The position numbers were made by a program, and so were the translations under genes. From Candidatus Poribacteria bacterium (GTDB lineage Bacteria; Poribacteria; WGA-4E; WGA-3G), in NCBI GenBank assembly GCA_964291315.2, contig OZ219751.1, positions 1 to 64,000 on the forward strand: a DNA stretch of 64,000 bases, read 5' to 3'. Of this stretch, positions 1-64,000 are shown piece after piece. The notes beneath the pieces are model-generated. The model was not told the origin of the DNA and did no database searches. It saw nothing but the letters and a program-made list of their open reading frames with translations. How positions within the stretch are numbered: the first letter of the stretch is position 1; every line of letters starts with the position of its first letter.

Positions 1-39
1 AGTCCTAAGTCATTAAATACATTGTCGTAATCAGAGAGT

Positions 40-1734
40 CTATAGATTGAAATTTAGCCAACGGATGTGTTCCCGGTATGTGTCTACTTCTGCCTTAATT
101 CTTGCTTGATCCCAGCTATTTTTTTTCCCTAAGAATTGTGAGATTTGAGGGGCGATGTTGAGCCCTTGACCTGGTGTCCAACCGATTCGGGTGCGTCGCC
201 AGAGAAGATCGTCCAATGTCATCGCCATCTCGCCCCAATAGGCATAAACAAGTTCTGCTTTTATGAACGGAAGAGCGGGTGTTATTGGTTCAGTAAGCGT
301 TGCGTCTTCACTTATGAAGTCTTGAATGGCGAAATACCCTTCTCCGTATCGTTTAATGAGGCGTTCCGCGTCAAGGTTTGATGGTAACGCGCGATTCTGA
401 CCTGAACTTGACACGCCTCCTACAGCATTGGGCAACGGAGATGTCGCGGTTTTACAACGTCGCGGAACATTCAGAATTGGAGCAAGTCGATTTACTGTTT
501 CTTCTGCTATATGTCTGTGTGTAGTGAGTTTGCCACCATATAGATACATCACCCCGCTTGGGCTTTCTGTAATGAGGTGCCCCCGTGAAATGAACTCAGT
601 TTTTGCAAAATCTCGACGGTACGGATTCGCTGCAACAAGTGGACGTGTGCCCGCATAAGCAGCGATGATAGTGTCGTTATTGAGTGTTTTGTCCGGAAAA
701 ATTCGCTGCACCTCTGAAAGCAGGTATGCTACTTCAGCAGCTGATGGACGGACCGACGGTAAACCTTCCTCTGGTGTCGTTTCAGTAGTACCGACGATAG
801 AGGTATTGTGAGCACCGGGCAAAATAAAAATGACGCGAGATTTGCCACCGTGCTGTCTTTCCGATCTTGTAAAGGCTACTAAGCCGTACATCCCCGAGTC
901 GTCTACTTTTCCGCATCTAGGTAAGACGAGATGAATGCCTTTTGCATTCTTTGTTACAAGGCGTGGGATCCCGTCGTAACTTGGGTCTTTACGCCACACG
1001 TGATCACTCCAAGGCCCTGTCGCTGATACAATTTTTCGCGCAGAGATTTCGAAGCGTTCCCTAGAAATAACATCTTCAACCATTATTTTGGACAAACGCT
1101 TTCCATTATTGGAGGGACTCGGTTGATCGACAAAATCGAGAAACCGGACGTAGTTCACGATAACAGCACCATGTCGATGTGCATCTTTGAGTGTCGCAAG
1201 GGTTAATCTTGCATCATCAACAGTACTATCCCATAGAATGACACAGCCTTTTAATGTGCTCGTCGCAATAGGCCCGATCAAGTCTTGGATCTTTTGCGCG
1301 TCGCGAATTGCTGTCGATTTCTCCACACTATCTGTTTGAGAAAGGTAATTGTAATAGTGTGAGGCGAGTTGCATACCAACTAACGGATATGGATCGCCTT
1401 TGTAACAGAGAACTGCTAAAGGGATAGACTTGACAAGATTCGGTGCGATGTACCGGAGGATCTCACGTTCTTTCCGGGCTTGTCTAACGAGACCGATGTC
1501 CCGTTTCAAGAGGTAGCGAAACCCCCCGTGGATAAGCTGCGATGTCGCGCTGCTCGTTCCACTTGCAAAGTCGCCTTTCTCAATTAACCCTGCCCTGATT
1601 TTCCCATTCAGCGCAAGGTCTCGAATTACACCCGCGCCGACGATACCGCCCCCAATAACCAAGACATCTAGTGGTTCAGTCTGGAGAGTTTCAATATTAT
1701 TGGATCGAGTTTGAGCTGAAAATTCTTTTGGCAT
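40..1734 (-). CDS. glpD: FAD-dependent glycerol-3-phosphate dehydrogenase/oxidase family protein
   Basis: N-terminal DVLVIGGGIVG FAD motif, DFASGTSS..LIHGGFRY, DDARL, GGKLTT and RRTR motifs typical of GlpD. Confidence 0.85.
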   Translation of the reverse strand: MPKEFSAQTRSNNIETLQTEPLDVLVIGGGIVGAGVIRDLALNGKIRAGLIEKGDFASGTSSATSQLIHGGFRYLLKRDIGLVRQARKEREILRYIAPNLVKSIPLAVLCYKGDPYPLVGMQLASHYYNYLSQTDSVEKSTAIRDAQKIQDLIGPIATSTLKGCVILWDSTVDDARLTLATLKDAHRHGAVIVNYVRFLDFVDQPSPSNNGKRLSKIMVEDVISRERFEISARKIVSATGPWSDHVWRKDPSYDGIPRLVTKNAKGIHLVLPRCGKVDDSGMYGLVAFTRSERQHGGKSRVIFILPGAHNTSIVGTTETTPEEGLPSVRPSAAEVAYLLSEVQRIFPDKTLNNDTIIAAYAGTRPLVAANPYRRDFAKTEFISRGHLITESPSGVMYLYGGKLTTHRHIAEETVNRLAPILNVPRRCKTATSPLPNAVGGVSSSGQNRALPSNLDAERLIKRYGEGYFAIQDFISEDATLTEPITPALPFIKAELVYAYWGEMAMTLDDLLWRRTRIGWTPGQGLNIAPQISQFLGKKNSWDQARIKAEVDTYREHIRWLNFNL

Positions 1735-1753
1735 TTTATGTACTTAACTTCAG

Positions 1754-3160
1754 TTATATATTACTTATCAAATGGCTATGTAAGGAAACTTTGCGAATAG
1801 CATGCAGGATCCCTGATGTGGCACCCGCCACCGGCTTCGTCAATAAGGGTAAAAATATGAGTTGAGAACAAGCCCGTTCAGTGATCGGTAAATCTCCTGC
1901 TGCATAAGTTTTAAACTGCTCCCCTATATTAACCGTACAGAGATGACAGCGATTGTGCATATACATATCAAATCCGTGTCTGAAGACAGGTAAAGTGTGG
2001 AGAAGTGGGCATGGATTGCTGTTTGTCGGGAAACTGCCTGAAAACAGCGGCCTACCGTCTCCAACAAGGAGCGGATAAGGATTATTGTTTGCCAAGACCC
2101 CTTCTTTTTGAAGTCCTTCTGCGAAGGCCGGGGCCGGAAGTCCGTTCATCTCCTCTGCATGATAGCGGATAGGCAAACCGTAGAATCCTGCTGATTCGGT
2201 GCCTTCATAAGTTTCGACAGCAGAAACGCCCGGAATCTCTTGCAATCCGTCCGAGATTTCTTGGATATAGGCGCGGCGATTCGCGTTGAGCTCATCAAGT
2301 TTCTTCAGTTGAACAGAAGCGATGCCGATAGCAAGAGGATGGGCCCGAAATTTAATACCTAAGCCCATCGGTGGTAGATGTGGATAGCGCAATTCATCAT
2401 CTCTAGCTTCGCTTATGGCACTAAAGGAACGATTGACCTGACCGAGTAGACATGCACGTTCAAAAATTGATACATCATTAGTTGCAAGCATTCCGCCCTC
2501 ACCGCCACTGACAGGCTTGTTACCTTGTAAACTCCAAGCGCCTACCTTGCCGATGCTTCCGCACTGTCTACCTTTGTAAGATGCACCGTGCGCGTGGGAG
2601 CAGTCCTCAATGACTGCTATCCCGGTTTCCTGACTGAGTGCTATCAGGGCATCCATGTCACACACATTACCCCACAAATGGACCGCCACAATCGCTTTCG
2701 TCCGTGGTGTGATGTGCCTCCGGACATCAGCAACGTCAATGAGTAGTGTTTTCGGATCCACTTCGCAGAAAACGGGTGTTGCCATCAGCGCTAGCGCCGG
2801 TGTGATTGAACCTACCCAGGTGTACGTCGGGCAGATGACTTCATCTCCGGGTCCAACCCCGACTCCAAACATAGCACTATGTAATGCTGCTGTGCCGTTA
2901 GTAAGGCTCAAAGCAAATCGAGTTTGGTGACGTTCACGCCAGGTTTGTTCAAATTCGTGAACAGTCGGAGAGGCGCCGGAAAGCTCGTTCCGCAGAGTCA
3001 TGTCATAAACAATCTGGGCTTCTTCTTCTGTGATTTGCTTCCATGTGTCTAACTTCGGATAGGGGGCCTCAGAAGATGTTTCAAAGACAGGTAGTCCGCC
3101 TAAGATCGCGGGAATATCTCTTCGGCTAGTCTTAAGATGTGGCGATTTCTCTTTGTGCAT
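1754..3160 (-). CDS. DegT/DnrJ/EryC1/StrS family PLP-dependent aminotransferase
   Basis: NGTAALH, GPGDEVI, VHLWG, IEDCSHAHG and SLQGNK..GGEGG (PLP lysine) motifs; RBS GGAGGAG upstream. Confidence 0.9.
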   Translation of the reverse strand: MHKEKSPHLKTSRRDIPAILGGLPVFETSSEAPYPKLDTWKQITEEEAQIVYDMTLRNELSGASPTVHEFEQTWRERHQTRFALSLTNGTAALHSAMFGVGVGPGDEVICPTYTWVGSITPALALMATPVFCEVDPKTLLIDVADVRRHITPRTKAIVAVHLWGNVCDMDALIALSQETGIAVIEDCSHAHGASYKGRQCGSIGKVGAWSLQGNKPVSGGEGGMLATNDVSIFERACLLGQVNRSFSAISEARDDELRYPHLPPMGLGIKFRAHPLAIGIASVQLKKLDELNANRRAYIQEISDGLQEIPGVSAVETYEGTESAGFYGLPIRYHAEEMNGLPAPAFAEGLQKEGVLANNNPYPLLVGDGRPLFSGSFPTNSNPCPLLHTLPVFRHGFDMYMHNRCHLCTVNIGEQFKTYAAGDLPITERACSQLIFLPLLTKPVAGATSGILHAIRKVSLHSHLISNI

Positions 3161-3218
3161 CTCTATGGAGTCTCCTCCGGTATCTTTTTTTACGGTTTCA
3201 TACAGTTCTTCTGTAAAA

Positions 3219-3532
3219 TGGAAACTGTGAATTCCGACTCCTTATTGTAGAAGTAGGAGCGATCGCCAAGTGCTGCCTGCTTGCAGACAACCCAGAGAAA
3301 CCTAAAGCTGAATAAACTTAAATTTCTCGAATCGTAAAGTGTTTTTAATCTGGCGCCTATGTTATACTTAAGAGTTGTATTGTGGATAGATCCAACATTA
3401 GGCATAATAACATGTCTTGAAGATTTTTGTCAAATTTCAATAAGGTGGAAACCGTGAATTCCGACTCCTTATTGTAGAAGTAGGAGCGATCGCCAAGTGC
3501 TGCCTGCTTGCAGACAACCCAGAGAAACCTAA
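3219..3532 (+). repeat. 87-bp direct repeat, two copies (3219-3305 and 3446-3532), containing a REP-like GTAGGAGCG...TGCTGCCTGC hairpin
   Basis: Copies differ at one position (GAAACTGTG vs GAAACCGTG). Confidence 0.95.
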
Positions 3533-3555
3533 GTTTCACAGAGAATTGAAAAATC

Positions 3556-4644
3556 TTGAATATCCCAAAAGCATTCGCTTCCCTGCTACAGGATAGAACG
3601 GCTCAAATCAAGAATCTGTTTGTTAATTACTGCATGCCTCCTCTTCTCGCTTTCTCTGTTTTTTTTCTTTTGTGTGGGCTTGTACTCCAGATACGCGGAA
3701 AGGATCCCTTTGAGTTCTACAGCATCATCTTTGTCAGTGCTTTTTCAAGCCTTGACGATTTTGGTTATGTGCTGTTCAACGCAACCCCGCTTGTCTTTAC
3801 AGGACTCGCTGTGGCTATTGCCTATAAGAGTGGATTGTTTAACATCGGTTGTGAGGGGCAGCTCTACGTTGCTGCGTTTGCTTCCGCCTGGGTAGGCATG
3901 TACCTGCCGCTTCCTGCTTTTTTGTTGATTCCTCTTTGTATAGGAAGTGCAATGGTTGCTGGTGCTGCATGGAGTGCCGTCCCGGGGCTCTTAAAAGCGA
4001 GATATGGTGCGCATGAAGTCATCAATACCATCATGATGAATTTCGTCGCGTTTGCCCTTATGAATTATCTTGTTACAGCTGTGTACCAAGAACCCGGACA
4101 AATGATTCCCCAAACTCCGGAGATTTACGAAGCAGCGCGGCTTCCACGATTAGCATCTCTGTTCCCTATTCTGCCGAGCAGCAATCCTCTAAATGTGAGT
4201 TTTTTATTTGCTTGTGGATGTGTCCTGTTCTGCTATGTCTTCTTAAAATACACTCGTTGGGGATACGAACTTCGATTGTTTGGAAACGCCCCGGATGTTG
4301 CCGTTTATGGTGGAATAAATCCGCGAACCGTGACAGTGTGGGTAATGGCATTAAGTGGAGCAGTTGCAGGGTTAGCCGGAGTGGCTGAGGTGTTAGGATA
4401 TCGTTATCGGTTTCTGGATAATTTCTCATCGGGGTGGGGTTTCACCGGGATTGCCGTTGCCCTTTTAGGGAGAAATAATCCTTCCGGTATTTTGGTGGCA
4501 GCTGTGCTCTTCGGATTATTGAATAAGGTCGCCTTAGATATCGAAATTTTGTTAGAGATTCGGCGCGGCCTATTTCTTTCCGGACAAGGCCTATTAATTA
4601 TCTGGTTGATTTGCACAGAGAGAATTGCGTGGAAGAAAAAATGA
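3556..4644 (+). CDS. ABC transporter permease, nucleoside/sugar (BPD_transp_2) type
   Basis: Multiple TM segments; TPLVFTGLAVA, GLFNIGCEGQ, HEVINTIMMN and GFTGIAVALLG motifs. Confidence 0.9.
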   Translation: MNIPKAFASLLQDRTAQIKNLFVNYCMPPLLAFSVFFLLCGLVLQIRGKDPFEFYSIIFVSAFSSLDDFGYVLFNATPLVFTGLAVAIAYKSGLFNIGCEGQLYVAAFASAWVGMYLPLPAFLLIPLCIGSAMVAGAAWSAVPGLLKARYGAHEVINTIMMNFVAFALMNYLVTAVYQEPGQMIPQTPEIYEAARLPRLASLFPILPSSNPLNVSFLFACGCVLFCYVFLKYTRWGYELRLFGNAPDVAVYGGINPRTVTVWVMALSGAVAGLAGVAEVLGYRYRFLDNFSSGWGFTGIAVALLGRNNPSGILVAAVLFGLLNKVALDIEILLEIRRGLFLSGQGLLIIWLICTERIAWKKK

Positions 4645-5483
4645 TTTTTGAATTGATCCCAAGCACTTTGCGAATGGCAACGCCATTAGGGTTTGCCACG
4701 CTCGGCGGGATTTACTCGGAACGCGCCGGGGTAATCAACCTTGCCCTTGAAGGGATGATGCTCATCGGGGCATTTGGCTACGTTGTGGGAACCCAAGCTT
4801 CTGATTCAACATGGCTTGGACTGCTTGTAGGCATGGCGTTTGGGTTTGGGTTCGCCTTATTGCATGCCGTTGCGACTATTACTTTTCGGGCAGAACAAAT
4901 CGTCACTGGAATAGCAATTAACATTTTAGCATTAGGAATTACGGAGTTCCTTATACCTATACCTGAGCAGGTAGGCGGACTTCCACAATGGGAATTCCCA
5001 CTTGTCGGTTCCTATAGTTTTCTAGTTTATCTGTTACCTGTACTGACTGTAGTGAGTCATATTTTCCTCTTTAAAACACCGTGGGGGCTTCGGCTGCGGG
5101 CTGCAGGTGAATCAACTGCGGCACTTGCATCGATGAGTCTCAGCCGCGCAAAATGGCAATACTTAGGCGTTCTGATAAGTGGTATCTTAGCAGCGATTGG
5201 AGGTTGTTTTCTGGCATCAGAAGTCCACTATTTCACCAAAGGTATGACTGCAGGGCGCGGTTATCTCGCGATCGCAGCGGTCATCTTCGGAAATTGGAGG
5301 CCTTTGAGCGGGATCGCAGCGTGCTGCCTCTTTGGGTTCACAACTGCTTTAGAGTTCGTAAACCGATGGAATGTACCAGTGCAGCTACTCCATAGCTTGC
5401 CCTATATCTTAACAATGATTGTCCTCGCTGGATTTGTCGGAAAATCACGTCCACCTGCAAGCTTAGGAAAACCCGGGGCATAA
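4641..5483 (+). CDS. ABC transporter permease (second subunit)
   Basis: SERAGVINLALEGMML, TPWGLRLRAAGE and GRGYLAIAAVIFG motifs; ATG overlaps the upstream stop. Confidence 0.9.
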   Translation: MIFELIPSTLRMATPLGFATLGGIYSERAGVINLALEGMMLIGAFGYVVGTQASDSTWLGLLVGMAFGFGFALLHAVATITFRAEQIVTGIAINILALGITEFLIPIPEQVGGLPQWEFPLVGSYSFLVYLLPVLTVVSHIFLFKTPWGLRLRAAGESTAALASMSLSRAKWQYLGVLISGILAAIGGCFLASEVHYFTKGMTAGRGYLAIAAVIFGNWRPLSGIAACCLFGFTTALEFVNRWNVPVQLLHSLPYILTMIVLAGFVGKSRPPASLGKPGA

Positions 5484-5508
5484 CCTTCTTGCTTCATCTT
5501 ACGAGAAG

Positions 5509-7863
5509 TTAGGCTTCCTCACTATCATTGACGAGTTCGTCACAGTTAGGGTGACGACTGTAGTAACCGTAGGATTTAGCCTGTTTTGGATCAATCATAT
5601 TGCAAAGCACACCGATTCCTTTCGTTGGAAATGCTTCCGTTAGATCACGTATACCGGTGAGAATGTCAGCCCGTCGAGTTTTCGTGATGTCAAAGACATA
5701 AACAATAACATCAACCATGTTTGCCAGAATCATGGGATCCGCCACAGCGCGGATTGGCGGCGAATCGATGACTATCACATCATATTCTGATTTTGAAAGT
5801 TCCAACCAATGTGTCATCATTTCTGAGTTGAGAAGTTCGATTGGGTTAGGTGGAACGGTTCCACTCGGTACCAAATGCAAATTAGGAATACCCGTCGGTT
5901 TAATCGTTGTGTGCAGTATGTCTTCTGCGTTTTCGGAGTTCAAGTGGATGAGAGCTTCGCTCAATCCCGGCTTACGACTATCGACGCTCAGCGCAGTGGA
6001 TTCAGAACGAGGCAGGTTGCCCGTATGCTCAGATTCGAGAGGTTCATCAGTTGAAAAGATATTGTGTTGGGTGGGCCTGCGCATATCCGCATCTATTAAT
6101 AGGACCTTATTTCCTCTTTGTGCGAGTGCAACAGCGAGATTAGAGGCAGTAGTGCTTTTGCCTTCGCCGCGCATCGCGCTCGTGACGAGGATTGTTTGCA
6201 AAGGTGTCCCCGGGTTCAAAAATGGCAATTTTGCTTGTAGAACCCGGAATGCTTCTGCTGATCCTGATTCAGGTGCATCGTGAACAATAAGTGGGAGTCG
6301 GTAAGTTCTGCGTTTTTTTATGGAAGGCAAAATACCGAGAAAACTTGGAGATTCAGGCATCGCATCTAGTTGCCGCACAGCCTCCTCTAATCGCAGATAT
6401 GTATCTTTGAAGTAATTTTTGGCGACAGCGAATGTTACGCCTAGTAGCATTCCGACAAATGCCCCTAAAGCGAGGTTAAGTTTTAACCGCGGTTTCAGGG
6501 GTTCTTCTGGTGCACGTGCTGCGTCTAATACCTTAATGTTTTCTGTTCGTGATTGAGAGAAAATCTCGGATTCCCGCATCCGCGTTTCTAAAGCTACGAC
6601 TTGTGCATTGTAGATTTCAATATCTCGTTTGAGCCGGTAGAATTTCAGTTGGTCGGGCGACCATTCTCGGAGTTGGGTGAAGTGTGCTGCTATTTGGGCG
6701 GTAACTTCTTCTTTCTGTTGTCTGAGACTAGTAGAGTTTGCTTGTGTTTCGTTTACCTTTTCTGAGATAACTTGGTAGAGCGGATTGTAGGAGGATGTTG
6801 TACTTGTTATTTTTTTTTCTTCTTTATCGAGGCGTGTCTTTGTTTCTCTAATTTGTTCATCTACAGAAGTGACCTCAGGGTGTGTTTCATCATATTTCCC
6901 TAGAAGCGCAGCACGGTCAATTTCATACTGGTTCAAACTATCCCGCAGCTTAGCATGTGACGGGTTCTGTCCGACTGTTTCTGAGATAGTATTTTCTGAT
7001 AACTTTTCCAGTTCCTTTTGATAAGTAGCAAGTTTCAATTCGGCACTTGCTAGGAGGCTAATCAATTCGTGTTCCCTAACTTGGAGTGCCAAAATGATTT
7101 GTGCTTGTGTGCCTCCTTCCGCGTTTAAGGTAATCTCTGGGTGTTCTTGCTGAAAGGTAAACAGTTCGTTCTCAGCTCTCGTAAGGTTTTCCTTGGTCTG
7201 ATTTAGGAGCTCTTGCGAGAAAGGTTTTTGCCACCAACCCATTTCTTCGGCGGTTTCTGCTTCGACGGCTGCCTGAAATACCTCAGCGATCTTGTTGACC
7301 AAGTTTTGTGCGCGTTCCGGGGTCCGCTGTTTCACGGTCACAGTGATCACATTCCTATCGAGTACTTCTTCCACCTTTAATTGTTCTTCAATGAGGGTCT
7401 TGATAAAGAAATCTTCCCACTCAGTAGGCGTAAGATCCCCTTGTTCTGTGGCATTTGGATCGAGTTCAATATTTAGCAAGCTAGCAAGCCATTCTACAGA
7501 GCGCGCTCGATAGACAGGTAACGGTTCAAGCAGTCCCTCTTCTTTGAGTTGCTGTACTGCCGGCGCGACGACAAGGTCCCGCGACTGTAATTGGGCAGTG
7601 TAGGCGCCTAAAGAAGTCCCGTTCAATAATCCTGATAACGGTAGCTGCGAAAGCAGTGTAGAAGCTGGCTGTTTGTCTACCATACGCAGCACTGTTTCTG
7701 ATTGATAAACAGGCGCCGTGAAATCAGTCACAAGAAACGCGCCAAAAACGGAAAACACGAAAATGAAAAGAATACTCCACTTGTTCCGAAAGAGGATCCA
7801 AAAATAATCTGATAGTCGAATTTCCCTAATTTCTTCAAAGTATCTATCGGTTGTTTCGCGCAT
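5509..7863 (-). CDS. wzc: Wzc-type polysaccharide co-polymerase / tyrosine autokinase
   Basis: Wzz-like N-terminal TM, coiled coil with YDETHPEV, second TM, Walker A GEGKST, LLIDADMRRP, VIDSPP and Tyr-rich tail YGYY. Confidence 0.9.
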   Translation of the reverse strand: MRETTDRYFEEIREIRLSDYFWILFRNKWSILFIFVFSVFGAFLVTDFTAPVYQSETVLRMVDKQPASTLLSQLPLSGLLNGTSLGAYTAQLQSRDLVVAPAVQQLKEEGLLEPLPVYRARSVEWLASLLNIELDPNATEQGDLTPTEWEDFFIKTLIEEQLKVEEVLDRNVITVTVKQRTPERAQNLVNKIAEVFQAAVEAETAEEMGWWQKPFSQELLNQTKENLTRAENELFTFQQEHPEITLNAEGGTQAQIILALQVREHELISLLASAELKLATYQKELEKLSENTISETVGQNPSHAKLRDSLNQYEIDRAALLGKYDETHPEVTSVDEQIRETKTRLDKEEKKITSTTSSYNPLYQVISEKVNETQANSTSLRQQKEEVTAQIAAHFTQLREWSPDQLKFYRLKRDIEIYNAQVVALETRMRESEIFSQSRTENIKVLDAARAPEEPLKPRLKLNLALGAFVGMLLGVTFAVAKNYFKDTYLRLEEAVRQLDAMPESPSFLGILPSIKKRRTYRLPLIVHDAPESGSAEAFRVLQAKLPFLNPGTPLQTILVTSAMRGEGKSTTASNLAVALAQRGNKVLLIDADMRRPTQHNIFSTDEPLESEHTGNLPRSESTALSVDSRKPGLSEALIHLNSENAEDILHTTIKPTGIPNLHLVPSGTVPPNPIELLNSEMMTHWLELSKSEYDVIVIDSPPIRAVADPMILANMVDVIVYVFDITKTRRADILTGIRDLTEAFPTKGIGVLCNMIDPKQAKSYGYYSRHPNCDELVNDSEEA

Positions 7864-7883
7864 ATCTTACTTTAACCTCTAAT

Positions 7884-9121
7884 TTATCTCCCTAAGATAT
7901 TGAAAAGCAGATTCACAAACGATATAGCAGATGTAATAATTCGCCAATCTAAACGTATCCGTTCACGAATTCGGAGTTGATCTTTCGGATGTAGATAAAT
8001 ATCCGCCTGCACAAGATCGAAGTTTATTTCCTGTTCTGTCCCGTCTGCTCGCGTTAAGATACATTTTTTAGGGTTTGCTCTGTTCTCATCAAATCCTCCT
8101 GCCATGACGATAGCCTCTCTTAGAGGCACCGGCTCAGTAATCACGTATTGCCCCGGCTTCTCTACTGCTCCCGTCACGCTTATTTTTGCCTCAGCGAGAG
8201 GGATGTACAACGTGTCACCCGGGGCCATCATAACATTTGCATTTTCTGCGGATAGATCTACTAAAGTGCGTTTTTCACTAGTGATAACTTCTGCGTTGTG
8301 CAGGTCTGCGAAATTTGATCTCGAACCACCAGCAAGTTTCAACACCTGAATCGCGGGTATTTCCGGGGTTGTTATACGATAGACGCCCGGGGAAGCTACG
8401 GCCCCTATGGCGCGTACAGCGCGCTGTTGATAGATAGACGGAACAAAAATAATATCATGGTCTTCTAAAGGAACATCGGGACCACCATCGTCGAGCAGTT
8501 GTAGATAATTAACTTTTCTGTACAGTTTCCCACCACGCCAGATGTAAATGTTGCTGAGGTCAGCGGTTTCATAGATGATGTCTGCTGATGCCAATGCTTG
8601 GAGAAGATAAACCTGTCCGACTTCAAAAATATGCAGATTGCCCCGCCCGCGCGACGTAACTGCCCCAAAAACGAGAATCGTACGCTTCGGCTGCATAAGT
8701 GTCACAAACACGCGCGCCGTTGGAAGCTGTGCTGAAAAAGCAGCCTGCATCTGTGCTTGAAGTTCTGGGACGGTGAGACCGGTCGCCTTGATCAGCCCAA
8801 TGAGTGGATAGGATACATAACCATCTTGTTGAATTGGTACTGGAATTCTGTCTTTACTATATTCCGGGTAACCATCGACGGTAACGACAAAACTGTCACC
8901 GATTTGCAGTCTGTATGTAGAAACTTGCTCGGAAGGTTTTGATCTTCCGGTGTCGTTTCTGTGTTGATAGTAGGATTTTCCGCTGGAGGTTCTCCTGCCA
9001 AAATCGATACAGGGAAACCGATTTGTATGATTAGCAGAAACGGAGCAAAACCACTAATAGTAAGTTTTAGGAACTTACCGATCGCACTCAAAGAATGTCC
9101 GCGTAAAGGAAGGGTATTCAT
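7884..9121 (-). CDS. wza: Wza-like polysaccharide export protein with SLBB domains, frameshifted near 8937-8940
   Basis: Adding one A in the CAAAAC run joins ORF 8792-9121 (signal-like) to the frame reading YRLQIGD...DGYVSYPLIGLIKATGLTVPEL, which continues into ORF 7884-8750 (GAVEKPG SLBB repeats). Confidence 0.8.
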
Positions 9122-9274
9122 AGAAAATTACAGTTAACCTTTTCCAAAAGATTTTCGTTTTTTTTGTTGCCTTCAAGGCACATTTTGCAAGCATACCTCA
9201 TATATTTTAGCAGCTATACGCCGGAAAAGCAAAACAAATCATGCGCATTGTCTATAGACAACTTGTGTTTTTAG

Positions 9275-9505
9275 TTACAAACCACGGCACTTCTCTTCAA
9301 AAAAAGAGTGTATTGTGCGCTTGCACTCACCGCGCAGGATATTGAAACCTGCGTTGTCGAGCTCAAATTGTGTTATCCAAGTAGTCTCCACACGTCCGTT
9401 TAAGACGTGGCAAACGGGTCGAAAACTCGAGAGCGAGACAGGTAGCGATCTTCCGGCGCGATAGCCGGGCGTACCGACATCGTCCTGATGTCTGAAGGCT
9501 AGCAA
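9275..9505 (-). pseudogene. Fragment of a secreted-protein C-terminal region (GTPGYR..LPVSLSSF..W.TQ.ELDNAGFNILR)
   Basis: Resembles the LPV.L..F...W.T.sE.nN.GF.i C-terminal Ig-like module of large secreted proteins; lacks both the N-terminus and the end of the domain. Confidence 0.6.
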
Positions 9506-9639
9506 GTTTCATTATACCTTAAACTGTTGTCAAATACTTTTCACCCAAAGAATAGGGAATACCCTTTTTGACCGTCATCTCCTTAACTGTGCTAATATTC
9601 AACAACCTATAGTCATCTTATCTCGACTTATGCTATAAT

Positions 9640-10600
9640 TTGATAGACTCTGCTATCTAAAGCGCAGGGGATCTTTGAAAGTGAATACTCGCTTTTTGGT
9701 GCGGATTGTGGCATTCCGATATCGGTTGAAGTCTGCAAGGGTCGATCACAATCGCAAGTCTGATACCAGCTAAGACGAAGGTGGATGTTCCAACCTTTAT
9801 TATATTTATCGCAGCGTTTACGTCTCTTACGAGGAACACGGGCAACATCTTTCCATGTGCGTTCCCGATTATTGCTTCCTTTGATTTTCCGTGGATGTTC
9901 GCGTTGTGTCCCTGAAAGATCATTCAGAGAGGTTTTATAGAATTCCGGAGACATGTATAGTCTCCGGTGTGAACAAGTGAACATTGTTCTGATACTGAAG
10001 TCAAAAACGGAACAGGGCGAATCGGAAGCAGCTTGCCCATCTTAGACAGCATTTCGGAAACGATGTAGTCTATCACAACGAACATATAGAGACCTCCGAG
10101 ACCATCTTTCTTTAGTATGATGATTTTGATATGATCCAGTACAGGTCGGCTTCGGTTAAAGCGATAGCGTTTATCGTGTATCCGAACTTTATCACCATAG
10201 AAGCTGTAGCTATAGCGGACAGGGTGAACTAGTAAGGTTTTCACTAGGAACGGAATTGATGCGGCCGCTTAGCAAGAGCAGCGAAGAAACTTTTATATCC
10301 TTAATGCAACCTTTTGAGGAGATTGTGTGTGCCCAGGAGTGCAACTCATGCCAATGTGCAAACACTTCAGAGGGCAATTTACGCAATATCGTGAACTCAC
10401 GAGACATGTCATTATAAAACATATACGGAAAGCCGATCGAATGCGCGGATCGTTTCTGCCTAATAAGTAGTTCCAAATATCGTGTACTATCCGCGTCAAT
10501 GGCTTCAAATTGTGATTGCGTTTCGCACGAAATAGTTTGTGGAGTGTTCTATACAATGGTGCTTCTCGTTTCTCGCTTTAAACCGTAAGAGCGGGTGGCA
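9640..10600 (-). mobile_element. tnpB: Degenerate IS200/IS605-family element with fragmented tnpB
   Basis: Fragments in several frames: helix-like ..IVHDIWNY, RERTW, and RDVNAAINI (RuvC-III); right-end-like GATCCCCTGCGCTTTAGATAGCAGAGTCTATCAA ending in TCAA at 9640; many stops and frameshifts; left boundary approximate. Confidence 0.75.
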
Positions 10601-10782
10601 GAGATATTGTCTGGAGACAGTACTAATTATGTTTGCCAACGAGATAAATATATCATACATTCGCGTTTGTCAAATTTATTCTTGACACAAATCATTAACT
10701 GCCACTACAGCTCCGACACAGAGGAACGCGGGTTTGTAGCGGGGGATTGGATAAAAACGACCCACAGGAGGCCTTTACAACT

Positions 10783-13692
10783 ATGACAGCGAATCTCGCT
10801 ATTGCGTACTTACTTCTAAGTGCGCTTCTCGGAACGGTTACCTTAATCTGGGGCATTTTTCGGTACAGACGGAGTCAGCAGCGCCGGAGAGGTGCGTTCA
10901 AGATTCATGCATATCTGCTTTGGCTCCTCACCTTACTCATCGCAGTGAGCAGCTTCATGCCGCTGGCGTACCTCTACACAGAACACCTCTGGTTCGAGAG
11001 TCTCGGACACCTTGATGTTTTCTGGGGATTACAACAGATCCGGTGGGGCATCTTCGGGGTCTGCTTTCTTGTTGCCCTTGGATTCATGAATGCCAATGCT
11101 GCTGTGGCGAATGTCCTCTGCCCAGAGTCCCGTGAGTTTCGTCGTTGGACACACATGCGGACATTCTCTTTCCATCGTGCAGTGTTCTGTCTGACCTTCA
11201 TTGCAGCACTCCTCCTTGCAACACCGATGTTGCTATTGGACGATATATATTTAAGGTATCGGAATCAGCCAACGGCAGTCAGCAGTCAGCAGTCAGCAGT
11301 CAGCAGTCAGCAACCAACATCTGATAATCATTTCGGCAAAGATCGAAACTTCTATCTCTTCAGTTTCCCACTCCACCGATGGGTTAGCCTCTGGGTGCAG
11401 GCAACACTTTGGGTGACGTGCATAGTCGTTGGACTCCTCTATAACTTTTACTATCGTCGAGATGCTCACACTATGCAGCGTGTGAAGCGACACATCATCT
11501 TCCATGGATCGGCGCTGTGGTTGCTCCTCCTTTTCGTCGGTGGGTGGCGGAGCTATGTCAACCTCTGGAACAAGGTTTACACCCGTCCGTTGACCCAAGA
11601 ACTTTCGTCTCTCCACGGCTTGTTCTATGTTGATTTCCACCTCGAAGGTGCGACATATATCTATTGCGGTGTATTAATCAGTATTGCCGCGGCGATCGTC
11701 TTCAACGTGTTTTGGCGGAAACGGTTTCTATGGTATGCAACGCTCGGGGTATGGGGCTTGAGTTATCTATTCCTCATCCATGTATATCCATTGGCACTCC
11801 ACCTCTGGGAGGCCCGCATCAACGTGTTGGATAAAGAAGAACCGTATCTGCATCGACACATTGAGGAGACACGTCTTGCCTTTGAACTCGATACGATTCT
11901 GACAGAAAAGCGCGGGAAAGGGCTTGCTACATTGGACATGATCAAAGAAAACGAAGAGATTAAAAAGAACATTCAAATCTGGGATCGGCGTGTGCTTTAC
12001 GAAGCACTCCGCGAGGCACAGATTCAGACGCACTACGATTTCCATCCGTATACAGATGTTGATAGGTATCGCGTTGGAGACGAGTATCGGCAGGTCCTAA
12101 TCGCCGCGCGCGAAGTGAGCCCAGAAGAAGATATCGTCGGGTGGGAACCCTTGAAGTTACAATACACACATGGTTACGGAGTCTGTGTATCCCCGGTAAA
12201 CGAGTTTATCGAGGATGGGTTTCCGAACTTTTGGGTCGGCGATACCCCGATCCAAAGCAAATATAAAGAACTCAGCGTCCAACGTCCACAGATTTATTAC
12301 GGAGAGATGACGAACAACTATGTGATTGTCAACACACAGCGCAACCTTAATGAGTCTTCAGGTACCGTAGCCTTGCCGCAAACCCCTGGAACGTGGGAAC
12401 GACATGCCTATACTGGGGACGGTGGTGTTCCCTTAGGAGGTTGGTTTCGACGGCTTTGTTTCGCCCTCCGGTTCGACTTCTTCCGGATCCTGCGTTCCGA
12501 ACGGTTGACATCCGAAAGCCGTGTCATGTTCCTCCGGAAAATCGGGACTCGGCGCGGCGATCAACTCATTAAGGATCGGGTTGCACACATTGCTCCCTTC
12601 CTCAACTATGATCCTGATCCTTATATCGTGATTAGTGGCGGTGAGCTCTGGTGGATCATCGACTTTTATGTAACGAGCCGTTACTATCCGAACGCCCAAG
12701 TCTATGTTGACGACACAGCGCGGTTAGCAGAAACCCAGCTCTACGAGGAACCTAACTTCGAGAAGTTTAACTACATCCGAAACTCAGGAGTCGCTGTCGT
12801 CAACGCCTACACGGGTGCTGTTAGTTTCTATGCCATCAAGAAAGATGAAGCTGTGATGCGTACCTATCAGAAGGCGTTCCCTGATCTCTTTAAATCCGTA
12901 TCGGAGATGCCCGAAGGGTTGAAAGCACATCTCCGGTATCCGGACTACCTCACACGGATTCAAGCCAAAATGTATGGGGCCTATCACAGGCGTGCCGACG
13001 ATTTTTACCACCGACGCGATCACTGGCTAATTCCGAAAGAGGCGTACTACTCATCGGAAGCCGATCAGGAGATGATGCCGTACTACGCTATGCTCAAACT
13101 GCCGGGCGAGGATACCTTAGAATTCGTGAACATGATTCCGTTTACACCGCCGAAACGCGAGAAACGGTTAAAGGCATGGATGGTTGCACGGTGTGACCCA
13201 CCAAACTACGGAGAGCGGATTGTCTATATATTGCCGGAGGGTGCAGATGTCGCAGGACCCACACAGGTCGAAGAAGACATTAACAAAGCGACAGGGCAGC
13301 AACAGGTCGGTTGGAAAGAAACAAGCGATGTGATTCGTGGAAATCTACTCATCATACCGATTGAGGACGCGCTTTTCTACGTCGAGGCGATCTATCTGCA
13401 AGCGAAGCGGCAGGAAAAAGACAATGGGGATGATACGCAGCCGCGCCGTCCAAAATTAGAGATGGTTGTGGTGAAGGCGGGATCGAGTGAGCTTGCATCG
13501 GCGAAGACGCTAGATAAAGCGTTGAACGTACTTTTCCTCGGGCAACCGGCGGTCAATGCGCCGGAAGAGGGCGAAGCACCTCCAACGGCAATGGAGTTAT
13601 TGGAGCAGTTGCGTCAAAGCCATGCAAAGAGCAAGGCACAAACAGAGGCGGTTTTGGAGAGACTGATTGAGGTTCTAGGTGAAGATCAGTAG
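10783..13692 (+). CDS. UPF0182 family membrane protein
   Basis: YTEHLWFESLG, FYLFSFP, DVDRY, YTHGYG, PQIYYGE, DPDPY, NYIRNS, HLRYP and VIRGNLLIIPI motifs. Confidence 0.92.
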   Translation: MTANLAIAYLLLSALLGTVTLIWGIFRYRRSQQRRRGAFKIHAYLLWLLTLLIAVSSFMPLAYLYTEHLWFESLGHLDVFWGLQQIRWGIFGVCFLVALGFMNANAAVANVLCPESREFRRWTHMRTFSFHRAVFCLTFIAALLLATPMLLLDDIYLRYRNQPTAVSSQQSAVSSQQPTSDNHFGKDRNFYLFSFPLHRWVSLWVQATLWVTCIVVGLLYNFYYRRDAHTMQRVKRHIIFHGSALWLLLLFVGGWRSYVNLWNKVYTRPLTQELSSLHGLFYVDFHLEGATYIYCGVLISIAAAIVFNVFWRKRFLWYATLGVWGLSYLFLIHVYPLALHLWEARINVLDKEEPYLHRHIEETRLAFELDTILTEKRGKGLATLDMIKENEEIKKNIQIWDRRVLYEALREAQIQTHYDFHPYTDVDRYRVGDEYRQVLIAAREVSPEEDIVGWEPLKLQYTHGYGVCVSPVNEFIEDGFPNFWVGDTPIQSKYKELSVQRPQIYYGEMTNNYVIVNTQRNLNESSGTVALPQTPGTWERHAYTGDGGVPLGGWFRRLCFALRFDFFRILRSERLTSESRVMFLRKIGTRRGDQLIKDRVAHIAPFLNYDPDPYIVISGGELWWIIDFYVTSRYYPNAQVYVDDTARLAETQLYEEPNFEKFNYIRNSGVAVVNAYTGAVSFYAIKKDEAVMRTYQKAFPDLFKSVSEMPEGLKAHLRYPDYLTRIQAKMYGAYHRRADDFYHRRDHWLIPKEAYYSSEADQEMMPYYAMLKLPGEDTLEFVNMIPFTPPKREKRLKAWMVARCDPPNYGERIVYILPEGADVAGPTQVEEDINKATGQQQVGWKETSDVIRGNLLIIPIEDALFYVEAIYLQAKRQEKDNGDDTQPRRPKLEMVVVKAGSSELASAKTLDKALNVLFLGQPAVNAPEEGEAPPTAMELLEQLRQSHAKSKAQTEAVLERLIEVLGEDQ
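11275..11312 (+). repeat. Heptamer tandem repeat (GCAGTCA)x5 inside the UPF0182 CDS
   Basis: Directly visible; encodes AVSSQQSAVSSQQ. Confidence 0.95.
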
Positions 13693-13782
13693 GAATTAGT
13701 CATCAGCAAAAACTTTTGTATCAATTGATAGATGGGAACGCTACAAAGTTGTGAGCTCTGGAAAAGGGACAAAGGCCGCGTA

Positions 13783-14529
13783 TTAACAGCCAACTGTTAA
13801 TTTGCTACTTATCGCCTCCGTCCGGAGCTCATCATAATACCCTGAACACACTTCCAAAACATCCTTTAACTCCACTGGAAACCGCTCTGACTTCGAACGA
13901 TACGGGGCGAAACCTGTGCTCCGATGTGCATTCTGATACCAGTACTTTGCCCAAACCCCATCTGCGGGAATTCCACCGGCATGCCAAGACAGCATTCCTG
14001 GCTCAAACTGCAGCTCCAACCGTTCACATAACTGGCAGAGCACATTCTGTGGATCCTCTAAGAGCAACCGTGCGTCAAGAATCGGTGGTGACTGCCCGGC
14101 AGCCTGCAACGCTAGAAGCAGAGCGTGCTGCGTTTTCAGTCCTGTATCTGCCAACGTCGGTTTCCCAATCACTTTCGCTAACGAAGGCAGCATCTCCCGT
14201 GGGTCACGGATGAGAAACACATTCAGCGTCTTTTGGAGAAACCCGCGGTCAATATTGATGAGATGATGTGCCATCTGTTTTATAAAAAGCACTGGTTTTT
14301 CGCAAGGGCCGAGGATCACCTTCCTGATTACGCTTGCACCGTCCGTTAACATAGATGCCATCACGTCAGCGGGTGCCGGGTGTGCTTGTGCCCTATCGGT
14401 ATTGTAGAGATAGTGGGCATAAAGCGGTTCATCAACGACTTGAGTATCGCTGCGTTGTTCAAAGGCGTACATCAGGGCAGTAGACACGTTCCGAGGACCC
14501 GACCAGAGACAAATCCGTTTCGTTTGCAT
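13783..14529 (-). CDS. Sulfotransferase-like protein (WSGPRN family)
   Basis: LWSGPRNVSTALMY, DEPLY, FLIRDP and DGVWA..WY motifs; RBS AGAAGGGGA before MQTK. Confidence 0.8.
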   Translation of the reverse strand: MQTKRICLWSGPRNVSTALMYAFEQRSDTQVVDEPLYAHYLYNTDRAQAHPAPADVMASMLTDGASVIRKVILGPCEKPVLFIKQMAHHLINIDRGFLQKTLNVFLIRDPREMLPSLAKVIGKPTLADTGLKTQHALLLALQAAGQSPPILDARLLLEDPQNVLCQLCERLELQFEPGMLSWHAGGIPADGVWAKYWYQNAHRSTGFAPYRSKSERFPVELKDVLEVCSGYYDELRTEAISSKLTVGC

Positions 14530-14620
14530 ACCATTTTCCCCTTCTCGTCTGTTCCATGATATGGAGGTAAAGGTTTTATTTTCACGGTTCATAGATAGGT
14601 GGTTTTTCTAACCTCAGCAG

Positions 14621-15448
14621 CTACCTTCTCCGTTGCCGTCGTCTACGTCGTGAAGACAACGGCAACGCTGTCGATGACGTAGAACCTTCCACCGATGATG
14701 CCGCTGCAGCAGGATGTCGCTGACTCTGCAACCAGAAGATCAGCCCAAACCCTATAAAAAATGCGACAACACTAAAAATTTGTGCCGCCGACATCCAACC
14801 CAACACACGCGGCGTAACCCGCCAAAATTCCGCAATAAACCGTTCTACCCCCAAAAATATCAAGCTGATACCGAAAACTGTTCCGTGAACATTTTCAAAC
14901 TTCCGGCGCTGCGACCAGAGGATCCCGAAAAGTATAACTGACATCAGCGACTCATATATAGGTGTCGGGTGCACAGGAATATCCGTTGGGACAGTCCCGT
15001 TCGGGAATGTCATCGCCCAGGGGAGATCAGACGGAGGGCCATAGTCTCCATCACCAGCGAGGAGACATCCAATGCGACCAATGCCATATCCTAATAAGAG
15101 CGTCGGGCCAATAATGTCAATTGTAGGGAGATACGGGTTCGGAGATCGGAGGACAACTATAGTCACAGCGAGACTCCCCCCAATCAAGCCGCCATACCAA
15201 ACCAATCCACTCGTCGAAAAAAGCTCGCGGACGCTTATCGAACCATCGAGAAGTGTGGAATAGAGCTTTGCCCCGATAACCCCACCAATAGCCGCTGCCA
15301 TGACAATTGTCGACGCTTGTTCTGGCACAAAACCCCGCCGTTTCAACTCATACTGTATAACAAAAACGCTTGTAATAAACGCAGCCGCTAGCATCAAACC
15401 GTAAGAGTGGATACCAACAGGGCCAAAATCAATCAGTGTTGGATACAT
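14621..15448 (-). CDS. lgt: Prolipoprotein diacylglyceryl transferase
   Basis: MYP..SYG, GLVWYGG, GRIGC, HPTPIYE and RFIAEFWR motifs. Confidence 0.92.
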   Translation of the reverse strand: MYPTLIDFGPVGIHSYGLMLAAAFITSVFVIQYELKRRGFVPEQASTIVMAAAIGGVIGAKLYSTLLDGSISVRELFSTSGLVWYGGLIGGSLAVTIVVLRSPNPYLPTIDIIGPTLLLGYGIGRIGCLLAGDGDYGPPSDLPWAMTFPNGTVPTDIPVHPTPIYESLMSVILFGILWSQRRKFENVHGTVFGISLIFLGVERFIAEFWRVTPRVLGWMSAAQIFSVVAFFIGFGLIFWLQSQRHPAAAASSVEGSTSSTALPLSSRRRRRQRRR

Positions 15449-15547
15449 TATAATTCCTCTATAGAAAGATTTCCATATCTCGACTTCGGTATTTTCTAGG
15501 CTTCTGATAGGAGTTGACCGCGTCGACCGTTTTGGGTAACATATCGG

Positions 15548-16252
15548 TTATTCTCCAAGGTAAGCCTGTCTCACGCGTTCGTCGGCTAACAGGTCGATAG
15601 ACGTACCTTCCATAGTGATTTTACCTGTCTCCATGACGTAGCTCCTGTCGGTGACTTGCAACGCCAGTTGTGCGTTTTGCTCGACGAGTAGCACAGTCGT
15701 ACCATCGGCGTTAATCTGTTGGATGATCTCGAAAATCTGTTTAACGATCAGGGGTGCTAATCCTAAGGAGGGCTCATCAAGCAAAAGGAGTCTTGGTTGT
15801 GCCATCAAGGACCGTCCGATGGCCAACATCTGTTGCTCACCGCCGCTGAGGCTACCGCCGCGTTGCCGCCGCCGTTGGTACAACTTAGGGAAAGACTGGA
15901 AAATTTTGTCTAAATCGTCTTTAATTGCCTGTCTATTGTTTCTTGAATAGGCACCAAGCTCAAGGTTCTCCAAAACACTCATATCCGGGAAGACAAGCCG
16001 CCCTTCTGGGACCTGTGAAATACCGAGTGGAACTCGTTGTTCCGCTGCCGTTTTTGTAATATCCTCACCCTCGAAGTGGATACTTCCCTCTACTGGTGTG
16101 TAGATGCCCGAAATCGTCATCAACGTTGTTGATTTACCTGCGCCATTTGCCCCGATCAGGCAAACCATCTCGCCGGCATTAACAGTGATAGATATCCCTT
16201 GTACAGCTCGAATTTGTCCGTAATAGGTGTGTATATTTCTCAGTTCAAGCAT
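15548..16252 (-). CDS. livF: Branched-chain amino acid ABC transporter ATP-binding protein
   Basis: GANGAGKST, VPEGR, LSGGEQQMLAIGR, LLLDEPSLGLAP and VEQNA motifs. Confidence 0.92.
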   Translation of the reverse strand: MLELRNIHTYYGQIRAVQGISITVNAGEMVCLIGANGAGKSTTLMTISGIYTPVEGSIHFEGEDITKTAAEQRVPLGISQVPEGRLVFPDMSVLENLELGAYSRNNRQAIKDDLDKIFQSFPKLYQRRRQRGGSLSGGEQQMLAIGRSLMAQPRLLLLDEPSLGLAPLIVKQIFEIIQQINADGTTVLLVEQNAQLALQVTDRSYVMETGKITMEGTSIDLLADERVRQAYLGE

Positions 16253-17030
16253 CTTCTTTAGATTTTCCTAGATACGCTTCAATGACCCGTTCGTCGTTTT
16301 GGACATCTGCTGGTAGGCCTTCGCTGATCTTTTCGCCATGGTCAAGGACGGTTACCCAATCGGAGATTTGCATCACCAATTTAACGTCGTGTTCAATGAG
16401 GAGAACCGTAACACGTTGTTCACGTATAGCGTAGACGAGCTCAATAAGCTCTTGTGTCTCTTGGGGGTTCATGCCTGCGGCGGGTTCATCGAGGAGTAGG
16501 AGTTTTGGCTCAGTTGCCAAGGCTCTCGCGATTTCTACCCGGCGTTGGTCACCATAAGAGAGGTTACCCGCCGCTTGTTCGCTCAGCTCGTCTAATCCGA
16601 CGAATTCCAGCATATCATGTGCTTTTGCGGTGATTGCAGTCTCCTCCTTCTGCTGTCCCGGCGTATGAAATACCGAACCGATAAAACTACTTGAGGTACG
16701 CGGGTGCCGCCCGATCTTGACATTATCAAGTACTGTTAGTTCCGTAAAGAGCCTGATGTTCTGAAAAGTTCTACCGATACCAAGTGTCGTGACTTGGTCC
16801 GGACGCAATCCAGTGATCGATTGCCCCAAAAAATCAACAGTGCCGAACGTCGGATTATCGAGACCCGTAACACAGTTGAAGAGGGTTGTCTTCCCAGCAC
16901 CATTGGGGCCGATTAGACTAAAAATTTGTCCAGGGTGCACCGACATCGTCACTTCTGACAATGCAATGACGCCGCCATAATGCCTACTCATTTCATTGAT
17001 TGCTAGCAACCGGATACTGGAGGTTCTCAT
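16245..17030 (-). CDS. livG: Branched-chain amino acid ABC transporter ATP-binding protein
   Basis: GPNGAGKTT, RTFQNIRLF, LSYGDQRRVEIARA, LDEPAAGMNPQE and VIEAYLG motifs. Confidence 0.92.
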   Translation of the reverse strand: MRTSSIRLLAINEMSRHYGGVIALSEVTMSVHPGQIFSLIGPNGAGKTTLFNCVTGLDNPTFGTVDFLGQSITGLRPDQVTTLGIGRTFQNIRLFTELTVLDNVKIGRHPRTSSSFIGSVFHTPGQQKEETAITAKAHDMLEFVGLDELSEQAAGNLSYGDQRRVEIARALATEPKLLLLDEPAAGMNPQETQELIELVYAIREQRVTVLLIEHDVKLVMQISDWVTVLDHGEKISEGLPADVQNDERVIEAYLGKSKEDA

Positions 17031-17257
17031 TGCTATTTCCTCATCGGGTTATCTATTTCTAAAGTATATCTTAATTGGTAAGTGCCTGTCAATTTGTTTT
17101 CTGCTGGCAGCAGTCCGTAAGTGTAAAGGCAGCGATTGTGAGCCCCTTAACTACAAGCGATTATCGGCTATTGGTAGTTGGTTTGCACCGGGGCCAAGGC
17201 AGCAAGAGTCGAGAAGGCAAATATAAGGACTGAAAGCTTTGCCTGCTATTAGAAAGT

Positions 17258-18186
17258 TTAACCGCGTTCCCGCCGCATATTCACCAAATAAATTCCACCA
17301 GCCACCAAAACAGCTCCTCCTAGCAAACTAATAGTTAGTTCGTCCCCTAAAATCAGATGGCTAAACAGCACTCCTGACAAAGGGGTCGCGAAGAAGAGAA
17401 CAACGAGTTTACTCGCGCTATATTTCTCAAGTATAGATGTCCAAGCTAAAAAGCAGAACCCCGCGATGATGCCCCCTTGATAGAGCAGTGCTGCAGCCCC
17501 AACCAAGGTCAGCTGCATCGGTTCTCCATGTTCCCACAGTAAATTCATAATCAGATAGCACGGCAGACTCAGACTTAACAACCAGAACAGGAGACGATAC
17601 GGGTGAATCGACTGGATTAGCAGCTTTGTTACCACAACACGCAGCCCTAAAAAACATCCACTAACAAGGACAATGAGGTCTCCGAGCACGCTCATTTCAC
17701 CGTGTCCGAGCTTCGGGGCGACAGTTACAAAAACGCCGCTAAAGCAAAAATAATCCCTAAAGTCTTCGTAACAGAGAGTCGTTCTCCCGGAATCCAAAGA
17801 TGTGCAAACAGGGCAGTAAAGAAAGGGTAGACGTTAATAAAAATGGTTGAGCGCGAGGCAGAGGTGTGTAGCGTACCGGTATTCAGTGTGATAATCTGGA
17901 GTATAAAAATCGTAGTGAGTAGAATCAGTCGCGGGAGTTCTCCATGGCACAACCGAAGCGGAATACGACGGAAGAGGGCCCAACCCCCGATAACAAACAG
18001 CCCGATCACAAAACGGAAAAATGCCAACGCCATGGGTGGAAAATCGGCTAAGCCGACTTTGATCGCGAGCGAATTCCCACCCCAAAGAAACGCAAGGAGC
18101 AACGCAAGAGCAATAATCTTCCCCCGTGGTTCCTCGCTCATCACTACCGGCTTTGGGGATGTTCCAATGGTATCTTTTTTATTCAA
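17258..18186 (-). CDS. DMT/EamA family transporter, frameshifted near 17741-17743
   Basis: Two EamA halves (LWGGN..P..AFFRF; P..LGDE..GG.LV..G); one extra T gives continuous LGIIFAFSGVFVTV. Confidence 0.8.
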
Positions 18187-18237
18187 CAGAAGCTGATACC
18201 CTCACTCAAGATTTCCGTTTTCTGAAAGAGAGGTGCG

Positions 18238-19041
18238 TTAATCGTAAGCACCCGGGCGATGGTTGCCCATTAAGCGTTGTTGACGATCCGTTGCTAATTC
18301 CAAGATGTCGTCATTGAACTGGAACCGATTCAGGTAGGGCGGGAATTTCTGGGTTATCATTCTATTCGCGTAATGCACTTGTAAGAGATATCGAGTCTGA
18401 TCGCTCCGATTTGCTGTTCCGCGGTGCCAAACTTCGCTTCGAAAAAGTACGACATCACCAGCATTACAAAGAATACTTTTTTCTTGATTACCTTCCCACT
18501 CTGTTTCACCGTCCGGGCTCCGTCCAGAAAGATGGCTACCCGGCACGAATTTCGTTGGCCCGAGGTCTTCGTAGAGGCCGTCTAGGTAGTAGTGTGCAGT
18601 CGTAATGAAAATCGGGACCTTGACGCGCGGATCCTTCAAAATATCCGATGGAAGCGGAATAGGCAGCCAATCTGCATGCAAACTTTGATCAGGACGCCCT
18701 GGGCCTGTGATCCATGCCGTCATCCCGATGACGTGACAGTCTTTGCCGTGTACTGCTTCCGCTAATTCAATAACCGGGGACATGTCGAGGTATTGTAGGA
18801 AGAGCGGATCGCGATTAAAAGCGTTATTAATATGTTTGTTGAGAAAACCGTTTCCATTTTCTGGAGTACCGTGCTTGTCAAAACTCTCAGGAATAGCAGT
18901 TAACCTATCCATCGTAGCACGAAGTTCCTCCAATTGCGACCCTTTGATAACCTTCGGTAGATAAGCATATCCATCCTCCTCCATTGCCCTGACTTGGTTC
19001 TCAAGGTCCGGATAGGCTAAGAGAGGTAAGGCGTGGCTCAT
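18238..19041 (-). CDS. Phytanoyl-CoA dioxygenase (PhyH) family Fe/2OG oxygenase
   Basis: HAD (HxD), GPTKFVPGSH, AGDVVLF, WHRG.AN and R..L motifs. Confidence 0.9.
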   Translation of the reverse strand: MSHALPLLAYPDLENQVRAMEEDGYAYLPKVIKGSQLEELRATMDRLTAIPESFDKHGTPENGNGFLNKHINNAFNRDPLFLQYLDMSPVIELAEAVHGKDCHVIGMTAWITGPGRPDQSLHADWLPIPLPSDILKDPRVKVPIFITTAHYYLDGLYEDLGPTKFVPGSHLSGRSPDGETEWEGNQEKSILCNAGDVVLFRSEVWHRGTANRSDQTRYLLQVHYANRMITQKFPPYLNRFQFNDDILELATDRQQRLMGNHRPGAYD

Positions 19042-19205
19042 TATTTTTCTCCTTAAGATCAGAAAACTCGAAATTCAATCCCTAATTGCGTATTTTACAA
19101 TTTGTAAACATCCATGTCAACTTTTTTCCGAACAATTCGTTGATAAAGTATATCTAAATTAATAATAAAGTTAACACAGTATTATCAAAAAAAGGAGAAA
19201 GAAAA

Positions 19206-19469
19206 ATGAAAGATAAAAAAATAACACAAGAAACCCAAGAATCCACTAAAGATGCAGCTATTCGTGTACTCGGAACAGTATTGGAATCCTTACCCGGTAA
19301 TTTGTTTCATGTGATGTTAGAAGATAACGATCACAAAGTTGTAGCATACCTGGCCGGCAAACTGATGCAGCATAAAATCTGGGTACTTCCCGGTGATCAG
19401 GTTACCGTTGAACTTTCTCCATATGATCTCACGCGTGGACGCATCGTCTGGCGGAGCCCAGGGGCTTAG
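19206..19469 (+). CDS. infA: Translation initiation factor IF-1
   Basis: G.V.E.LP...[19 protein letters not shown]; RBS AAGGAG. Confidence 0.95.
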
Positions 19470-19609
19470 GTATCTTCTGTTATAGATTTCTTTTTAACAG
19501 AGGTTTTTGAGTTTTGTTCAACCGTGTCAGCTCTATTGTAAAAAGGAGTCGAAAGCCTATTCTTTTTGATGTGTGCATAGATGATGCACCTCCTATAGGC
19601 AATCTAAAG

Positions 19610-20644
19610 ATGGAAGGCATTGTAATAAAAGTGCGCGCGGGCGCTTATGAGGTACAGGTCGGTAATCAATCTTATACTTGTACTTTGCGTCACCGACTCA
19701 TTGAAGATGAGAAACGGAGGCTGGACGAAACAAAAGAGATGCCCTACGTTGATTTACTTGCAGTAGGCGACCGGGTTCGTATTTCTACTGCCCTATCTAC
19801 GCCAGAGAGCGGATACATTGAGGAATGTTTGCCGCGCGCCACCCAGTTCGGACGCACACGTATGGACGGTTGGCGGCAGGTCATCGTTGCCAACCTCGAT
19901 ATGTTACTCATCATCTTTGCCGCGCGCCACCCTACGCTCAAACTGCGTATGCTTGATAGATTCCTCGTCACCGGAGAGGCATCTGACGTTGAACCTGTCA
20001 TCTGTATTAACAAAATCGACTTAGCAAAATTGGAGAGTGTTCAACGTGAGCTCAATTTATATGAAGAATTAGGTTATAAAGTGGTTTATACAAGTACCAT
20101 AACCGGTAGGGGGATTGATCAGTTGCGGGAGGTGATGCAGGATAGAATTTCAGCAATTGTGGGTTCATCAGGTGTTGGGAAATCTTCTCTGCTCAATGCA
20201 TTACAACCCGGGCTGCGACTCCGTACAGGCGAAGTGGATGAACGTATGCACAAAGGTCGCCATACTACAACCGAGGTTCTACTGCTACCGCTCGAGTTTG
20301 GCGGCTTCGTTGCCGATACACCCGGTATCCGTACCCTCGGCTTGCTTGAAATTGATGATGAACAAGGACTTGATATTCATTTCCCGGAGATGCGCGCTTA
20401 TATCCCAGAATGCAAATTTGCCGCTTGTACGCACCAACACGAACCTGCCTGCGCTGTCAGGCGAGCAGTTGAAATGGAGGACATTAGTCCAATCCGATAT
20501 GAAAGCTATCTCCGGATCTCCGGATTTAAGGATGGGAGATATGAACGAAACTCGAATAAGAAACGAACCGGTCGAAACACGCGACGCAAACGCCGATCCT
20601 CAAAAGTGGGCGGCCGCTATTCAAAACCTGCTTCGCATTATTGA
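19610..20644 (+). CDS. rsgA: Ribosome small subunit-dependent GTPase A
   Basis: AVGDRV, NKID, GSSGVGKSS, GRHTTT, DTPG and CxFxxCxHxxExxC zinc finger; true 3' end probably ~20529 (see findings). Confidence 0.92.
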   Translation: MEGIVIKVRAGAYEVQVGNQSYTCTLRHRLIEDEKRRLDETKEMPYVDLLAVGDRVRISTALSTPESGYIEECLPRATQFGRTRMDGWRQVIVANLDMLLIIFAARHPTLKLRMLDRFLVTGEASDVEPVICINKIDLAKLESVQRELNLYEELGYKVVYTSTITGRGIDQLREVMQDRISAIVGSSGVGKSSLLNALQPGLRLRTGEVDERMHKGRHTTTEVLLLPLEFGGFVADTPGIRTLGLLEIDDEQGLDIHFPEMRAYIPECKFAACTHQHEPACAVRRAVEMEDISPIRYESYLRISGFKDGRYERNSNKKRTGRNTRRKRRSSKVGGRYSKPASHY

Positions 20645-21368
20645 GAAAAGCGAGCAGAAGCTTGGATATTTTGAAAATAGGGTGAAGCAGGCAAAATTTA
20701 TGGATCGCCCGAATCGGCAGAAGGTGCGCGCTGCTAGTGCCCAAGTCGGTATGCACTCGGCGCAATTGGAAGGGTTACGCAGTGAATTGTATCAGCTCGA
20801 ACGACTTTATAGCGGAGGTCTTTGTTTCCATCAAGCTACAGAGAATGAACTCCGTCAAATTTGGGGATGGGTAAACCGACCGGCCATCAGAAAATACCTT
20901 TACACAGCGCGGGTGTCGTTTGAAACCTTTCTCAAGGATTGGCACCGTTGGAGTGCAGAAGAACGGACACACCCGCTTGCTATCGAACTCTATACAACGC
21001 GACTCCTCGTGGGGTTTATTCTTCTTCAGCATGAAGCCGAAACCGTCACTATCAAATTCGTTGTCGTTCGACCCGATTACCGTGCTCGTGGGTATGGCAC
21101 AGATACACTCGTTAAAGCTACCCGTTACGCTTTTGAGCAACTCAATGCCGAGCATATCACGGTACACGTATCCGTTGACAACGGGCCCGCACTCATCTGT
21201 TTTGAGAATGCAGGGTTTCGGTACCTCGGTTACACAGATACTGTAGGACAGAACTACATGATGGGCATTGAACGCAGCGAATGGGAAGGCGACACGCCAA
21301 TAGACGAGGAAGTGGTATTTCCACGCCTCAGTACCCCTCTAGGAGCGTTTTTTGAGAAAGAAAAATAA
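20541..21368 (+). CDS. GNAT family N-acetyltransferase with N-terminal coiled-coil extension
   Basis: VRPDYRARGYGT acetyl-CoA motif and N.PA..CFE..GF; RBS GGGAG upstream of ATG 20541. Confidence 0.8.
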   Translation: MNETRIRNEPVETRDANADPQKWAAAIQNLLRIIEKSEQKLGYFENRVKQAKFMDRPNRQKVRAASAQVGMHSAQLEGLRSELYQLERLYSGGLCFHQATENELRQIWGWVNRPAIRKYLYTARVSFETFLKDWHRWSAEERTHPLAIELYTTRLLVGFILLQHEAETVTIKFVVVRPDYRARGYGTDTLVKATRYAFEQLNAEHITVHVSVDNGPALICFENAGFRYLGYTDTVGQNYMMGIERSEWEGDTPIDEEVVFPRLSTPLGAFFEKEK

Positions 21369-21578
21369 TTCTTTTTTTAGGTATTTGGTGTTCTTCTAGT
21401 AGCAATTTTGGGGGTTGTCAATATACCGGCCACGCTCGAAAAAGAAGATAAGCACTTTTCCTACTTTACCTATTTTGAGGAATAACGGTTATTTCTATAC
21501 TTTTCCCGGTAGAACGGAACTCCGATACTAGACTTTTGTCGGACGCATTCGCATATCCGGACTGTGTTCCCTTATACT

Positions 21579-21689
21579 TTAGTGCGGAATCGCCGGTATA
21601 TACCTGATTAAACCCAATAAACCCCTTAAAGATAACGCTTTACCTTGGTGCAGAATGCCGGTACATGCTCTGACGGGTAGAAGATTCAT
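21579..21689 (-). CDS. Putative small protein, 36 aa (MNLLPVRACTGILHQGKALSLRGLLGLIRYIPAIPH)
   Basis: RBS-like AAAGGGG 3 nt before the ATG; below the ORF-track size cut-off; no recognisable family. Confidence 0.25.
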   Translation of the reverse strand: MNLLPVRACTGILHQGKALSLRGLLGLIRYIPAIPH

Positions 21690-21975
21690 TTGCCCCTTTG
21701 CTTATGTTTTCTCTATTGCTATTCTAAAGCACCAATTGTTCAGTTGACTTTTATTGTAAATTTGTTGTTTTATTCAATATAATGGGATATTGTCGGGATT
21801 TGGAAATCCATCCGCCCGGGCGCAAAGTGAAGTTTCTTCGTACCGGGATTTCGGAAGTTTTTTCAGATTAATTGATAAAAGTGCATCCGAAGATGTGTAT
21901 AAGCGAATCATTGTCATTTTCCTTATGGCAATGGTATCCTACTACCGCTGTATCGCGGAAAAGGAGGTATTTGTT

Positions 21976-22008
21976 ATGTTAGCAAACCAGAGGAGGTGTG
22001 ACACTTAG
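21976..22008 (+). CDS. Putative mini-ORF MLANQRRCDT
   Basis: Perfect AAGGAGGT RBS at 21961-21968, 7 nt before the ATG. Confidence 0.3.
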   Translation: MLANQRRCDT

Positions 22009-22052
22009 TGTTGCGCCCTTGTGGTGTGACATTTAGTGTCGCACGCTTTGGA

Positions 22053-22089
22053 AGGGGCAGGGGGTTAAAATCCCTCTGTCCCCTGTTTT
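22053..22089 (+). terminator. Rho-independent terminator
   Basis: GC-rich stem AGGGGCAGGGGG/TCCCTCTGTCCCCT followed by GTTTT. Confidence 0.7.
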
Positions 22090-22224
22090 CGATATATGCT
22101 ATTCTTATCTTATGTTAAAAATAGGGCTAACTGAATTTTCATAGCATATTTTTTATCTTATTTTCCTGCCCAAACTGCAGATCTTACGATGCCAGATGCA
22201 GCAGGCACCATAGTCTAATTTAAC

Positions 22225-22253
22225 TTGCTTTTCCTCTTGAAATGTGTTAATAT
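22225..22253 (+). promoter_or_regulatory. Sigma70-type promoter
   Basis: TTGCTT-N17-TAATAT with TG at -15/-14. Confidence 0.55.
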
Positions 22254-22266
22254 AAATGAATATCTA

Positions 22267-22447
22267 TAGGAAGTATCTCTGAAGATACTATCCCAGCAGC
22301 GGGTCCCAAGGCCGTCCACAGAGACCATCGACTCCAGGGGCCTTAGCAGGTTTTCGTGCAAGCGAAGCAGCAATTTTAGCACGACCGACAGTGGATCTGC
22401 CTATATCTCGCTAGTAGGGGATGCCAATTTTTGATATACTATCCTAT
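22267..22447 (+). ncRNA. Candidate ~180-nt rod-shaped ncRNA (6S RNA-like)
   Basis: Nested complementary segments ATAGGAAGTAT/ATACTATCCTAT, ATCCC/GGGAT, AGCGGG/CTCGCT, AGGC/GCCT, TCCAC/GTGGA, TCGTGC/GCACGA; lies between a promoter and a terminator. Confidence 0.45.
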
Positions 22448-22451
22448 GTAC

Positions 22452-22490
22452 TTAGCAAGGGATGTTTTTTTGCTAACATTTTTTAATTTT
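22452..22490 (+). terminator. Rho-independent terminator after the candidate ncRNA
   Basis: TTAGCAAGGG/TTTTTGCTAA stem followed by T-rich tract. Confidence 0.55.
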
Positions 22491-22534
22491 CAACAGTTCT
22501 AAACTACAAACAAAATGAAAAGGAGGAGGTACCT

Positions 22535-22621
22535 ATGATGCTAAATTTGAACCACGCCACACTTTATCTGAAAACATATAGTCCACGGCGATGGTGCCTC
22601 TGCCCATTATCGACGATTTGA
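22535..22621 (+). CDS. Putative small/leader protein, 28 aa (MMLNLNHATLYLKTYSPRRWCLCPLSTI)
   Basis: Very strong RBS AAGGAGGAGGT immediately upstream. Confidence 0.35.
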   Translation: MMLNLNHATLYLKTYSPRRWCLCPLSTI

Positions 22622-22671
22622 TTGAAATGGCATAGGCGTGGTCGCCTCACATGTGAGGAGTCGGTCTATCT

Positions 22672-23046
22672 ATGCCCGAGTTTAATTCAGACTTTTGGGA
22701 GGTTCCGGTCCCACCGGAGTATTTTGATCAATTTACTACAGAGGACTGTCTCTGGTATCGAGCACCTGACGACGAATATACCGTAGCTCGTCATCTCAAG
22801 CGGCAAATGGTCTTGGAACAGATCCGACAGATTATCGCAAACGACCTAACTCACCGCCAAGCCGAGTGTGTTCATCTCTACTTCTATAAAGGCAAAACCC
22901 AAGAAGAGATTGGCTGCATCCTTGGTATCTCCCGGCGTGTTGTCAGTCAACACCTCTTTGGTATCACACGAAACGGGAAGCAGATAGGGGGCGCGATTAA
23001 CAAAATTCGCAAGATGTGCCGAAAGCGGGGAATAGAATTTCCTTAG
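22672..23046 (+). CDS. Sigma-70 region 4 (HTH)-only protein
   Basis: LT.RQ.ECV.LYF..GKTQEEIG.ILGISRRVVSQHL; no sigma region 2; RBS GAGGAG. Confidence 0.8.
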   Translation: MPEFNSDFWEVPVPPEYFDQFTTEDCLWYRAPDDEYTVARHLKRQMVLEQIRQIIANDLTHRQAECVHLYFYKGKTQEEIGCILGISRRVVSQHLFGITRNGKQIGGAINKIRKMCRKRGIEFP

Positions 23047-23494
23047 TCCTAAAGAACTAATCTGTTCATCAACACTACCAGTGCAATTCAATGCGGGAGG
23101 AAACTTTAACGGTCGCCTCTCGCTTGGAAGCACTTCAACCACTCCGACCTGCTATTGGAAGGATTTTCCGATCTCGCCTCTTTCATTTCCACTCTTTACC
23201 TTTTTCATAAGACTAAACGTCCTATCACTTCCTGTTAATTGCTGACAGCTAACGATTCAGACAGACATACCTTGCTAAAAAAAAGCATCCGTGATATGCT
23301 AATCCATATCATATTTGGTATTTCTGACGAAAAGCGGAATATTATGGTGCTTCAAGTTGCAATTATCGGTCGTGACAGGATGGAAAATGGGTGTCTCAAT
23401 GCATATTTCGCAATAAAGTGTTTTAACAACAGAGACAAGGTCATGGTAGGAAAACCCATGGGCTTTACGGTCAAAGCAAGCCGCGCGATTATTG

Positions 23495-23641
23495 CAGCAG
23501 CAAAACCCGACAACAAGATCGCAGCAATCGCTACTTGATGCCGAAGTAGGTCTCCGCGCAAAATCGATCTGTGAAGCAAATTCTTGCGGACAGTCTGTCG
23601 ACTATGAAGAGGTAGTGGCACGGAATATTGAAAACTACTAG
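23495..23641 (+). pseudogene. Possible decayed remnant of a Gfo/Idh/MocA C-terminus
   Basis: One frame reads LLDAEVGLRAKSICEA..GQSVDYEEV, resembling oxidoreductase C-termini; weak. Confidence 0.2.
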
Positions 23642-23671
23642 AAACCGATCAACGGACGGTGGAATCTCTAA

Positions 23672-24970
23672 TTGTCTAAACAGGAAAGCTCTCTAACACC
23701 ACGTGCAGAGGAAGGTCAATCGGAGGTGAGGAGACCGGTTGGATATTTCGAACTCATCCGCCGCAATCTCAACTTCCGTTGTCTCTGGGCGGGGCAAGTC
23801 GCTAGCCTCCTCGGTGACTGGTTTAATCTTATCGCGTCTGCAATATTAATCGCTAAATTGACTGGGTCAGGACTCGCGATGGGGATCCTATTCACAATCC
23901 GAATGGTGGCCCCTTTTGTGATTGCCCCGATTGCGGGAATATGCGCAGACCGGTACAACCGAAAGCACCTCTTAATCATCACTGACATTACACGTGCCTT
24001 TATTGTTTTCGGATTCCTTTTTGTCCGGAACGAGAGTCATGTATGGCTTTTCTATACCTTCACAATGCTACTGTCTGCAGTGAGTGGCTTCTTCAGTCCT
24101 GCTCGGAGTGCTATTCTGCCGGACATCACTTCCGCACAAGAACTCGGTGCCGCTAACACCCTAGGGGCTGCGACGTGGTCAGTAATGCTCGCGTTTGGTG
24201 CAATGATCGGCGGTTTAACAACCGGAATCTTTGGCATCCAAACAGCTTTTATTGTTGACGGTTTGACGTTTTTGGTTTCAGCTGCTTTTCTACTTCCAAT
24301 TAAGCTGCCCGGGCCGCCTTCTGTTGCCCCCGGGACCCCTGCTCAGGCAAAGCTAAGTGCCTTACGGTACATGTTCCGGGATCCTGACATTCTTTTCATT
24401 GCGATGCATAAAGCAGCCCTGGCCCTCCTACTCTCTTCCGGATTTCAGATTTTACAAATAGAAATCGCGAACACCCACTTTGTCATCGGAGGCGGCGGGG
24501 CGATCAGCTTAGGCCTTATGTATGGTGTAAACGGGATCGGTAGCGGCATCGGTCCCATTCTCACACGGCGTTGGACCGGCGATCAAGATAGGTTACTTCG
24601 GATAAGTATTAGTATCGGCTACCTCGTTGGTACATTTGGACTCGTTATTACTGCTCCGATCTATGATCTCACAACCGTACTTATCGGTGGATTTGTCCGA
24701 AGCGTGGGCGGTGGAATGATATGGGTTTTTTCAACCCAGCTCTTGTTCCAGAGGGCACCGAATGAGCTCCGAGGACGCATTTTCAGTACGGAGTTTGCCT
24801 TCTTTACACTTATGGCGAGCGTTGCTACAGCAGTCGTAGGCTCACTGTTAGATCGGTTTCCGCTCCACACGATTCTCTGGGGAATGGCAGCACTCCCTCT
24901 TATTCCAACGGTCCTGTGGTCCTTGTGGCAGACGCGTTACAATCAACGAAATCAGGATAGGAGTCTGTAA
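23672..24970 (+). CDS. MFS transporter (DHA3/MefA-like)
   Basis: NFRCLW.GQ..S..GDW, G..ADRYNRK and P.ELRGR motifs; ~12 TM. Confidence 0.9.
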   Translation: MSKQESSLTPRAEEGQSEVRRPVGYFELIRRNLNFRCLWAGQVASLLGDWFNLIASAILIAKLTGSGLAMGILFTIRMVAPFVIAPIAGICADRYNRKHLLIITDITRAFIVFGFLFVRNESHVWLFYTFTMLLSAVSGFFSPARSAILPDITSAQELGAANTLGAATWSVMLAFGAMIGGLTTGIFGIQTAFIVDGLTFLVSAAFLLPIKLPGPPSVAPGTPAQAKLSALRYMFRDPDILFIAMHKAALALLLSSGFQILQIEIANTHFVIGGGGAISLGLMYGVNGIGSGIGPILTRRWTGDQDRLLRISISIGYLVGTFGLVITAPIYDLTTVLIGGFVRSVGGGMIWVFSTQLLFQRAPNELRGRIFSTEFAFFTLMASVATAVVGSLLDRFPLHTILWGMAALPLIPTVLWSLWQTRYNQRNQDRSL

Positions 24971-25230
24971 TAGATAGGGATTGCCTGCTATTGTTAAGGT
25001 CGAATCTAGATCTAAATCGCACCAACAAGCATTCAAAAGTCCTAACACTCAGGAAGCTGGATCAATAGCATTCTCGATCTTATTCTTCCGGTACAATACA
25101 TCGGTGAGTCGACGGGTTCAGCGTCGCCTGCTATTCTTGTCATAGACGATGTAGTTATCTTGAGTCCTGCAGCGATACAAACATTGATAGATCGTGTGAC
25201 AGTTGGAGATGGCGGCTCTACAACAAATCG

Positions 25231-25821
25231 CTATTCTTTCCACCGTTGGATGAGTTTCGTATCTATCCCAAACTGATCTAAAATTTTTGTTACGACGAAG
25301 TTAAACATATCATCCACAGTTTTTGGGAAGTGGTACAATCCCGGCATTGCAGGTAAGACACATACCCCCATGCGTGCCAATTTGAGCATATTTTCCAAAT
25401 GAATAGAGCTGAGGGGCGTTTCGCGTGGCACGAGTACCAGTCTACGCTTTTCCTTGATACACACATCGGCGGCGCGCTGTATGAGATTCCGCGAGATGCC
25501 TGCGGCGATAGAGGCCACACTCCCCATACTACAAGGCGCGACGATCATTCCTTGTGTTCGAAAAGAGCCGCTTGCGATAGGTGCACCGATGTCTGATTGG
25601 TGATGGTAGATAACTTTCGGTGAGGATGTGCCGATGAGTGATTCCAATTTAAAGTTATCGAGGTCTATTTCTATCTGGAGTTCTTCTGACAGCGCGCGCG
25701 CTCCGGAGGAGGAGATGGTCAGATGTACCTCTATGTCCGCATGTTTTGTGAGCGTTTCGAGCAGCCGGATTCCGTATATGCCTGCGCTTGCGCCTGTTAT
25801 TCCTACGATCAATCGTTTCAA
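25231..25821 (-). CDS. ubiX: Flavin prenyltransferase
   Basis: VGITGAS, IASGSF, APCSM, RAADV, RETPLS.IHLENM and P.MPG.Y motifs. Confidence 0.93.
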   Translation of the reverse strand: MKRLIVGITGASAGIYGIRLLETLTKHADIEVHLTISSSGARALSEELQIEIDLDNFKLESLIGTSSPKVIYHHQSDIGAPIASGSFRTQGMIVAPCSMGSVASIAAGISRNLIQRAADVCIKEKRRLVLVPRETPLSSIHLENMLKLARMGVCVLPAMPGLYHFPKTVDDMFNFVVTKILDQFGIDTKLIQRWKE

Positions 25822-26126
25822 TTGTTAAGTTCTCCTTGAAGAGGGTTAGCCTCAACTTCGGTTGATCTGTGCAGTTTCGATCTATAACTATTATATCTAT
25901 TATTCAAAGAAATTCAAGGATAAATCGTCTGTGGGGGATGTAAGGTTTTTGACGGGGCCTGAGGAGACACACGAAACCAACAACCTATGCTACAAGTGGC
26001 TTGCACACTGTAATAGGTTATAGGACAGAAGATCACCACACGGAGGTTCACCCATTCTGTTTCTAGTTTTCTCCAGAGCTATTGAATTGTCAAGCGCAGT
26101 TTAGGTATGTGTATGTTACGGTATGG

Positions 26127-26170
26127 TTCTATCAGAAGCGGGAGGACATTTCCCGCTACCTCTGATAGAA
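26127..26170. repeat. REP-like palindrome TTCTATCAGA-AGCGGGA...TCCCGCT-ACC-TCTGATAGAA
   Basis: Two nested inverted repeats visible. Confidence 0.7.
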
Positions 26171-26330
26171 TAGACTTCATTTTATCAAATTCCATTATCG
26201 ACAATTGAATGCCTCAGTATAGATTTTAGGGTTAGTACCGATTTATCGGTTTTTTTCAGTGTGATATTTCCATAAATATGCGAATATTTCTCTAAGTTGG
26301 CGTGAGGCGTATCTTTTCCGATGAATGTTC

Positions 26331-26359
26331 TTGACAAATAACGTGTGTTTGTGTATAAA
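26331..26359 (+). promoter_or_regulatory. Sigma70-type promoter of the duplicated operon, copy 1
   Basis: TTGACA-N17-TATAAA. Confidence 0.7.
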
Positions 26360-26516
26360 TTAGCTAGTAATATAAATAGTCGCGTTTTTGGAAGCGGCAG
26401 CCGCTCATAGATTTAGAGCGGTGTGGCGGTGGTGCTCTCACCGGAGATCGACGAGAAAACACCTGCCATAATCCGGGGCGGATCGTACACAACGAAAATG
26501 ATTAGGACAGGGGGTT

Positions 26517-27602
26517 ATGATGAAAATCAGAGGTATTTATGCGCTGAGTATTCTCTTAATTGTCTTCATACTTTGTGGTGTCGGATGGCATCTGTTTCGT
26601 CCGAGAAACCTGGAGCCTGTCACGATACACAAAGCAGTATCTGACGATGCCTCCTTCGTAGAGACTTCCGAGGCATCGCAGGATGCAAAAGCCAGAGACG
26701 CAGGGAAAGAGACACTGACCTTCGAAGAACGAGCCGAACGGTCCAAGGAGGTGACGCTCGAAGCGGTTCGTATTCTCCGAGGCAAAGAGAGCGATCCGGT
26801 TATAGATGGGTTACAAAAAGCAATGGAGACCCCGGAATACCGAGAATATCTCCGAAAGGATGAAGGAACGTTTGGGGTGAATCTGTCGCTGTGGTGGGAC
26901 TTTCTTGAATCACAAGACCTCGGCTCTGGGAGGATACTCCAAGAAAGATATTTCAAGGAATATTTTCCAGGGGGGAGAGATGCGAGTTATTATGAGCCGG
27001 ACATGCGGAGAAAGATAGCGGAACTTGCCCTTAAGTATCCTTTCAAAGATGCTGCGGGATTACTCAAGGATTTTTGGCAGGACAGGGCGAATTATATTTG
27101 GAACCGCCAGTATTTCAATGGTCATGTGGGCGACTATGCTTGGGCTGAGTCGATACAGCAGAATGCGGCGAGTGTCCTTGAGGAATTGTCGGCTGTAGAG
27201 GCAAAGCCCGCCGCGTCTGCCAACTCTGCCTCCGAACCGCGTAGTCCTGATGCCGCCGAAGAAAACAGCAGCACTCAAGCGTCGCCCGGCGGCGAGGGTA
27301 GCCAGACCGTGTCTTTTGAACAGGGTCGTCCGTCTGGAGATGAACAGGAGCCTGAGCGCATTGAGACCGGCTTCCCAGAGGGGTTTAACCGACTGTCCGT
27401 TGCGGAGTTTGAAAAGGCACTCACTGATGCGGATGTTGAAAAATCCCTCACTGAACGTTTTTCACAGCAGCGTCTGACGCGTGTTCTGACCACCTTGAGG
27501 CAATATGGACCGCAAGAAGGACTTCGGAGACTGAAAGAATTAGATCCGGAGATAGTGCCGCACGTTGAACGGGTTCTCAACCCCCGTGAGGAGACAGACT
27601 AA
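26517..27602 (+). CDS. Hypothetical membrane-anchored protein A1 (N-terminal TM, helical domain, low-complexity linker, helical C-terminal domain)
   Basis: 361-aa ORF with RBS AGGGGG and N-terminal TM; intact in both copies. Confidence 0.8.
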   Translation: MMKIRGIYALSILLIVFILCGVGWHLFRPRNLEPVTIHKAVSDDASFVETSEASQDAKARDAGKETLTFEERAERSKEVTLEAVRILRGKESDPVIDGLQKAMETPEYREYLRKDEGTFGVNLSLWWDFLESQDLGSGRILQERYFKEYFPGGRDASYYEPDMRRKIAELALKYPFKDAAGLLKDFWQDRANYIWNRQYFNGHVGDYAWAESIQQNAASVLEELSAVEAKPAASANSASEPRSPDAAEENSSTQASPGGEGSQTVSFEQGRPSGDEQEPERIETGFPEGFNRLSVAEFEKALTDADVEKSLTERFSQQRLTRVLTTLRQYGPQEGLRRLKELDPEIVPHVERVLNPREETD

Positions 27603-27603
27603 C

Positions 27604-27888
27604 ATGAAAGATACACATGTATTGATTGGAGCCTGTGCCCTGGCTCTCCTTGCCATTGTAGCTGTGTTCATAGGATATGCTACAGATACGTTGCCACATT
27701 CCGCAACGCGTGTGATAACGCCGGCGATGCCTGCTTCGAGGACACCTGTAGCGAAGAAAAAAGACTGCGCCTGTTGCAAGGTAACGCGCGAAGTTCTCCG
27801 GGCACGTATCAAAGCCGTTGTGAACAAGCATATCACAGAGAAGACGCAGCCGCCTCTGGGCAGCAGTGTATCTGGAGACCCCGAATGA
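27604..27888 (+). CDS. Small exported/membrane protein B with KKKDCACC motif
   Basis: RBS GAGGAG, N-terminal hydrophobic helix, CxCC motif; stop overlaps the next ATG (ATGA). Confidence 0.7.
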   Translation: MKDTHVLIGACALALLAIVAVFIGYATDTLPHSATRVITPAMPASRTPVAKKKDCACCKVTREVLRARIKAVVNKHITEKTQPPLGSSVSGDPE

Positions 27889-28694
27889 AAATATACTGCT
27901 CGCTTTTTATTCTTTTTATTCTTATCTGTGATGTCGGCGTGTTTGCAGCGGAGGAGCCGCGCGCCCTACGTGATCCGTCCCGCTTGGAGGCAGAGACCTT
28001 CGCTCGCTTGAAAAAGAAGTTTCCTGGAGATCTCCTCAGTGGAGACCTCAAACAACTGCACGAACTCGCGGAGTCTGCTGAATATAAAAACTTTCTTGAG
28101 GCGGTTTATCCAGGGGCATCGGTGCCGCCAGCATTTGCCAAGGTTGTTAACGGAGATGTCCCGCTTGTGGACGATAGGCTCTACACGATACTTCCGTCCA
28201 AGAAACGTTATCTCACCTACTATAGGGAATACTTCAAGGTTGGTAGCCTCGACGAAGTGACGGATGCCGAGCATTTCATCATTCACCACGAAGTGACGGG
28301 AAAGTGGCTTCACTTCGCCATAGATCTGGGTGGTGATAAACCTGTATATCGCCGCACCGAGGGTCTCCGCCTGAGTGGCAGAGGGCCGGCGAGACTGGTG
28401 CGAACGCCGCAATTCAAAGCAATGATGAAACGCCGTTTTGGCATTGGAATAGAGGTGAGGATGATGCCGCTCTACGAGATGCCGATTCAGAGTATAACGC
28501 GTGTTTGCTTAGCTACGGATGCCCGCTGGCTGGCGTCTATGTTTGAAAAACATGGGGGCCGCTCTGATGCCATCATCTGGGTTGCCCTCCAAGATCCTGC
28601 TCTGTTGAGCCGGCTGCGGTATGCCTTTACCAAGGCGGAGACGCTCCTTCACTTTGTTGAGAGAGTATTGGAGACCGCTGAACCTTCTGACTAA
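27885..28694 (+). CDS. Hypothetical exported protein C1
   Basis: Signal-peptide-like MKIYCSLFILFILICDVGVFA; translationally coupled to gene B. Confidence 0.75.
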   Translation: MKIYCSLFILFILICDVGVFAAEEPRALRDPSRLEAETFARLKKKFPGDLLSGDLKQLHELAESAEYKNFLEAVYPGASVPPAFAKVVNGDVPLVDDRLYTILPSKKRYLTYYREYFKVGSLDEVTDAEHFIIHHEVTGKWLHFAIDLGGDKPVYRRTEGLRLSGRGPARLVRTPQFKAMMKRRFGIGIEVRMMPLYEMPIQSITRVCLATDARWLASMFEKHGGRSDAIIWVALQDPALLSRLRYAFTKAETLLHFVERVLETAEPSD

Positions 28695-28849
28695 TTCCAT
28701 GCACATTCGAACGCTCGGCTGTATTGAATGCCTCAGTATAGATTTTAGGGTTAGTACCGATTTATCGGTTTTTTTCAGTGTGATATTTCCATAAATATGC
28801 GAATATTTCTCTAAGTTGGCGTGAGGCGTATCTTTTCCGATGAATGTTC

Positions 28850-28878
28850 TTGACAAATAACGTGTGTTTGTGTATAAA
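28850..28878 (+). promoter_or_regulatory. Sigma70-type promoter of the duplicated operon, copy 2
   Basis: TTGACA-N17-TATAAA, identical to copy 1. Confidence 0.7.
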
Positions 28879-29035
28879 TTAGCTAGTAATATAAATAGTC
28901 GCGTTTTTGGAAGCGGCAGCCGCTCATAGATTTAGAGCGGTGTGGCGGTGGTGCTCTCACCGGAGATCGACGAGAAAACACCTGCCATAATCCGGGGCGG
29001 ATCGTACACAACGAAAATGATTAGGACAGGGGGTT

Positions 29036-30121
29036 ATGATGAAAATCAGAGGTATTTATGCGCTGAGTATTCTCTTAATTGTCTTCATACTTTGTGGTGT
29101 CGGATGGCATCTGTTTCGTCCGAGAAACCTGGAGCCTGTCACGATACACAAAGCAGTATCTGACGATGCCTCCTTCGTAGAGACCTCCGAGGCATCGCAG
29201 GATGCAAAAGCCAGAGACGCAGGGAAAGAGACACTGACCTTCGAAGAACGAGCCGAACGGTCCAAGGAGGTGACGCTCGAAGCGGCCCGTATTTTCCGAG
29301 GCACAGAGAGCGATCCGGTTATAGATGGGTTACAAAAAGCAATGGAGACCCCGGAATACCGAGAATATCTCCGAAAGCAGCGAGAAACGTTTGGGGTGAA
29401 TCTGTCGCTGTGGTGGGACTTTCTTGAATCACAAGGGCTCGGCTCTGGGAGGATACTCCAAGAAAGATATTTCAAGGAATATTTTCCAGGGGGGAGAGAT
29501 GCGAGTTATTATGAGCCGGACATGCGGAGAAAGATAGCGGAACTTGCCCTTAAGTATCCTTTCAAAGATGCTGCGGGGCTACTCAAGGATTTTTGGCAGG
29601 ACAGGGCGAATTATATTTGGAACCGCCAGTATTTCAATGGTCATGTGGGCGACTATGCTTGGGCTGAGTCGATACAGCAGAATGCGGCGAGTGTCCTTGA
29701 GGAATTGTCGGCTGTGGAGGCAAAGCCCGCCGCGTCTGCCAACGCTACCTCCGAACCGCGTAGCCCTGATGCCGCCGAAGAAAACAGCGGGGCTCAAGCG
29801 TCGCCCGGCGGCGAAGGTAGCCAGACCGTGTCTTTTGAACAGAGCCGTCTGTCTGGAGATGAACAGGAGCCCGAGCGCATTGAGACCGGCTTCCCAGAGG
29901 GTTCTAACCGACTGTCCGTTTCGGACGTTGAAAAGGCACTCACTGATGCGGATGTTGAAAAATCCCTCACTGAACGTTTTTCACAGCAGCGTCTGACGCG
30001 TGTTCTGACCACCTTGAGGCAATATGGACCGCAAGAAGGGCTTCGGAGACTGAAAGAATTGGATCCGGAGATAGTGCCGCACGTTGAACGGGTTCTCAAC
30101 CCCCGTGAGGAGACAGACTAA
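29036..30121 (+). CDS. Hypothetical membrane-anchored protein A2 (paralog of A1)
   Basis: 361 aa, near-identical to 26517-27602. Confidence 0.8.
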   Translation: MMKIRGIYALSILLIVFILCGVGWHLFRPRNLEPVTIHKAVSDDASFVETSEASQDAKARDAGKETLTFEERAERSKEVTLEAARIFRGTESDPVIDGLQKAMETPEYREYLRKQRETFGVNLSLWWDFLESQGLGSGRILQERYFKEYFPGGRDASYYEPDMRRKIAELALKYPFKDAAGLLKDFWQDRANYIWNRQYFNGHVGDYAWAESIQQNAASVLEELSAVEAKPAASANATSEPRSPDAAEENSGAQASPGGEGSQTVSFEQSRLSGDEQEPERIETGFPEGSNRLSVSDVEKALTDADVEKSLTERFSQQRLTRVLTTLRQYGPQEGLRRLKELDPEIVPHVERVLNPREETD

Positions 30122-30122
30122 C

Positions 30123-30168
30123 ATGAAAGATACACACATAGGTTGGTGTATTTGGAGACCCCGAGTGA
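30123..30168 (+). pseudogene. Remnant of gene B in copy 2
   Basis: Retains ATGAAAGATACACA and GTGTA.TGGAGACCCCGA; the internal ~239 bp is absent. Confidence 0.75.
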
Positions 30169-30998
30169 AAATATGCTGCTCGCTTTTTATTTTTGTTTTT
30201 CTTATCTGTGATGTCAGTGCGTTTGCAGCGGAGGAGCCGCGCGCCCTACGTGATCCGTCCCGCTTGGAGGCAGAGACCTTCGCTCGCTTGAAAAAGAAGT
30301 TTCCTGGGGATATCCTCAGTGGAGACCTCAAACAACTGCACGAACTCGCGGAGTCTGCTGAATATAAAAACTTTCTTGAGGCGGTTTATCCAGGGGCATC
30401 GGTGCCGCTAGCATTTGCCAAGGTTGTTAACGGAGATGTCCCGCTTGTGGACGATAGGCTCTACACGATACTTCCGTCCAAGAAACGTTATCTCACCTAC
30501 TATAGGGAATACTTCAAGGTTGGTAGCCTCGACGAAGTGACGGATGCCGAGCATTTCATCATTCACCACAAAGTGACGGTAAGTTGGGTTCTCTCCGCTA
30601 TAGATCTTGGCGGAGATAAACCTGCATATCGCCGCACCGAGGGGCTCCGCCTGAGTGGCAGAGGGCCGGCGAGACTGGTGCGAACGCCGCAATTCAAAGC
30701 AATGATGAAACGCCGTTTTGGCATTGAAATAGAGGGGAAACCGAACCTCCATAACAGTACCCAGATGTTCCCGGTCTATATGCTTCCGATTCAGAGTATG
30801 GCGCGTGTCTGCTTAGCTGCGGATGCCCGCTGGCTGGCGTCTATGTTTGAAAAACATGGGGGCCGCTCTGATGCCATCATCTGGGTTGCCCTCCAAGATC
30901 CTGCTCTGTTGAGCCGGCTGCGGTATGCCTTTACCAAGGCGGAGACGCTCCTTCACTTTGTTGAGAGAGCATTGGAGACCGCTGAACCTTCTGACTAA
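30165..30998 (+). CDS. Hypothetical exported protein C2 (paralog of C1)
   Basis: GTG start at the position of the C1 ATG; near-identical except two variable patches. Confidence 0.75.
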   Translation: MKICCSLFIFVFLICDVSAFAAEEPRALRDPSRLEAETFARLKKKFPGDILSGDLKQLHELAESAEYKNFLEAVYPGASVPLAFAKVVNGDVPLVDDRLYTILPSKKRYLTYYREYFKVGSLDEVTDAEHFIIHHKVTVSWVLSAIDLGGDKPAYRRTEGLRLSGRGPARLVRTPQFKAMMKRRFGIEIEGKPNLHNSTQMFPVYMLPIQSMARVCLAADARWLASMFEKHGGRSDAIIWVALQDPALLSRLRYAFTKAETLLHFVERALETAEPSD

Positions 30999-31027
30999 TT
31001 CCATGCACATTCGAACACTCGGCTGTA

Positions 31028-32524
31028 TTGTTCTCCTTCGCGCTCGGCTATACCTTGATACAGATAGATACCTTTGCCAGTACCACCGTGCCTCTGAGCC
31101 AAAACAGATTGATGCAAAATATAGGTGAACTGAAGAATCCTTTTGTTGAACATTGGATGATACGTTACGGCAGCGTCTTTGTCCTTGGATGTTTCGGACT
31201 CGTTGCGGTTGTCGTCCGATTTTGGAAAAGAGGCGGTTTGTTATTGAGTGTAGCATTCATTCTATTCACGCTCGCTACCTTTTATCGTAGTCTCTTAGAT
31301 GGACTCTGGGGGACTGAAACAGGCAATCTCTTTTTTGGTATTGCGATTGCCGCGTGTGTCTTTGGATTCGTTGTTCTTGCAGTACGCAGACACGTTTCCC
31401 CCGAAAAGTCCCCTGCCTATATCGCTTTCATCGTCTGGTTGATTTTCTGGTGCGCGCTCGCGCGCGATGCAAGACGCTACGATTTCTTTCTGGGATCCAC
31501 CCTGGCTTTCTTTAGCGCGGATGTCCTCTGTTTCATCGCCGATTTCTACGGGAACAAAGTAAAAGAAAAAATACCGCGAACCCTTTTGAAAACAGCCCTC
31601 TTCGGAATAACACTCACACTCATCATGTGCTGGGCACCCGTCGGCGGGCATGTAAACGGGACTCTGGCTGCCGCCATACACATGCGTCAAGCGATCCCTG
31701 GCAACAGCAAACTCGCGGCACCTCTCTATTGGATGAAAGACGCACTGCCCTCTACTGCAGTCGTTGCTGGAACTTGGAACTACGGCAGTCTCATGAATGT
31801 ACTTGGCGGGGTAAAAACCATTATTGACCCGGATCACTACATACAACACTGGATACATCTTTATAACCGTCATGTTCACTGCGCCATCACTGTAAGAGAG
31901 GCTTTGGAATTCCTGAAAACACACGGTGCGACACATCTAATGTTAGACGCACAAGATACCCTTTTCAACGCGGACTATTATTCAAACCTCGGCAGCGATG
32001 AAAAAGGCGACATCCAATGGACGGTCGCGCCGCTTCAAAGGCAAGAACCAAAAGTGATGAAACACAGAGCTGCACCTAGCAGTCACGCCAGTATCCCGAT
32101 AGAATTTTTTGACTTTGACTTCCCTTCCGAAAACGGGTTGACCGTCAGAGGGAAGCTCAAAACGGGCGAAACGGTGGATATTCCGGCAGTTGCTCTGGTC
32201 AACAAAGGGCTCGTCACCACAGAACATAAAAATGAGCACGGGGGCGTTTTGATTGTTTTTAATGAGGACCAACTCCCTGCAGCCTCCTACTATATTCCTA
32301 CCATCGGTTGGAATAGCCTTGCAATCCGTCTTTACTTTCGCGGTCAACTTTCCGACATCTTTGTCCCGATCTACCCCGCTGTCCGGGATGCAACCGCTGA
32401 TGTTAAAATCTGGGAGATACACTATCCCGCCGACATCCAAACCGATCCGAAATACCTCAGAACGGGCATCCCCGAAATAGACGAAACGTTACCGGGGCAC
32501 TTAACAGGCTTGCAAAGACGATAA
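31028..32524 (+). pseudogene. 5'-truncated STT3/AglB/PglB-like oligosaccharyltransferase (C-terminal half)
   Basis: NIGEL (TIxE/SVSE-like), several TM helices, ARRYDFF, then VVAGTWNYG...KTIIDPDH (WWDYG-like) and VKIWEI; in-frame stop at 30992 and no RBS, so the N-terminal half is missing. Confidence 0.6.
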
Positions 32525-32821
32525 AAAAATATCTATTTTGTGGTAAGCTATGCAATCTGTAGATTGCAACCTCGCCGCAAAACTTGCGGCCGACAGGACC
32601 GAGCGGACACGGAACGCACACGCGTCACGGGATACCTCAACGAGGCCGGCACCGACGAACTGGTGGAATTCCATCCGGAACGAGCCCTCCTCGTCTCAGA
32701 AAATCACTTCAGGGTTCACCCCAGAATATGGACTGTATAATGAGATCTATTCTATCAGAAATCGACATACATGTAAGGGACGCTTCGACAATTGAATGGC
32801 TCTGGTTTTCTCGTATTTTGC

Positions 32822-32850
32822 TTGACATAAAAGCAGATAAGCGGTAAATT
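32822..32850 (+). promoter_or_regulatory. Sigma70-type promoter upstream of ackA
   Basis: TTGACA-N17-TAAATT. Confidence 0.55.
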
Positions 32851-32925
32851 GAACATGAAAATTTTTTGTTAATAGGGGTTTGCGACTTGAGAAAGCTCCA
32901 ATTTTCATCGGGGAATAGTAATTAA

Positions 32926-34119
32926 ATGTATATACTTTGTGTGAATGTGGGAAGCACCTCGTTCAAATACCAAATTATTGACATAGAGACGACAAGTTGT
33001 CTTGTCAAGGGAGGTGTGGAGCGCATTGGCAATTCTGCATCGGCCTTTAGACATGCGGTGCCGGGTAAACCGGCTGTTGAAGGCGAAATAGATGCCCCGA
33101 CGCATGCTGCTGCGATTGCCCATGCCGTTTGTCTAATCACTGATCCGGAGGTTGGTTGCCTTGCTAGTCTGGAGCAACTTGACGGTGTTGGGTTCAAGAC
33201 GATCTTGGCGAAGGGTTACTGGCGTTCGGCGAGGATTACCGAAGATGTAATATCGGCTCTTGAGGCGTCGATTCCACTTGCTCCGGTGCACAATCCTGCG
33301 TATATTGCGGCTATCCGTGCTTTTCAGGCGTTGCTGCCGACAATGCCGCTTGTTGCTGTTTTTGAGACGTGGTTTCATCAGAGCATTCCGGATTACGCTG
33401 CGGAGTTCGGGGTGCCACGTTTTTGGGTTGAACTGCATGAGATTCGCCGGTATGGGTATCACGGTGCCTCACATCGGTATATCTCGGAACGTGTGCCACA
33501 GCTTCTGGGGTGCGAATCAGGAGAGGGGCTTCGTATTATCTCCTGTCACCTTGGGGGTAGTTCGTCTCTTTGTGCGATCAAAGATGGGAAATCTATTGAT
33601 ACGTCGATGGGAACCTCGACGCAGTATGGAATGATTCAATCCACTCGGTGTGGAGAACTCGATGCCTTTGCCGTGTTGTATCTGATGGACAAAGAAGGGT
33701 TTTCTACAGATGACATTCGCAGGCAGTTGGTTGAAGATTCCGGAGTGAAGGGCATTTCGGGAACCAGTGGTGATATGCGGGATGTGGAAGCATCGATAGA
33801 AGCAGGTGACGACAAGGCGCGCCTCGCTTTGGATACCTACGTTTATGGCGTAAAAAAGTATATCGGTTCGTATATTGCTGCACTTGGCGGTGTGGATGTC
33901 ATCGCTTTTGCGGGTGGTATCGGGGAGAAGAGTGCGGCAACGCGTGCTAAAGTTTGTGAGGGGTTAGAGTGGTGCGGGATTTATTTAGATGCGGTGAAAA
34001 ATGAGCAACTCACTGCGGAGGCGGATATCTCCGCTGCCGGCAGTCGCACCAAGATCCTGATTGTTTCTACGAACGAAGAACTCATTGTGTCGCGTGAAAC
34101 TGCGCGTGTATTGAGTTAG
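32926..34119 (+). CDS. ackA: Acetate/propionate kinase
   Basis: NVGSTSFKY, APVHNP, RRYGYHGASH, CHLGG.SS, TRCG, F.GGIGE and TNEE motifs. Confidence 0.9.
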   Translation: MYILCVNVGSTSFKYQIIDIETTSCLVKGGVERIGNSASAFRHAVPGKPAVEGEIDAPTHAAAIAHAVCLITDPEVGCLASLEQLDGVGFKTILAKGYWRSARITEDVISALEASIPLAPVHNPAYIAAIRAFQALLPTMPLVAVFETWFHQSIPDYAAEFGVPRFWVELHEIRRYGYHGASHRYISERVPQLLGCESGEGLRIISCHLGGSSSLCAIKDGKSIDTSMGTSTQYGMIQSTRCGELDAFAVLYLMDKEGFSTDDIRRQLVEDSGVKGISGTSGDMRDVEASIEAGDDKARLALDTYVYGVKKYIGSYIAALGGVDVIAFAGGIGEKSAATRAKVCEGLEWCGIYLDAVKNEQLTAEADISAAGSRTKILIVSTNEELIVSRETARVLS

Positions 34120-34200
34120 TGGATTGAAATAGGGTTTGGATTTAAATAAAAATGAGCTTACAGAGTAAGCGATTATTAGAGAAGGAGAATCGAAATTAGG

Positions 34201-35289
34201 ATGCGACACGTTACACTCTATCGTGAGCCGGGGCGTTATGCTGGTTGGCCGGCGAATTACGGTATTTGGTCGTGGGATGATGAGATCGTGGTTGGTTTCA
34301 CTGTTGGGTATCACAAATCAGATGGTGGTTTTCATCGCCGGGATCGGGATAAACCGTTTGTTGGGATGCAGGCTCGTAGTTTAGATGGCGGTGAGACGTG
34401 GAGCGTTTCGGAGACACCGTGTCGTCTACCTGCTAGGGGTACACTTTCTGCAGATGAGCATGTGGAAGAACAGCATAGACTGAGATCAGAGGTTTCGTTT
34501 GTTGCGCGGCGACGTGCCTGCTTTACACATCCTGATTTTGCGATGATGTGCAGCAGATCAGGGCTGAGAGACGGAGCATACTCCTGGTTTTATACCTCTG
34601 TAGACCGATGCAAGAGTTGGGATGGTCCCTATAGACTCCCGATGTTTGGCTATACCGGTATTGCTGCTAGGACAGATTACCTGATTTCAAGTGCGGACGA
34701 ATGCCTTTTATTTCTCACTGCCTCGAAATCAGATGGTGAAGAGGGCTTGATATTTTGCGCTAAGACGAGCGATGGTGGCGAGTCCTTTTCGTTATTGTCT
34801 CAGATTGGACCGGAGCCTGATGGGTTCGCGATTATGCCTGCAAGTGTTAGACTATCTGATTCAAAGATTCTTGTGGCGGTTCGTTGTCGCGGTGCCGGTG
34901 ATTCTATTCGTTCGGGTTGGCAGGAGCGTAGGAATTGGATTGATCTCTACGCCTCGGAAGATAATGGGCGGAGCTGGCGGTATATGAATCGTCCTGTAGA
35001 GAATACAGGGCGTGGTGGGAATCCTCCAACGCTGACCTGTCTTCACGACGGCAGGTTGTGTCTGATCTATGGTTATCGGGATGCGCCGTATCGGATTTGT
35101 GCTAAGTTGAGTGGTGATGCTGGTGAAACTTGGGGTGAAGAGATCGTTCTCCGCGATAATGGTGGTGATTCTGATGTGGGTTATCCGCGTACGATTCAAC
35201 GTCCTGATGGCGTTGTGGTGACGGTCTACTATTTTGATGAGGAGCCGGATGGTGAGCGATTTATTGAAGCAACACTCTGGAAGCCGTGA
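34201..35289 (+). CDS. BNR/Asp-box repeat, sialidase-like protein
   Basis: Repeated SxDxGxTW boxes (SLDGGETW, SDGGESF, SEDNGRSW, SGDAGETW) and DVGYP. Confidence 0.85.
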   Translation: MRHVTLYREPGRYAGWPANYGIWSWDDEIVVGFTVGYHKSDGGFHRRDRDKPFVGMQARSLDGGETWSVSETPCRLPARGTLSADEHVEEQHRLRSEVSFVARRRACFTHPDFAMMCSRSGLRDGAYSWFYTSVDRCKSWDGPYRLPMFGYTGIAARTDYLISSADECLLFLTASKSDGEEGLIFCAKTSDGGESFSLLSQIGPEPDGFAIMPASVRLSDSKILVAVRCRGAGDSIRSGWQERRNWIDLYASEDNGRSWRYMNRPVENTGRGGNPPTLTCLHDGRLCLIYGYRDAPYRICAKLSGDAGETWGEEIVLRDNGGDSDVGYPRTIQRPDGVVVTVYYFDEEPDGERFIEATLWKP

Positions 35290-35437
35290 TTATTTTTCTC
35301 CTGCCCCGACGTTAAAACAGATGAGGTCCCCTTTGCCGCGGAGGTAAAGGTGCTTATCTGCAAGCACAAGTGCTGCACAAAAGGGCAACATCACGGACCG
35401 TTGTTGTACCCGTACATGTTCTCATAGTCCGAAGGAT

Positions 35438-36139
35438 TTACCTTGGATGCCTATAGCCTTGTTCAACGAGTAATTGTAAGAAGAGTTTCCACCCTTGTTC
35501 AGCGAGTTCCGGATTTTCCATGACCCGGTCTTGAATTTCAGGCGGAGACATACGTATCATCTGTTTTTTTGTTTCTGTCAAGAACTCACGTTGTTCTTCA
35601 GGCGAAAGCGTGTTTAAGTGTTCCAGAATCGGGGGGATAGCCGCTGCGATTGCAGCTTTTGCCTCTGCTTGTATCTCGACGCTTTCTGCTAATGCACGGT
35701 CGATTTCCGCGTTCCACTCCTTCCAGGCCGCCCTATCAGATTCACTTTTTGCTTTTGCGGCATCATGATCAGTGTTTTGAACATCGGCGGAGGGGGTCGG
35801 TAGTTTTTCACGCGCGGTATCGCGTGAGTTCTCCGTGAAATGCGTTTCTATGCCTGTTGGGTCAATGACATCTGTTTGAACGCGCCTCTCTTCACTTTCT
35901 TTTGTGGGCTGTTCGTGCTCGGATGTCTCTTCTACCTCCTGAGAGTGGCGTTTCGGCAAAGTTTTTTCGGGTCGAGTTATCTTATAAATCGTTTCCGTTG
36001 TTTCTGTGTGGATCTTCGGTTCAAAAATCCATTTTGTCCACAAAGTTCCTAATGTGAAAAGCAGAACAACAAAGGATACGGTAATGATGAGGCGCGTTTT
36101 TTTCCGAATTCGTTCGTAATATTCCTCATGGGTTTTCAT
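35438..36139 (-). CDS. Hypothetical membrane-anchored protein (N-terminal TM, TIYK motif, acidic linker, helical C-terminus)
   Basis: 233-aa ORF with single N-terminal TM; no recognisable family. Confidence 0.7.
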   Translation of the reverse strand: MKTHEEYYERIRKKTRLIITVSFVVLLFTLGTLWTKWIFEPKIHTETTETIYKITRPEKTLPKRHSQEVEETSEHEQPTKESEERRVQTDVIDPTGIETHFTENSRDTAREKLPTPSADVQNTDHDAAKAKSESDRAAWKEWNAEIDRALAESVEIQAEAKAAIAAAIPPILEHLNTLSPEEQREFLTETKKQMIRMSPPEIQDRVMENPELAEQGWKLFLQLLVEQGYRHPR

Positions 36140-36779
36140 ACCAAATTTTGTATTGAGGTCATTGAGAAAGAACGGTACTGAAGTGATAGCGATAAACGAT
36201 CGCCATCACGGTGGTTGATTTGTGAGTCTAAGAACACCCGCCCGAGTCTGAGTTCTCTTTTAAACAGCGATTCAGAAAAAATGGGGCGCACTATAGGACC
36301 GAAAGGGGCAGCTTTTCATTGCAAGGCAATTCTTTTTTCTCCTGATCGTTTCAGTTATGCGTTTGAGTAAAAAACGTTTCGTTTTTTAAAACACCGCACC
36401 CCTAACCTTGTGCTTTAATATATACCTTTCAGCCCGAAAAGTTTAGCTTTTTTTTTCAGCGGGTCCGAAACAGGTCGAAAAACAGCTTTGCGTTTGATGC
36501 GTCACGGATAGTGCTTTCTAAACAGATGAGGCGCGCCATATCGCCGTGCCGCGCAAAGGTAAACAGTATACCGTATGAGGTTGGGGTTTCCATAACTCGC
36601 TCCGATCTTCTTATACCAGACAGCCTGATAATCTGTCTTTCCCCACAAAACGATAGTAATTTTTTCTTGTGACTAGCCATTTTGTCTCGAACGGAGAAAG
36701 TCGGCCCCGTCAAAATTTTCCGTGTTTCCGCACTGTCAACGGAAGTTTAGTATAAGAAAGACGATAGAGGCAAGCATCC

Positions 36780-37799
36780 TTACCCACCGAACTCCTCGTT
36801 TGCTCGTTTTACAAGTGCGTTCATATAGGCGATTGTATACGCTGTTCCAACGCGATGATCGTTCGCCATTTGTGGGATATGGTCCGGAATCAGCACTCCG
36901 TTAAAGTTAATTTCACGGAGCACTTTTGCGACTTCGTACATATCTTGATAGCCGTTATCGACGAAGGTCTCAACGAAGTGGGGGAGCGGTTGATCTACGT
37001 TGCGGAAATGGACTTTGAAGATTTTGCCTTGTTCTCCGAAGTAGCGGATTGATTCAATGACATTTTTGCCCATGAGCTCACCGCCTTCTAACCAGCAACC
37101 GACACAGAAACATATACCAACATTCGGGCTATCGGCGATTTCGAGTGCGCGCTTATAGCCCTCAAAACTGCTGAATATACATCTCGGAATACCAGCAAGA
37201 TACACTGCAGGTGGGTCGTCAGGATGGATGCCTATCATCACACCGGCATCCTCAGCCACCGGTGCAGCTTGCTGGATGAAGTAAGTATAGTTATCCCAAA
37301 TTTCCTCTTCACTGTATTCACGACCATGTGAGAGCGGCATCGGATACAGCTTGCCTGCCCAATGTCCTTCTTGTGCTGCATCAAGTTTAAATGCCCTTGC
37401 ACTTGCCCCGCCGCGAGTGGTTTCTTGTCCAGTGCTCCAGATACCGTTACCCATGTGGGCATAAGTGGTATATGGGATTCCGGCTCTACCGAGATCCCGG
37501 ATATAGCGCTTGTACTGTTCAATTTTCGCATCCCGGTTTTCCAAGTTAAGCACTATTCCATCTTGATTGTGGACATCGCTGTTGCCGAATCCGTAAATTT
37601 TGAGTCCTGCGTTTTCAAAGATCTCACGGCGACTCATGAAATAGTCGTAGTTTGCATTCTCGCCATTCGTCCAGAGGACAACGTATTCGACATCCATCTG
37701 TTTGGCGAGCTGCAAATCAGATTCACTTGGTTCCGGCGACATTTGCGCAGTGACTTTCATACCGGGTTCAATCTTGCTCAATGGATTCTGAGGTGCCAT
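36780..37799 (-). CDS. uxuA: Mannonate dehydratase (UxuA) family protein
   Basis: IHPDDPP, CFC.G, VHFRN and PDH.P motifs. Confidence 0.75.
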   Translation of the reverse strand: MAPQNPLSKIEPGMKVTAQMSPEPSESDLQLAKQMDVEYVVLWTNGENANYDYFMSRREIFENAGLKIYGFGNSDVHNQDGIVLNLENRDAKIEQYKRYIRDLGRAGIPYTTYAHMGNGIWSTGQETTRGGASARAFKLDAAQEGHWAGKLYPMPLSHGREYSEEEIWDNYTYFIQQAAPVAEDAGVMIGIHPDDPPAVYLAGIPRCIFSSFEGYKRALEIADSPNVGICFCVGCWLEGGELMGKNVIESIRYFGEQGKIFKVHFRNVDQPLPHFVETFVDNGYQDMYEVAKVLREINFNGVLIPDHIPQMANDHRVGTAYTIAYMNALVKRANEEFGG

Positions 37800-37823
37800 T
37801 TTATTTTTCCACTTTTGGGTTTG

Positions 37824-37936
37824 TCAGCTATCAGCTATTAGCTATCACCATTTGGCAAATAGAACTAACTATCTTTAAGTCAGCGGCGATTTCTGATTTC
37901 TGATGGCTGATGATTAATAGTCGACTACTAACAGCT
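37824..37936. repeat. Degenerate heptamer-based inverted element (TCAGCTA-type and CTGATGG-type arms)
   Basis: GTCAGCTATCAGCTATTAGCTATCA followed by CTGATGGCTGATGATTAATAG. Confidence 0.6.
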
Positions 37937-39332
37937 ATTCTTCATCGCCTGCTTCTGTTTTGAGTCGATAGAGTTCTGCAGTCAATTCAGTAACAATGTC
38001 CGCGTATGCCGGATCGTCGTAGACGTTGCACATTTCGTTTGGGTCCTTCTTTAGATCAAAGAGTTCCCATTCTGGTTCTTTGGGTTCATCAATAGATCCG
38101 GTTGTACCGAGTGCTTCACCGTAGTAGTAAATGAGTTTATAGCGGTGTGTCCGGATCCCATAGTGTGCTGGAACATAATGATGGGACAGATGCATCCAGT
38201 AGCGGTAGTACATTGAGGTCCGCCACTCTTCAGGGGTTTTGCCACTAAAGATAGGACGTAAACTTGTGCCTTGCATATCATCTGGGATCGAGACCCCGGC
38301 ATAGTCAAGCCAGGTTTCCGCGAAGTCTATATTCAATGCCATTGCGTCGCAAGAGCTACCGGATTGAATTTCACGCGGATAGCGGACGAGAAAAGGCATC
38401 CGTAGAGATTCTTCATACATGAATCGCTTGTCGTACCAACCGTGGTCCCCTAAGAAAAACCCTTGGTCGGAGGTGTAAATGACCACAGTATCATCAGCAA
38501 TATCCTCATCGTCTAAATAGTCTAGCATCCGTCCGACATTGTCATCAATCGAGGCAACACACCGGAGATATTCTTTGATATAACGTTGATATTGCCAGTT
38601 CGCCAGCTCCTGTTCCGCTAGCCCCTCAGGCGGCGGGCCAAGTATATCAATCTTGAGATCTCTTTCGTTCATGTGTCCGAAAACACGCATTTGCGCTTCC
38701 TTCGCAGCATTTGAACGGTTCGCGTAATCGTCGAAGAAATTATCCGGTATAGGAACATCTTCGTCCTCGAACATGTGTGCATGTTTCTCGTCTGAATCCC
38801 ACGGTCTGTGAGGTGCTTTGTGATGACACATCAAGAAAAACGGAGTTTCCTTGTCCCGGTTCTGCAGCCATTCCAATGAAAAATCAGTGAGAATGTCGGT
38901 GGTATAGCCTTTGTGAGTTTTCTTGCCATCGGGTTCAAGCATCACTGGATCGTGATAGAGTCCTTGCCCGGGCAGAACGTTCCAATAGTCAAAACCAGTT
39001 GGGTCTGCATTGCCCCCGTGTCCGAGATGCCATTTGCCTATCATTGCTGTCTGGTAGCCACTTGCACGTAGCAACTTCGCAACGTTCGGTTTTCTCCCGT
39101 CAAACGTATCTGACAACGTTTTGACACCGTTGAGGTGACTGTGCTGCCCTGTCAAGATATTCGCACGACTCGGTGTACAGATAGAATTCACACAGAAACA
39201 GTTTTGAAGAATCATACCGCTATCTGCAATACGATCGAGATTCGGTGTTTGGTTAATCCGACTACCGTAGCTGCTGATAGCATGTGAAGCGTGGTCATCG
39301 GACATGATAAATAGGATATTAGGTCTGCTCAA
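37935..39332 (-). CDS. Formylglycine-dependent sulfatase
   Basis: RPNILFIMSDDH, CTPSRA, GKWHL, SDQG..GDHG and DKR motifs. Confidence 0.95.
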   Translation of the reverse strand: MSRPNILFIMSDDHASHAISSYGSRINQTPNLDRIADSGMILQNCFCVNSICTPSRANILTGQHSHLNGVKTLSDTFDGRKPNVAKLLRASGYQTAMIGKWHLGHGGNADPTGFDYWNVLPGQGLYHDPVMLEPDGKKTHKGYTTDILTDFSLEWLQNRDKETPFFLMCHHKAPHRPWDSDEKHAHMFEDEDVPIPDNFFDDYANRSNAAKEAQMRVFGHMNERDLKIDILGPPPEGLAEQELANWQYQRYIKEYLRCVASIDDNVGRMLDYLDDEDIADDTVVIYTSDQGFFLGDHGWYDKRFMYEESLRMPFLVRYPREIQSGSSCDAMALNIDFAETWLDYAGVSIPDDMQGTSLRPIFSGKTPEEWRTSMYYRYWMHLSHHYVPAHYGIRTHRYKLIYYYGEALGTTGSIDEPKEPEWELFDLKKDPNEMCNVYDDPAYADIVTELTAELYRLKTEAGDEE

Positions 39333-39414
39333 CTTTTCCCCCTTTAGATTATATGGATTGAAAAAACGCTAATAAGCGAAAGGACTTCTGGATGAACTTG
39401 CGGTAACTACTTCA

Positions 39415-40443
39415 TTATTTCGCCTTTATTTCTTCCCAGGCACGGTTGTAGTGCAGTGTGAACTCTCCAGGGTCTTTCAGCCACTCCAGAGATTCCAGCA
39501 CCTCTTCCGTGGGGTAGATAAATTTATGTTCCCTTAAATGCTCTGGCAGGTATTTTTTCGCCGTGGGTACACATGTCCCATATTTCGTAAAGACCGTAAT
39601 CTTAGCATTGACTTCAGGACGTAACAGGTAATTGATAAACTGTTCGGCGAGTTCCTGATGAGATGTGAACTTCGGGATGCAGACTGCGTCAATAAATTGG
39701 CTTGAGCCTTCTTTCGGGATGACGTATCGTATTGTGGGATGGGTTTCAACTGCCCGAAAAGCGTCCCCACTCCAGCAGTGCGCCATAACGACATCACCCG
39801 CGGTAAGAAGTTCTTCGGCTTCGCTTTTGTATTGTTTTACGAGCGGTTTTTGATCGATGAGTTTCTCTTTCGCAGCTTTGATTTCCTCTGGATCCGTTGT
39901 GTTGAGACTGTATCCGAGCATCTTAAGTGCAGCACCGATCGTCTCACGCTGATCATCTAGCATGCTGAATTGATTCTTATACTGCGCATCCCAAAGCACT
40001 GCCCAGCTGTCAGGAGGTGGTGTAACGACTGAGGAATCGTACGCAATACCCGCGGTGCCGAACGTGTAAGGGATGGCGTATCGGTTTTCGGCATCGAAGT
40101 ATTTTCCAAGGAACAGTGGACTGATGTACTGAAAATTCGGTATGTTTTCACGATTCAATTCTGCTAACAACCCCTGTTTGATTAGAATTGATACCATATA
40201 ATCAGACGGCATGATGATATCGTATCCTGTTGCTCCAGCTAACAACTTCGCGAGGAGGTCCTCGTTGCTAGCATAAGTATCGACGAGAACGGTAACGCCA
40301 TATTCCTTTTCAAATCCTTCACGAAGGTCATCACTGACGTACCCCGCCCAGGTAAAGACGTTTAATTGTTTTTTTTCTGCATTGCTACCATTAATGAAAA
40401 GCGTGAGAAATAGAAATCCTAAGAAGATGTGTTTGTTGCGCAT
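39415..40443 (-). CDS. potD: Spermidine/putrescine ABC transporter substrate-binding protein
   Basis: Signal peptide; TWAGY, SNE, YDII.PSDY, WSGDA and PKEG motifs. Confidence 0.85.
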   Translation of the reverse strand: MRNKHIFLGFLFLTLFINGSNAEKKQLNVFTWAGYVSDDLREGFEKEYGVTVLVDTYASNEDLLAKLLAGATGYDIIMPSDYMVSILIKQGLLAELNRENIPNFQYISPLFLGKYFDAENRYAIPYTFGTAGIAYDSSVVTPPPDSWAVLWDAQYKNQFSMLDDQRETIGAALKMLGYSLNTTDPEEIKAAKEKLIDQKPLVKQYKSEAEELLTAGDVVMAHCWSGDAFRAVETHPTIRYVIPKEGSSQFIDAVCIPKFTSHQELAEQFINYLLRPEVNAKITVFTKYGTCVPTAKKYLPEHLREHKFIYPTEEVLESLEWLKDPGEFTLHYNRAWEEIKAK

Positions 40444-40494
40444 ATTCCTTCATTCATCCTAGTTTTATAATTTTGATCACAAGCAATGTGAACT

Positions 40495-40552
40495 AGGCCA
40501 GTTGCACGTTTACGAAGAGCGAGATCGCTCTATCGAATCGGTGCCTTGGCCT
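40495..40552. repeat. REP-like palindrome AGGCCA...AGAGCGAGATCGCTCT...TGGCCT
   Basis: Nested inverted repeats in the intergenic region. Confidence 0.55.
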
Positions 40553-40596
40553 TGACAAGGTCTCTTATCTATGCTACTCTAAATGTTTGAAGACGT

Positions 40597-40962
40597 TTAT
40601 GTATCTGTCTTTTCAGTTGGTCGTCCTTCGGATTTCCAACCGCGGAAACCTCCGGTTAACACTGAAACGTTTTCGTACCCCATGCTTTTTAACGTATGTG
40701 CGGAAAGTGTTGCACGCGTGCCACCGCCGCAATACGTAACAACATGTGTATCCGAATCAGGGGCGATCTCATCGATATCGAGCTCAAGATAGCCGCGTGG
40801 TAGAGAAACAGCTGCCGGTAGATGTTCTTTATCGTAGTCAGGTTCATCACGCACATCTATGAGAATAATGGTTTCTGTGGCCTCCGCGAGTTCGGCAGGG
40901 GCAATGTGTCCAACACTTGCTTTTGCTTCTGCAAGAAGTTCTTTAAGGGTTTTCAATGGCAT
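40597..40962 (-). CDS. Rhodanese-like sulfurtransferase
   Basis: LIDVRD, H.P.A, YCGGGTRA active-site loop and L.GGF..W. Confidence 0.9.
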   Translation of the reverse strand: MPLKTLKELLAEAKASVGHIAPAELAEATETIILIDVRDEPDYDKEHLPAAVSLPRGYLELDIDEIAPDSDTHVVTYCGGGTRATLSAHTLKSMGYENVSVLTGGFRGWKSEGRPTEKTDT

Positions 40963-41147
40963 AGCTTTCCTCCAGATGGTTTAAAACCTGCTGATCGGAT
41001 TTAAGGGATTTTGGCATAATTATAGGCCAAAACAGATTATTAGAAATATAACATAATGTGATCGGTGTGTCAACGTTTTTTGTTGCATCTCGCGAGTCTG
41101 AGTGCCACAATTAGATGATTGCTTTTATAGGAAAAGGAGGCGAAAAG

Positions 41148-41591
41148 ATGGAATGGATTAAAGAATCTGTTCAATTCGTACTTGAGAAGGATCGGATTGG
41201 TAGTCCTGTGTTCCTACGGTGTGTTTTTCACATCGCCGATCACGGTGAGGATCTGCTGCCGCCACTCGCGGAGGTGTTGGCCCTCGCAAATGCCTGGATA
41301 CCCTCACCGCCTGCCGACATCTATGCCCAACAAGATGAACAGTCAACACAGGTCACAGTTATGGTTCTTTATATAGGGGGACAGATGGCACTGCTAAGTG
41401 TTAATCGGGTTGATGTAGAAACTGCAATTGATATTATGTTGGTTGGAAATAAAGGAGTTATTTACCATGAAACGCCGATGGGTAGACACTACCCGGGCGC
41501 GATTCTGCCAGAATTCGGCGATACCGGTGAACTAATAGAGGTTATCGCCGAATCGCTTGAAAGCGGTCAACCTGTAAGTTTGGAGGAGTAG
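41148..41591 (+). CDS. Hypothetical protein resembling a stand-alone Gfo/Idh/MocA C-terminal domain
   Basis: RBS AAGGAGG; RIG.P.F.R, L.G.KG.I and AESLESGQPV motifs; 2 nt upstream of the oxidoreductase. Confidence 0.6.
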   Translation: MEWIKESVQFVLEKDRIGSPVFLRCVFHIADHGEDLLPPLAEVLALANAWIPSPPADIYAQQDEQSTQVTVMVLYIGGQMALLSVNRVDVETAIDIMLVGNKGVIYHETPMGRHYPGAILPEFGDTGELIEVIAESLESGQPVSLEE

Positions 41592-41593
41592 AC

Positions 41594-42739
41594 ATGCAAC
41601 AGAACGATAAATATGGTGTTCTTTTGCTCGGTGGACATCGTACACATCAGGAGAATTACGCTTTGAGTTTCGCACAAGATGAGCGTTGTCGATTAGTCGC
41701 CTTTGCGGATGAATTGGACGGACCGTCAGAGCGGATTGCCTTGGGGAAATCCCTTGCAGAGGAGTTAAATCTACCCTTCATTGCCGATCTTGATGAGGCG
41801 TTGGCACGTAAGGATGTGCATATTGTCAGTCTCTGCACGGATGTAGAACGCCGCGGGCGCATCGGGGCAAAATGTGCCGAAGCAGGAAAGCATGTTTATC
41901 TTGACAAACCGATGGCGCTCAATCCGGAAGATGCCAGCAAGATTGTTGCCGCTGTTGAGAAAAACGGAGTGAAATCTCAGATGTTTAGCAATATTTATAG
42001 TACGTGGGCGCGTACGGTTCAGCAAGCGTTAACAAGCAAGCGTATCGGTGAACTTCAGGCAATTCATTGCGATGTTATGTTCTCAAAGGGGCATCCGGGC
42101 ACTGCACCCATTGGAGAAAAGAGAACCCAAAAACCGACGTTAGAGCACTACAGTTTCGTTGAAGCCAAGCCCGAGATGTTTGATGTTGGTATTTATGCGG
42201 TTTCTATGGTAAATTGGTTAACGCAGAAACGAGCGCAGCGTGTCTTTGGTGAAACAGCAAATTATTTTTTTCAGGAACATCGCAATTGCGGACTTGAGGA
42301 CTTCGGTGCTTTAGTCTTGACCTTAGACGGTGGGATCACTGCAACAATTGTGGGCGGACGCTATGGTTGGCAGAGCCACGCGCAAGGCGGCGTTCGGAAG
42401 GTACATCTCGTCGGCACTGAGGGCTCTTTAACGTTTGATGCTTCAGCAAATCGCTTAGAAGTTTTTGCTGCTGAACCAGCGTTTGAACCACCAGAACCAC
42501 ACCCACTCGATCCAATGGGCATGTGGAGTAGCACACAATCTGGAATTGGGATGCGACCTAAACAGCAGTGGATAGATATCAGCAGTGGAGATGATGGACC
42601 GCGAGAATTCGGCGCGTTTGTAGATTGTGTTGAGAAAGATGTAGAAAGCGAGATGAATGCAGAATTTGCGGCGCATTCTGTCGAGATTATCTGCGCTGGT
42701 TATCGTTCTGCTGCGAGTGGTGAGGTCATCACCCTCTAA
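41594..42739 (+). CDS. Gfo/Idh/MocA family oxidoreductase
   Basis: AGKHVYLDKPM, RIGEL and YRSAASGEVI motifs. Confidence 0.88.
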   Translation: MQQNDKYGVLLLGGHRTHQENYALSFAQDERCRLVAFADELDGPSERIALGKSLAEELNLPFIADLDEALARKDVHIVSLCTDVERRGRIGAKCAEAGKHVYLDKPMALNPEDASKIVAAVEKNGVKSQMFSNIYSTWARTVQQALTSKRIGELQAIHCDVMFSKGHPGTAPIGEKRTQKPTLEHYSFVEAKPEMFDVGIYAVSMVNWLTQKRAQRVFGETANYFFQEHRNCGLEDFGALVLTLDGGITATIVGGRYGWQSHAQGGVRKVHLVGTEGSLTFDASANRLEVFAAEPAFEPPEPHPLDPMGMWSSTQSGIGMRPKQQWIDISSGDDGPREFGAFVDCVEKDVESEMNAEFAAHSVEIICAGYRSAASGEVITL

Positions 42740-44552
42740 CGCCCATCGCTTCCAATTGTGAAATCTGTTTCATCCAAGATTTTCTGATTTCTGGACAGTA
42801 TTCGCCCGGAAGTAGCGATTTCCGTGTGCAATTAACGAGGGCTTGCAAAATTTGGTAACGTCGAATCGGACCGATGTCCGGTAGAATCCGATCTTCGACG
42901 ACAGCTATGATCTCATCGAGCGTTAATCTGCTTGTTTGCTCGGATGAGGTTGGCTGATGCCCCTTGCGAAGACTCACTGCCTCTAGATCAGAACGTAGTG
43001 AAGCAAAGCTCGCAGCAGAATAGTCCTCGGTGAGTTCCAGGATCTGTTCAATTGCTTCTTCAGAGAGTGGTGCAGCGGCAACTTTAGCGATCGTCCAGCG
43101 AAGGAAAGCCTTACGGTCTTCCCCGCTCGGGTCGAGCACTGGAATCACTATATCTCCAACCCTACCTTCTCGTCGTAGGTCAGGTGAAAGGTTATAGATG
43201 CGCGCAGTCATGAGGAGCCATGTGATGTTCCCACGGAGTTGCGGATCCGACATCATTGCCTGTATCTTTCCGGTCAAACGCCGTTCTGTGCTATGCGCAT
43301 CCTTACCAACATCACCGAATTGTGTGTCTGCTTCATCAACGAAGATAAGCACCTTCACAAGCGCCATCAACAATCGTCTGAGTCGCTCGAAAATGACATC
43401 TGTCTGTCCAAACCACATACTTCGAATATTTTTGAGAACCAGAACCGGAATGTCGAGTTCACCGGCAAGCCCCTCGAAAATAAAAGTTTTCCCGCTGCCG
43501 ATCGGACCACAAACACTCATTCCGGCGATTGAATCGGGACCCGTTGAAGTGATGCGTGGGATCAACTGTATCTTGAGAAAATCTACCAGTTTTTGGTTGC
43601 CTACGATATCGTTGAAACTGTGTGCAGGCTTCTTAAATTCTACGACATCCTCACCTAACTGGCCTTGGATAAATTCAGAAACTTTATTAATAACGTCTTC
43701 GGGTTGCAGTTTGTTGCCAGAATAGCGTGCAGAGAGAAGGAGCTGGCGCAGTGCTTGTATAGATAAGCCCGCTGTAAGCATTGCCAGTTGGGTTTGCGTG
43801 CCCCAAAGATTTAGCGGTTTTTCTGTCAGTTTCGGTGTGTTATTAAACCATGAAATGAAATGTTGACGCTCCTCCATTCCCGGTGATGGGATTTCGACGG
43901 TGACCACCTGCGGCAGCCTGATAATTCGAGAGTTCATAAGACTCGCGGATTCTGTGATGAAGATAACAGTATCGTTCCCGTTCATAAAATTAGAATCCGA
44001 AATCCAATCTTGAACGATGCTGATCCGGTGTCTATCCGGGAGCGACAAACTCCGAATTTCACCTTCTGGAAGCAACATATCTGCCGCTTCAATGAAAATG
44101 ATCAATTTTTCTCTTAAAAATTTTTTTCCTTGTGTGTTCCTACTTCGGGAGAGGAGACACAACTGCCGTAAGAGTTCAAGTGCCAAGGTTGGGCTGCCGA
44201 TTGCATCGTTCGTGTATTGTGTAAAAGAAACATCGGCAGTCTCAGAAGAAGCGTATAAACCACTAATAGGGCGGCGCGTATTTATGCTTGCATTTGTGGC
44301 AAACCCCGACTCGGTTACCCCTCGCCATACATTGAACGCCTGCTTAACCTTTTCTCGTTCAGCGTCCTGGGAAAACCGTATGGGTCCGTTGAGTTCGTAA
44401 ACTATCAGGATAAATCCGGGAATATCCCAACTGCAGGTTAGAAAAGGGACGAGTGGAATGTAGTCTGTATTCTCTCCCTCACGTATAAAAAAGAGGTCGT
44501 GGATATTTCCGGACAAGACAAGACTACGAGACGTTCCTGAATTGATGAGCAT
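42729..44552 (-). CDS. AAA+ ATPase with a degenerate N-terminal and an intact C-terminal AAA module (Ycf46/SpoVK-like)
   Basis: GPIGSGKT (Walker A), LIFVDEAD (Walker B), DLRREGR (SRH); N-terminal IIFIEAAD pseudo-Walker B. Confidence 0.85.
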   Translation of the reverse strand: MLINSGTSRSLVLSGNIHDLFFIREGENTDYIPLVPFLTCSWDIPGFILIVYELNGPIRFSQDAEREKVKQAFNVWRGVTESGFATNASINTRRPISGLYASSETADVSFTQYTNDAIGSPTLALELLRQLCLLSRSRNTQGKKFLREKLIIFIEAADMLLPEGEIRSLSLPDRHRISIVQDWISDSNFMNGNDTVIFITESASLMNSRIIRLPQVVTVEIPSPGMEERQHFISWFNNTPKLTEKPLNLWGTQTQLAMLTAGLSIQALRQLLLSARYSGNKLQPEDVINKVSEFIQGQLGEDVVEFKKPAHSFNDIVGNQKLVDFLKIQLIPRITSTGPDSIAGMSVCGPIGSGKTFIFEGLAGELDIPVLVLKNIRSMWFGQTDVIFERLRRLLMALVKVLIFVDEADTQFGDVGKDAHSTERRLTGKIQAMMSDPQLRGNITWLLMTARIYNLSPDLRREGRVGDIVIPVLDPSGEDRKAFLRWTIAKVAAAPLSEEAIEQILELTEDYSAASFASLRSDLEAVSLRKGHQPTSSEQTSRLTLDEIIAVVEDRILPDIGPIRRYQILQALVNCTRKSLLPGEYCPEIRKSWMKQISQLEAMGVRG

Positions 44553-44645
44553 TCCGGCGTCTTGACGGAATGTATAGGTTGGGTTTTTAACGGCTATAAG
44601 CTACCCACCCCCTTTTTTCTGCATAGCAGGCCTGTGAGAATCACG

Positions 44646-45482
44646 TTATAACGGCAATTCAGTATCTGAGTCCGTTTTTGCCTTATCGGGTTCAGTCTTC
44701 GTCTGTGTGTCGGTCTGTTGTGCCCCGAAAATTAAGGCATCAAATTCGTCAGAAGCACTGGAAGATCGCGCAGCTGTAAGGAATTCTTCCTCTTCGCTCG
44801 TTGAATCCGTTCCGGCTAATTCCTGTGCAACTGTTGACCGCGCCTTTGCTTTCTCGCGTATTTCGCGCATTCGAGTCAATTCGGCAGAGGTTCCATCCAT
44901 ACTGATGCCCGAAAGCATATCGGCAATTTCCTCTTGTTCTCGAGCCGTAATTAGATCCGCAACTGCCTCGGACTGTTCAGTTTTAATCTTATCTAAATCA
45001 CGATGTAAACTAGTGATCTGAAGTTTATGTGACTCAACATCAGCTCGTGCACCTTCAATCTCACTTTCCAATTCTGTAATGCGCTCGGTTTTCTCCACCA
45101 AATTGGAATTAAAGTCTTGGTAAGCAGTGACGCATCTTGTATATTCAGGGTGCTGCTTGACTTGTTCCTGTGTCAACCCTTCACCCTGCAATGCCGTAGC
45201 TGTCTCTTGTGCCTTGGCGATTGCCCCTGATTTTAGTTCTTCAAACCGATCGACTTCGTCAGTCAGGTTTTTAACCGTAGATTTCTTCTGTTCCACGATC
45301 GCAATGAGTTGTCCGATTGCTTGCTTATAACGCTGGATATTCCCTTTTTTATCCTTGATGATGTCTTCATAAGCCCCTCTGACGGCTTCAGGGTTTTCCA
45401 TCATTCTATCCGCGGATTCATGCGCGCGGCCTGTCAGTGTATACCAGATAGCCTTAAAAAATCTTGTGAATCCATTTGCCAT
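44646..45482 (-). CDS. PspA/IM30 (Vipp1/ESCRT-III-like) family coiled-coil protein
   Basis: Amphipathic N-terminus FTRFFKAI, ENPE motif (cf. EDP), long coiled coils, acidic C-terminus; RBS AGGAG. Confidence 0.7.
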   Translation of the reverse strand: MANGFTRFFKAIWYTLTGRAHESADRMMENPEAVRGAYEDIIKDKKGNIQRYKQAIGQLIAIVEQKKSTVKNLTDEVDRFEELKSGAIAKAQETATALQGEGLTQEQVKQHPEYTRCVTAYQDFNSNLVEKTERITELESEIEGARADVESHKLQITSLHRDLDKIKTEQSEAVADLITAREQEEIADMLSGISMDGTSAELTRMREIREKAKARSTVAQELAGTDSTSEEEEFLTAARSSSASDEFDALIFGAQQTDTQTKTEPDKAKTDSDTELPL

Positions 45483-45747
45483 GGTTATTTCTCCTATTGA
45501 GGGTGCACATTAAAGGCACTACCTTCCTATATTAGTTTGTCGGTTATGTTGCTGCGACTTTGTCCGGTTTTTCACCGCACATAAACACCTATGTTAATAT
45601 TTTAACATATTTTATTAAAAGCTGCAAGCAAATTTTACATAAACCAATGCCATTTATGGCAAATTCTAAAAATAGGTTCACGCTTCAATCAACAACAAAA
45701 ACACACACGCTGTTCTAATTCGGCGCGTCGAGACATTATTAATTGCT

Positions 45748-45798
45748 CCGGAAACGCTCTGCTAGCGCGTTTCCGTTGGGGCGATTCCGAATCCCCAA
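45748..45798. repeat. Two adjacent GC-rich palindromes in a divergent intergenic region
   Basis: CGGAAACGC...GCGTTTCCG and TTGGGG...CCCCAA. Confidence 0.55.
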
Positions 45799-45919
45799 TA
45801 GATGTCATACACACATTCAACGCTGATTCCATTTTCTTGTAGGAACAAGCTCCAGATCATGATTTCTTCCTTCAGAAAAACCAGAGAACTCAACAACAGT
45901 AGTGCCACTCAAATTCTCC

Positions 45920-45948
45920 TTGACAAGAAGGAGGCATCCAAGTAGAAT
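45920..45948 (+). promoter_or_regulatory. Sigma70-type promoter
   Basis: TTGACA-N17-TAGAAT. Confidence 0.7.
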
Positions 45949-45980
45949 AAAGAATAAAAACTACTTTTAATCTTCGAAAG

Positions 45981-48389
45981 ATGCTTGTGAAACCTATGGT
46001 ACATAGGTCATTTTCATATTGGTTGTGGTTTGCTGCGCTTGGCGCATTAGCACTTGTGCTTACCAATGTGCCGTTATTTGACATCCTTGCTTACGAGTTT
46101 TGTGCTGTAATGGCGCTCGGTATCTCTTTCACAGGTGCGCATGTGACACTAACAACACTGCAACAAATGAAGCAAAACCCTGAGGCACTTGCAGGTTCAT
46201 CCAGACAAATCGTCTTCCGATGTTTCTGGAACGCACTGATATCTAACATCAGTTTACTCATGCTGCCGCTTCTCATAATCTTGCTGAATGCTTTTCGTTC
46301 CAAGAATTGCGATTTTAGAGAAGGATTCCTCTTTTTTGTTATCTTACCGTTGATCAGTTGTTTGTATGCTACAGCGGCGGGCGTATTTTTCGGAGTCTGG
46401 CTCAAAACAAGATGGTTAGCATATTTGGCATATCTGAGTTATCTTCTGCTTTCTTATGTTCCGATGGTTATTAATCTAATATTTCATCCACCAGTGTTTG
46501 CATATCACTCCACTTTTGGGTATTTTCCAGGACCAATTTACGATTTTGTTGTTCAGATAACACGGACGCTTCTAATTGCACGGATGGAAACGTTGCTCTG
46601 GATACTCTTATTTTTGGGACTTACTGTCACTTTATGTGAGGTTAGTAGAAAAACAGGATGGATGCCCCAATTGAGATGGTGTAAATTGGTGGCCCCGCTT
46701 AGGAAACGTCTGCCGCTATATCTATTAACCCTCATTTTACTCGGTTTTCAATTTTACGCCGGGGCACTCGGTATTCGCCCAACTCGCGAGGACATCGCAC
46801 AAGAACTCGGAGGATTCCGAGAAACAACACACTTTGAAATTTTCTATGCGCGTGAACTCGATACCGAGATTGATCGGATTGCCGAGGATTGTGAATTTCA
46901 GTACGCCCAATTGTCCGCCTACCTCATGCCTGAAGGTGCAACGCTGTCCCGGAAAGTCCGAGCATATATCTATGCCTCCCCCGAACAAAAAAAGCGGTTA
47001 ATTGGTGCACGTCATACGTCCGTAGAGGACCCATTTGGGTATGGGTTTCACATCCATGCACAAGGCTTCCCGCATCCGGTGTTAAAGCATGAATTAGCCC
47101 ACGTTTTTACTGTACCTTGGTCCCCTCTGAAAGTGAGTTTGAAGATAGGTCTCCACGAAGGAATAGCAGTCGCTGCGGATTGGAATGAAGGTAGGTTGAC
47201 AGGCCACCAATGGGCAAAAGCGATGCGTCAGATGGAGGTCGCCCCACCCCTACTAAGCATCATGGGGATTGGGTTTTGGCAGTACGCAGGCTCCCAGAGC
47301 TATCTTTTGGCGGGATCCTTCGTTCGGTTCCTTTTTGACACCTATGGTCTCGAGAAATTTAAGAATGTTTTTCCTACCGGAAATTTTTCCAAACATTATG
47401 GAAAGAATTTGTACGCCTTGGAGAGGGAGTGGGTTGAATTTTTGGAGAATATACCTTTGGAAGACGACGATATAGCTTACGCGACCTACCGTTTGCAGCA
47501 GCGTAGTGTTTTTGAGCGGGTTTGTGCCCATAAAATGGCTGCTTTGCGGGACGCTGCCTGGCATGCATACTCCCGAAAAGATTTTCGCACTGCTACTCAA
47601 ACCTTTGAAACGATGCTGTCAACCGAGCCTAAGAGTCTCGGTACATTGCGCGGTTTAATGTATAGTGCCTACAGAATGCAAGATTATGACAGAGCTCTCT
47701 CTTTAGCAACCTATATCGCAAACGAACAAGATACACGCTTCAGTCCAGAGGCAGTGCTGTTAAAAGGGGACATCTACTGGCTTAAGAATGTTCATGAGAA
47801 AGCATTGGACATATACTTTTCATTGGAAACAGAACATGAGACGACTGAGTTAAGACGTATCAAACGAATTGTGGCGCTCTCTTATCCTGATATGCCCGCA
47901 ACAGATGAGAATCTCCAACCGATTCCCATGGGGCCGGAAAATTTTTCCCCGCGAGATTTACTCCGTGCTGTGCTGTTAGAATCTAAAAAGGCATCGGAAA
48001 AAATGGTGAACTTGTCAATATGTATACAAACCGACCCGGACATGTGGTTGGCATACCTTTTAGCGGGCGAATTGCTTCATAAAGAAGGAGCATGGCAGAG
48101 CAGTAATCAATATTTCGAACGCGCTGCGATGCTCTTAGAGAAAGCGGAGACTCAGGGTAAAGATTCACATAGAACCCCAACGTCGCTACAGCTGACGCAC
48201 CGACAATATCGAAGCATCACTTTAGACATCCAGAGGACAATAGGCATCAACGCATATCATCAGAAAGATTATGAGACCGCGACACGAGTGTTTTCTGCAA
48301 TCGCAAAAAGTGAAGGGTTGCCCCTCGGGACAACACTGAAGGCAGATGAATGGCGACAAAGATGTCAATGGGCGCAGCTGCATCGATAG
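45981..48389 (+). CDS. Multi-TM protein with gluzincin-type metallopeptidase domain and TPR-like repeats
   Basis: ~7 N-terminal TM; HELAH followed by LHEGIA third ligand; SY..AGSFVRFL; helical TPR-like C-terminus. Confidence 0.75.
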   Translation: MLVKPMVHRSFSYWLWFAALGALALVLTNVPLFDILAYEFCAVMALGISFTGAHVTLTTLQQMKQNPEALAGSSRQIVFRCFWNALISNISLLMLPLLIILLNAFRSKNCDFREGFLFFVILPLISCLYATAAGVFFGVWLKTRWLAYLAYLSYLLLSYVPMVINLIFHPPVFAYHSTFGYFPGPIYDFVVQITRTLLIARMETLLWILLFLGLTVTLCEVSRKTGWMPQLRWCKLVAPLRKRLPLYLLTLILLGFQFYAGALGIRPTREDIAQELGGFRETTHFEIFYARELDTEIDRIAEDCEFQYAQLSAYLMPEGATLSRKVRAYIYASPEQKKRLIGARHTSVEDPFGYGFHIHAQGFPHPVLKHELAHVFTVPWSPLKVSLKIGLHEGIAVAADWNEGRLTGHQWAKAMRQMEVAPPLLSIMGIGFWQYAGSQSYLLAGSFVRFLFDTYGLEKFKNVFPTGNFSKHYGKNLYALEREWVEFLENIPLEDDDIAYATYRLQQRSVFERVCAHKMAALRDAAWHAYSRKDFRTATQTFETMLSTEPKSLGTLRGLMYSAYRMQDYDRALSLATYIANEQDTRFSPEAVLLKGDIYWLKNVHEKALDIYFSLETEHETTELRRIKRIVALSYPDMPATDENLQPIPMGPENFSPRDLLRAVLLESKKASEKMVNLSICIQTDPDMWLAYLLAGELLHKEGAWQSSNQYFERAAMLLEKAETQGKDSHRTPTSLQLTHRQYRSITLDIQRTIGINAYHQKDYETATRVFSAIAKSEGLPLGTTLKADEWRQRCQWAQLHR

Positions 48390-48528
48390 GCTGTCATAAA
48401 TCCGGGACCTCAAACTCAATCTGAAGTTTTTAACTCGGTTTTCAATTCAAATTCCATATCTTCGTCTAATTAAAGGCAACCTAAGAGCAATTTGTACTAT
48501 TTTGATCCTTAAGATCAGAGGAGTTTTC

Positions 48529-50447
48529 ATGAAACTTTTTGTGCCGGGAAGAATTTGCCTGTTCGGTGAACACAGTGACTGGGCGGCTAGGTATCGACTA
48601 AATAACTCCGAGCTCGAAAAGGGCTATACATTAATAACTAGCACAAACCAAGGGGTATTTGCTGAGATTAAACGGCATCCAACCCGTCTGATTTTGAATA
48701 CAACTCTCAGTGATGGCACTCGCCACGGTCCCTATAGTCTGCCTATGGAGGGAAATGCCCTGCTCGCTGAGGCTGAAAAGGGGGGATTTTTTAGCTATGC
48801 TGCCGGGGTCGCATATCAGATTTTAACCGACTATCGCGTCCAAGGACTAGAAATAGATAATTATCTCACTGATTTACCAGTCAAAAAAGGATTGTCTTCA
48901 AGTGCAGCTATTAGCGTGTTGGTGGCACGCGCCTTCAATCGTACGTATGATCTTAAGATGACAACACGCGGTGAAATGGAATACGCCTATCGAGGCGAAA
49001 CGACTACACCTTCACGCTGTGGACGAATGGATCAAGGCTGTGCCTACCAACGCCCTATTCTCATGACCTTCGATGGAGACCGAGTTGATGTCCGAGAAAT
49101 CAGCGTACCAGAAAACCTGTACCTTGTAATTGTCGACCTCGGAGCTGGTAAAGATACACGCTTGATATTGAACCAATTAAATCACTGTTATCCATTCGCC
49201 GATAGCGAATTAGAAAAAAGTGTACAACACTACCTTGGTCCAGTGAGTGCTCAAATTACACAAGCGGCATATCAAGCACTCCGTAACGGAGATGCAGAAA
49301 CCGTAGGCAAACTGATGACACGCGCGCAAGCAGAGTTCGACAAACACCTAATTCCAGCATGTCCATCCCAATTGACAGCGCCTGTTCTCCACAGAGTCCT
49401 GAATTATAAAGCAATTCGACCTATGTTTGGGGCGGTAAAGGCGTTGGGTCGCAAGGCGACGGGTCCGCCCAATTCATTGTGAAAGATGAAGAAAGCCAAC
49501 AGAAAGTTATTGAGATTATCGAGCGGGATTTGAAGATGTCGTGCCTAAAGCTGGTGATTGAGGCCGGGAGACACGTCCGAAAAGCAGTTATCCCTGCTGC
49601 AGGGTTTGGAACCCGTTTATTTCCAGCGTCAAAGGCGATGAAAAAGGAGCTTTTCCCTATAATTGACCGCTCTGGACGCGCCAAACCTGTAATTATGGCA
49701 ATCGTTGAAGAGGCGATAAACGCTGGCATTGAGGAAGTCTGCATTATTGTACAACCCGGTGATACAGCACTCTTCGAATCATTTTTCAAAACGCCTCCCC
49801 CGATTGAACATTTTAATAAGCTCAGCAAAGAAAACAAGATGTATTGCGACTCGCTACTCGAATTAGGGAGGCGTGTGACATTCGTGACACAAGACGTTCA
49901 AGAAGGTTTCGGACATGCTGTCTATAGTGCCCGGGAATGGGTCGGCAACGAACCTTTCCTCCTTATGCTCGGTGATCATCTCTACAGTTCAGATGTGGAA
50001 AAATGCTGTGCACGACAGGTCGTCGAGGTTTATGAGCAAGTAGGGCACAGCGTAGTTGGCCTCAAAGTTACCCCGATTGAGCAATTATCAAACTTCGGAT
50101 GTGTCACTGGCGCGTGGAAAAAGGAAAACTCGCTACTTTCGGTGACAGAGTTCTATGAAAAACCGGATGCTGAGTATGCAATGGAGCATCTACATGTTGA
50201 CGGAATGGATATAGACCACTTTTTGACGGTGTTCGGCATCTATGTACTTCAACCCCAAGTTTTCGAGTTTATAGAACAAAATATTACCTATAATCTCCGT
50301 GAGCGGGGCGAATTCCAACTCACGCCTTGTTTAGATGAGTTACGAAAAGCGGACGGTTTTTCAGGGTATCTTGTTAAGGGACACCGATTTGATATCGGTC
50401 TCCCCGAGGAGTATCGGCAAACTGTCATTGATTTCAGAAATGCCTGA
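48529..50447 (+). CDS. Bifunctional GHMP sugar kinase / sugar-1-phosphate nucleotidyltransferase, frameshifted near 49420
   Basis: PGRICLFGEHSD, P..KGLSSSAA, G.MDQ; adding one C gives RPYVWGGKGVGSQGDG continuing into KAVIPAAGFGTRLFPA..K (GalU-like). Confidence 0.8.
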
Positions 50448-50496
50448 CGAGTTCCTCTTCTTAGTTACACTGAACGTCTCATGTTCTCACGGCATC

Positions 50497-53400
50497 TCAC
50501 GGAATTCTGACAACGACGATTGTCATATCGTCATACTGCTCTGCCTCGCCCACGAAGCTGCGGACATCCGCTACAACATGCTCAACGATTTCTGTTGCGT
50601 TGTAACCGTCAGGGATGCGTGAAATGGAGTCTTTTAAACGTTCAGTTCCGTACATTTCCTCCTTTTCATTGAGTGCCTCAATAAGACCGTCCGTATAAAA
50701 AATTAGAATATCGCCCTTACTTAAATCGACCGTCTCAGATTCATATCGCACCCTTTTCATACTGCCGAGAGGGAGATCGCTATTTTCAATCTCAATTATA
50801 TCGTCACCGCGCTTGAGAACGGGGTACGGTTGACCACCATTAGCATAATCGATTTGTCTCTTAGTTTCATCAAGAAGTGCAAGATTGAGCGCAATGAAGC
50901 TCGGTCCATACATACGCGGTGCTAATCCTGAATTGAGGTCGCTCAGAATGACAGCCGTATCAGATTTGAAACGTGAGATTTCGTACAACATTCCATTTGT
51001 TAGCACCGCATTCATCGCGCCTCGCAGGCCTTTTCCAGCGGCATCTGCTACCACTATTGCTGTTTGCCCATTCGCTACGGTAAGGTAATCGTAGAAGTCG
51101 CCACCTACTTGTGTCGCGGGCACCGACATTCCGGCCACATCAAACCCTTTCGTATCAGGTGCTTCTGTAGGCAGAAGCCCCATTTGGATATTCTGTGCTT
51201 CGTTCAGCTCAGCGCGAATACGGTTTATTTCCTTTTCTTCACTTTCACGCATTTGGTTACGTAACTGCACCGTGTGCCGTCTATTAACGATTAGACGGCC
51301 CAACAATGCAAAAACAACCGTGATAAAAATCAACGTCGGTAGATAAGTCCGCCAGCGTGTCCAGAAAGGTGCTTGAATATTAAAATCGACGACCGCCGGT
51401 GGATGTGTGTAGGGCCAGTCCTCTCGGAATGCCTTAACGAGGAAACTATAATTTCCAGCTTTCAAGCCGGTGTATCGGATGCGCAGTATACCGTTCCGAT
51501 TTTGAAGCCCCACTTTAACTCCGCTGTTACTCATGAGCTGCCCATCTGTTGATTCGGATGTAAGCGGACTCACCCATCCCTCAGATGAAGCATTGGGATT
51601 TGTTGTTAAAAAAGAAATCATTTCTGCCGAAACATGAGTCCACTTTTGTGTGCCCAATCCAAGCAATTTGAATTGGTATGAGAGCCCTTCCCTGAGCGGA
51701 CTAATCCCTTGCACATCAAAGGTAATATTTCTGCTACCGCGCGCCGGCAGCCCTAATTTAGATGAGAGCTGCGTGTAGGTTTTGTCAGCCTCTAAAGTAA
51801 TCAGCCGACAGCGTGGAAGTCCGCCGCGTGTAGGCGTATACTGTGTCGCTCCGCCTTCTGTAGCAAACCATAGGTCTTGATTTGTTGATTCATAAACTTT
51901 CGATATGTTGTTGTGGGCTAGCCGTTTTTGGTGGTACGTGTGTGGAAGGTTTCACCATCATATTGAACAATTCCCCCGCCTCTTGTTGCAAACCAGATAT
52001 TACCACTGCTATCCTCTATCACATCCGACACGTTGTTCACAAGGAATCCATCTTTTGTTGTGTATGTTGTCAGCTCTTTTCCATCATAGCGAACGGCTCC
52101 ACGGGATGTAGCTAACCAGAGGCTCCCATCCTTGGAAGTTAATGAAGCATTTACTGATGCAAGTTCAATATCTCGAGTCGTTATCAATTTTGTTCCTAAG
52201 TATGTCCTCAGAGCATTTGAAAAAAGAAAAGTTATCTCGTTATTCTGCTGTGTTGGATCCTTCCAAACCGCAAGTGGTGCTGAGCTTGACCCACCTTCAA
52301 GAGTGTGTGGAACGTAGAGTTCAGTCTCACTCCACATTATCAATTTTCCTGTTACTGCGTTGAAGTACCATTTTCCTGCTGTTGTGGATTTTAACAGGGT
52401 TGTTGCTTTAAGGGGGAGTATTTCTGGGACGATAGGCCGTGTTCTGGCTGTTAAGCGTTCCAGATTTTTGGGGTAACGTAGAACCTTTCCGTTCCCGAAG
52501 TGCACCCAGAGCCTATCATTGAGGTCTTTATATAGATCAGTAATAGGAGTTTCAGCTTGATCTATCTCGGTGGTTGTTCCAAACTGGAAACTCTTTATAG
52601 CCGAGACATATTGGTCTATCTCAGTAGTTGTTTCAAACAGAATTTGCTGGAGTTTGCCGAGTCTGCTATTCGTAAAGTGTAATAGTCCGGAAGTATCGGC
52701 TTTAAAAAGGTGTCCTCCGAAAGCGAGCCATCGGTGTTTTCCTTCTGTAAGGAGTACTTCAGGTTCGATGTTTGCTCCTTCTCCGCCGGGTCCGATTCGT
52801 GTTTTGATGGAGATAGTGACTTCATCGAATTTTCCATTTGCATATCGGAAGAAGGTATATCGGGTAGACCTCTGAGATCGTCTTGGATCTACAGAGTTCA
52901 CAAACCAGATGTGTCCATCAACTTCAAAAATTTTTGTAACTTCAGTTCGAAAACGCAACCGAGTTTGATCCCTGTCTGTAGCGTTGACTTGTGCTGATGG
53001 TGATCCATCTTGAGTCAAACCCAAGAGTAGTGAAGCTGTAGTCAGCTCTCCGAGCTCCGCGTTATAACGAGCAACACCTCCGCGAACACTAAACCAGAGA
53101 TAACCCCGACTGTCTTCATAGATCAGTCGCACTCTATGGTTGCCAAGACCGGCATGGGTACTGATAGCCGGAATCGGATCGAACGCCATTACACCGTTAT
53201 TGTGTCCAAACCACAATTTACCGTCAACAGCTTCAAAAATCGTGTGGATATGATCGTTTTCGAGACCGCTGCTGGCAGTATAAGAAATTGGCTCAAGATC
53301 AGCATTATACTGCTGTGGACCCTTTTCATTAGTGAACCATAAATTACCCCAGGCATCTTCAGCTTCAAGAAATCCTGATAGGTTTTCGTGTGTGCGTAAT

Positions 53401-54650
53401 CGTGAGCCGTCCCACCATCTTGTGGTATATTCGTCGCTGAACCAGACGCGTCCTTGGCTATCGCTCTGAATTGTAGGGGTTTTCCGATTCATAGCTGTTT
53501 CGTGAAGGGCTGATATTGAACGTCGTCTGGCACGTTTGCGGTTGCGTTTCCGATTTATAGTTGTTTCCTGAGGGGTGCTTGAGGCGGAGCTTTTATACCG
53601 GGAAGTTGCGGGGAGAATCTGCTCAAAGTTTTTTCTGTCAAAACGTAGAAGGAGGTTGTAGCCACCGAACCAAAGGTTCCCTGAGTTATCTTCGGCAATT
53701 GCTGTGATTCCTCCCGGAGTGTGAAAGTTTGAGGGCTGGTAACGTACAACCTTCTGTCCATCTGATGCAACTGTGGTTTTTACAACGCGAAAGTTTTCAG
53801 CATCGTAACGTACAAACCCGCTGCGTGCTTGCGTGTGCGGTGTGCTGTCGTCTGTTTTGTTCGTTGTTTCGCGGCTTAGCGTTTCGTTTCCCTGATGACT
53901 TTCTCGGAAGCTCAGGATAACTCCTATTTGTTGATTTTCGCCTACACTTCCGCCGAGCCACAGTGTTCCGTCTTTACTTTCGAAGATAACGTTGATGGTC
54001 AAATATGTTGAACCGAGTAAATCTTCGCCTATAATTTCGTTGGGTTGTGCTTGTGGTGGGTGTTGGGTATCTGCAACATATTTCGTCAGTCGCTGTTTTC
54101 CTCCAACCCATATGTTCCCTAGGTGATCGGCAATCAGTGAGTTGCCATTGCCGATTAGACTGATTGAGTTGCCATCGAATCGGCTCACTCGTCCTATTCT
54201 TTCTGAGGGTACTCGTGTGAGGAACCATATGTATCCCCACTTATCCTCAACGATTTGTAGGGTTTGTCCAAGTAGTGCCCCGGGGCCCACTTTGGCAGAG
54301 AGCAATTCCGAGGGGTTTAAAGACCCATAATACGGTTCAAAGGTGTTTCCATCAAAGCGACTGACCCCATTTTGATCAGAACCGAACCAGAGGTTCCCGC
54401 GGCTGTCCTGGAAAATAACAGGAACGACGGGCCCCACCAAACCATCAGCAACAGTGTAAGTTTGTATCTGCTCAGCGTGAGTATCAAAATAAGCAGAAAT
54501 TGCAACAAAAACTACACTAAAGATAAGCATCAAAATTTTTGCTGGAGCCGGTAAGTTTATGAAACTTGCTAAACGAAGGTTAGGGGTTGCCATAAGCTTT
54601 GTGTGCTCTAAGATCATTTTATCGTTTTGTCGCCTAGAGGTACGAGTCAA
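50497..54650 (-). CDS. Two-component-regulator beta-propeller sensor with Y_Y_Y domain, TM and SpoIIE/PP2C phosphatase, frameshifted near 51921
   Basis: Repeated EDS.G.LWF blades; one extra G gives KNGLAHNNISKV continuing to Y..L..G.Y.F.V.A, PFW, TM, GGDFYD, ADAAGKG, YTDG and DDMT. Confidence 0.85.
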
Positions 54651-54767
54651 AAATTCTCTGTGTCAGGCGCTATCTTCTGAGCGCTCCGTCCATTGTTGCT
54701 TTGAGTGGAAATTTGGCTTATAGGTTTTTTGTATAAATAGCATTGATACAAGAGCGTCATCTAATGG

Positions 54768-55943
54768 TTAGTGCGCGAAATCGCGAATCCGTGAAATTGC
54801 CTCATCGATTACCGGGTCCGGATACGTAAGCGAGATCCGGCAATAGCCCTCGCTCCATTGACCGTATCCTATCCCTGGTGTCAACACAACCCCGACCTCT
54901 TCGAGGAGTGCTGTTGCAAAGGCACGGCTTGAACCTTCGAAACGTGGTGGAACAGGAGCCCAAATATAAATTGTCGCCTTCGGTTTTTCTAGATCCCATC
55001 CGCTATCTGTAAGTGCGTCTACTACCATATCTCGTCGTCGCTGATAGATGGCATTTATTGCGGGTGTGACTTCGTCTGCCACGGAGAGCGCCTTTGCACC
55101 CGCGAATTGAAGAGCACGGAGTGAACCGTTGTCTATGTTATCCTTAACAGTCTTAATAGCACCTACAGCGGTTGGATTACCTACGACAAAGCCCAATCTC
55201 CACCCTGTCATATTAAACGCTTTACTCAGCGAAAAGAATTCAACGGCTACTTCAGCAGCTCCCTCTACCTGCAATATACTCGGTGCCTTGTATCCATCGT
55301 AAGTGTTTTCACTGTAGGCGTTGTCGTGTGCAATGAGAATATTGTTTTCCCGTCCGAATTCCACCGCACGCTCGAAAAAATCGAGGTCTGCGGTCGCTGT
55401 TGTCGGATTGTTCGGATAGTTGATCCAGAGGACTTTAGCAAGCCGTTTTATCTCATCAGGAATAGCATCAAAATCGACATAGAAATTGTTTTCTCGGAGA
55501 AGTGGCGCATAATAAGTCGTCGCACTTGCAAAAACGTGTCCGATATTGTAAGTAGGATAGCCGGGACTTGCAGCGATACCAATATCACCGGGGTTCAGTA
55601 TGCCCAATGCTAGTTTGACAATAGCATCTTTACTTCCGAGTGTTATCACAACTTGATCTTCCGATAACGCAACACCGTAGCGCCGTTGATAAAAACTCAA
55701 AACTGCCTCTGAAAAGTCGGCAACTGGATTGTCGCACCCATAACGGTGGCGGTCGGGGTCTTTCAGGTTTTGGATTGCGTATGTGAGACTTTCGACGATC
55801 GGATCTGGGGTCGAAACATCGGGATCACCGATTCCGAGGCTAATTACATCAACGCCTCTTGCTTGTGCTGCCTGCATCTTTTGGCGCAGTTCCACGAAAA
55901 GATAGGGGGGAAGTTTCTGTAACCTTTCTGCGATTGTAATCAA
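54768..55943 (-). CDS. dapL: LL-diaminopimelate aminotransferase
   Basis: LPPYLF, ISLGIGDPD, GSK, NYPNNPT, HDNAY and SLSKAFNMTGWRLG motifs; near dapB. Confidence 0.8.
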   Translation of the reverse strand: MITIAERLQKLPPYLFVELRQKMQAAQARGVDVISLGIGDPDVSTPDPIVESLTYAIQNLKDPDRHRYGCDNPVADFSEAVLSFYQRRYGVALSEDQVVITLGSKDAIVKLALGILNPGDIGIAASPGYPTYNIGHVFASATTYYAPLLRENNFYVDFDAIPDEIKRLAKVLWINYPNNPTTATADLDFFERAVEFGRENNILIAHDNAYSENTYDGYKAPSILQVEGAAEVAVEFFSLSKAFNMTGWRLGFVVGNPTAVGAIKTVKDNIDNGSLRALQFAGAKALSVADEVTPAINAIYQRRRDMVVDALTDSGWDLEKPKATIYIWAPVPPRFEGSSRAFATALLEEVGVVLTPGIGYGQWSEGYCRISLTYPDPVIDEAISRIRDFAH

Positions 55944-56034
55944 AATTGATCTCCTAATTACACTTTTTCACAATACACATCACTTAAAATCATGTGTAAA
56001 GGTAAAGAATTTAAAAAATATTTGAGTTGAAGGA

Positions 56035-56319
56035 TTGCCTGCTGGGTATCACTAAGGTTTTCCATAACATTTGGATAAAGTACATACTTTGACTACCCAT
56101 AACCAACGCTATAACAGTAATAGAGCGTCGGCCGCGGTTTGCCAGAAACGTTGATAACAGAACCTTACCTTGTGTTAGTGCCTCGATAAAAAATAATAGC
56201 GTCTACTGCCCGGGCAGGAATCCGTGTCGATACAGGATCTTCATTCGGATGACTGCCGCAAGGTTTATGGAAATTGCTCTTATGCGTCTCCGGTATAGCA
56301 GCAAAGCAGCCGCCTTTTA
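56035..56319 (-). ncRNA. Candidate structured leader RNA upstream of dapL
   Basis: Several hairpins whose G-U pairs favour the minus strand, long-range TTTCCATAA/TTATGGAAA helix, downstream of a promoter. Confidence 0.4.
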
Positions 56320-56325
56320 CATCAC

Positions 56326-56354
56326 AATCTAACAAATGAAGCCTTGCAAGTCAA
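56326..56354 (-). promoter_or_regulatory. Sigma70-type promoter ~375 nt upstream of dapL
   Basis: TTGACT-N17-TAGATT with extended -10 TG. Confidence 0.6.
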
Positions 56355-56413
56355 ATAAATATTTCTGTCCGTAGATCATGCTGTTCGCCCTTTGATGTGG
56401 ACCTCATTAACAA

Positions 56414-58513
56414 TTATCGAACGGCTTCATATTTAAGAATGGTTCCGTTTTGACCAACTACCCAACCGTTGTTTAAGTTGCTTACATAAATGGCCTTCAA
56501 GTCTGTTCGGGTATCTGTCCGCTGTGGTCTCCAATTTTGTCCACCGTTCTTTGTGTGTAGGACCAGCCCTTCCTTTCCGGCAATCCAACCAGCTGTTTCA
56601 GATAAAAAAAATACATCGTCGAGGAAATTAGCTGTATAACTCTCTTGGCGTTGCCATGTTTTCCCCGCGTTATCTGTGTGGAGAATCAAACCATCCATAC
56701 CCAAACTGCGCATATCTAGTCCAACCACCCATCCTTTGTCTGCCGTGACAAAAGTGACAGCGTCTAAGAGAAAGAATGGGTGGCTCCTGCTGATAGAGGC
56801 AAGCTGCCAATAGATACCCCCGTCGAGTGTAGAAAGAATAGTACCGTTCATTCCGACTGCCCAACCGCGCTGCTTTGACGTAAAGTGAACGTCAAAGAGG
56901 TTCCAAGTCGTCCCACTCTCTTGGCGTTGCCATGTTTTCCCTCCATTATTTGTATGGATGATTTCCCCACCACTCCCCACGCACCATCCTGTTTCTTCAT
57001 CCACAAAAAAAACAGCGAGTAGCTCTTGTTCAGTTCCAGAGGCTTGACGTTGCCAGACGCTTCCACCGTTTGCGGTATACAAAACTACCCCGGCTTCTGC
57101 AACTGCCCACCCTTTCTCTGGGGACACGAAGTACGTAGCGCCGAAACATTCGGTCGTCCGACTATCCTGTGCATCCCAGACAAATCCGCCATCCTTCGTT
57201 CGTAGAATAGCACCACGATCGCCGACAACATATCCTTCCTTTGAAGAGACAGCGCAGACATCCATAAGGAGATGACTCGGATTTGACTGTGATTCCCAGG
57301 TTATACCACCGTTCCGAGTATGTAAGATTGTGCCATTTTCACCGACCGCCCACCCCAGCTGTTTAGAGATAAAGTCAACACCTAACAAGACAGCATCTGC
57401 ACTGTTGTGGAAACGCGGGCCTCCGCGTTGATGTTTCCACTTGCCTTTCCCGCGGGACGAAGTGTGAAGAATAACCCCTAAGTCGCCAACAATCCAACCA
57501 TTTTGGGAATCCGTAAAATCGATATCATAAAGTGTAAAGGTGTGTAACGGTTCATTGCCAAGATACTCCGGTTGTCCATAACTACTTCTATGTCGTTGAT
57601 TGCTACCATCTGTGACGAATTCCCAGGTTTCTCCGCTGTTGGTTGTTGAAAAAACGCTCCGTTGATCGCCCACAACCCAGCCTGTCTGTTTGTCTATAAA
57701 GTAAACATCGAAAAGAGCTTGCTCTGTTGAGAATTGTATTTCCCAAGTTTCCCCTCCATCGGTTGTTCTATAGATGTAACCGGAGGGGTTACCGGTTAAT
57801 GGCAAAGACGGTTCTTCGCGCTTCGACAGAACGCGAGCAGCTCCGAAGTTTGCTTCTGACGTTGGTGTATTATAGGTGATAATCCATCCCTGATTTTCGT
57901 CTACAAAGTGAACCCCTTTTAGGGATTTTCTACCAAACACGCTCCCGTCAGCTTTAATAAAGGTCTTTCCGCCATCGATTGTTTTGAGCAGTGTTCCCCA
58001 ATCTCCAACTATCCAGCCTACAACTTCTCCTATAAACATGGCGTGTAGATTATCTTCTGTACCCGTTTCAATGGAGTGCCATGTCTGCCCACCATCGATG
58101 GTATGGATGAGCACACCACTTTCTCCGAGGCACCATCCCTCTAAGGCAGAACGAAAATAGACATTACGCAGAGGTTTACCGAAAACGCCACTGTTCTGTT
58201 TCTGCCATGTCTGCCCACCATCGATAGTATGGATGATTAAGCTCTCAGATTCTTCTATAAGATCTAAACCTGGGACCACATCTATCGCATTGCCCACGAT
58301 CCAGCCCTGCTTTTCAGAAATAAAGTGGACATCGTAGAGGTGCGAGCTCCAGTCACCTTCCATAACCGTTTTCCATTCGTACCGTATCTGCCGCTTAGAT
58401 GCACTGTTCTCACAGCCCGCGATAGGTAGGATAATTATGAGCAGGAAAATAAAACATCTATTGGTTATCAGGAGACAGCCATCAATTAATCGGAGTAGCT
58501 GTATATTGTGCAC
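56414..58513 (-). CDS. YCF48-like BNR-repeat beta-propeller lipoprotein (start uncertain)
   Basis: Many GW.VG..G.IL.T.DGG.TW repeats; lipobox-like IAGC after a hydrophobic stretch. Confidence 0.85.
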   Translation of the reverse strand: MHNIQLLRLIDGCLLITNRCFIFLLIIILPIAGCENSASKRQIRYEWKTVMEGDWSSHLYDVHFISEKQGWIVGNAIDVVPGLDLIEESESLIIHTIDGGQTWQKQNSGVFGKPLRNVYFRSALEGWCLGESGVLIHTIDGGQTWHSIETGTEDNLHAMFIGEVVGWIVGDWGTLLKTIDGGKTFIKADGSVFGRKSLKGVHFVDENQGWIITYNTPTSEANFGAARVLSKREEPSLPLTGNPSGYIYRTTDGGETWEIQFSTEQALFDVYFIDKQTGWVVGDQRSVFSTTNSGETWEFVTDGSNQRHRSSYGQPEYLGNEPLHTFTLYDIDFTDSQNGWIVGDLGVILHTSSRGKGKWKHQRGGPRFHNSADAVLLGVDFISKQLGWAVGENGTILHTRNGGITWESQSNPSHLLMDVCAVSSKEGYVVGDRGAILRTKDGGFVWDAQDSRTTECFGATYFVSPEKGWAVAEAGVVLYTANGGSVWQRQASGTEQELLAVFFVDEETGWCVGSGGEIIHTNNGGKTWQRQESGTTWNLFDVHFTSKQRGWAVGMNGTILSTLDGGIYWQLASISRSHPFFLLDAVTFVTADKGWVVGLDMRSLGMDGLILHTDNAGKTWQRQESYTANFLDDVFFLSETAGWIAGKEGLVLHTKNGGQNWRPQRTDTRTDLKAIYVSNLNNGWVVGQNGTILKYEAVR

Positions 58514-58565
58514 ATACGACAAACATCTCTTCAACTCAAGACTGATAACTGATAACTGATAACCG

Positions 58566-59366
58566 TTAACAAAGAATTTTGCTGACATCGTGCAAACCTT
58601 TAGGAGCATTGAGGACCCACCTTGCCGCGCGGATCCCCCCTTTGGCAAATGCGTCCCTATTGTGAGATCGATGGACGATTCTTAATTGTTCATCCTCAGT
58701 TGTAAAAAGCACGGTGTGATCACCTGCAATATCCCCGCCGCGAACCGCGTAAATTCCAATCTCTTTCTCAGGTCTCACACTAGCCATACCGTGATGATCG
58801 TGGACATCTACTTCCAGTAAATCACGTCCCAAGGCTATGGCGACGGTTTCTGCGAGACGGAGTGCGGTTCCACTCGGTGCATCTACTTTGTGGTTGTGAT
58901 GTGCCTCTATTACTTCAATATTGTAATCGTCTCCGAGGGCTTTTGCAATTAATTCTAATGCTTGGATCATTACATTGATGCCCAAGCTCATATTTGGTGC
59001 CATCACGCAGCGAATCTTGGATGCCAATTCTTTAACAGTTACCAATTCATCAGAACTGAAACCTGTTGTTCCAATAACTATCGCTTTGCCCGCCGCTACA
59101 ACTTGTCGGAGATATTGCACAGATGCTTCAGGTTTTGAGAAATCGATGAAAACATCTGCGTTTTCAAGCACATCCTCAAGTTCACCCCTTACAGTTACTC
59201 CAATCTCGTCAATACCTACGACAACTCCAACATCAGTCCCAACTTGTGGATGTCCTGTGTATTGGATAGCCCCAGTAAGTTCCATGTCAACTTGTTGGGA
59301 AATGCTTTGCGTAATGCATTGACCCATACGACCACAGACTCCAATGATAGCTACACGAATCATCAC
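58566..59366 (-). CDS. dapB: 4-hydroxy-tetrahydrodipicolinate reductase, divergent second copy
   Basis: G.CGRMG, IDFS, GTTG, APNMSLG and EAHHNHKVDAPSGTA motifs. Confidence 0.85.
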   Translation of the reverse strand: MMIRVAIIGVCGRMGQCITQSISQQVDMELTGAIQYTGHPQVGTDVGVVVGIDEIGVTVRGELEDVLENADVFIDFSKPEASVQYLRQVVAAGKAIVIGTTGFSSDELVTVKELASKIRCVMAPNMSLGINVMIQALELIAKALGDDYNIEVIEAHHNHKVDAPSGTALRLAETVAIALGRDLLEVDVHDHHGMASVRPEKEIGIYAVRGGDIAGDHTVLFTTEDEQLRIVHRSHNRDAFAKGGIRAARWVLNAPKGLHDVSKILC

Positions 59367-59393
59367 AAGTTTACTTAAAGATACGATTCGTCC

Positions 59394-60200
59394 TTACTGT
59401 TTTTCGAAAAGAACTTTACTGACATCGTGCAAACCTTTAGGAGCATTGAGGACCCACCTTGCCGCGCGGATCGCCCCTTTAGCGAACGCTTCTGGGCTGT
59501 GTGCACGATGGACGACTTTTAATTGTTCACCCTCAGTTACAAATAACACGGTATGATCGCCCGCAATATCACCGCCGCGAACCGCGTGGATGCCAATTTC
59601 CTGTTGCGTCCGCGCCCCAACAATACCGCGACGCCCGTAAACACCTGCTTCTACTAAATCACGTCCCAAGGCTATGGCGACGGTTTCTGCGAGACGGAGT
59701 GCGGTTCCACTCGGTGCATCTACTTTGTGGTTGTGATGTGCCTCTATTACTTCAATATTGTAATCGTCTCCGAGGGCTTTTGCAATTAATTCTAATGCTT
59801 GGATCATTACATTGATGCCCAAGCTCATATTTGGTGCCATCACGCAGCGAATCTCGGATGCCAGTTCTTTAACGGTTGCAAGCTCATCAGGGTTGTAACC
59901 GGTTGTGGCGATTACCATGGCTTTATCTGCATTAACAGCTTGCCGGAGGTGCTGCAAGGTTGCTTCTGGATTCGAGAACTCGATGACGACATCCGCTCTT
60001 TCAAGTACATCTTCAAGTTCACTTGTAATCGTCACGCCAGTTTCACCAATGCCCGCCACAACTCCAACATCAGTCCCGATTTGCGGGTGTTTAGGGTATT
60101 CAATCGCCCCAACAAGTTTCATATCATCTTGTTGAGCGATCCCTTGGGTAATGAGCCGACCCATACGACCACATGCCCCATTAATAATTACATGAATCAT
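59394..60200 (-). CDS. dapB: 4-hydroxy-tetrahydrodipicolinate reductase
   Basis: GACGRMG, APNMSLG, EAHHNHKVDAPSGTA, GR.G..G.R and IGIHAVRGGDI.G.H motifs; ORF extends to a GTG at 60224. Confidence 0.92.
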   Translation of the reverse strand: MIHVIINGACGRMGRLITQGIAQQDDMKLVGAIEYPKHPQIGTDVGVVAGIGETGVTITSELEDVLERADVVIEFSNPEATLQHLRQAVNADKAMVIATTGYNPDELATVKELASEIRCVMAPNMSLGINVMIQALELIAKALGDDYNIEVIEAHHNHKVDAPSGTALRLAETVAIALGRDLVEAGVYGRRGIVGARTQQEIGIHAVRGGDIAGDHTVLFVTEGEQLKVVHRAHSPEAFAKGAIRAARWVLNAPKGLHDVSKVLFEKQ

Positions 60201-60515
60201 TTTTTTTCTTTTAACTTTGTTCACCGTTTCATGTTATTTCACGGTGGCTTTCAGTTAATTCCAGCTCCCTCTTGGTAAAAAAGATTACTTAATGGCTATT
60301 GGTTGTCAAGAGAAGGTAAGCGGTCGAGAACGGTTGTGATGCCTACAACCAGTTCAAGTTACTGACTGCTAACAACTGATAACCATTTTTATTTCAAGTT
60401 TAGCAAGTACGCTAGTTTCTATAGTCTTGTCCGTACATCAGCCATATATCAGGAATGGATACCTTAGGCCTTAATTTATCAAAAATCAGATTTTATGTAA
60501 ACAGGAAAAGACCTT

Positions 60516-61469
60516 TTATGGTGAATTATCGAGTAGAAGGGTAGCACGGGAAGTGTGTGCTGCAACGCGGTTAGTTTTCCCTAATTTTGCTTGTTCTCCG
60601 GCGCGGTAGGAGCTTCGCACTAGGGGGCCTGATTCCACGTGTCGAAACCCCATTTCTATTCCAGTTTCGTTGAGTTCATCAAATTCTTCAGGGGTGTAGT
60701 AGCGTTGGATCGGTAAGTGACGTGTGGAAGGAGCAAGGTATTGCCCGATCGTAAGAATATCACATCCTGTGTTACGGATGTCCTGCATCGTTTCTAAGAT
60801 TTCTGTTACTGTTTCGCCTAGGCCTACCATAAGTCCGGACTTTGTGAGCATCTCGGTGTCGAGCATCTTAACTATTTCGAGCAGCTTTAGAGTCTGTTGG
60901 TAGTTAGCGTACGGGCGGACACGACGGTACAAACGCGGCACAGTCTCCGTGTTATGATTCAGAACTTCAGGGCGTGCTTGTACGATGACCTCAAGTGCCT
61001 TCCAATTGCCCTCGAGATCCGGAATAAGAGCTTCCAAGGTACATCCGGGGTGGTTTTTCCGTGCCTCCGAGATGCATTCAGCAAAGACGCTGGCACCACC
61101 ATCTCGAAGATCATCCCGATTGACAGATGTGATGACAACATGTTCAAGTTTTAGATAACCGACAGCCTCGCCAATGCGTCTCGGTTCGTCAGTATCAAGG
61201 GTACCGCCCGGGGATCCCTTCTTGACAGCGCAGAACATGCAACGCCGCGTGCAGACATCACCTAATATCATAAAGGTTGCAGTCCGACCGTTCCAGCATT
61301 CGCCGATATTTGGACATTGTGCTTCTTCACAGACAGTGTGCAGTTCTAAATCGCGCATTAATTTTTTGAGTTCAACGTAATTCCCACCGCTTGGAATCCG
61401 CGCTTTAATCCACTCCGGATGCCTATGATGCTGTCTGTTCGTGTTGACAATTGGAAGGTCTTTTAACAT
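60516..61469 (-). CDS. lipA: Lipoyl synthase
   Basis: CEEAQCPNIGEC, CTRRCMFC (radical SAM) and RSSY motifs. Confidence 0.95.
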   Translation of the reverse strand: MLKDLPIVNTNRQHHRHPEWIKARIPSGGNYVELKKLMRDLELHTVCEEAQCPNIGECWNGRTATFMILGDVCTRRCMFCAVKKGSPGGTLDTDEPRRIGEAVGYLKLEHVVITSVNRDDLRDGGASVFAECISEARKNHPGCTLEALIPDLEGNWKALEVIVQARPEVLNHNTETVPRLYRRVRPYANYQQTLKLLEIVKMLDTEMLTKSGLMVGLGETVTEILETMQDIRNTGCDILTIGQYLAPSTRHLPIQRYYTPEEFDELNETGIEMGFRHVESGPLVRSSYRAGEQAKLGKTNRVAAHTSRATLLLDNSP

Positions 61470-61507
61470 TATTACGTCCTAGCTGTCTTGCTTTGCTATA
61501 AAGATAG

Positions 61508-61598
61508 CGGGAGAGGGTGGGAGTCGAACCCACCTATCCACTTGCATGGACAAGCCGGTTTTGAAGACCGGTAGGGCCACCGGACCCTATCCTCCCCC
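61508..61598 (-). tRNA. selC: tRNA-Sec (anticodon UCA)
   Basis: 8-bp acceptor GGGGGAGG/CCTCTCCC, long D stem, CCGGT-CTTCAAA-ACCGG anticodon arm, long variable arm, GTTCGACTC T loop; directly after selB; CCA not encoded. Confidence 0.95.
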
Positions 61599-61618
61599 AT
61601 CATTTAAATGTTGCATAA

Positions 61619-63559
61619 CTATACCTGCAACTGTCGCGGATGCAACCTTCGGACATTCCCGTCTCGGATCGTCAGATTTTGACTGTCACAATACTCTAAG
61701 AACGGGACTGCATATTTACGAGAGGTTTGGGCAATTTCGCGAAATTGGGCAACAGTTATCATATCATTCTTACGAAGATAAGCAATTAATAATTTCTGTC
61801 CTTCTTCAAGAGAAGTCGTGTGGATGAAAAAACCTTCTCCTATTTTAACGAACTGTCCCAAGCGTAGAAGCGCGAAAAAGGTTGATTCAAGCACCTTAGG
61901 CGTGTAGTCTGGCAGTAGCTTACCTAATTCATTGAGTGTTGGAGGGTGAATACCTGCTTCTAAGAACAACTTCTCTAATTTCTCTTTAGCGGTTTCTTCT
62001 TCTTGAGAAAACTGGATTTCATGGGAACTCAATCGGAGGAGATTGCCCTCTTTAACAACCTGATGTTCCATAATGAGTTGGCCCTCTAGTTTCTCAAAGC
62101 CTGTTTCGTCCAACGCGACTTCTCCGCGGAGTTGTGTGGCATTTTGTCCTGGAAGAAGGGGGTGTGCTTCATGAAAGTTTGCTAACGCCTTTAACATTTT
62201 TTCTTTGATTTTTGCAGTCCGAGAAGCGTCGGAGACTGAAGAGTTCCTACTAGATTTATCCCAATGTACAATTTCCCCATCAGCTTCTAATCTACCTAAA
62301 ATTGCGGTCACATCCTGCTGTGAATGCGGGAGATAGTACTGGAGGAAAGGCTCGGGTACGCAAAGCGTGCTGCTATTTTTCAATACGATATTAACTATCT
62401 GGGCATTATCAGCCTCTTTCCATTGTGCTAAAGTGGCTACGGTTTCCGACGTAAACCGTTTATGTTTGGGAGCGAAAGGATTGATAACCTCACCGCCCCC
62501 AACGGTATGTTGTGCTGAAAAATCTCGCAGAATGATTCGGTCTCCCCTAAACGTTAAAACCGGGTGTTCTAAACGAAGTTGAGCTTGCACGGTGTCTCCC
62601 GGTAGAATTGCCTCGTCTACTAACATAATCAAGCGACAAAATATCTCACGGGTTCCGATATATGCTCGTAGGCGACTCCAATGCTCTAAGATCCTTGGAA
62701 ATGAGGACAAGATTCGCAATGACACATCTATATTATCGGTGACTTGAGAAAAATCGATGGGGCAAAGTACATCGCCGCGTTGAATGGTTTGGACAGAAGG
62801 GCCTGATAGGTTGAGTGCTGTTCTTTGCCCTGCTTGCGCAACAGGGGCAGGTTCGTTATGCACTTGTATTCCGCGCACCCGTACAGGATCCCCTTGCGGA
62901 AGAATAACCATCCGCTGATCCTGGTGAATAGAACCACCGATAAGGGTGCCCGTGATAACAGTGCCAAATCCTTGAATAGTGAAAACTCGGTCAACGTATA
63001 ATCGCGGAATCCCATCAGTTTCTTCGACTTTTGTTGCGAGTGCTACTTGTTCAACAATAATTTGTTTTAAAGTATCGATACCAGCACCCGTTATAGAAGA
63101 GACACCAACGGTAGGAATGCCTTCCAAGGTTGTCCCAATAAACATTTCCTGCGTCATTTCCGTGGCTTCTTTCAACTCATCGAGCGTTGTCAAATCAGAT
63201 TTCGTCATGACGAGGACACCATTTGAAATACCTAACAAATCCAATATTGCCAAGTGTTCAAGGGTCTGTTCTTGGAATCCCTCTTTTGCATCTACCACAA
63301 AAAGAACGATATCCATGCCGTAAGCGCCCGATAGCATGCTTCGGATAAATTTCTCGTGTCCGGGAACATCAACGATGCCGGCACGTGAGCCATCTGGCAA
63401 ATCGAAGTAAGCGAAGCCTAATTCAATAGACAGGCCACGTTCACGCTCTTCCTTGAGTCTGTCTGTCTCCATGCCAGTGAGCATGACAATCAGTGCGGTT
63501 TTTCCGTGATCTACGTGTCCCGCTGTTCCAATGATGAGATGTCGTCTGTCTTGATGCAT
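61619..63559 (-). CDS. selB: Selenocysteine-specific elongation factor
   Basis: GTAGHVDHGKT, EE.ERG.SI.LGFA, DVPGHE, TKSD and C-terminal winged-helix SRKYAVP.LEY.D. Confidence 0.95.
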   Translation of the reverse strand: MHQDRRHLIIGTAGHVDHGKTALIVMLTGMETDRLKEERERGLSIELGFAYFDLPDGSRAGIVDVPGHEKFIRSMLSGAYGMDIVLFVVDAKEGFQEQTLEHLAILDLLGISNGVLVMTKSDLTTLDELKEATEMTQEMFIGTTLEGIPTVGVSSITGAGIDTLKQIIVEQVALATKVEETDGIPRLYVDRVFTIQGFGTVITGTLIGGSIHQDQRMVILPQGDPVRVRGIQVHNEPAPVAQAGQRTALNLSGPSVQTIQRGDVLCPIDFSQVTDNIDVSLRILSSFPRILEHWSRLRAYIGTREIFCRLIMLVDEAILPGDTVQAQLRLEHPVLTFRGDRIILRDFSAQHTVGGGEVINPFAPKHKRFTSETVATLAQWKEADNAQIVNIVLKNSSTLCVPEPFLQYYLPHSQQDVTAILGRLEADGEIVHWDKSSRNSSVSDASRTAKIKEKMLKALANFHEAHPLLPGQNATQLRGEVALDETGFEKLEGQLIMEHQVVKEGNLLRLSSHEIQFSQEEETAKEKLEKLFLEAGIHPPTLNELGKLLPDYTPKVLESTFFALLRLGQFVKIGEGFFIHTTSLEEGQKLLIAYLRKNDMITVAQFREIAQTSRKYAVPFLEYCDSQNLTIRDGNVRRLHPRQLQV

Positions 63560-63595
63560 CAGATGGCTTACTATAACGTTTTTTGCGATTGCCCA

Positions 63596-64000
63596 TCATG
63601 GATAGGCTTCGATGATTTTGCCGATTCGGTTAAATCTAACATTCCCGACTAGTTTCCAGACTTCCCAGAATTTCGCCGGACGCGCATTAAATGACCAATA
63701 TACCATGAACGCTTGTCCCTTGATGTCGTTTACGTCTACCGGGCCCCAAGAGCGACTATCGCTACTTTGATCTCTATTATCGCCCATCGCGAAAACCATC
63801 CCCTTCGGAATAGTAAAAGGTTTACCTTTTGGAAACTTGCGGCTAAATTGGCTTGCCGTTAAAGCGTAATCCGAAAATGTTTCATCATCGGGCAGATATT
63901 CCGGTTGACGAAATGGCGGGAAGTCCCCTCTTTTAAAGTGGCTGAACGTCATGTGTTTCGTATAGTGGTTATCATCAACCGTTTCTCCGTTCACATAAAG
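63596..64000 (-). CDS. lepB: Signal peptidase I (3' part, runs off the window)
   Basis: FAMGDNRDQSSDSRSWG.V...I.G.A..VYWS motif. Confidence 0.9.
   Translation of the reverse strand, partial: LYVNGETVDDNHYTKHMTFSHFKRGDFPPFRQPEYLPDDETFSDYALTASQFSRKFPKGKPFTIPKGMVFAMGDNRDQSSDSRSWGPVDVNDIKGQAFMVYWSFNARPAKFWEVWKLVGNVRFNRIGKIIEAYP

Follow-up and report, generated by a model that had tools for sequence, protein, structure and literature searches.

The window analysed here is a stretch of 64,000 nucleotides from the genome of a Candidatus Poribacteria bacterium, a sponge symbiont. Two genes in it, both on the minus strand, concern us. One (51918-54650; 910 amino acids as called) encodes a Reg_prop beta-propeller sensor (Pfam PF07494, E 1.1e-34), whose SpoIIE phosphatase part (Pfam PF07228) lies on the same strand at 50497-51960 in another reading frame. 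Three-frame translation revealed an apparent one-base frameshift near an A-run at 51918-51930 separating the two parts, and orthologues of the sensor are single ORFs of 1290-1339 amino acids with the SpoIIE phosphatase at the end. The other gene (1754-3160) encodes a DegT/DnrJ/EryC1-family aminotransferase (Pfam PF01041, E 6.5e-76).

A first-pass annotation had listed five pairs of direct repeats, three in the sensor gene, one in the DegT gene and one between genes. The coordinates of all five were confirmed, and discrete indels in orthologues, whose absence the annotation had said would count against it, mark real insertions at four of these loci, all but the intergenic one (21575/21641). As nucleotide repeats the pairs are weak: 2000/2066 is identical at 18/27 positions, 53481/53547 at 25/30, 53723/53789 at 22/29, and 52557/52611 at 25/30 in a codon alignment or 24/30 in an alternative register.

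Insertions in the propeller sensor and DegT genes

Orthologue alignments identified three insertions of 66, 66 and 54 bp in the propeller sensor, all specific to this genome, and each consisting of an imperfect copy of about 30 bp of flank together with 24-37 bp unlike either flank. We refer to the two copies as arms and to the DNA between them as filler; all are given here on the minus strand. In event 1 the upstream arm (53789-53817) codes FVRYDAENFR and aligns with the single FVRYDTSNLR of orthologues, the 37-nt filler (53752-53788) codes about VVKTTVASDGQK, and the downstream arm (53723-53751) codes VVRYQPSNFH. Event 2 has an upstream arm coding TPQETTINRK (53547-53576), a 36-nt filler coding RNRKRARRRSIS (53511-53546) and a downstream arm coding ALHETAMNRK (53481-53510); the corresponding parts of event 3 code LFETTTEIDQ (52611-52640), YVSAIKSF (52587-52610; 24 nt) and QFGTTTEIDQ (52557-52586). 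Exactly 22 amino acids of event 1 are absent from 11/11 orthologues fetched, and about 22-23 of event 2 are absent from the same fraction (11/11), in which the linker is of variable length; the 18 amino acids of event 3 are absent from the closest orthologues. All three events are also absent from two further orthologues (G017 and G054) and from six paralogues. Because the site is empty in relatives, the direction of change is insertion.

The first-pass annotation was right that the DNA between the arms is not itself repeated. Fillers match both neighbouring segments only at chance level, at 4-13 of 24-39 positions overall (10/37 and 13/37 for event 1, 9/36 and 7/36 for event 2), against 25-31 of 38 for true tandem cases elsewhere in the genome, so none of the loci is a simple tandem duplication. 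A related possibility is that selection let one half of tandem duplications of 54-66 bp diverge until it was unrecognisable, while the other was kept as a structural motif (VRYDxxNF, NxNPxPLL). The arms do code motifs, VRYDxxxF of the propeller blade strand and NxNPxPLL of DegT, and the event 1 filler encodes TVASDG, a faint echo (8/18 nt) of the TQARSG that precedes the first arm. We nevertheless consider this quite improbable, given the chance identity of the fillers to both neighbours and the state of the arms: in codons with a shared residue, those of events 1 and 2 carry 0/5 synonymous differences each, indicating that little neutral time has passed. It is also at odds with a filler described below that demonstrably came from another gene.

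The insertion in the DegT gene is diverged. Its upstream arm (2066-2092, minus strand) codes ANNNPYPLL, its filler of about 39 nt (2027-2065) codes VGDGRPLFSGSFP, and its downstream arm (2000-2026) codes TNSNPCPLL. Filler plus one arm make up exactly 22 amino acids that have no counterpart in 3/3 homologues fetched from family f4, and both copies are kept in 60/60 genomes of the genus. The insertion is ancient: three families of the order retain it, and a fourth lacks it. Alignments of the DegT protein to solved structures end short of the insertion site.

The intergenic pair (21575-21670, no strand assigned) is unsupported as an insertion scar, and we rejected it as a chance pair: it requires a 1-nt indel and was not recovered by a direct-repeat search. 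It also lies within about 400 bp, present only in this genome (G000), that have no counterpart in five relatives, so that no discrete indel can be read there. An Rfam search of window positions 21000-24000 gave no match.

Resident CRISPR systems and genome-wide surveys

The genome encodes two complete CRISPR systems. The array of the type I-B system comprises 34 copies of a 30-nt repeat and 33 spacers, with lengths of 36 nt (13 spacers), 37 nt (6), 34 nt (4), 35 nt (4), 38 nt (3), and 33, 39 and 42 nt (one each). The geometry of about 30 + 36 nt that the first-pass annotation had predicted for such a system is therefore present, with a modal spacer of 36 nt (13/33) and a unit of 66. The type I-D system has a 37-nt repeat and spacers of 34-54 nt. 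Adaptation genes accompany both: Cas1b (453 bits), Cas4 and Cas2 for I-B, and a Cas4-Cas1 fusion (629 bits) with Cas2 for I-D. The cas operons lie on a different contig from the window loci, near which the window contains no cas genes, and the window loci are not bona fide CRISPR arrays, each having two diverged arms inside coding sequence. No Cas1 match was found in G053, a relative in the genus.

In the window, the arms of events 1 to 3 measure 29, 30 and 30 nt; at two loci elsewhere they are 30 and 31 nt long. The I-B repeat, for comparison, has 30 nt, and the arm ends of older events are uncertain by 1-3 nt. The fillers of events 1 and 2, and of three events outside the window (in a UvrD-like gene, at an intergenic site and in an FGE-sulfatase gene), are 37, 36, 36, 36 and 36 nt long, compared with I-B spacers of 33-42 nt and I-D spacers of 34-54 nt; the 24-nt filler of event 3 is shorter than all 33 I-B spacers.

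The duplicated targets are unlike CRISPR repeats. We compared them with three repeat types, locally and in register, and in-register identities were 10-16 of 30 and 12-15 of 37. The best likeness is that of event 2 (16/30; p 0.013 from 20,000 random sites, uncorrected for many tests), and the FGE arms match the I-D repeat at 15/37 (p 0.36). One copy in event 2 comes closer to the repeat (18/30, aligned by hand), but was dropped as evidence because it looks derived, not ancestral, when compared with orthologues. No leader-like sequence was recognised at the targets.

Matches of the inserts to the host's own DNA, and PAMs beside them, had been proposed as a check, and at the window loci this turned up neither a donor nor a PAM. 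For the window fillers, blastn-short, tblastn and an ungapped comparison with the whole genome, set against shuffles, returned chance-level matches only, and a search for a local template in 5.6 kb on both strands gave scores inside the shuffle null. Paralogues as donors were rejected, as six paralogues taken from relatives contain neither inserts nor filler-like sequence. To read native PAMs, we compared the 101 spacers of the four arrays with the genome and with about 2 Mb of DNA from relatives; no spacer matched over its full length.

We scanned the genome for direct repeats with a 28-nt window and at least 21 matches, counting clusters at each distance d. The excess at 66 bp expected by the first-pass annotation appears in the plain histogram, with 48 clusters at d = 66 versus 16 at 63, 2 at 69, 12 at 60 and 16 at 72, but the I-B array and LRR genes explain this peak: 13/48 clusters lie in the array, and 21 of the 35 elsewhere fall in seven LRR genes whose repeats are 22 amino acids long. 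After filtering for pairs with non-repeated intervening DNA, six pairs with at least 22/28 matches remained at d = 66, two of them a mini-CRISPR array and an 11-mer array, versus 0-5 at other multiples of three; lowering the threshold to 21 gave 7 versus up to 8, and to 20, 13 versus up to 16. A genome-wide excess at 66 bp is not clearly present. In the genome sequence, arm-filler-arm pairs of high identity also occur at other spacings of 46-90 bp, for example at C4:247614, 938814, 1807467, 2014371, 2494690 and 2709090. One 66-bp pair (C4:1720494) has no orthologue in five relatives.

Insertions were also surveyed in 1,021 orthologue pairs covering 383,601 aligned amino acids, about a third of the proteome, and apart from the propeller gene the insertion lengths in this sample do not peak at 22 amino acids. 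Flanks of the other insertions in the survey matched at 8-18 of 27, and in a control genome (G016) flank duplication accompanied 0/33 specific insertions of at least 8 amino acids. A further alternative is that the pairs do not reflect insertions, but chance similarity or an intrinsic 22-aa periodicity of the proteins. Chance similarity or periodicity holds for 21575/21641, explains most of the 66-bp peak through the LRR genes, and fits a 66-bp pair at C4:2899191, rejected as a lineage-specific event because it is conserved in 5/5 relatives. As a general account it is very improbable, and for four of the five window loci the orthologue alignments refute it: the 22-aa and 18-aa propeller segments are exactly missing in the orthologues and paralogues examined and are not part of the Reg_prop blade periodicity, the DegT segment is missing in family f4, and other insertions reach only the low flank match just given.

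Three events outside the window and a donor

The same architecture occurs three more times outside the window. In the UvrD-like gene it measures 30 + 36 bp, and its 22 amino acids are absent from 3/3 orthologues; at the intergenic site, which is distinct from the rejected pair in the window, it measures 31 + 36 bp, and relatives have one copy of the arm start. Both insertions are specific to this genome. The UvrD filler has no match at up to 3 mismatches in 64 genomes of the genus, nor do its first 28 nt match viral_contigs exactly, and the exact 36-nt filler of the intergenic site is likewise without a match in viral_contigs.

The third case, in the FGE-sulfatase gene (C4:776712-776819), has 36-nt arms identical at 35/36 positions around a 36-nt insert, which is copied at 35/36 identity from C4:1999163-1999198, 1.2 Mb away. 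The donor is part of a DinG/XPD-like helicase gene; in 5/5 relatives the orthologue is equally long, and the helicase peptide at this spot is invariant in 3/3 aligned relatives. Insert and donor have unrelated flanks, and the junctions lack microhomology. Immediately 5' of the donor is GTA, which fits the GTN PAM published for the I-D system of another organism; a GTN flank on either of two strands would arise by accident with a chance of about 0.12. The duplication, at 36 nt, is one short of the 37-nt I-D repeat.

Unitigs of two sequencing runs from one study span the FGE locus without differences. In a search for population polymorphism of the insert, the contigs of the two runs cover it and contain no joint skipping 72 bp, and the joints that skip 110-187 bp apparently come from paralogues. 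The gene has no strict orthologue, its best homologue being 55% identical. Among short segments of this genome that have a second copy elsewhere in it, the FGE event (z 9.5) alone has a strong flanking direct repeat outside dispersed repeat families; the next hits, with z of at most 7.7, are members of a dispersed palindromic repeat family.

Off-target spacer integration as a possible source of protein segments

We suggest, with a probability of roughly 0.55, that the window insertions are scars left where the genome's own CRISPR adaptation modules integrated spacers off-target; for the FGE case we hold off-target Cas1-Cas2 integration to be likelier than for the window loci. The mechanism is what we infer from the sequences compared here. 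Outside a CRISPR array, Cas1-Cas2, with Cas4, would carry out two strand transfers staggered by about the length of a repeat, a spacer-sized fragment would go in between them, and gap repair would leave the target duplicated on either side of the fragment. The I-B module would in this way yield 30 + 36 = 66 bp, and the I-D module, with its 37-nt repeat, about 36 + 36 = 72 bp. Among the common I-B unit lengths only 66 bp is a multiple of three, so we propose that it is the form that would survive inside genes, where selection would retain in-frame events in tolerant surface loops as new segments of 18-24 amino acids. The earlier proposal that adaptation machinery made in-frame loops in this lineage gains from the geometry, the clean indels, the two further 30/31 + 36 sites and the FGE donor with its GTN-type flank, and draws nothing from donors or repeat-like targets at the window loci.

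Off-target integration leaves three features unexplained: the concentration of insertions in the sensor gene, the short filler of event 3 (24 nt), and the lack of likeness between targets and repeats. Of the six insertions that this genome alone carries, three are in the propeller sensor, which is unexpected from a uniform process and would be more readily explained by local sequence instability than by an integrase acting across the genome. Template switching or slippage in replication or repair, with a coincidental match to CRISPR lengths, is a less probable alternative. A nascent strand would depart, copy a short stretch elsewhere and rejoin upstream of its departure point, leaving a duplicated flank and a templated or untemplated filler. 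Several details recall such a process: in codon alignment the event 2 filler opens with 12 nt that match the final 12 nt of the arm at 9/12 positions (NRKR/NRKR), GTTGTA occurs both at the start of the event 1 filler and at the start of the second arm, linker and loop lengths of the propeller vary among orthologues, one of which (L028) has an ordinary full tandem duplication in this gene, and arm-filler-arm pairs exist at many other spacings. Slippage does not, however, predict five arms of 29-31 nt and four fillers of 36-37 nt, or an FGE insert and duplication of exactly 36 nt each with junctions free of microhomology. Neither strand of the surrounding DNA offers a template for the fillers, the scores lying inside the shuffle null, and the form was seen in 0/33 insertions of the control genome.

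Off-target integration resembles what has been described for adaptation enzymes elsewhere, in that a target duplication of about repeat length surrounds a spacer-sized insert outside an array. In vitro, P. furiosus Cas1-Cas2 carries out full-site integration outside CRISPR loci at sites spaced 30-31 bp, with a 30-bp repeat (PMC6698737), and the arms here are 29-31 nt. In E. coli, off-target integration and "neo-CRISPR" loci were reported by Nivala et al. (2018), as cited in PMC7054753, PMC11788318 and bioRxiv 10.1101/148544; a passage of the last calls evidence from natural genomes, in two other species, circumstantial. The E. coli and P. furiosus cases came from overexpression or in vitro experiments and the sites were repeat-like, whereas the insertions here are fixed in a natural genome, lie mostly in genes and in frame, and have targets without clear repeat likeness. 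Unlike neo-CRISPR loci, they have two arms only and give no sign of array growth. Among the papers listed by our limited full-text literature search, none reports in-frame off-target integration scars.

A close parallel to the FGE case is the type I-D system of Synechocystis 6803 (Kieper et al., 2018), which has 37-bp repeats, 35-36-bp spacers that are mostly genome-derived, and a GTN PAM upstream of the protospacer (PMC5896167). The 36-nt length of the FGE insert, its origin in the same genome and the GTA upstream of its donor are alike. The FGE target differs in being a coding gene, not leader-adjacent, and in its duplication of 36 instead of 37 nt, and the PAM is that of Synechocystis and may not be this host's.

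If off-target integration is correct, these insertions are fixed natural examples of a process demonstrated earlier by overexpression and in vitro, and the FGE example preserves donor, PAM-like flank and exact junctions together. The process would then create in-frame protein segments for selection to act on, beyond seeding arrays or damaging genes, and the lengths of a genome's repeats and spacers would predict those of its in-frame insertions. As a tentative extension, to which we would give slightly less than even odds, CRISPR adaptation enzymes may repeatedly have given rise to protein indels in the natural history of this lineage, contributing I-B- or I-D-sized loops of 18-24 amino acids to four or more proteins (three loops in the propeller sensor, others in the UvrD-like helicase, the FGE-sulfatase and, long ago, DegT), with the inserted DNA sometimes taken from the genome's own genes.

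Two other kinds of element invite comparison. Target-site duplications of transposons and MITEs are usually 2-15 bp, and some palindromic elements persist in frame within genes. The insertions here share with these the direct duplication of a target around an insert, but their inserts are all different and lack terminal inverted repeats, and the duplications are 30-36 bp long. The FGE insert is also like a self-targeting array spacer in being a spacer-sized copy of a chromosomal gene; it lies, however, between duplicated gene sequence instead of CRISPR repeats, so that neither crRNA processing nor autoimmunity would be expected from it.

Insertions in the propeller sensor and DegT genes

The first-pass annotation had proposed five repeat pairs in the window (C2:1-64000), mostly at 66-bp spacing, as possible scars of off-target CRISPR spacer integration. 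All five are present, but are weak as nucleotide repeats. One lies in a DegT-family aminotransferase gene (1754-3160, minus strand; pair at 2000/2066, identity 18/27), and three lie in the gene for a Reg_prop beta-propeller sensor (51918-54650, minus strand). Codon alignment of the latter gave arms of 29 nt (22/29) around a 37-nt filler at 53723/53789 (event 1), arms of 30 nt (25/30) around a 36-nt filler at 53481/53547 (event 2), both totaling 66 bp, and arms of 30 nt (25/30) around a 24-nt filler, totaling 54 bp, at 52557/52611 (event 3). The fifth, the intergenic pair 21575/21641, does not hold up as a duplication: it aligns only with a 1-nt indel, is absent from the output of our repeat search, and is uninformative because it lies within ~400 bp wholly missing from five relatives.

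As the annotation held, simple tandem duplication does not account for these pairs: in every pair, the DNA between the copies matches the preceding and following segments at chance level (4-13 of 24-39 positions). Diverged tandem duplication is an improbable origin, as such fillers stand, in propeller events 1 and 2, beside arms without synonymous differences in shared-residue codons. An example of how plain duplication looks in the propeller gene comes from the orthologue in relative G002 (locus L028), where LDRAQNVVTLESQ...HSGRS is repeated in tandem over its full length.

Orthologue comparison was the informative step. Alignment with 11 same-genus orthologues of the propeller sensor (59-73% identity) revealed discrete indels at all three events. 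Exactly 22 residues of event 1, between FVRYDAENFR and downstream GGITAIAED, are missing in 11/11 orthologues, as are ~22-23 residues of event 2 at ETTINRK...ETAMNRK, where linker length varies; at event 3 (TTTEIDQ...TTTEIDQ) the closest orthologues lack 18 residues, with 9 unrelated-position residues absent from none of the claims here. The orthologues from relatives G017 and G054 and six paralogues all lack the three segments. Across the genus, 64 further species genomes gave no match spanning the insert-bearing region; two matched at E 1e-20 or better, both without inserts. In a collection of 5.8 billion sequences, the closest protein reaches only 67% identity. The propeller ORF ends in ...TTKNG*, and a change of frame is needed to follow the orthologous sequence (LAHNNISKVYESTNQDLWFATEGG...) onward into the SpoIIE part (51918-51960, minus strand). 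This apparent split is one frameshift in an A-run; each orthologue is one uninterrupted ORF, 1290-1339 aa long. The frameshift may be a sequencing error or may mark a truly split sensor, and the gene is not evidently decaying.

The DegT segment is older. Both copies are present at full length in 60/60 other genomes of the genus and are kept in families f1-f3 of the order, whereas the homologues fetched from family f4 (53-55% identity) lack exactly 22 residues in 3/3 cases (...ANNNPYPLLVGDGRPLFSGSFPTNSNPCPLLH versus ...AR/AK-SNGYPLLH). Because the arm is duplicated, comparison of these sequences favors an old insertion of the same arm-filler-arm form over a deletion in f4. A second copy of the DegT gene is no real duplication: window positions 1-13224 are an inverted, 99.99% identical copy of the start of contig C3 (C3:1-13225), a contig-end overlap of the assembly, and C1:631873-650350 likewise matches C4:3243132-3261609.

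As a control, we compared 1,021 ORFs of the source genome with 1.6 Mb of relative G016 (383,601 aligned residues). With gaps as BLAST placed them, only propeller event 1 among 34 source-genome insertions of at least 8 residues had a flank duplication of at least 19/27, against 0/33 such insertions in G016; BLAST mis-sized events 2 and 3 as 24 and 21 residues, and the only further insertion of 22 residues, N-terminal in its protein, had no arms. The architecture is thus rare, and among the third of the proteome that was sampled it occurs in the propeller gene alone.

Events outside the window

Following up repeat pairs that were neither leucine-rich repeats (LRRs) nor CRISPR, we found further events. 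A UvrD-like helicase gene that also carries a GIY-YIG domain (C4:2505954-2507783) has a clean, source-genome-specific 22-residue insertion relative to 3/3 orthologues (C4:2506221-2506316; 30-nt arms, 25/30; 36-nt filler). A second source-genome-specific event lies between two genes (C4:1101545-1101642; 31-nt arms, 29/31; 36-nt filler); the two closest relatives aligned have a single copy of the arm start, and their spacer is 85-95 bp shorter.

The clearest case is in an FGE-sulfatase gene, where 36-nt arms (35/36) enclose an in-frame 36-nt insert (C4:776712-776819). The insert is a 35/36 antisense copy of C4:1999163-1999198, 1.2 Mb distant, with unrelated flanks and microhomology at neither junction. 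This donor lies in a DinG/XPD-like helicase gene whose orthologues are of equal length in 5/5 relatives, with the peptide SRTDMLQAFRE at the donor site invariant in 3/3 aligned, so the helicase segment is native and the FGE copy derived. GTA stands immediately 5' of the donor; such a flank would be expected by accident about one time in eight. The whole structure is covered, without difference, by unitigs from two public runs belonging to a single study, and no joint that skips 72 bp was observed. Among 360 short duplicated-segment matches in a self-BLAST of the genome, the FGE event has a flanking direct repeat of z 9.5; the next matches (z at most 7.7) belong to a dispersed palindromic repeat family.

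Resident CRISPR adaptation as a proposed source

The 30+36 unit guessed by the annotation proved right for this genome. Array 1 (C4:1950189-1952402) has 34 copies of a 30-nt repeat, with spacers of 36 (13), 37 (6), 34 (4), 35 (4), 38 (3), 33, 39 and 42 nt, and hence a modal unit of 66 bp; a complete type I-B operon (Cas6, Cas8b1, Cas7, Cas5b, Cas3, Cas4, Cas1b, Cas2) lies upstream. In array 2, a 37-nt repeat occurs 64 times; most spacers are 35-39 nt long (38 nt 14 times, 36 nt 10 times), and the array lies downstream of a type I-D operon, likewise complete, in which Cas4 and Cas1 are fused. Three I-B repeats with leader-like sequence form a mini-array beside a decayed cas1 (C4:724731-725264), and a third 37-nt repeat, ending in GGAATCGAAAC, forms a four-repeat array at C4:1875257-1875530.

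Off-target integration by these adaptation modules is the best-supported explanation of the insertions. Nivala et al. reportedly observed such integration in living E. coli in 2018. If two strand transfers were staggered by about one repeat length, a spacer-sized fragment could go in between the transfer sites, and gap repair would then leave exactly the arm-filler-arm structure. Within genes only units divisible by three would survive, which would account for the coding-DNA spacings of 66 bp (30+36, the commonest I-B unit) and 72 bp (36+36) and for the intergenic spacing of 67 bp. Published work backs each of these elements. Full-site integration by P. furiosus Cas1-Cas2 at non-CRISPR sites 30-31 bp apart, with a 30-bp repeat, is described in PMC6698737; the Synechocystis type I-D system described in PMC5896167 combines repeats of 37 bp with spacers of 35-36 bp, has GTN as the PAM upstream of the protospacer and, on expression in E. 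coli, takes up mostly genome-derived spacers.

The mechanism is plausible, with the FGE event a much cleaner, independent example; for the window loci themselves we infer it. No donor for the three propeller fillers was found in the genome or the local 5.6 kb. Donor searches were likewise negative for the UvrD-like filler (64 genus genomes at up to 3 mismatches; viral contigs, first 28 nt exact) and the intergenic-event filler (exact scan of viral contigs). Published off-target sites resembled the repeat, whereas the targets here, even in the clean FGE case, show no clear likeness to resident CRISPR repeats. The event 3 filler, at 24 nt, is shorter than any I-B spacer. Three of the six source-genome-specific events fall in the propeller gene, a clustering not expected of a uniform process; conjectural causes are loop tolerance of the propeller, selection on a sensor domain and a local hot spot. 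Template switching in replication or repair, a possible but rather unlikely alternative, accounts for this clustering and for the slippage-like look of event 2, whose filler starts with a near-copy of the arm's end, but leaves the recurring arm and filler lengths and the microhomology-free junctions unexplained.

Spacing and other repeats in the genome

The annotation's expectations mostly fared well, in discrete indels and CRISPR unit length, but not in a simple 66-bp excess. Scanning the 4.4-Mb genome (28-nt window, at least 21 matches) yielded 48 clusters with a spacing of 66, compared with 16 at 63, 2 at 69, 12 at 60 and 16 at 72. Of these 48, 13 fall within array 1, and 21 of the remaining 35 in seven genes with 22-residue LRRs, true full-period tandem repeats. 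When only pairs with non-repeated intervening DNA were retained, 6 remained at 66 versus 0-5 at other multiples of three (at least 22/28 matches), two of the six being a mini-CRISPR array and an array of 11-mers; when the threshold was relaxed, 66 was not maximal (7 versus up to 8, and 13 versus up to 16). The simple histogram by itself therefore gives no support for a 66-bp excess. Arm-filler-arm pairs also occur at other spacings, which leaves it less than certain that the 30+36 form is specific. An origin in chance or in a built-in periodicity of the protein applies to the intergenic pair 21575/21641 and the LRR genes and nowhere beyond, making it a very improbable general account. We conclude that the window observation is largely real.

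The LRR proteins produce the 66-bp and 132-bp peaks of the histogram (C4:103005-107006, 1708562-1714794, 1777716-1778621, 2424282-2428106, 3012925-3019455); these seven large proteins have a FlgD_ig-like C-terminal domain in six, a dockerin domain in three and a cohesin domain in one. The palindromic family (core ~GCATAGACTGTTAGTCTGTGCA; C4:733480-733700, 1969007, 2536566; C3:224022), with copies often paired 56-74 bp apart, accounts for several non-coding arm-filler-arm matches. A three-copy gene family (C4:559344, 2045887, 2227164) has in each copy 39-nt arms around the same 36-nt filler, at spacing 75, like the type I-D unit; G016 homologues align downstream only. A cluster of AGTTATGCACA 11-mers at C1:271290-271390, which we take to resemble DnaA boxes, is possibly a replication origin. 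A promoter-like 36-nt element (TTGACA ... TATAAAAT) is identical at two unrelated loci (C4:2723325-2723360, C4:721703-721738), with a 93% copy at C3:199635-199678. In the window, a perfect heptamer repeat (GCAGTCA x5.4) lies at 11275-11312 within ORF 10747-13692, and a 27-bp two-copy repeat occurs at 27401-27454 and 29922-29973, in ORFs 26517-27602 and 29036-30121, a possible paralogous pair.

What the first reader, a model, noticed from the sequence alone, without database searches (positions are those of the whole stretch)
21754..23046. Candidate RNA/peptide regulatory system ending in a sigma-70 region-4-only protein
Two modules share a layout (promoter, ~200-nt structured RNA, AAAAGGAGG RBS, mini-ORF starting ML.N, hairpins) with similar start contexts (AAAAGGAGGTATTTGTTATGTTAGCAAACCA vs AAAAGGAGGAGGTACCTATGATGCTAAATTTGAACCA). 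The second mini-ORF lies within an ACCACGCC/GGCGTGGT stem, and a CCTCACATGTGAGG palindrome overlaps the RBS of a 124-aa protein that has only sigma region 4. Established: 6S RNA contacts sigma70 region 4.2. Inference: a possibly undescribed control module linking structured RNAs, leader peptides and a sigma-4 decoy or activator.
Basis: partly seen in the sequence, partly recalled or inferred. Interest (0 to 1): 0.7.

Follow-up and report, generated by a model that had tools for sequence, protein, structure and literature searches.

The report
Sigma-4 regulator with promoter box, RNA leaders
A small DNA-binding protein built like the promoter-reading end of a sigma factor sits beside a conserved short RNA and a structured leader, and shares with them a promoter motif seen almost only in genomes that carry the protein, which points to an undescribed self-regulating gene switch in sponge-symbiont bacteria and some related phyla.

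Summary
The window comes from a Candidatus Poribacteria genome. The 124-aa ORF (22672-23046) is a sigma-70 domain-4-only protein by Pfam and by fold.

Conserved:
- A promoter-type box, AAAAGTGCATCC-N6-GTGTATAA (21877-21903).
- A ~180-nt structured RNA with a strong SD, a 10-codon ORF, tandem hairpins and an intrinsic terminator (to 22089).
- A second strong-SD uORF (22535-22621) that runs through a covarying helix.
- A hairpin that sequesters the gene's SD (22645-22658).

Not conserved:
- The ACCACGCC/GGCGTGGT stem.
- The second "structured RNA" (22160-22428), a dispersed-repeat insertion with no excess folding.

New findings: the box occurs 1-7 times per genome upstream of varied genes, and it co-occurs with the protein. 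In 151 Poribacteria genomes, 107 have both, 33 neither, 9 protein only and 2 box only. The box, the uORF leader and the 10-codon RNA also flank the gene's homologues in Latescibacterota, Handelsmanbacteria and Planctomycetota MAGs.

Best reading: an autoregulated factor that reads the -35 region, with a partner small RNA and translational leader control. The 6S-like decoy idea has no support. Nothing has been tested experimentally, and no RNA data were available.

The parts
21877..21903 (+). Promoter-type box AAAAGTGCATCC-N6-GTGTATAA (box core 21879-21888; -10-like GTGTATAAG). Inferred transcription start about 21904-21907.
   Evidence: Nearly invariant in 58 of 58 copies. It is the only strong match in the own genome (PWM score 32.8, next best 15.8). 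The same motif stands upstream of the gene in 12 of 12 distant-phylum loci and upstream of other genes in relatives.
21907..21935 (+). 5' hairpin H1 of the module A RNA (21907-21916 pairs with 21926-21935).
   Evidence: 10 pairs, 99.8% of cells paired. GC/GU/AU and UA/UG/CG switches occur at 3 pairs. The G-U pairs only work on the + strand.
21945..21958 (+). Small hairpin H2 (CCGC-TGTATC-GCGG).
   Evidence: 3 counted pairs, 100% paired, with one-sided changes only.
21963..21967 (+). Shine-Dalgarno sequence of mini-ORF 1 (within AAAAGGAGGT).
   Evidence: GGAGG is invariant in 58 of 58 copies.
21976..22008 (+). Mini-ORF 1: 10 codons plus stop (MLANQRRCDT*). It holds an internal extended SD-like GGAGGTG (21992-21998). 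The stop lies at the loop and 3' arm of hairpin A.
   Evidence: 10-11 codons in all Poribacteria copies found. 9-10 codons with an internal GGAGG/GAGGTGG in other genera and phyla, with different peptides.
21995..22044 (+). Tandem hairpins A (21995-22004:22008-22017) and B (22024-22032:22036-22044), formed by a 26-nt direct repeat. They can also fold as a nested 1:4 + 2:3 form.
   Evidence: Direct repeat D1. Tandem model 99.8-100% paired. RNAalifold prefers the nested alternative.
22054..22089 (+). Intrinsic terminator of module A (11-bp stem 22054-22064:22072-22082, then a T-run).
   Evidence: Terminator scan. 5 of its 11 pairs show compensatory changes.
22160..22428 (+). Lineage-specific insertion of a dispersed repeat. 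It is not part of the conserved system and may supply a replacement promoter.
   Evidence: Absent in relatives. 5 other copies in the genome at 69-79% identity. Fold z-score -0.15.
22522..22529 (+). Shine-Dalgarno sequence of mini-ORF 2 (GGAGGAGG).
   Evidence: AGGAGG is 90% or more conserved in alignment A3.
22535..22621 (+). Mini-ORF 2 (28 codons; the conserved start is the second ATG, 22538). Its stop TGA 22619-22621 lies in the loop of helix P_B1.
   Evidence: The ORF is kept in 65 of 68 loci although indels put its 3' half in different frames. Variation shows no 3-nt periodicity.
22594..22639 (+). Helix P_B1 (22594-22607 pairs with 22627-22639). Its 5' arm lies inside mini-ORF 2.
   Evidence: 98.2% of 672 cells paired against 27-47% when the partner is slid. 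12 compensatory cells at 2 pairs; 0 of 500 shuffles reach this.
22645..22660 (+). SD-sequestering hairpin CCTCA-CATG-TGAGG (22645-22658), overlapping the gene's SD GAGGAG (22655-22660).
   Evidence: Predicted in nearly all of the 56 aligned leaders, with variable loops and variant stems.
22672..23046 (+). Gene for the 124-aa sigma domain-4-only protein.
23047..23137 (+). Conserved 3' flank of the gene, of unknown role.
   Evidence: The blastn blocks extend to about 23137 in nearly all same-genus loci.

Best explanation
The locus is a small self-contained regulatory system made of three linked parts.

(1) The 124-aa protein is a sigma domain-4 fold DNA-binding factor. I infer that it recognises the box AAAGTGCATCC, which sits where a -35 element would be, just upstream of a -10-like GTGTATA. 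The box heads the protein's own locus and, in relatives, 1-7 promoters per genome. These include infA, WD40-repeat proteins, ABC-2 permeases and a DAO oxidoreductase. The protein would therefore be an autoregulated promoter-specific activator. Less likely, it is the -35-reading half of a split sigma factor.

(2) The box at 21877 drives a ~180-nt structured RNA (module A) that ends at an intrinsic terminator. This RNA carries a strong SD and a 10-codon ORF with an internal extended SD-like GGAGGTG. The ORF's stop lies in a hairpin. ORF length and layout are conserved across phyla, but the peptide is not. The ORF therefore probably acts through the ribosome's position on the RNA, not through its product.

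(3) The gene's own leader carries a second translated uORF. It runs through the 5' arm of helix P_B1 and stops in its loop, upstream of a weak hairpin that hides the gene's SD. I infer that uORF translation remodels the leader and so sets the protein's translation.

In this genome the second box seen in some relatives is gone and a repeat has been inserted. The gene is therefore probably transcribed by read-through of the module A terminator, or from the inserted repeat.

What is shown: conservation, covariation, co-occurrence and fold. What is inferred: DNA binding, promoter activity, translation of the uORFs and the switching.
For: Fold and family. Pfam finds region 4 only. Sigma domain 4 tops the structural lists. 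The recognition-helix residues R89, V91, S92, Q93 and H94 are invariant across 51 sequences from several phyla.

The box as a promoter. All 19 of 19 extra boxes fetched from relatives are followed by GTGTA plus an A/T-rich hexamer, and by a same-strand ORF of 60 aa or more that starts 66-466 nt downstream.

Box-protein link. In 151 Poribacteria genomes the protein is in 116 and the exact box pattern in 109. Both are present in 107, protein only in 9, box only in 2 (genomes 90% and 73% complete) and neither in 33. The pattern read backwards gave 0 hits in all 151. At genus level the box is in 9 of 13 genera with the protein and in 0 of 9 without. The 61-genome sample gave the same picture. The box also precedes the gene in 12 of 12 loci from other phyla or deep Poribacteria lineages.

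Module A. The alignment has 58 copies and 84% mean column identity. The five-helix model has 99.6% of 2486 cells paired, and 9 pairs (27 cells) carry compensatory changes; 0 of 500 shuffles reach this, and slid controls give 33-61%. Module A is single-copy and adjacent to the gene in 34 of 36 same-genus genomes. Homologous modules sit next to the gene upstream or downstream in other phyla.

Leader. Helix P_B1 is supported by covariation. The SD hairpin is conserved. uORF2 stays open across frame changes.
Against: - There are no expression data. No RNA run holds the stretch, so the start site, termination and uORF translation are all unproven.
- Co-occurrence does not show binding. Kin are not independent, and another co-inherited factor could read the box.
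- In this genome the box occurs only once, so a 'regulon' exists only in relatives.
- The box-to-(-10) geometry does not match a standard -35/-10 spacing, and the -10 register is ambiguous.
- The proposed switch helix P_alt (AGGCG:CGCCT) is 91.7% paired but shows no covariation beyond shuffles.
- The peptides show no amino-acid-level selection, which leaves the uORFs' role indirect.
- In genus g3 the box upstream of the gene heads a ~97-aa ORF, membrane-like by eye, instead of module A.
- 9 genomes have the protein without an exact box match. At least some of these carry variant boxes.
Confidence: 0.5

Rival explanations
1. Split (two-subunit) sigma factor. The protein would be the region-4 half, like Tn916 Sig7 or B. 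subtilis SigO. With an undetected region-2 partner it would form a dedicated holoenzyme that reads the box promoters, with positive feedback on its own promoter.
For: The fold is closer to true sigma domain 4, including the preceding linker helix, than to LuxR/GerE: Z 9-11 against about 6. A region-4-only protein with an RsoA-like partner that drives its own promoter is described for Tn916 (bioRxiv 10.64898/2026.10.01.756105, passages read). The N-terminal FNPDFWE motif is conserved but modelled with low confidence, which could be a partner-binding motif.
Against: No partner gene is conserved next to it across phyla; the neighbours are RNAs and mini-ORFs. All 21 Pfam region-2 matches in the own genome lie in open frames of 185 aa or more, although RsoA-like proteins may escape that model. 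The conserved blocks of the box lie too close together for a usual -35/-10 pair.
Confidence: 0.17
2. The protein is only one member of a regulon read by some other factor, such as an alternative sigma or activator that is inherited with it. The mini-ORF leaders would be ordinary attenuators unrelated to the protein's own activity.
For: Co-occurrence cannot tell 'binds the box' from 'is driven by the box'. Two genomes have boxes without a detected protein (G106, G155).
Against: The gene-box pairing holds across at least four phylum labels while the other box-driven genes change. In this genome the only box is at this locus. The recognition helix and the box core are both invariant. The two box-only genomes are 90% and 73% complete.
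Confidence: 0.15
3. Module A is not a separate small RNA. It would be a cis-acting transcription attenuator of the sigma-4 gene: mini-ORF 1 translation chooses between the alternative pairings of the tandem hairpins and so sets read-through of the terminator at 22054-22089.
For: Module A has the same strand and order as the gene in Poribacteria. The 26-nt repeat allows 1:2+3:4 or 1:4+2:3 folds. The mini-ORF stop sits in hairpin A. In this genome no second box precedes the gene.
Against: In Latescibacterota, Handelsmanbacteria and Planctomycetota MAG loci the homologous module lies downstream of the gene. In L101, L104 and L106 it faces a convergent gene. No pairing between the hairpins and the terminator stem was identified. 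12-13 Poribacteria loci have a second box after the terminator.
Confidence: 0.12
4. One reading: the structured RNAs bind the sigma-4-only protein, or RNA polymerase, in a 6S-like way, and the protein acts as a region-4 decoy.
For: RNA and protein genes are syntenic across phyla.
Against: No Rfam family, 6S included, matches 21300-23700 at E<=10, and none matches 6 related loci at gathering score. The RNA has strong SDs, a kept ORF and a terminator rather than a promoter-bubble mimic. The shared box explains the synteny without any RNA-protein contact. Half of 'module 2' is a repeat insertion.
Confidence: 0.05

Closest known systems
Tn916 Sig7 (Orf7) with Sig8, and B. subtilis SigO-RsoA: two-subunit sigma factors
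   Same: A small protein that consists essentially of sigma region 4, with inferred positive autoregulation from its own promoter. For Tn916 I read passages only. SigO-RsoA is recalled, apart from the mention of RsoA in those passages.
   Different: No region-2-like partner gene was found beside it or detected in the genome. It is chromosomal and conserved across phyla rather than on a mobile element. It is flanked by a small RNA and a uORF leader.
GerE of B. subtilis and other stand-alone LuxR/FixJ-type HTH regulators (recalled)
   Same: A domain-only HTH protein of the same superfamily that acts near the -35 region of promoters.
   Different: The Pfam GerE match is below its cut-off (20.0 against 23.5 bits). 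Structurally it is nearer sigma domain 4 (Z 11.3) than GerE (Z 6.0). It also has an extra conserved N-terminal motif and a beta-hairpin insertion at residues 98-105.
Phage T4 middle promoters: a MotA box at about -30 plus an extended -10, with sigma appropriation by AsiA/MotA (recalled)
   Same: The promoter architecture: a factor-specific box replaces the -35 element next to a -10 with upstream TG.
   Different: A different, unrelated protein. Nothing here shows remodelling of the host sigma. The context is cellular, not phage.
Transcription factor with an adjacent, factor-dependent small RNA that also encodes a peptide, such as SgrR-SgrS/SgrT (recalled)
   Same: The regulator gene and a ~200-nt RNA with a short ORF are kept as neighbours.
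   Different: Here both carry the same promoter box and lie in tandem. The ORF has only 10 codons and its peptide is not conserved. No target pairing was found.
Leader-peptide control of translation by SD sequestration, such as the ermC, secM-secA and tnaC types (recalled)
   Same: A strongly initiated uORF overlaps one arm of a helix upstream of a hairpin that hides the SD of the regulated gene.
   Different: No arrest motif or conserved peptide is evident. The switch helix is unproven. The regulated gene is a transcription factor.

Membership tests
Sigma-70 family sigma factor (complete) | Region 2 (core binding, -10 recognition) | tested here: not met
   Pfam finds only Sigma70_r4 and r4_2 in the 124 aa. 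The model has no second globular domain; residues 1-35 have low pLDDT.
Sigma-70 family sigma factor (complete) | Region 4 (HTH, -35 recognition) | tested here: met
   PF04545 E 5.7e-11, above its cut-off. VIA-align Z 9-11 to sigma domain 4 of SigL, SigH, SigE and SigB.
Two-subunit (split) sigma factor, region-4 subunit | Stand-alone region-4 protein | tested here: met
Two-subunit (split) sigma factor, region-4 subunit | Co-encoded region-2-like (RsoA/Sig8-type) partner | tested here: inconclusive
   No conserved neighbouring protein ORF across phyla. All 21 PF04542 matches in the genome lie in frames of 185 aa or more. RsoA-like proteins may not match PF04542.
GerE/LuxR stand-alone HTH regulators | Match to the GerE (PF00196) model above its curated cut-off | tested here: not met
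   20.0 bits against a cut-off of 23.5. GerE 1fse_A reaches Z 6.0 against 11.3 for sigma domain 4.
6S RNA | Match to the Rfam 6S covariance models or an open-promoter mimic | tested here: not met
   No Rfam match of any family in 21300-23700 at E<=10. None in 6 related loci at gathering score.
Leader-peptide transcription attenuator (trp type) | Short translated ORF, alternative hairpins, and a terminator directly before the regulated gene | tested here: inconclusive
   The ORF, alternative pairings and terminator are present. However, the terminator lies 580 nt before the gene here, the homologous module lies downstream of the gene in other phyla, and no run of regulatory codons is seen.
uORF-dependent translational attenuation by SD sequestration | SD of the regulated gene paired in a conserved hairpin, with the uORF overlapping an upstream helix | tested here: met
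   The SD hairpin is in nearly all of 56 leaders. P_B1 is supported by covariation, and the uORF2 stop lies in its loop.
uORF-dependent translational attenuation by SD sequestration | Ribosome stalling or translation actually changes downstream initiation | not testable with these tools
   This needs toeprinting or reporter assays. The candidate switch helix is not supported beyond conservation.

The most novel reading that the evidence does not exclude
A widespread, undescribed kind of promoter-recognition module. A free-standing sigma domain 4 would supply -35-type recognition of a dedicated promoter class (AAAGTGCATCC box plus GTGTATA) to RNA polymerase. It would do so by taking the place of the housekeeping sigma's own domain 4, or as half of a split sigma. 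Its level would be set by a translation-coupled circuit of two ribosome-sensing RNAs: a 10-codon ORF RNA with two strong SDs, and a uORF leader. The three parts would be inherited together across at least Poribacteria, Latescibacterota and Handelsmanbacteria-labelled genomes. In sponge symbionts the module would control WD40 'eukaryote-like' proteins and infA.
Probability: 0.2. Interest if true: 0.8.

Novelty: new variant of a known kind. Interest (0 to 1): 0.62.

Why it matters
Gene regulation in Poribacteria, Latescibacterota and similar uncultured phyla is almost unknown. This locus offers three testable things:
- A precisely defined promoter motif with a candidate cognate factor.
- A small regulon that can be read straight from genomes. 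In relatives it includes WD40-repeat proteins and translation initiation factor IF-1.
- A conserved small RNA and leader architecture that is absent from Rfam.

If the protein really supplies -35 recognition as a free-standing sigma domain 4, it would add a chromosomal, cross-phylum example to the few known split or appropriated sigma systems. All of this could be tested in vitro or in E. coli without culturing the symbiont.

Tried and rejected
- Rfam. Nothing at gathering score in the window except tRNA-Sec. Nothing at E<=10 in 21300-23700. Nothing in 6 related loci.
- Expression. No RNA holder was listed for 21700-23300. The 4 runs listed are contigs of one study and are not on record as RNA.
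- Trans pairing of module A RNA with the gene leader. RNA.duplexfold on 45 species pairs against dinucleotide shuffles gave a mean z of -0.67. The duplexes were long and loop-ridden, so I dropped the idea. The short GGAGG:CCTCC complementarities I saw by eye are not evidence.
- Peptide-level selection on uORF2. Variability is equal at codon positions 1, 2 and 3 (for example 0.80/0.77/0.77), so the peptide is not shown to be conserved as a protein.
- A regulon in the own genome. A PWM built from 19 extra boxes found only the locus's own box (7 real against 9 control hits above 12 bits). An earlier, stricter PWM gave the same result. The weak look-alike at C4:1311018(-) scores at background level.
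- The 36-aa GTG ORF 22008..22118 and the 72-aa ORF 21790..22008. Indels in relatives break these frames, so I rejected them as genes.
- Foldseek against PDB gave no match at E<=0.001, although the top rows were sigma region 4. phmmer against PDB sequences gave only weak sigma hits (6pfj, E 8.6e-4) and a designed repeat protein.
- Literature. A full-text search for the box string gave 154 papers, and the 10 listed were unrelated primer-type hits (listing only). 'Poribacteria' + 'sigma factor' + 'promoter' gave 4 papers, 2 listed, neither about this (listing and abstract starts). 'two-subunit sigma factor' / 'region 4' led to the Tn916 preprint (passages read). I found no description of this family, box or RNA in those three searches. 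Supplementary files were not consulted.
- BLAST with module A DNA found nothing outside the genus (0 of 24 genomes). That is a sensitivity limit, because modules were then seen by eye in genus g5 and family f7.
Full report
ORIGIN AND GENE. The window is contig C2:1-64000 of a 4.4-Mb, 4-contig genome. Its closest public relatives are titled Candidatus Poribacteria MAGs. The ORF 22672..23046(+) encodes 124 aa. These match only Pfam Sigma70_r4 (E 5.7e-11, residues 58-95) and Sigma70_r4_2. GerE and Sigma70_ECF fall below their cut-offs, and there is no region 2.

An AlphaFold2 model built on a 51-sequence alignment has mean pLDDT 83. It shows helices at 35-58, 61-72, 77-84, 88-96 and 108-119, and a beta-hairpin at 98-105. 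Residues 1-35 are poorly modelled, although they hold the invariant F8-W9-E10. Foldseek gave no hit at E<=0.001, but its top rows were sigma region 4. VIA-align against 48,161 chains put sigma domain 4 in the first 24 rows. The best was 6dv9_F at Z 11.3 with rmsd 1.8 A over 75 residues. SigE region 4 bound to -35 DNA reached Z 9.9, while NarL and GerE reached about 6. The tool warns that Z below about 13 is common for helical models, so this supports the fold assignment but says nothing about function.

The gene is single-copy here. The family is uncharacterised. Sources call it 'hypothetical' or 'sigma-70 region 4 domain-containing'. A profile search of 1.84 billion representatives found 226 at E<=1e-10 and 16 at E<=1e-30, mostly 110-170 aa. 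The language-model atlas places it among clusters of small Sigma70_r4 proteins.

WHAT IS CONSERVED AROUND IT. I ran blastn of 21172-24543 against 29 same-genus loci. The long 'intergenic' stretch 21369-22671 turned out to hold two conserved blocks. One is 21877-22103, at 82-89% identity, as high as or higher than the gene itself. The other runs from about 22493 through the gene to about 23137. The stretch 22160-22428 is missing in relatives, where 22159 abuts 22429.

That 269-nt piece has 5 other full or partial copies in the same genome at 69-79% identity. It folds no better than shuffles (-68.6 kcal/mol, z -0.15). Other copies lie upstream of genes, for example 50 nt before an ORF that looks rhodanese-like to me; I did not test that ORF.

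MODULE A (21877-22089). I aligned 57 distinct full-length copies plus the window (58 rows, 84% mean column identity). In order, module A contains:
- The nearly invariant box AAAAGTGCATCC-N6-GTGT(A/T)TAA.
- Hairpin H1 (21907-21916:21926-21935).
- A small hairpin (21945-21958).
- AAAGGAGG.
- A 10-codon ORF (21976-22008) containing GGAGGTG.
- Two tandem hairpins made by a 26-nt direct repeat.
- An intrinsic terminator.

For this five-helix structure, 99.6% of 2486 cells form standard pairs, against 33-61% when partners are slid. Nine pairs (27 cells) carry double changes, and 0 of 500 shuffles reach the observed values. The tool warns that related sequences can beat every shuffle. The slid controls and the many G-U/A-U/G-C switches, which only make sense on the + strand, are the stronger argument. 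RNAalifold prefers a nested alternative, with arm 1 pairing arm 4 and arm 2 pairing arm 3. The repeat permits both folds.

The mini-ORF has 10-11 codons in every Poribacteria copy found, and an in-frame stop is kept in the loop even where the loop has 1- or 3-nt insertions. Module A is single-copy in this genome. By BLAST it is present next to the gene in 34 of 36 same-genus genomes. The two genomes without it are the same two that lack the protein by search. They are 87% and 78% complete.

THE GENE'S OWN LEADER (about 22493-22671). An invariant AGGAGG and an ATG open mini-ORF 2. An SD+ATG ORF is kept in 65 of 68 Poribacteria-type loci. The three exceptions are L052, which is truncated, plus L085 and L089. 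Indels place the ORF's 3' half in at least two frames (...RRWCLCPLSTI against ...GDGASDLCR). Meanwhile the nucleotides GGCGATGGTGCCTCTG stay invariant, and the stop always falls 43-74 nt before the gene's ATG, mostly 47-56 nt. Variation shows no codon periodicity. The conserved features are therefore the RNA and the act of translation, not the peptide.

Helix P_B1 (22594-22607:22627-22639) is 98.2% paired over 672 cells. It has 12 compensatory cells (GC to AU, AU to UA), 0 of 500 shuffles reach this, and slid controls give 27-47%. Its 5' arm lies inside mini-ORF 2, and the stop codon lies in its loop.

It has variable loops and variant stems. A possible switch helix, AGGCG:CGCCT, would link the two. 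It is 91.7% paired but not supported beyond conservation.

THE BOX IS A PROMOTER-TYPE MOTIF TIED TO THE PROTEIN. Twelve more distant homologue loci carry Latescibacterota, Handelsmanbacteria, Planctomycetota or deep Poribacteria labels, at 44-53% protein identity. In all 12, AAAGTGCATCC stands 268-905 nt upstream of the gene. In 7 of the 12 a pattern search finds an SD plus a 13-21-codon uORF between box and gene. By eye I saw an anti-SD-like CTTCCTCC and a terminator-like hairpin just before the gene's SD, and one of these was also flagged by the scan in L101.

In five of these loci a second box follows the gene's stop at +374 to +386. It heads a module-A homologue: hairpins, GAAAGGAGG, a 10-codon ORF (MEPITWRCAV, MTAILWRCRV and others) with an internal GGAGGTG, a hairpin holding the stop, and a terminator. 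Three more loci have a variant box with the same module downstream. Three have the module upstream. Genus g5 and family f7 also have it upstream of the gene, with 9-10 codons. A pattern search found such a module in 62 of 80 loci.

In the 61 relatives first sampled, the exact pattern AAAGTGCATCCNNNNNNGTGT occurs 1-7 times per genome in the three genera that have the protein. It is not found in four genera without the protein (g2, g4, g6, g7), nor in g8, whose single genome gave only a weak 27%-identity protein hit. The pattern read backwards gave 0 hits everywhere.

In a phylum-wide sample of 151 genomes, 107 have both, 9 have the protein only, 2 have the box only and 33 have neither. By genus, the box is in 9 of 13 genera with the protein and in 0 of 9 without. 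The control again gave 0 of 151. Some 'protein only' cases carry one-letter variants of the pattern. For example L074, the public record of G007, has GCGT in place of GTGT.

I fetched 19 extra boxes from four relatives. All 19 are followed by GTGTA plus an A/T-rich hexamer, and by a same-strand ORF of 60 aa or more starting 66-466 nt downstream. I named four of these ORFs. Pfam identifies a WD40-repeat protein (PF00400, E 1.4e-89), an ABC-2 permease and a DAO oxidoreductase. I read infA (IF-1) off the translation. By eye, eight more of the ORFs carry the same LPEGA..RFG motif as the WD40 protein.

In this genome only one strong box exists. The infA box of relatives has decayed at about 19140-19170. 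Twelve to thirteen Poribacteria loci have a second box just after the module A terminator, 280-420 nt before the gene. The window does not have one. The repeat insertion lies a few bases upstream of the conserved TATACT.

INTERPRETATION. The shared box explains why RNA and protein genes travel together. The near-perfect co-occurrence suggests that the protein reads the box. So does the box upstream of the protein's own gene in every lineage, and so does the invariance of both the recognition helix (R89, V91, S92, Q93, H94) and the box core. The box sits at the -35 position, next to a -10-like element with upstream TG. That would make the protein an autoregulated activator at -35, or the region-4 half of a split sigma as now proposed for Tn916 Sig7-Sig8 (passages read). 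No region-2 partner was detected, so I rank the split-sigma reading second.

Module A is best read as a box-driven ~180-nt RNA whose 10-codon ORF positions a ribosome over the first hairpin. Its function is unknown. I found no support for pairing with the gene's leader. The leader combines a translated uORF, helix P_B1 and an SD hairpin, which is the layout of translational attenuation by SD sequestration. The coupling itself is inference.

Comparisons with GerE, T4 MotA, SigO-RsoA, SgrR-SgrS and ermC/secM rest on recalled knowledge, not on calls.

LIMITS. There are no RNA data and no binding test. Related genomes are not independent observations. Rfam has no family for either RNA, and three literature searches found no description. 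These show only that nothing turned up in those sources.

VERDICT. The real object is a conserved three-part unit of promoter box, sigma domain-4 factor and ribosome-sensing RNAs. It is a new variant of known regulatory kinds, and it deserves bench tests.

Noticed in passing
window 22160-22428, with copies at G000 C1:450706-450970(-), C3:270101-270265, C4:436277-436378(-), C4:670608-670696 and C4:897914-897980: This is a dispersed repeat. Its first ~100 nt are conserved and hold a palindrome (CTGCC..GGCAG). They also hold a block that looks promoter-like to me: TTGCTT (22225-22230), 17 nt, then TAATAT (22248-22253) preceded by TG. The scan tool did not flag this block. Full-length copies lie just upstream of genes, one of them an ORF that looks rhodanese-like to me. 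In the window the repeat is inserted between a decayed second box region and the conserved TATACT at 22435-22440.
   Followed up: partly
window 19140-19170 (upstream of infA, 19206-19469): In relative G008 a box stands about 66 nt before the infA start. The homologous stretch in the window reads TAAAGTATATCTAAATTAAT, which is a decayed box. This smaller genome appears to have lost box control of IF-1.
   Followed up: partly
L117, L119-L122, L124-L126 and L133 (relatives G008, G036, G043): Many box promoters in relatives head WD40-repeat proteins. Only L117 was checked with Pfam. The others share the LPEGA..RFG motif by eye, and several have signal-peptide-like N-termini. These are 'eukaryote-like' repeat proteins, so a symbiosis-related regulon is possible.
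   Followed up: partly
L137 (G053, genus g3), positions 40-460: In this genus the box upstream of the sigma-4 gene is followed by an SD and a ~97-aa ORF that looks membrane-like by eye, instead of module A. The uORF2-type leader before the gene is still present.
   Followed up: no
window 22672-23046, protein residues 1-35, 66 and 116: The N-terminal motif FNPDFWE is invariant or nearly so across phyla but is modelled with low confidence, so it may be a partner-binding motif. Cys116 is invariant and Cys66 is 90% or more conserved, which could point to redox or metal sensing.
   Followed up: no
window 23239-23538 (ATG at 23344; 64 aa): This is a small ORF downstream of the gene with no Pfam match. 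Its DNA is conserved only in some same-genus loci; blastn blocks 23265-23532 appear in L002, L003 and L006.
   Followed up: partly
window 61507-61598 (-): A selenocysteine tRNA gene (Rfam 78.1 bits; ARAGORN anticodon TCA).
   Followed up: no
G000 C4:25573-26219: A Sigma70_r2 match lies in a 206-aa open frame, and 300 nt further on a Sigma70_r4 match lies in a separate 106-aa open frame. This may be a frameshifted or split ECF sigma gene.
   Followed up: no
G040 C2:2764940-2767741 (L127-L129): Three boxes about 1.4 kb apart each head a paralogous pair of ORFs with no informative Pfam match (one starting MKI.LE.NG..PI.VNASI, plus a 105-aa ORF). This is a tandemly amplified box-driven cassette.
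   Followed up: no
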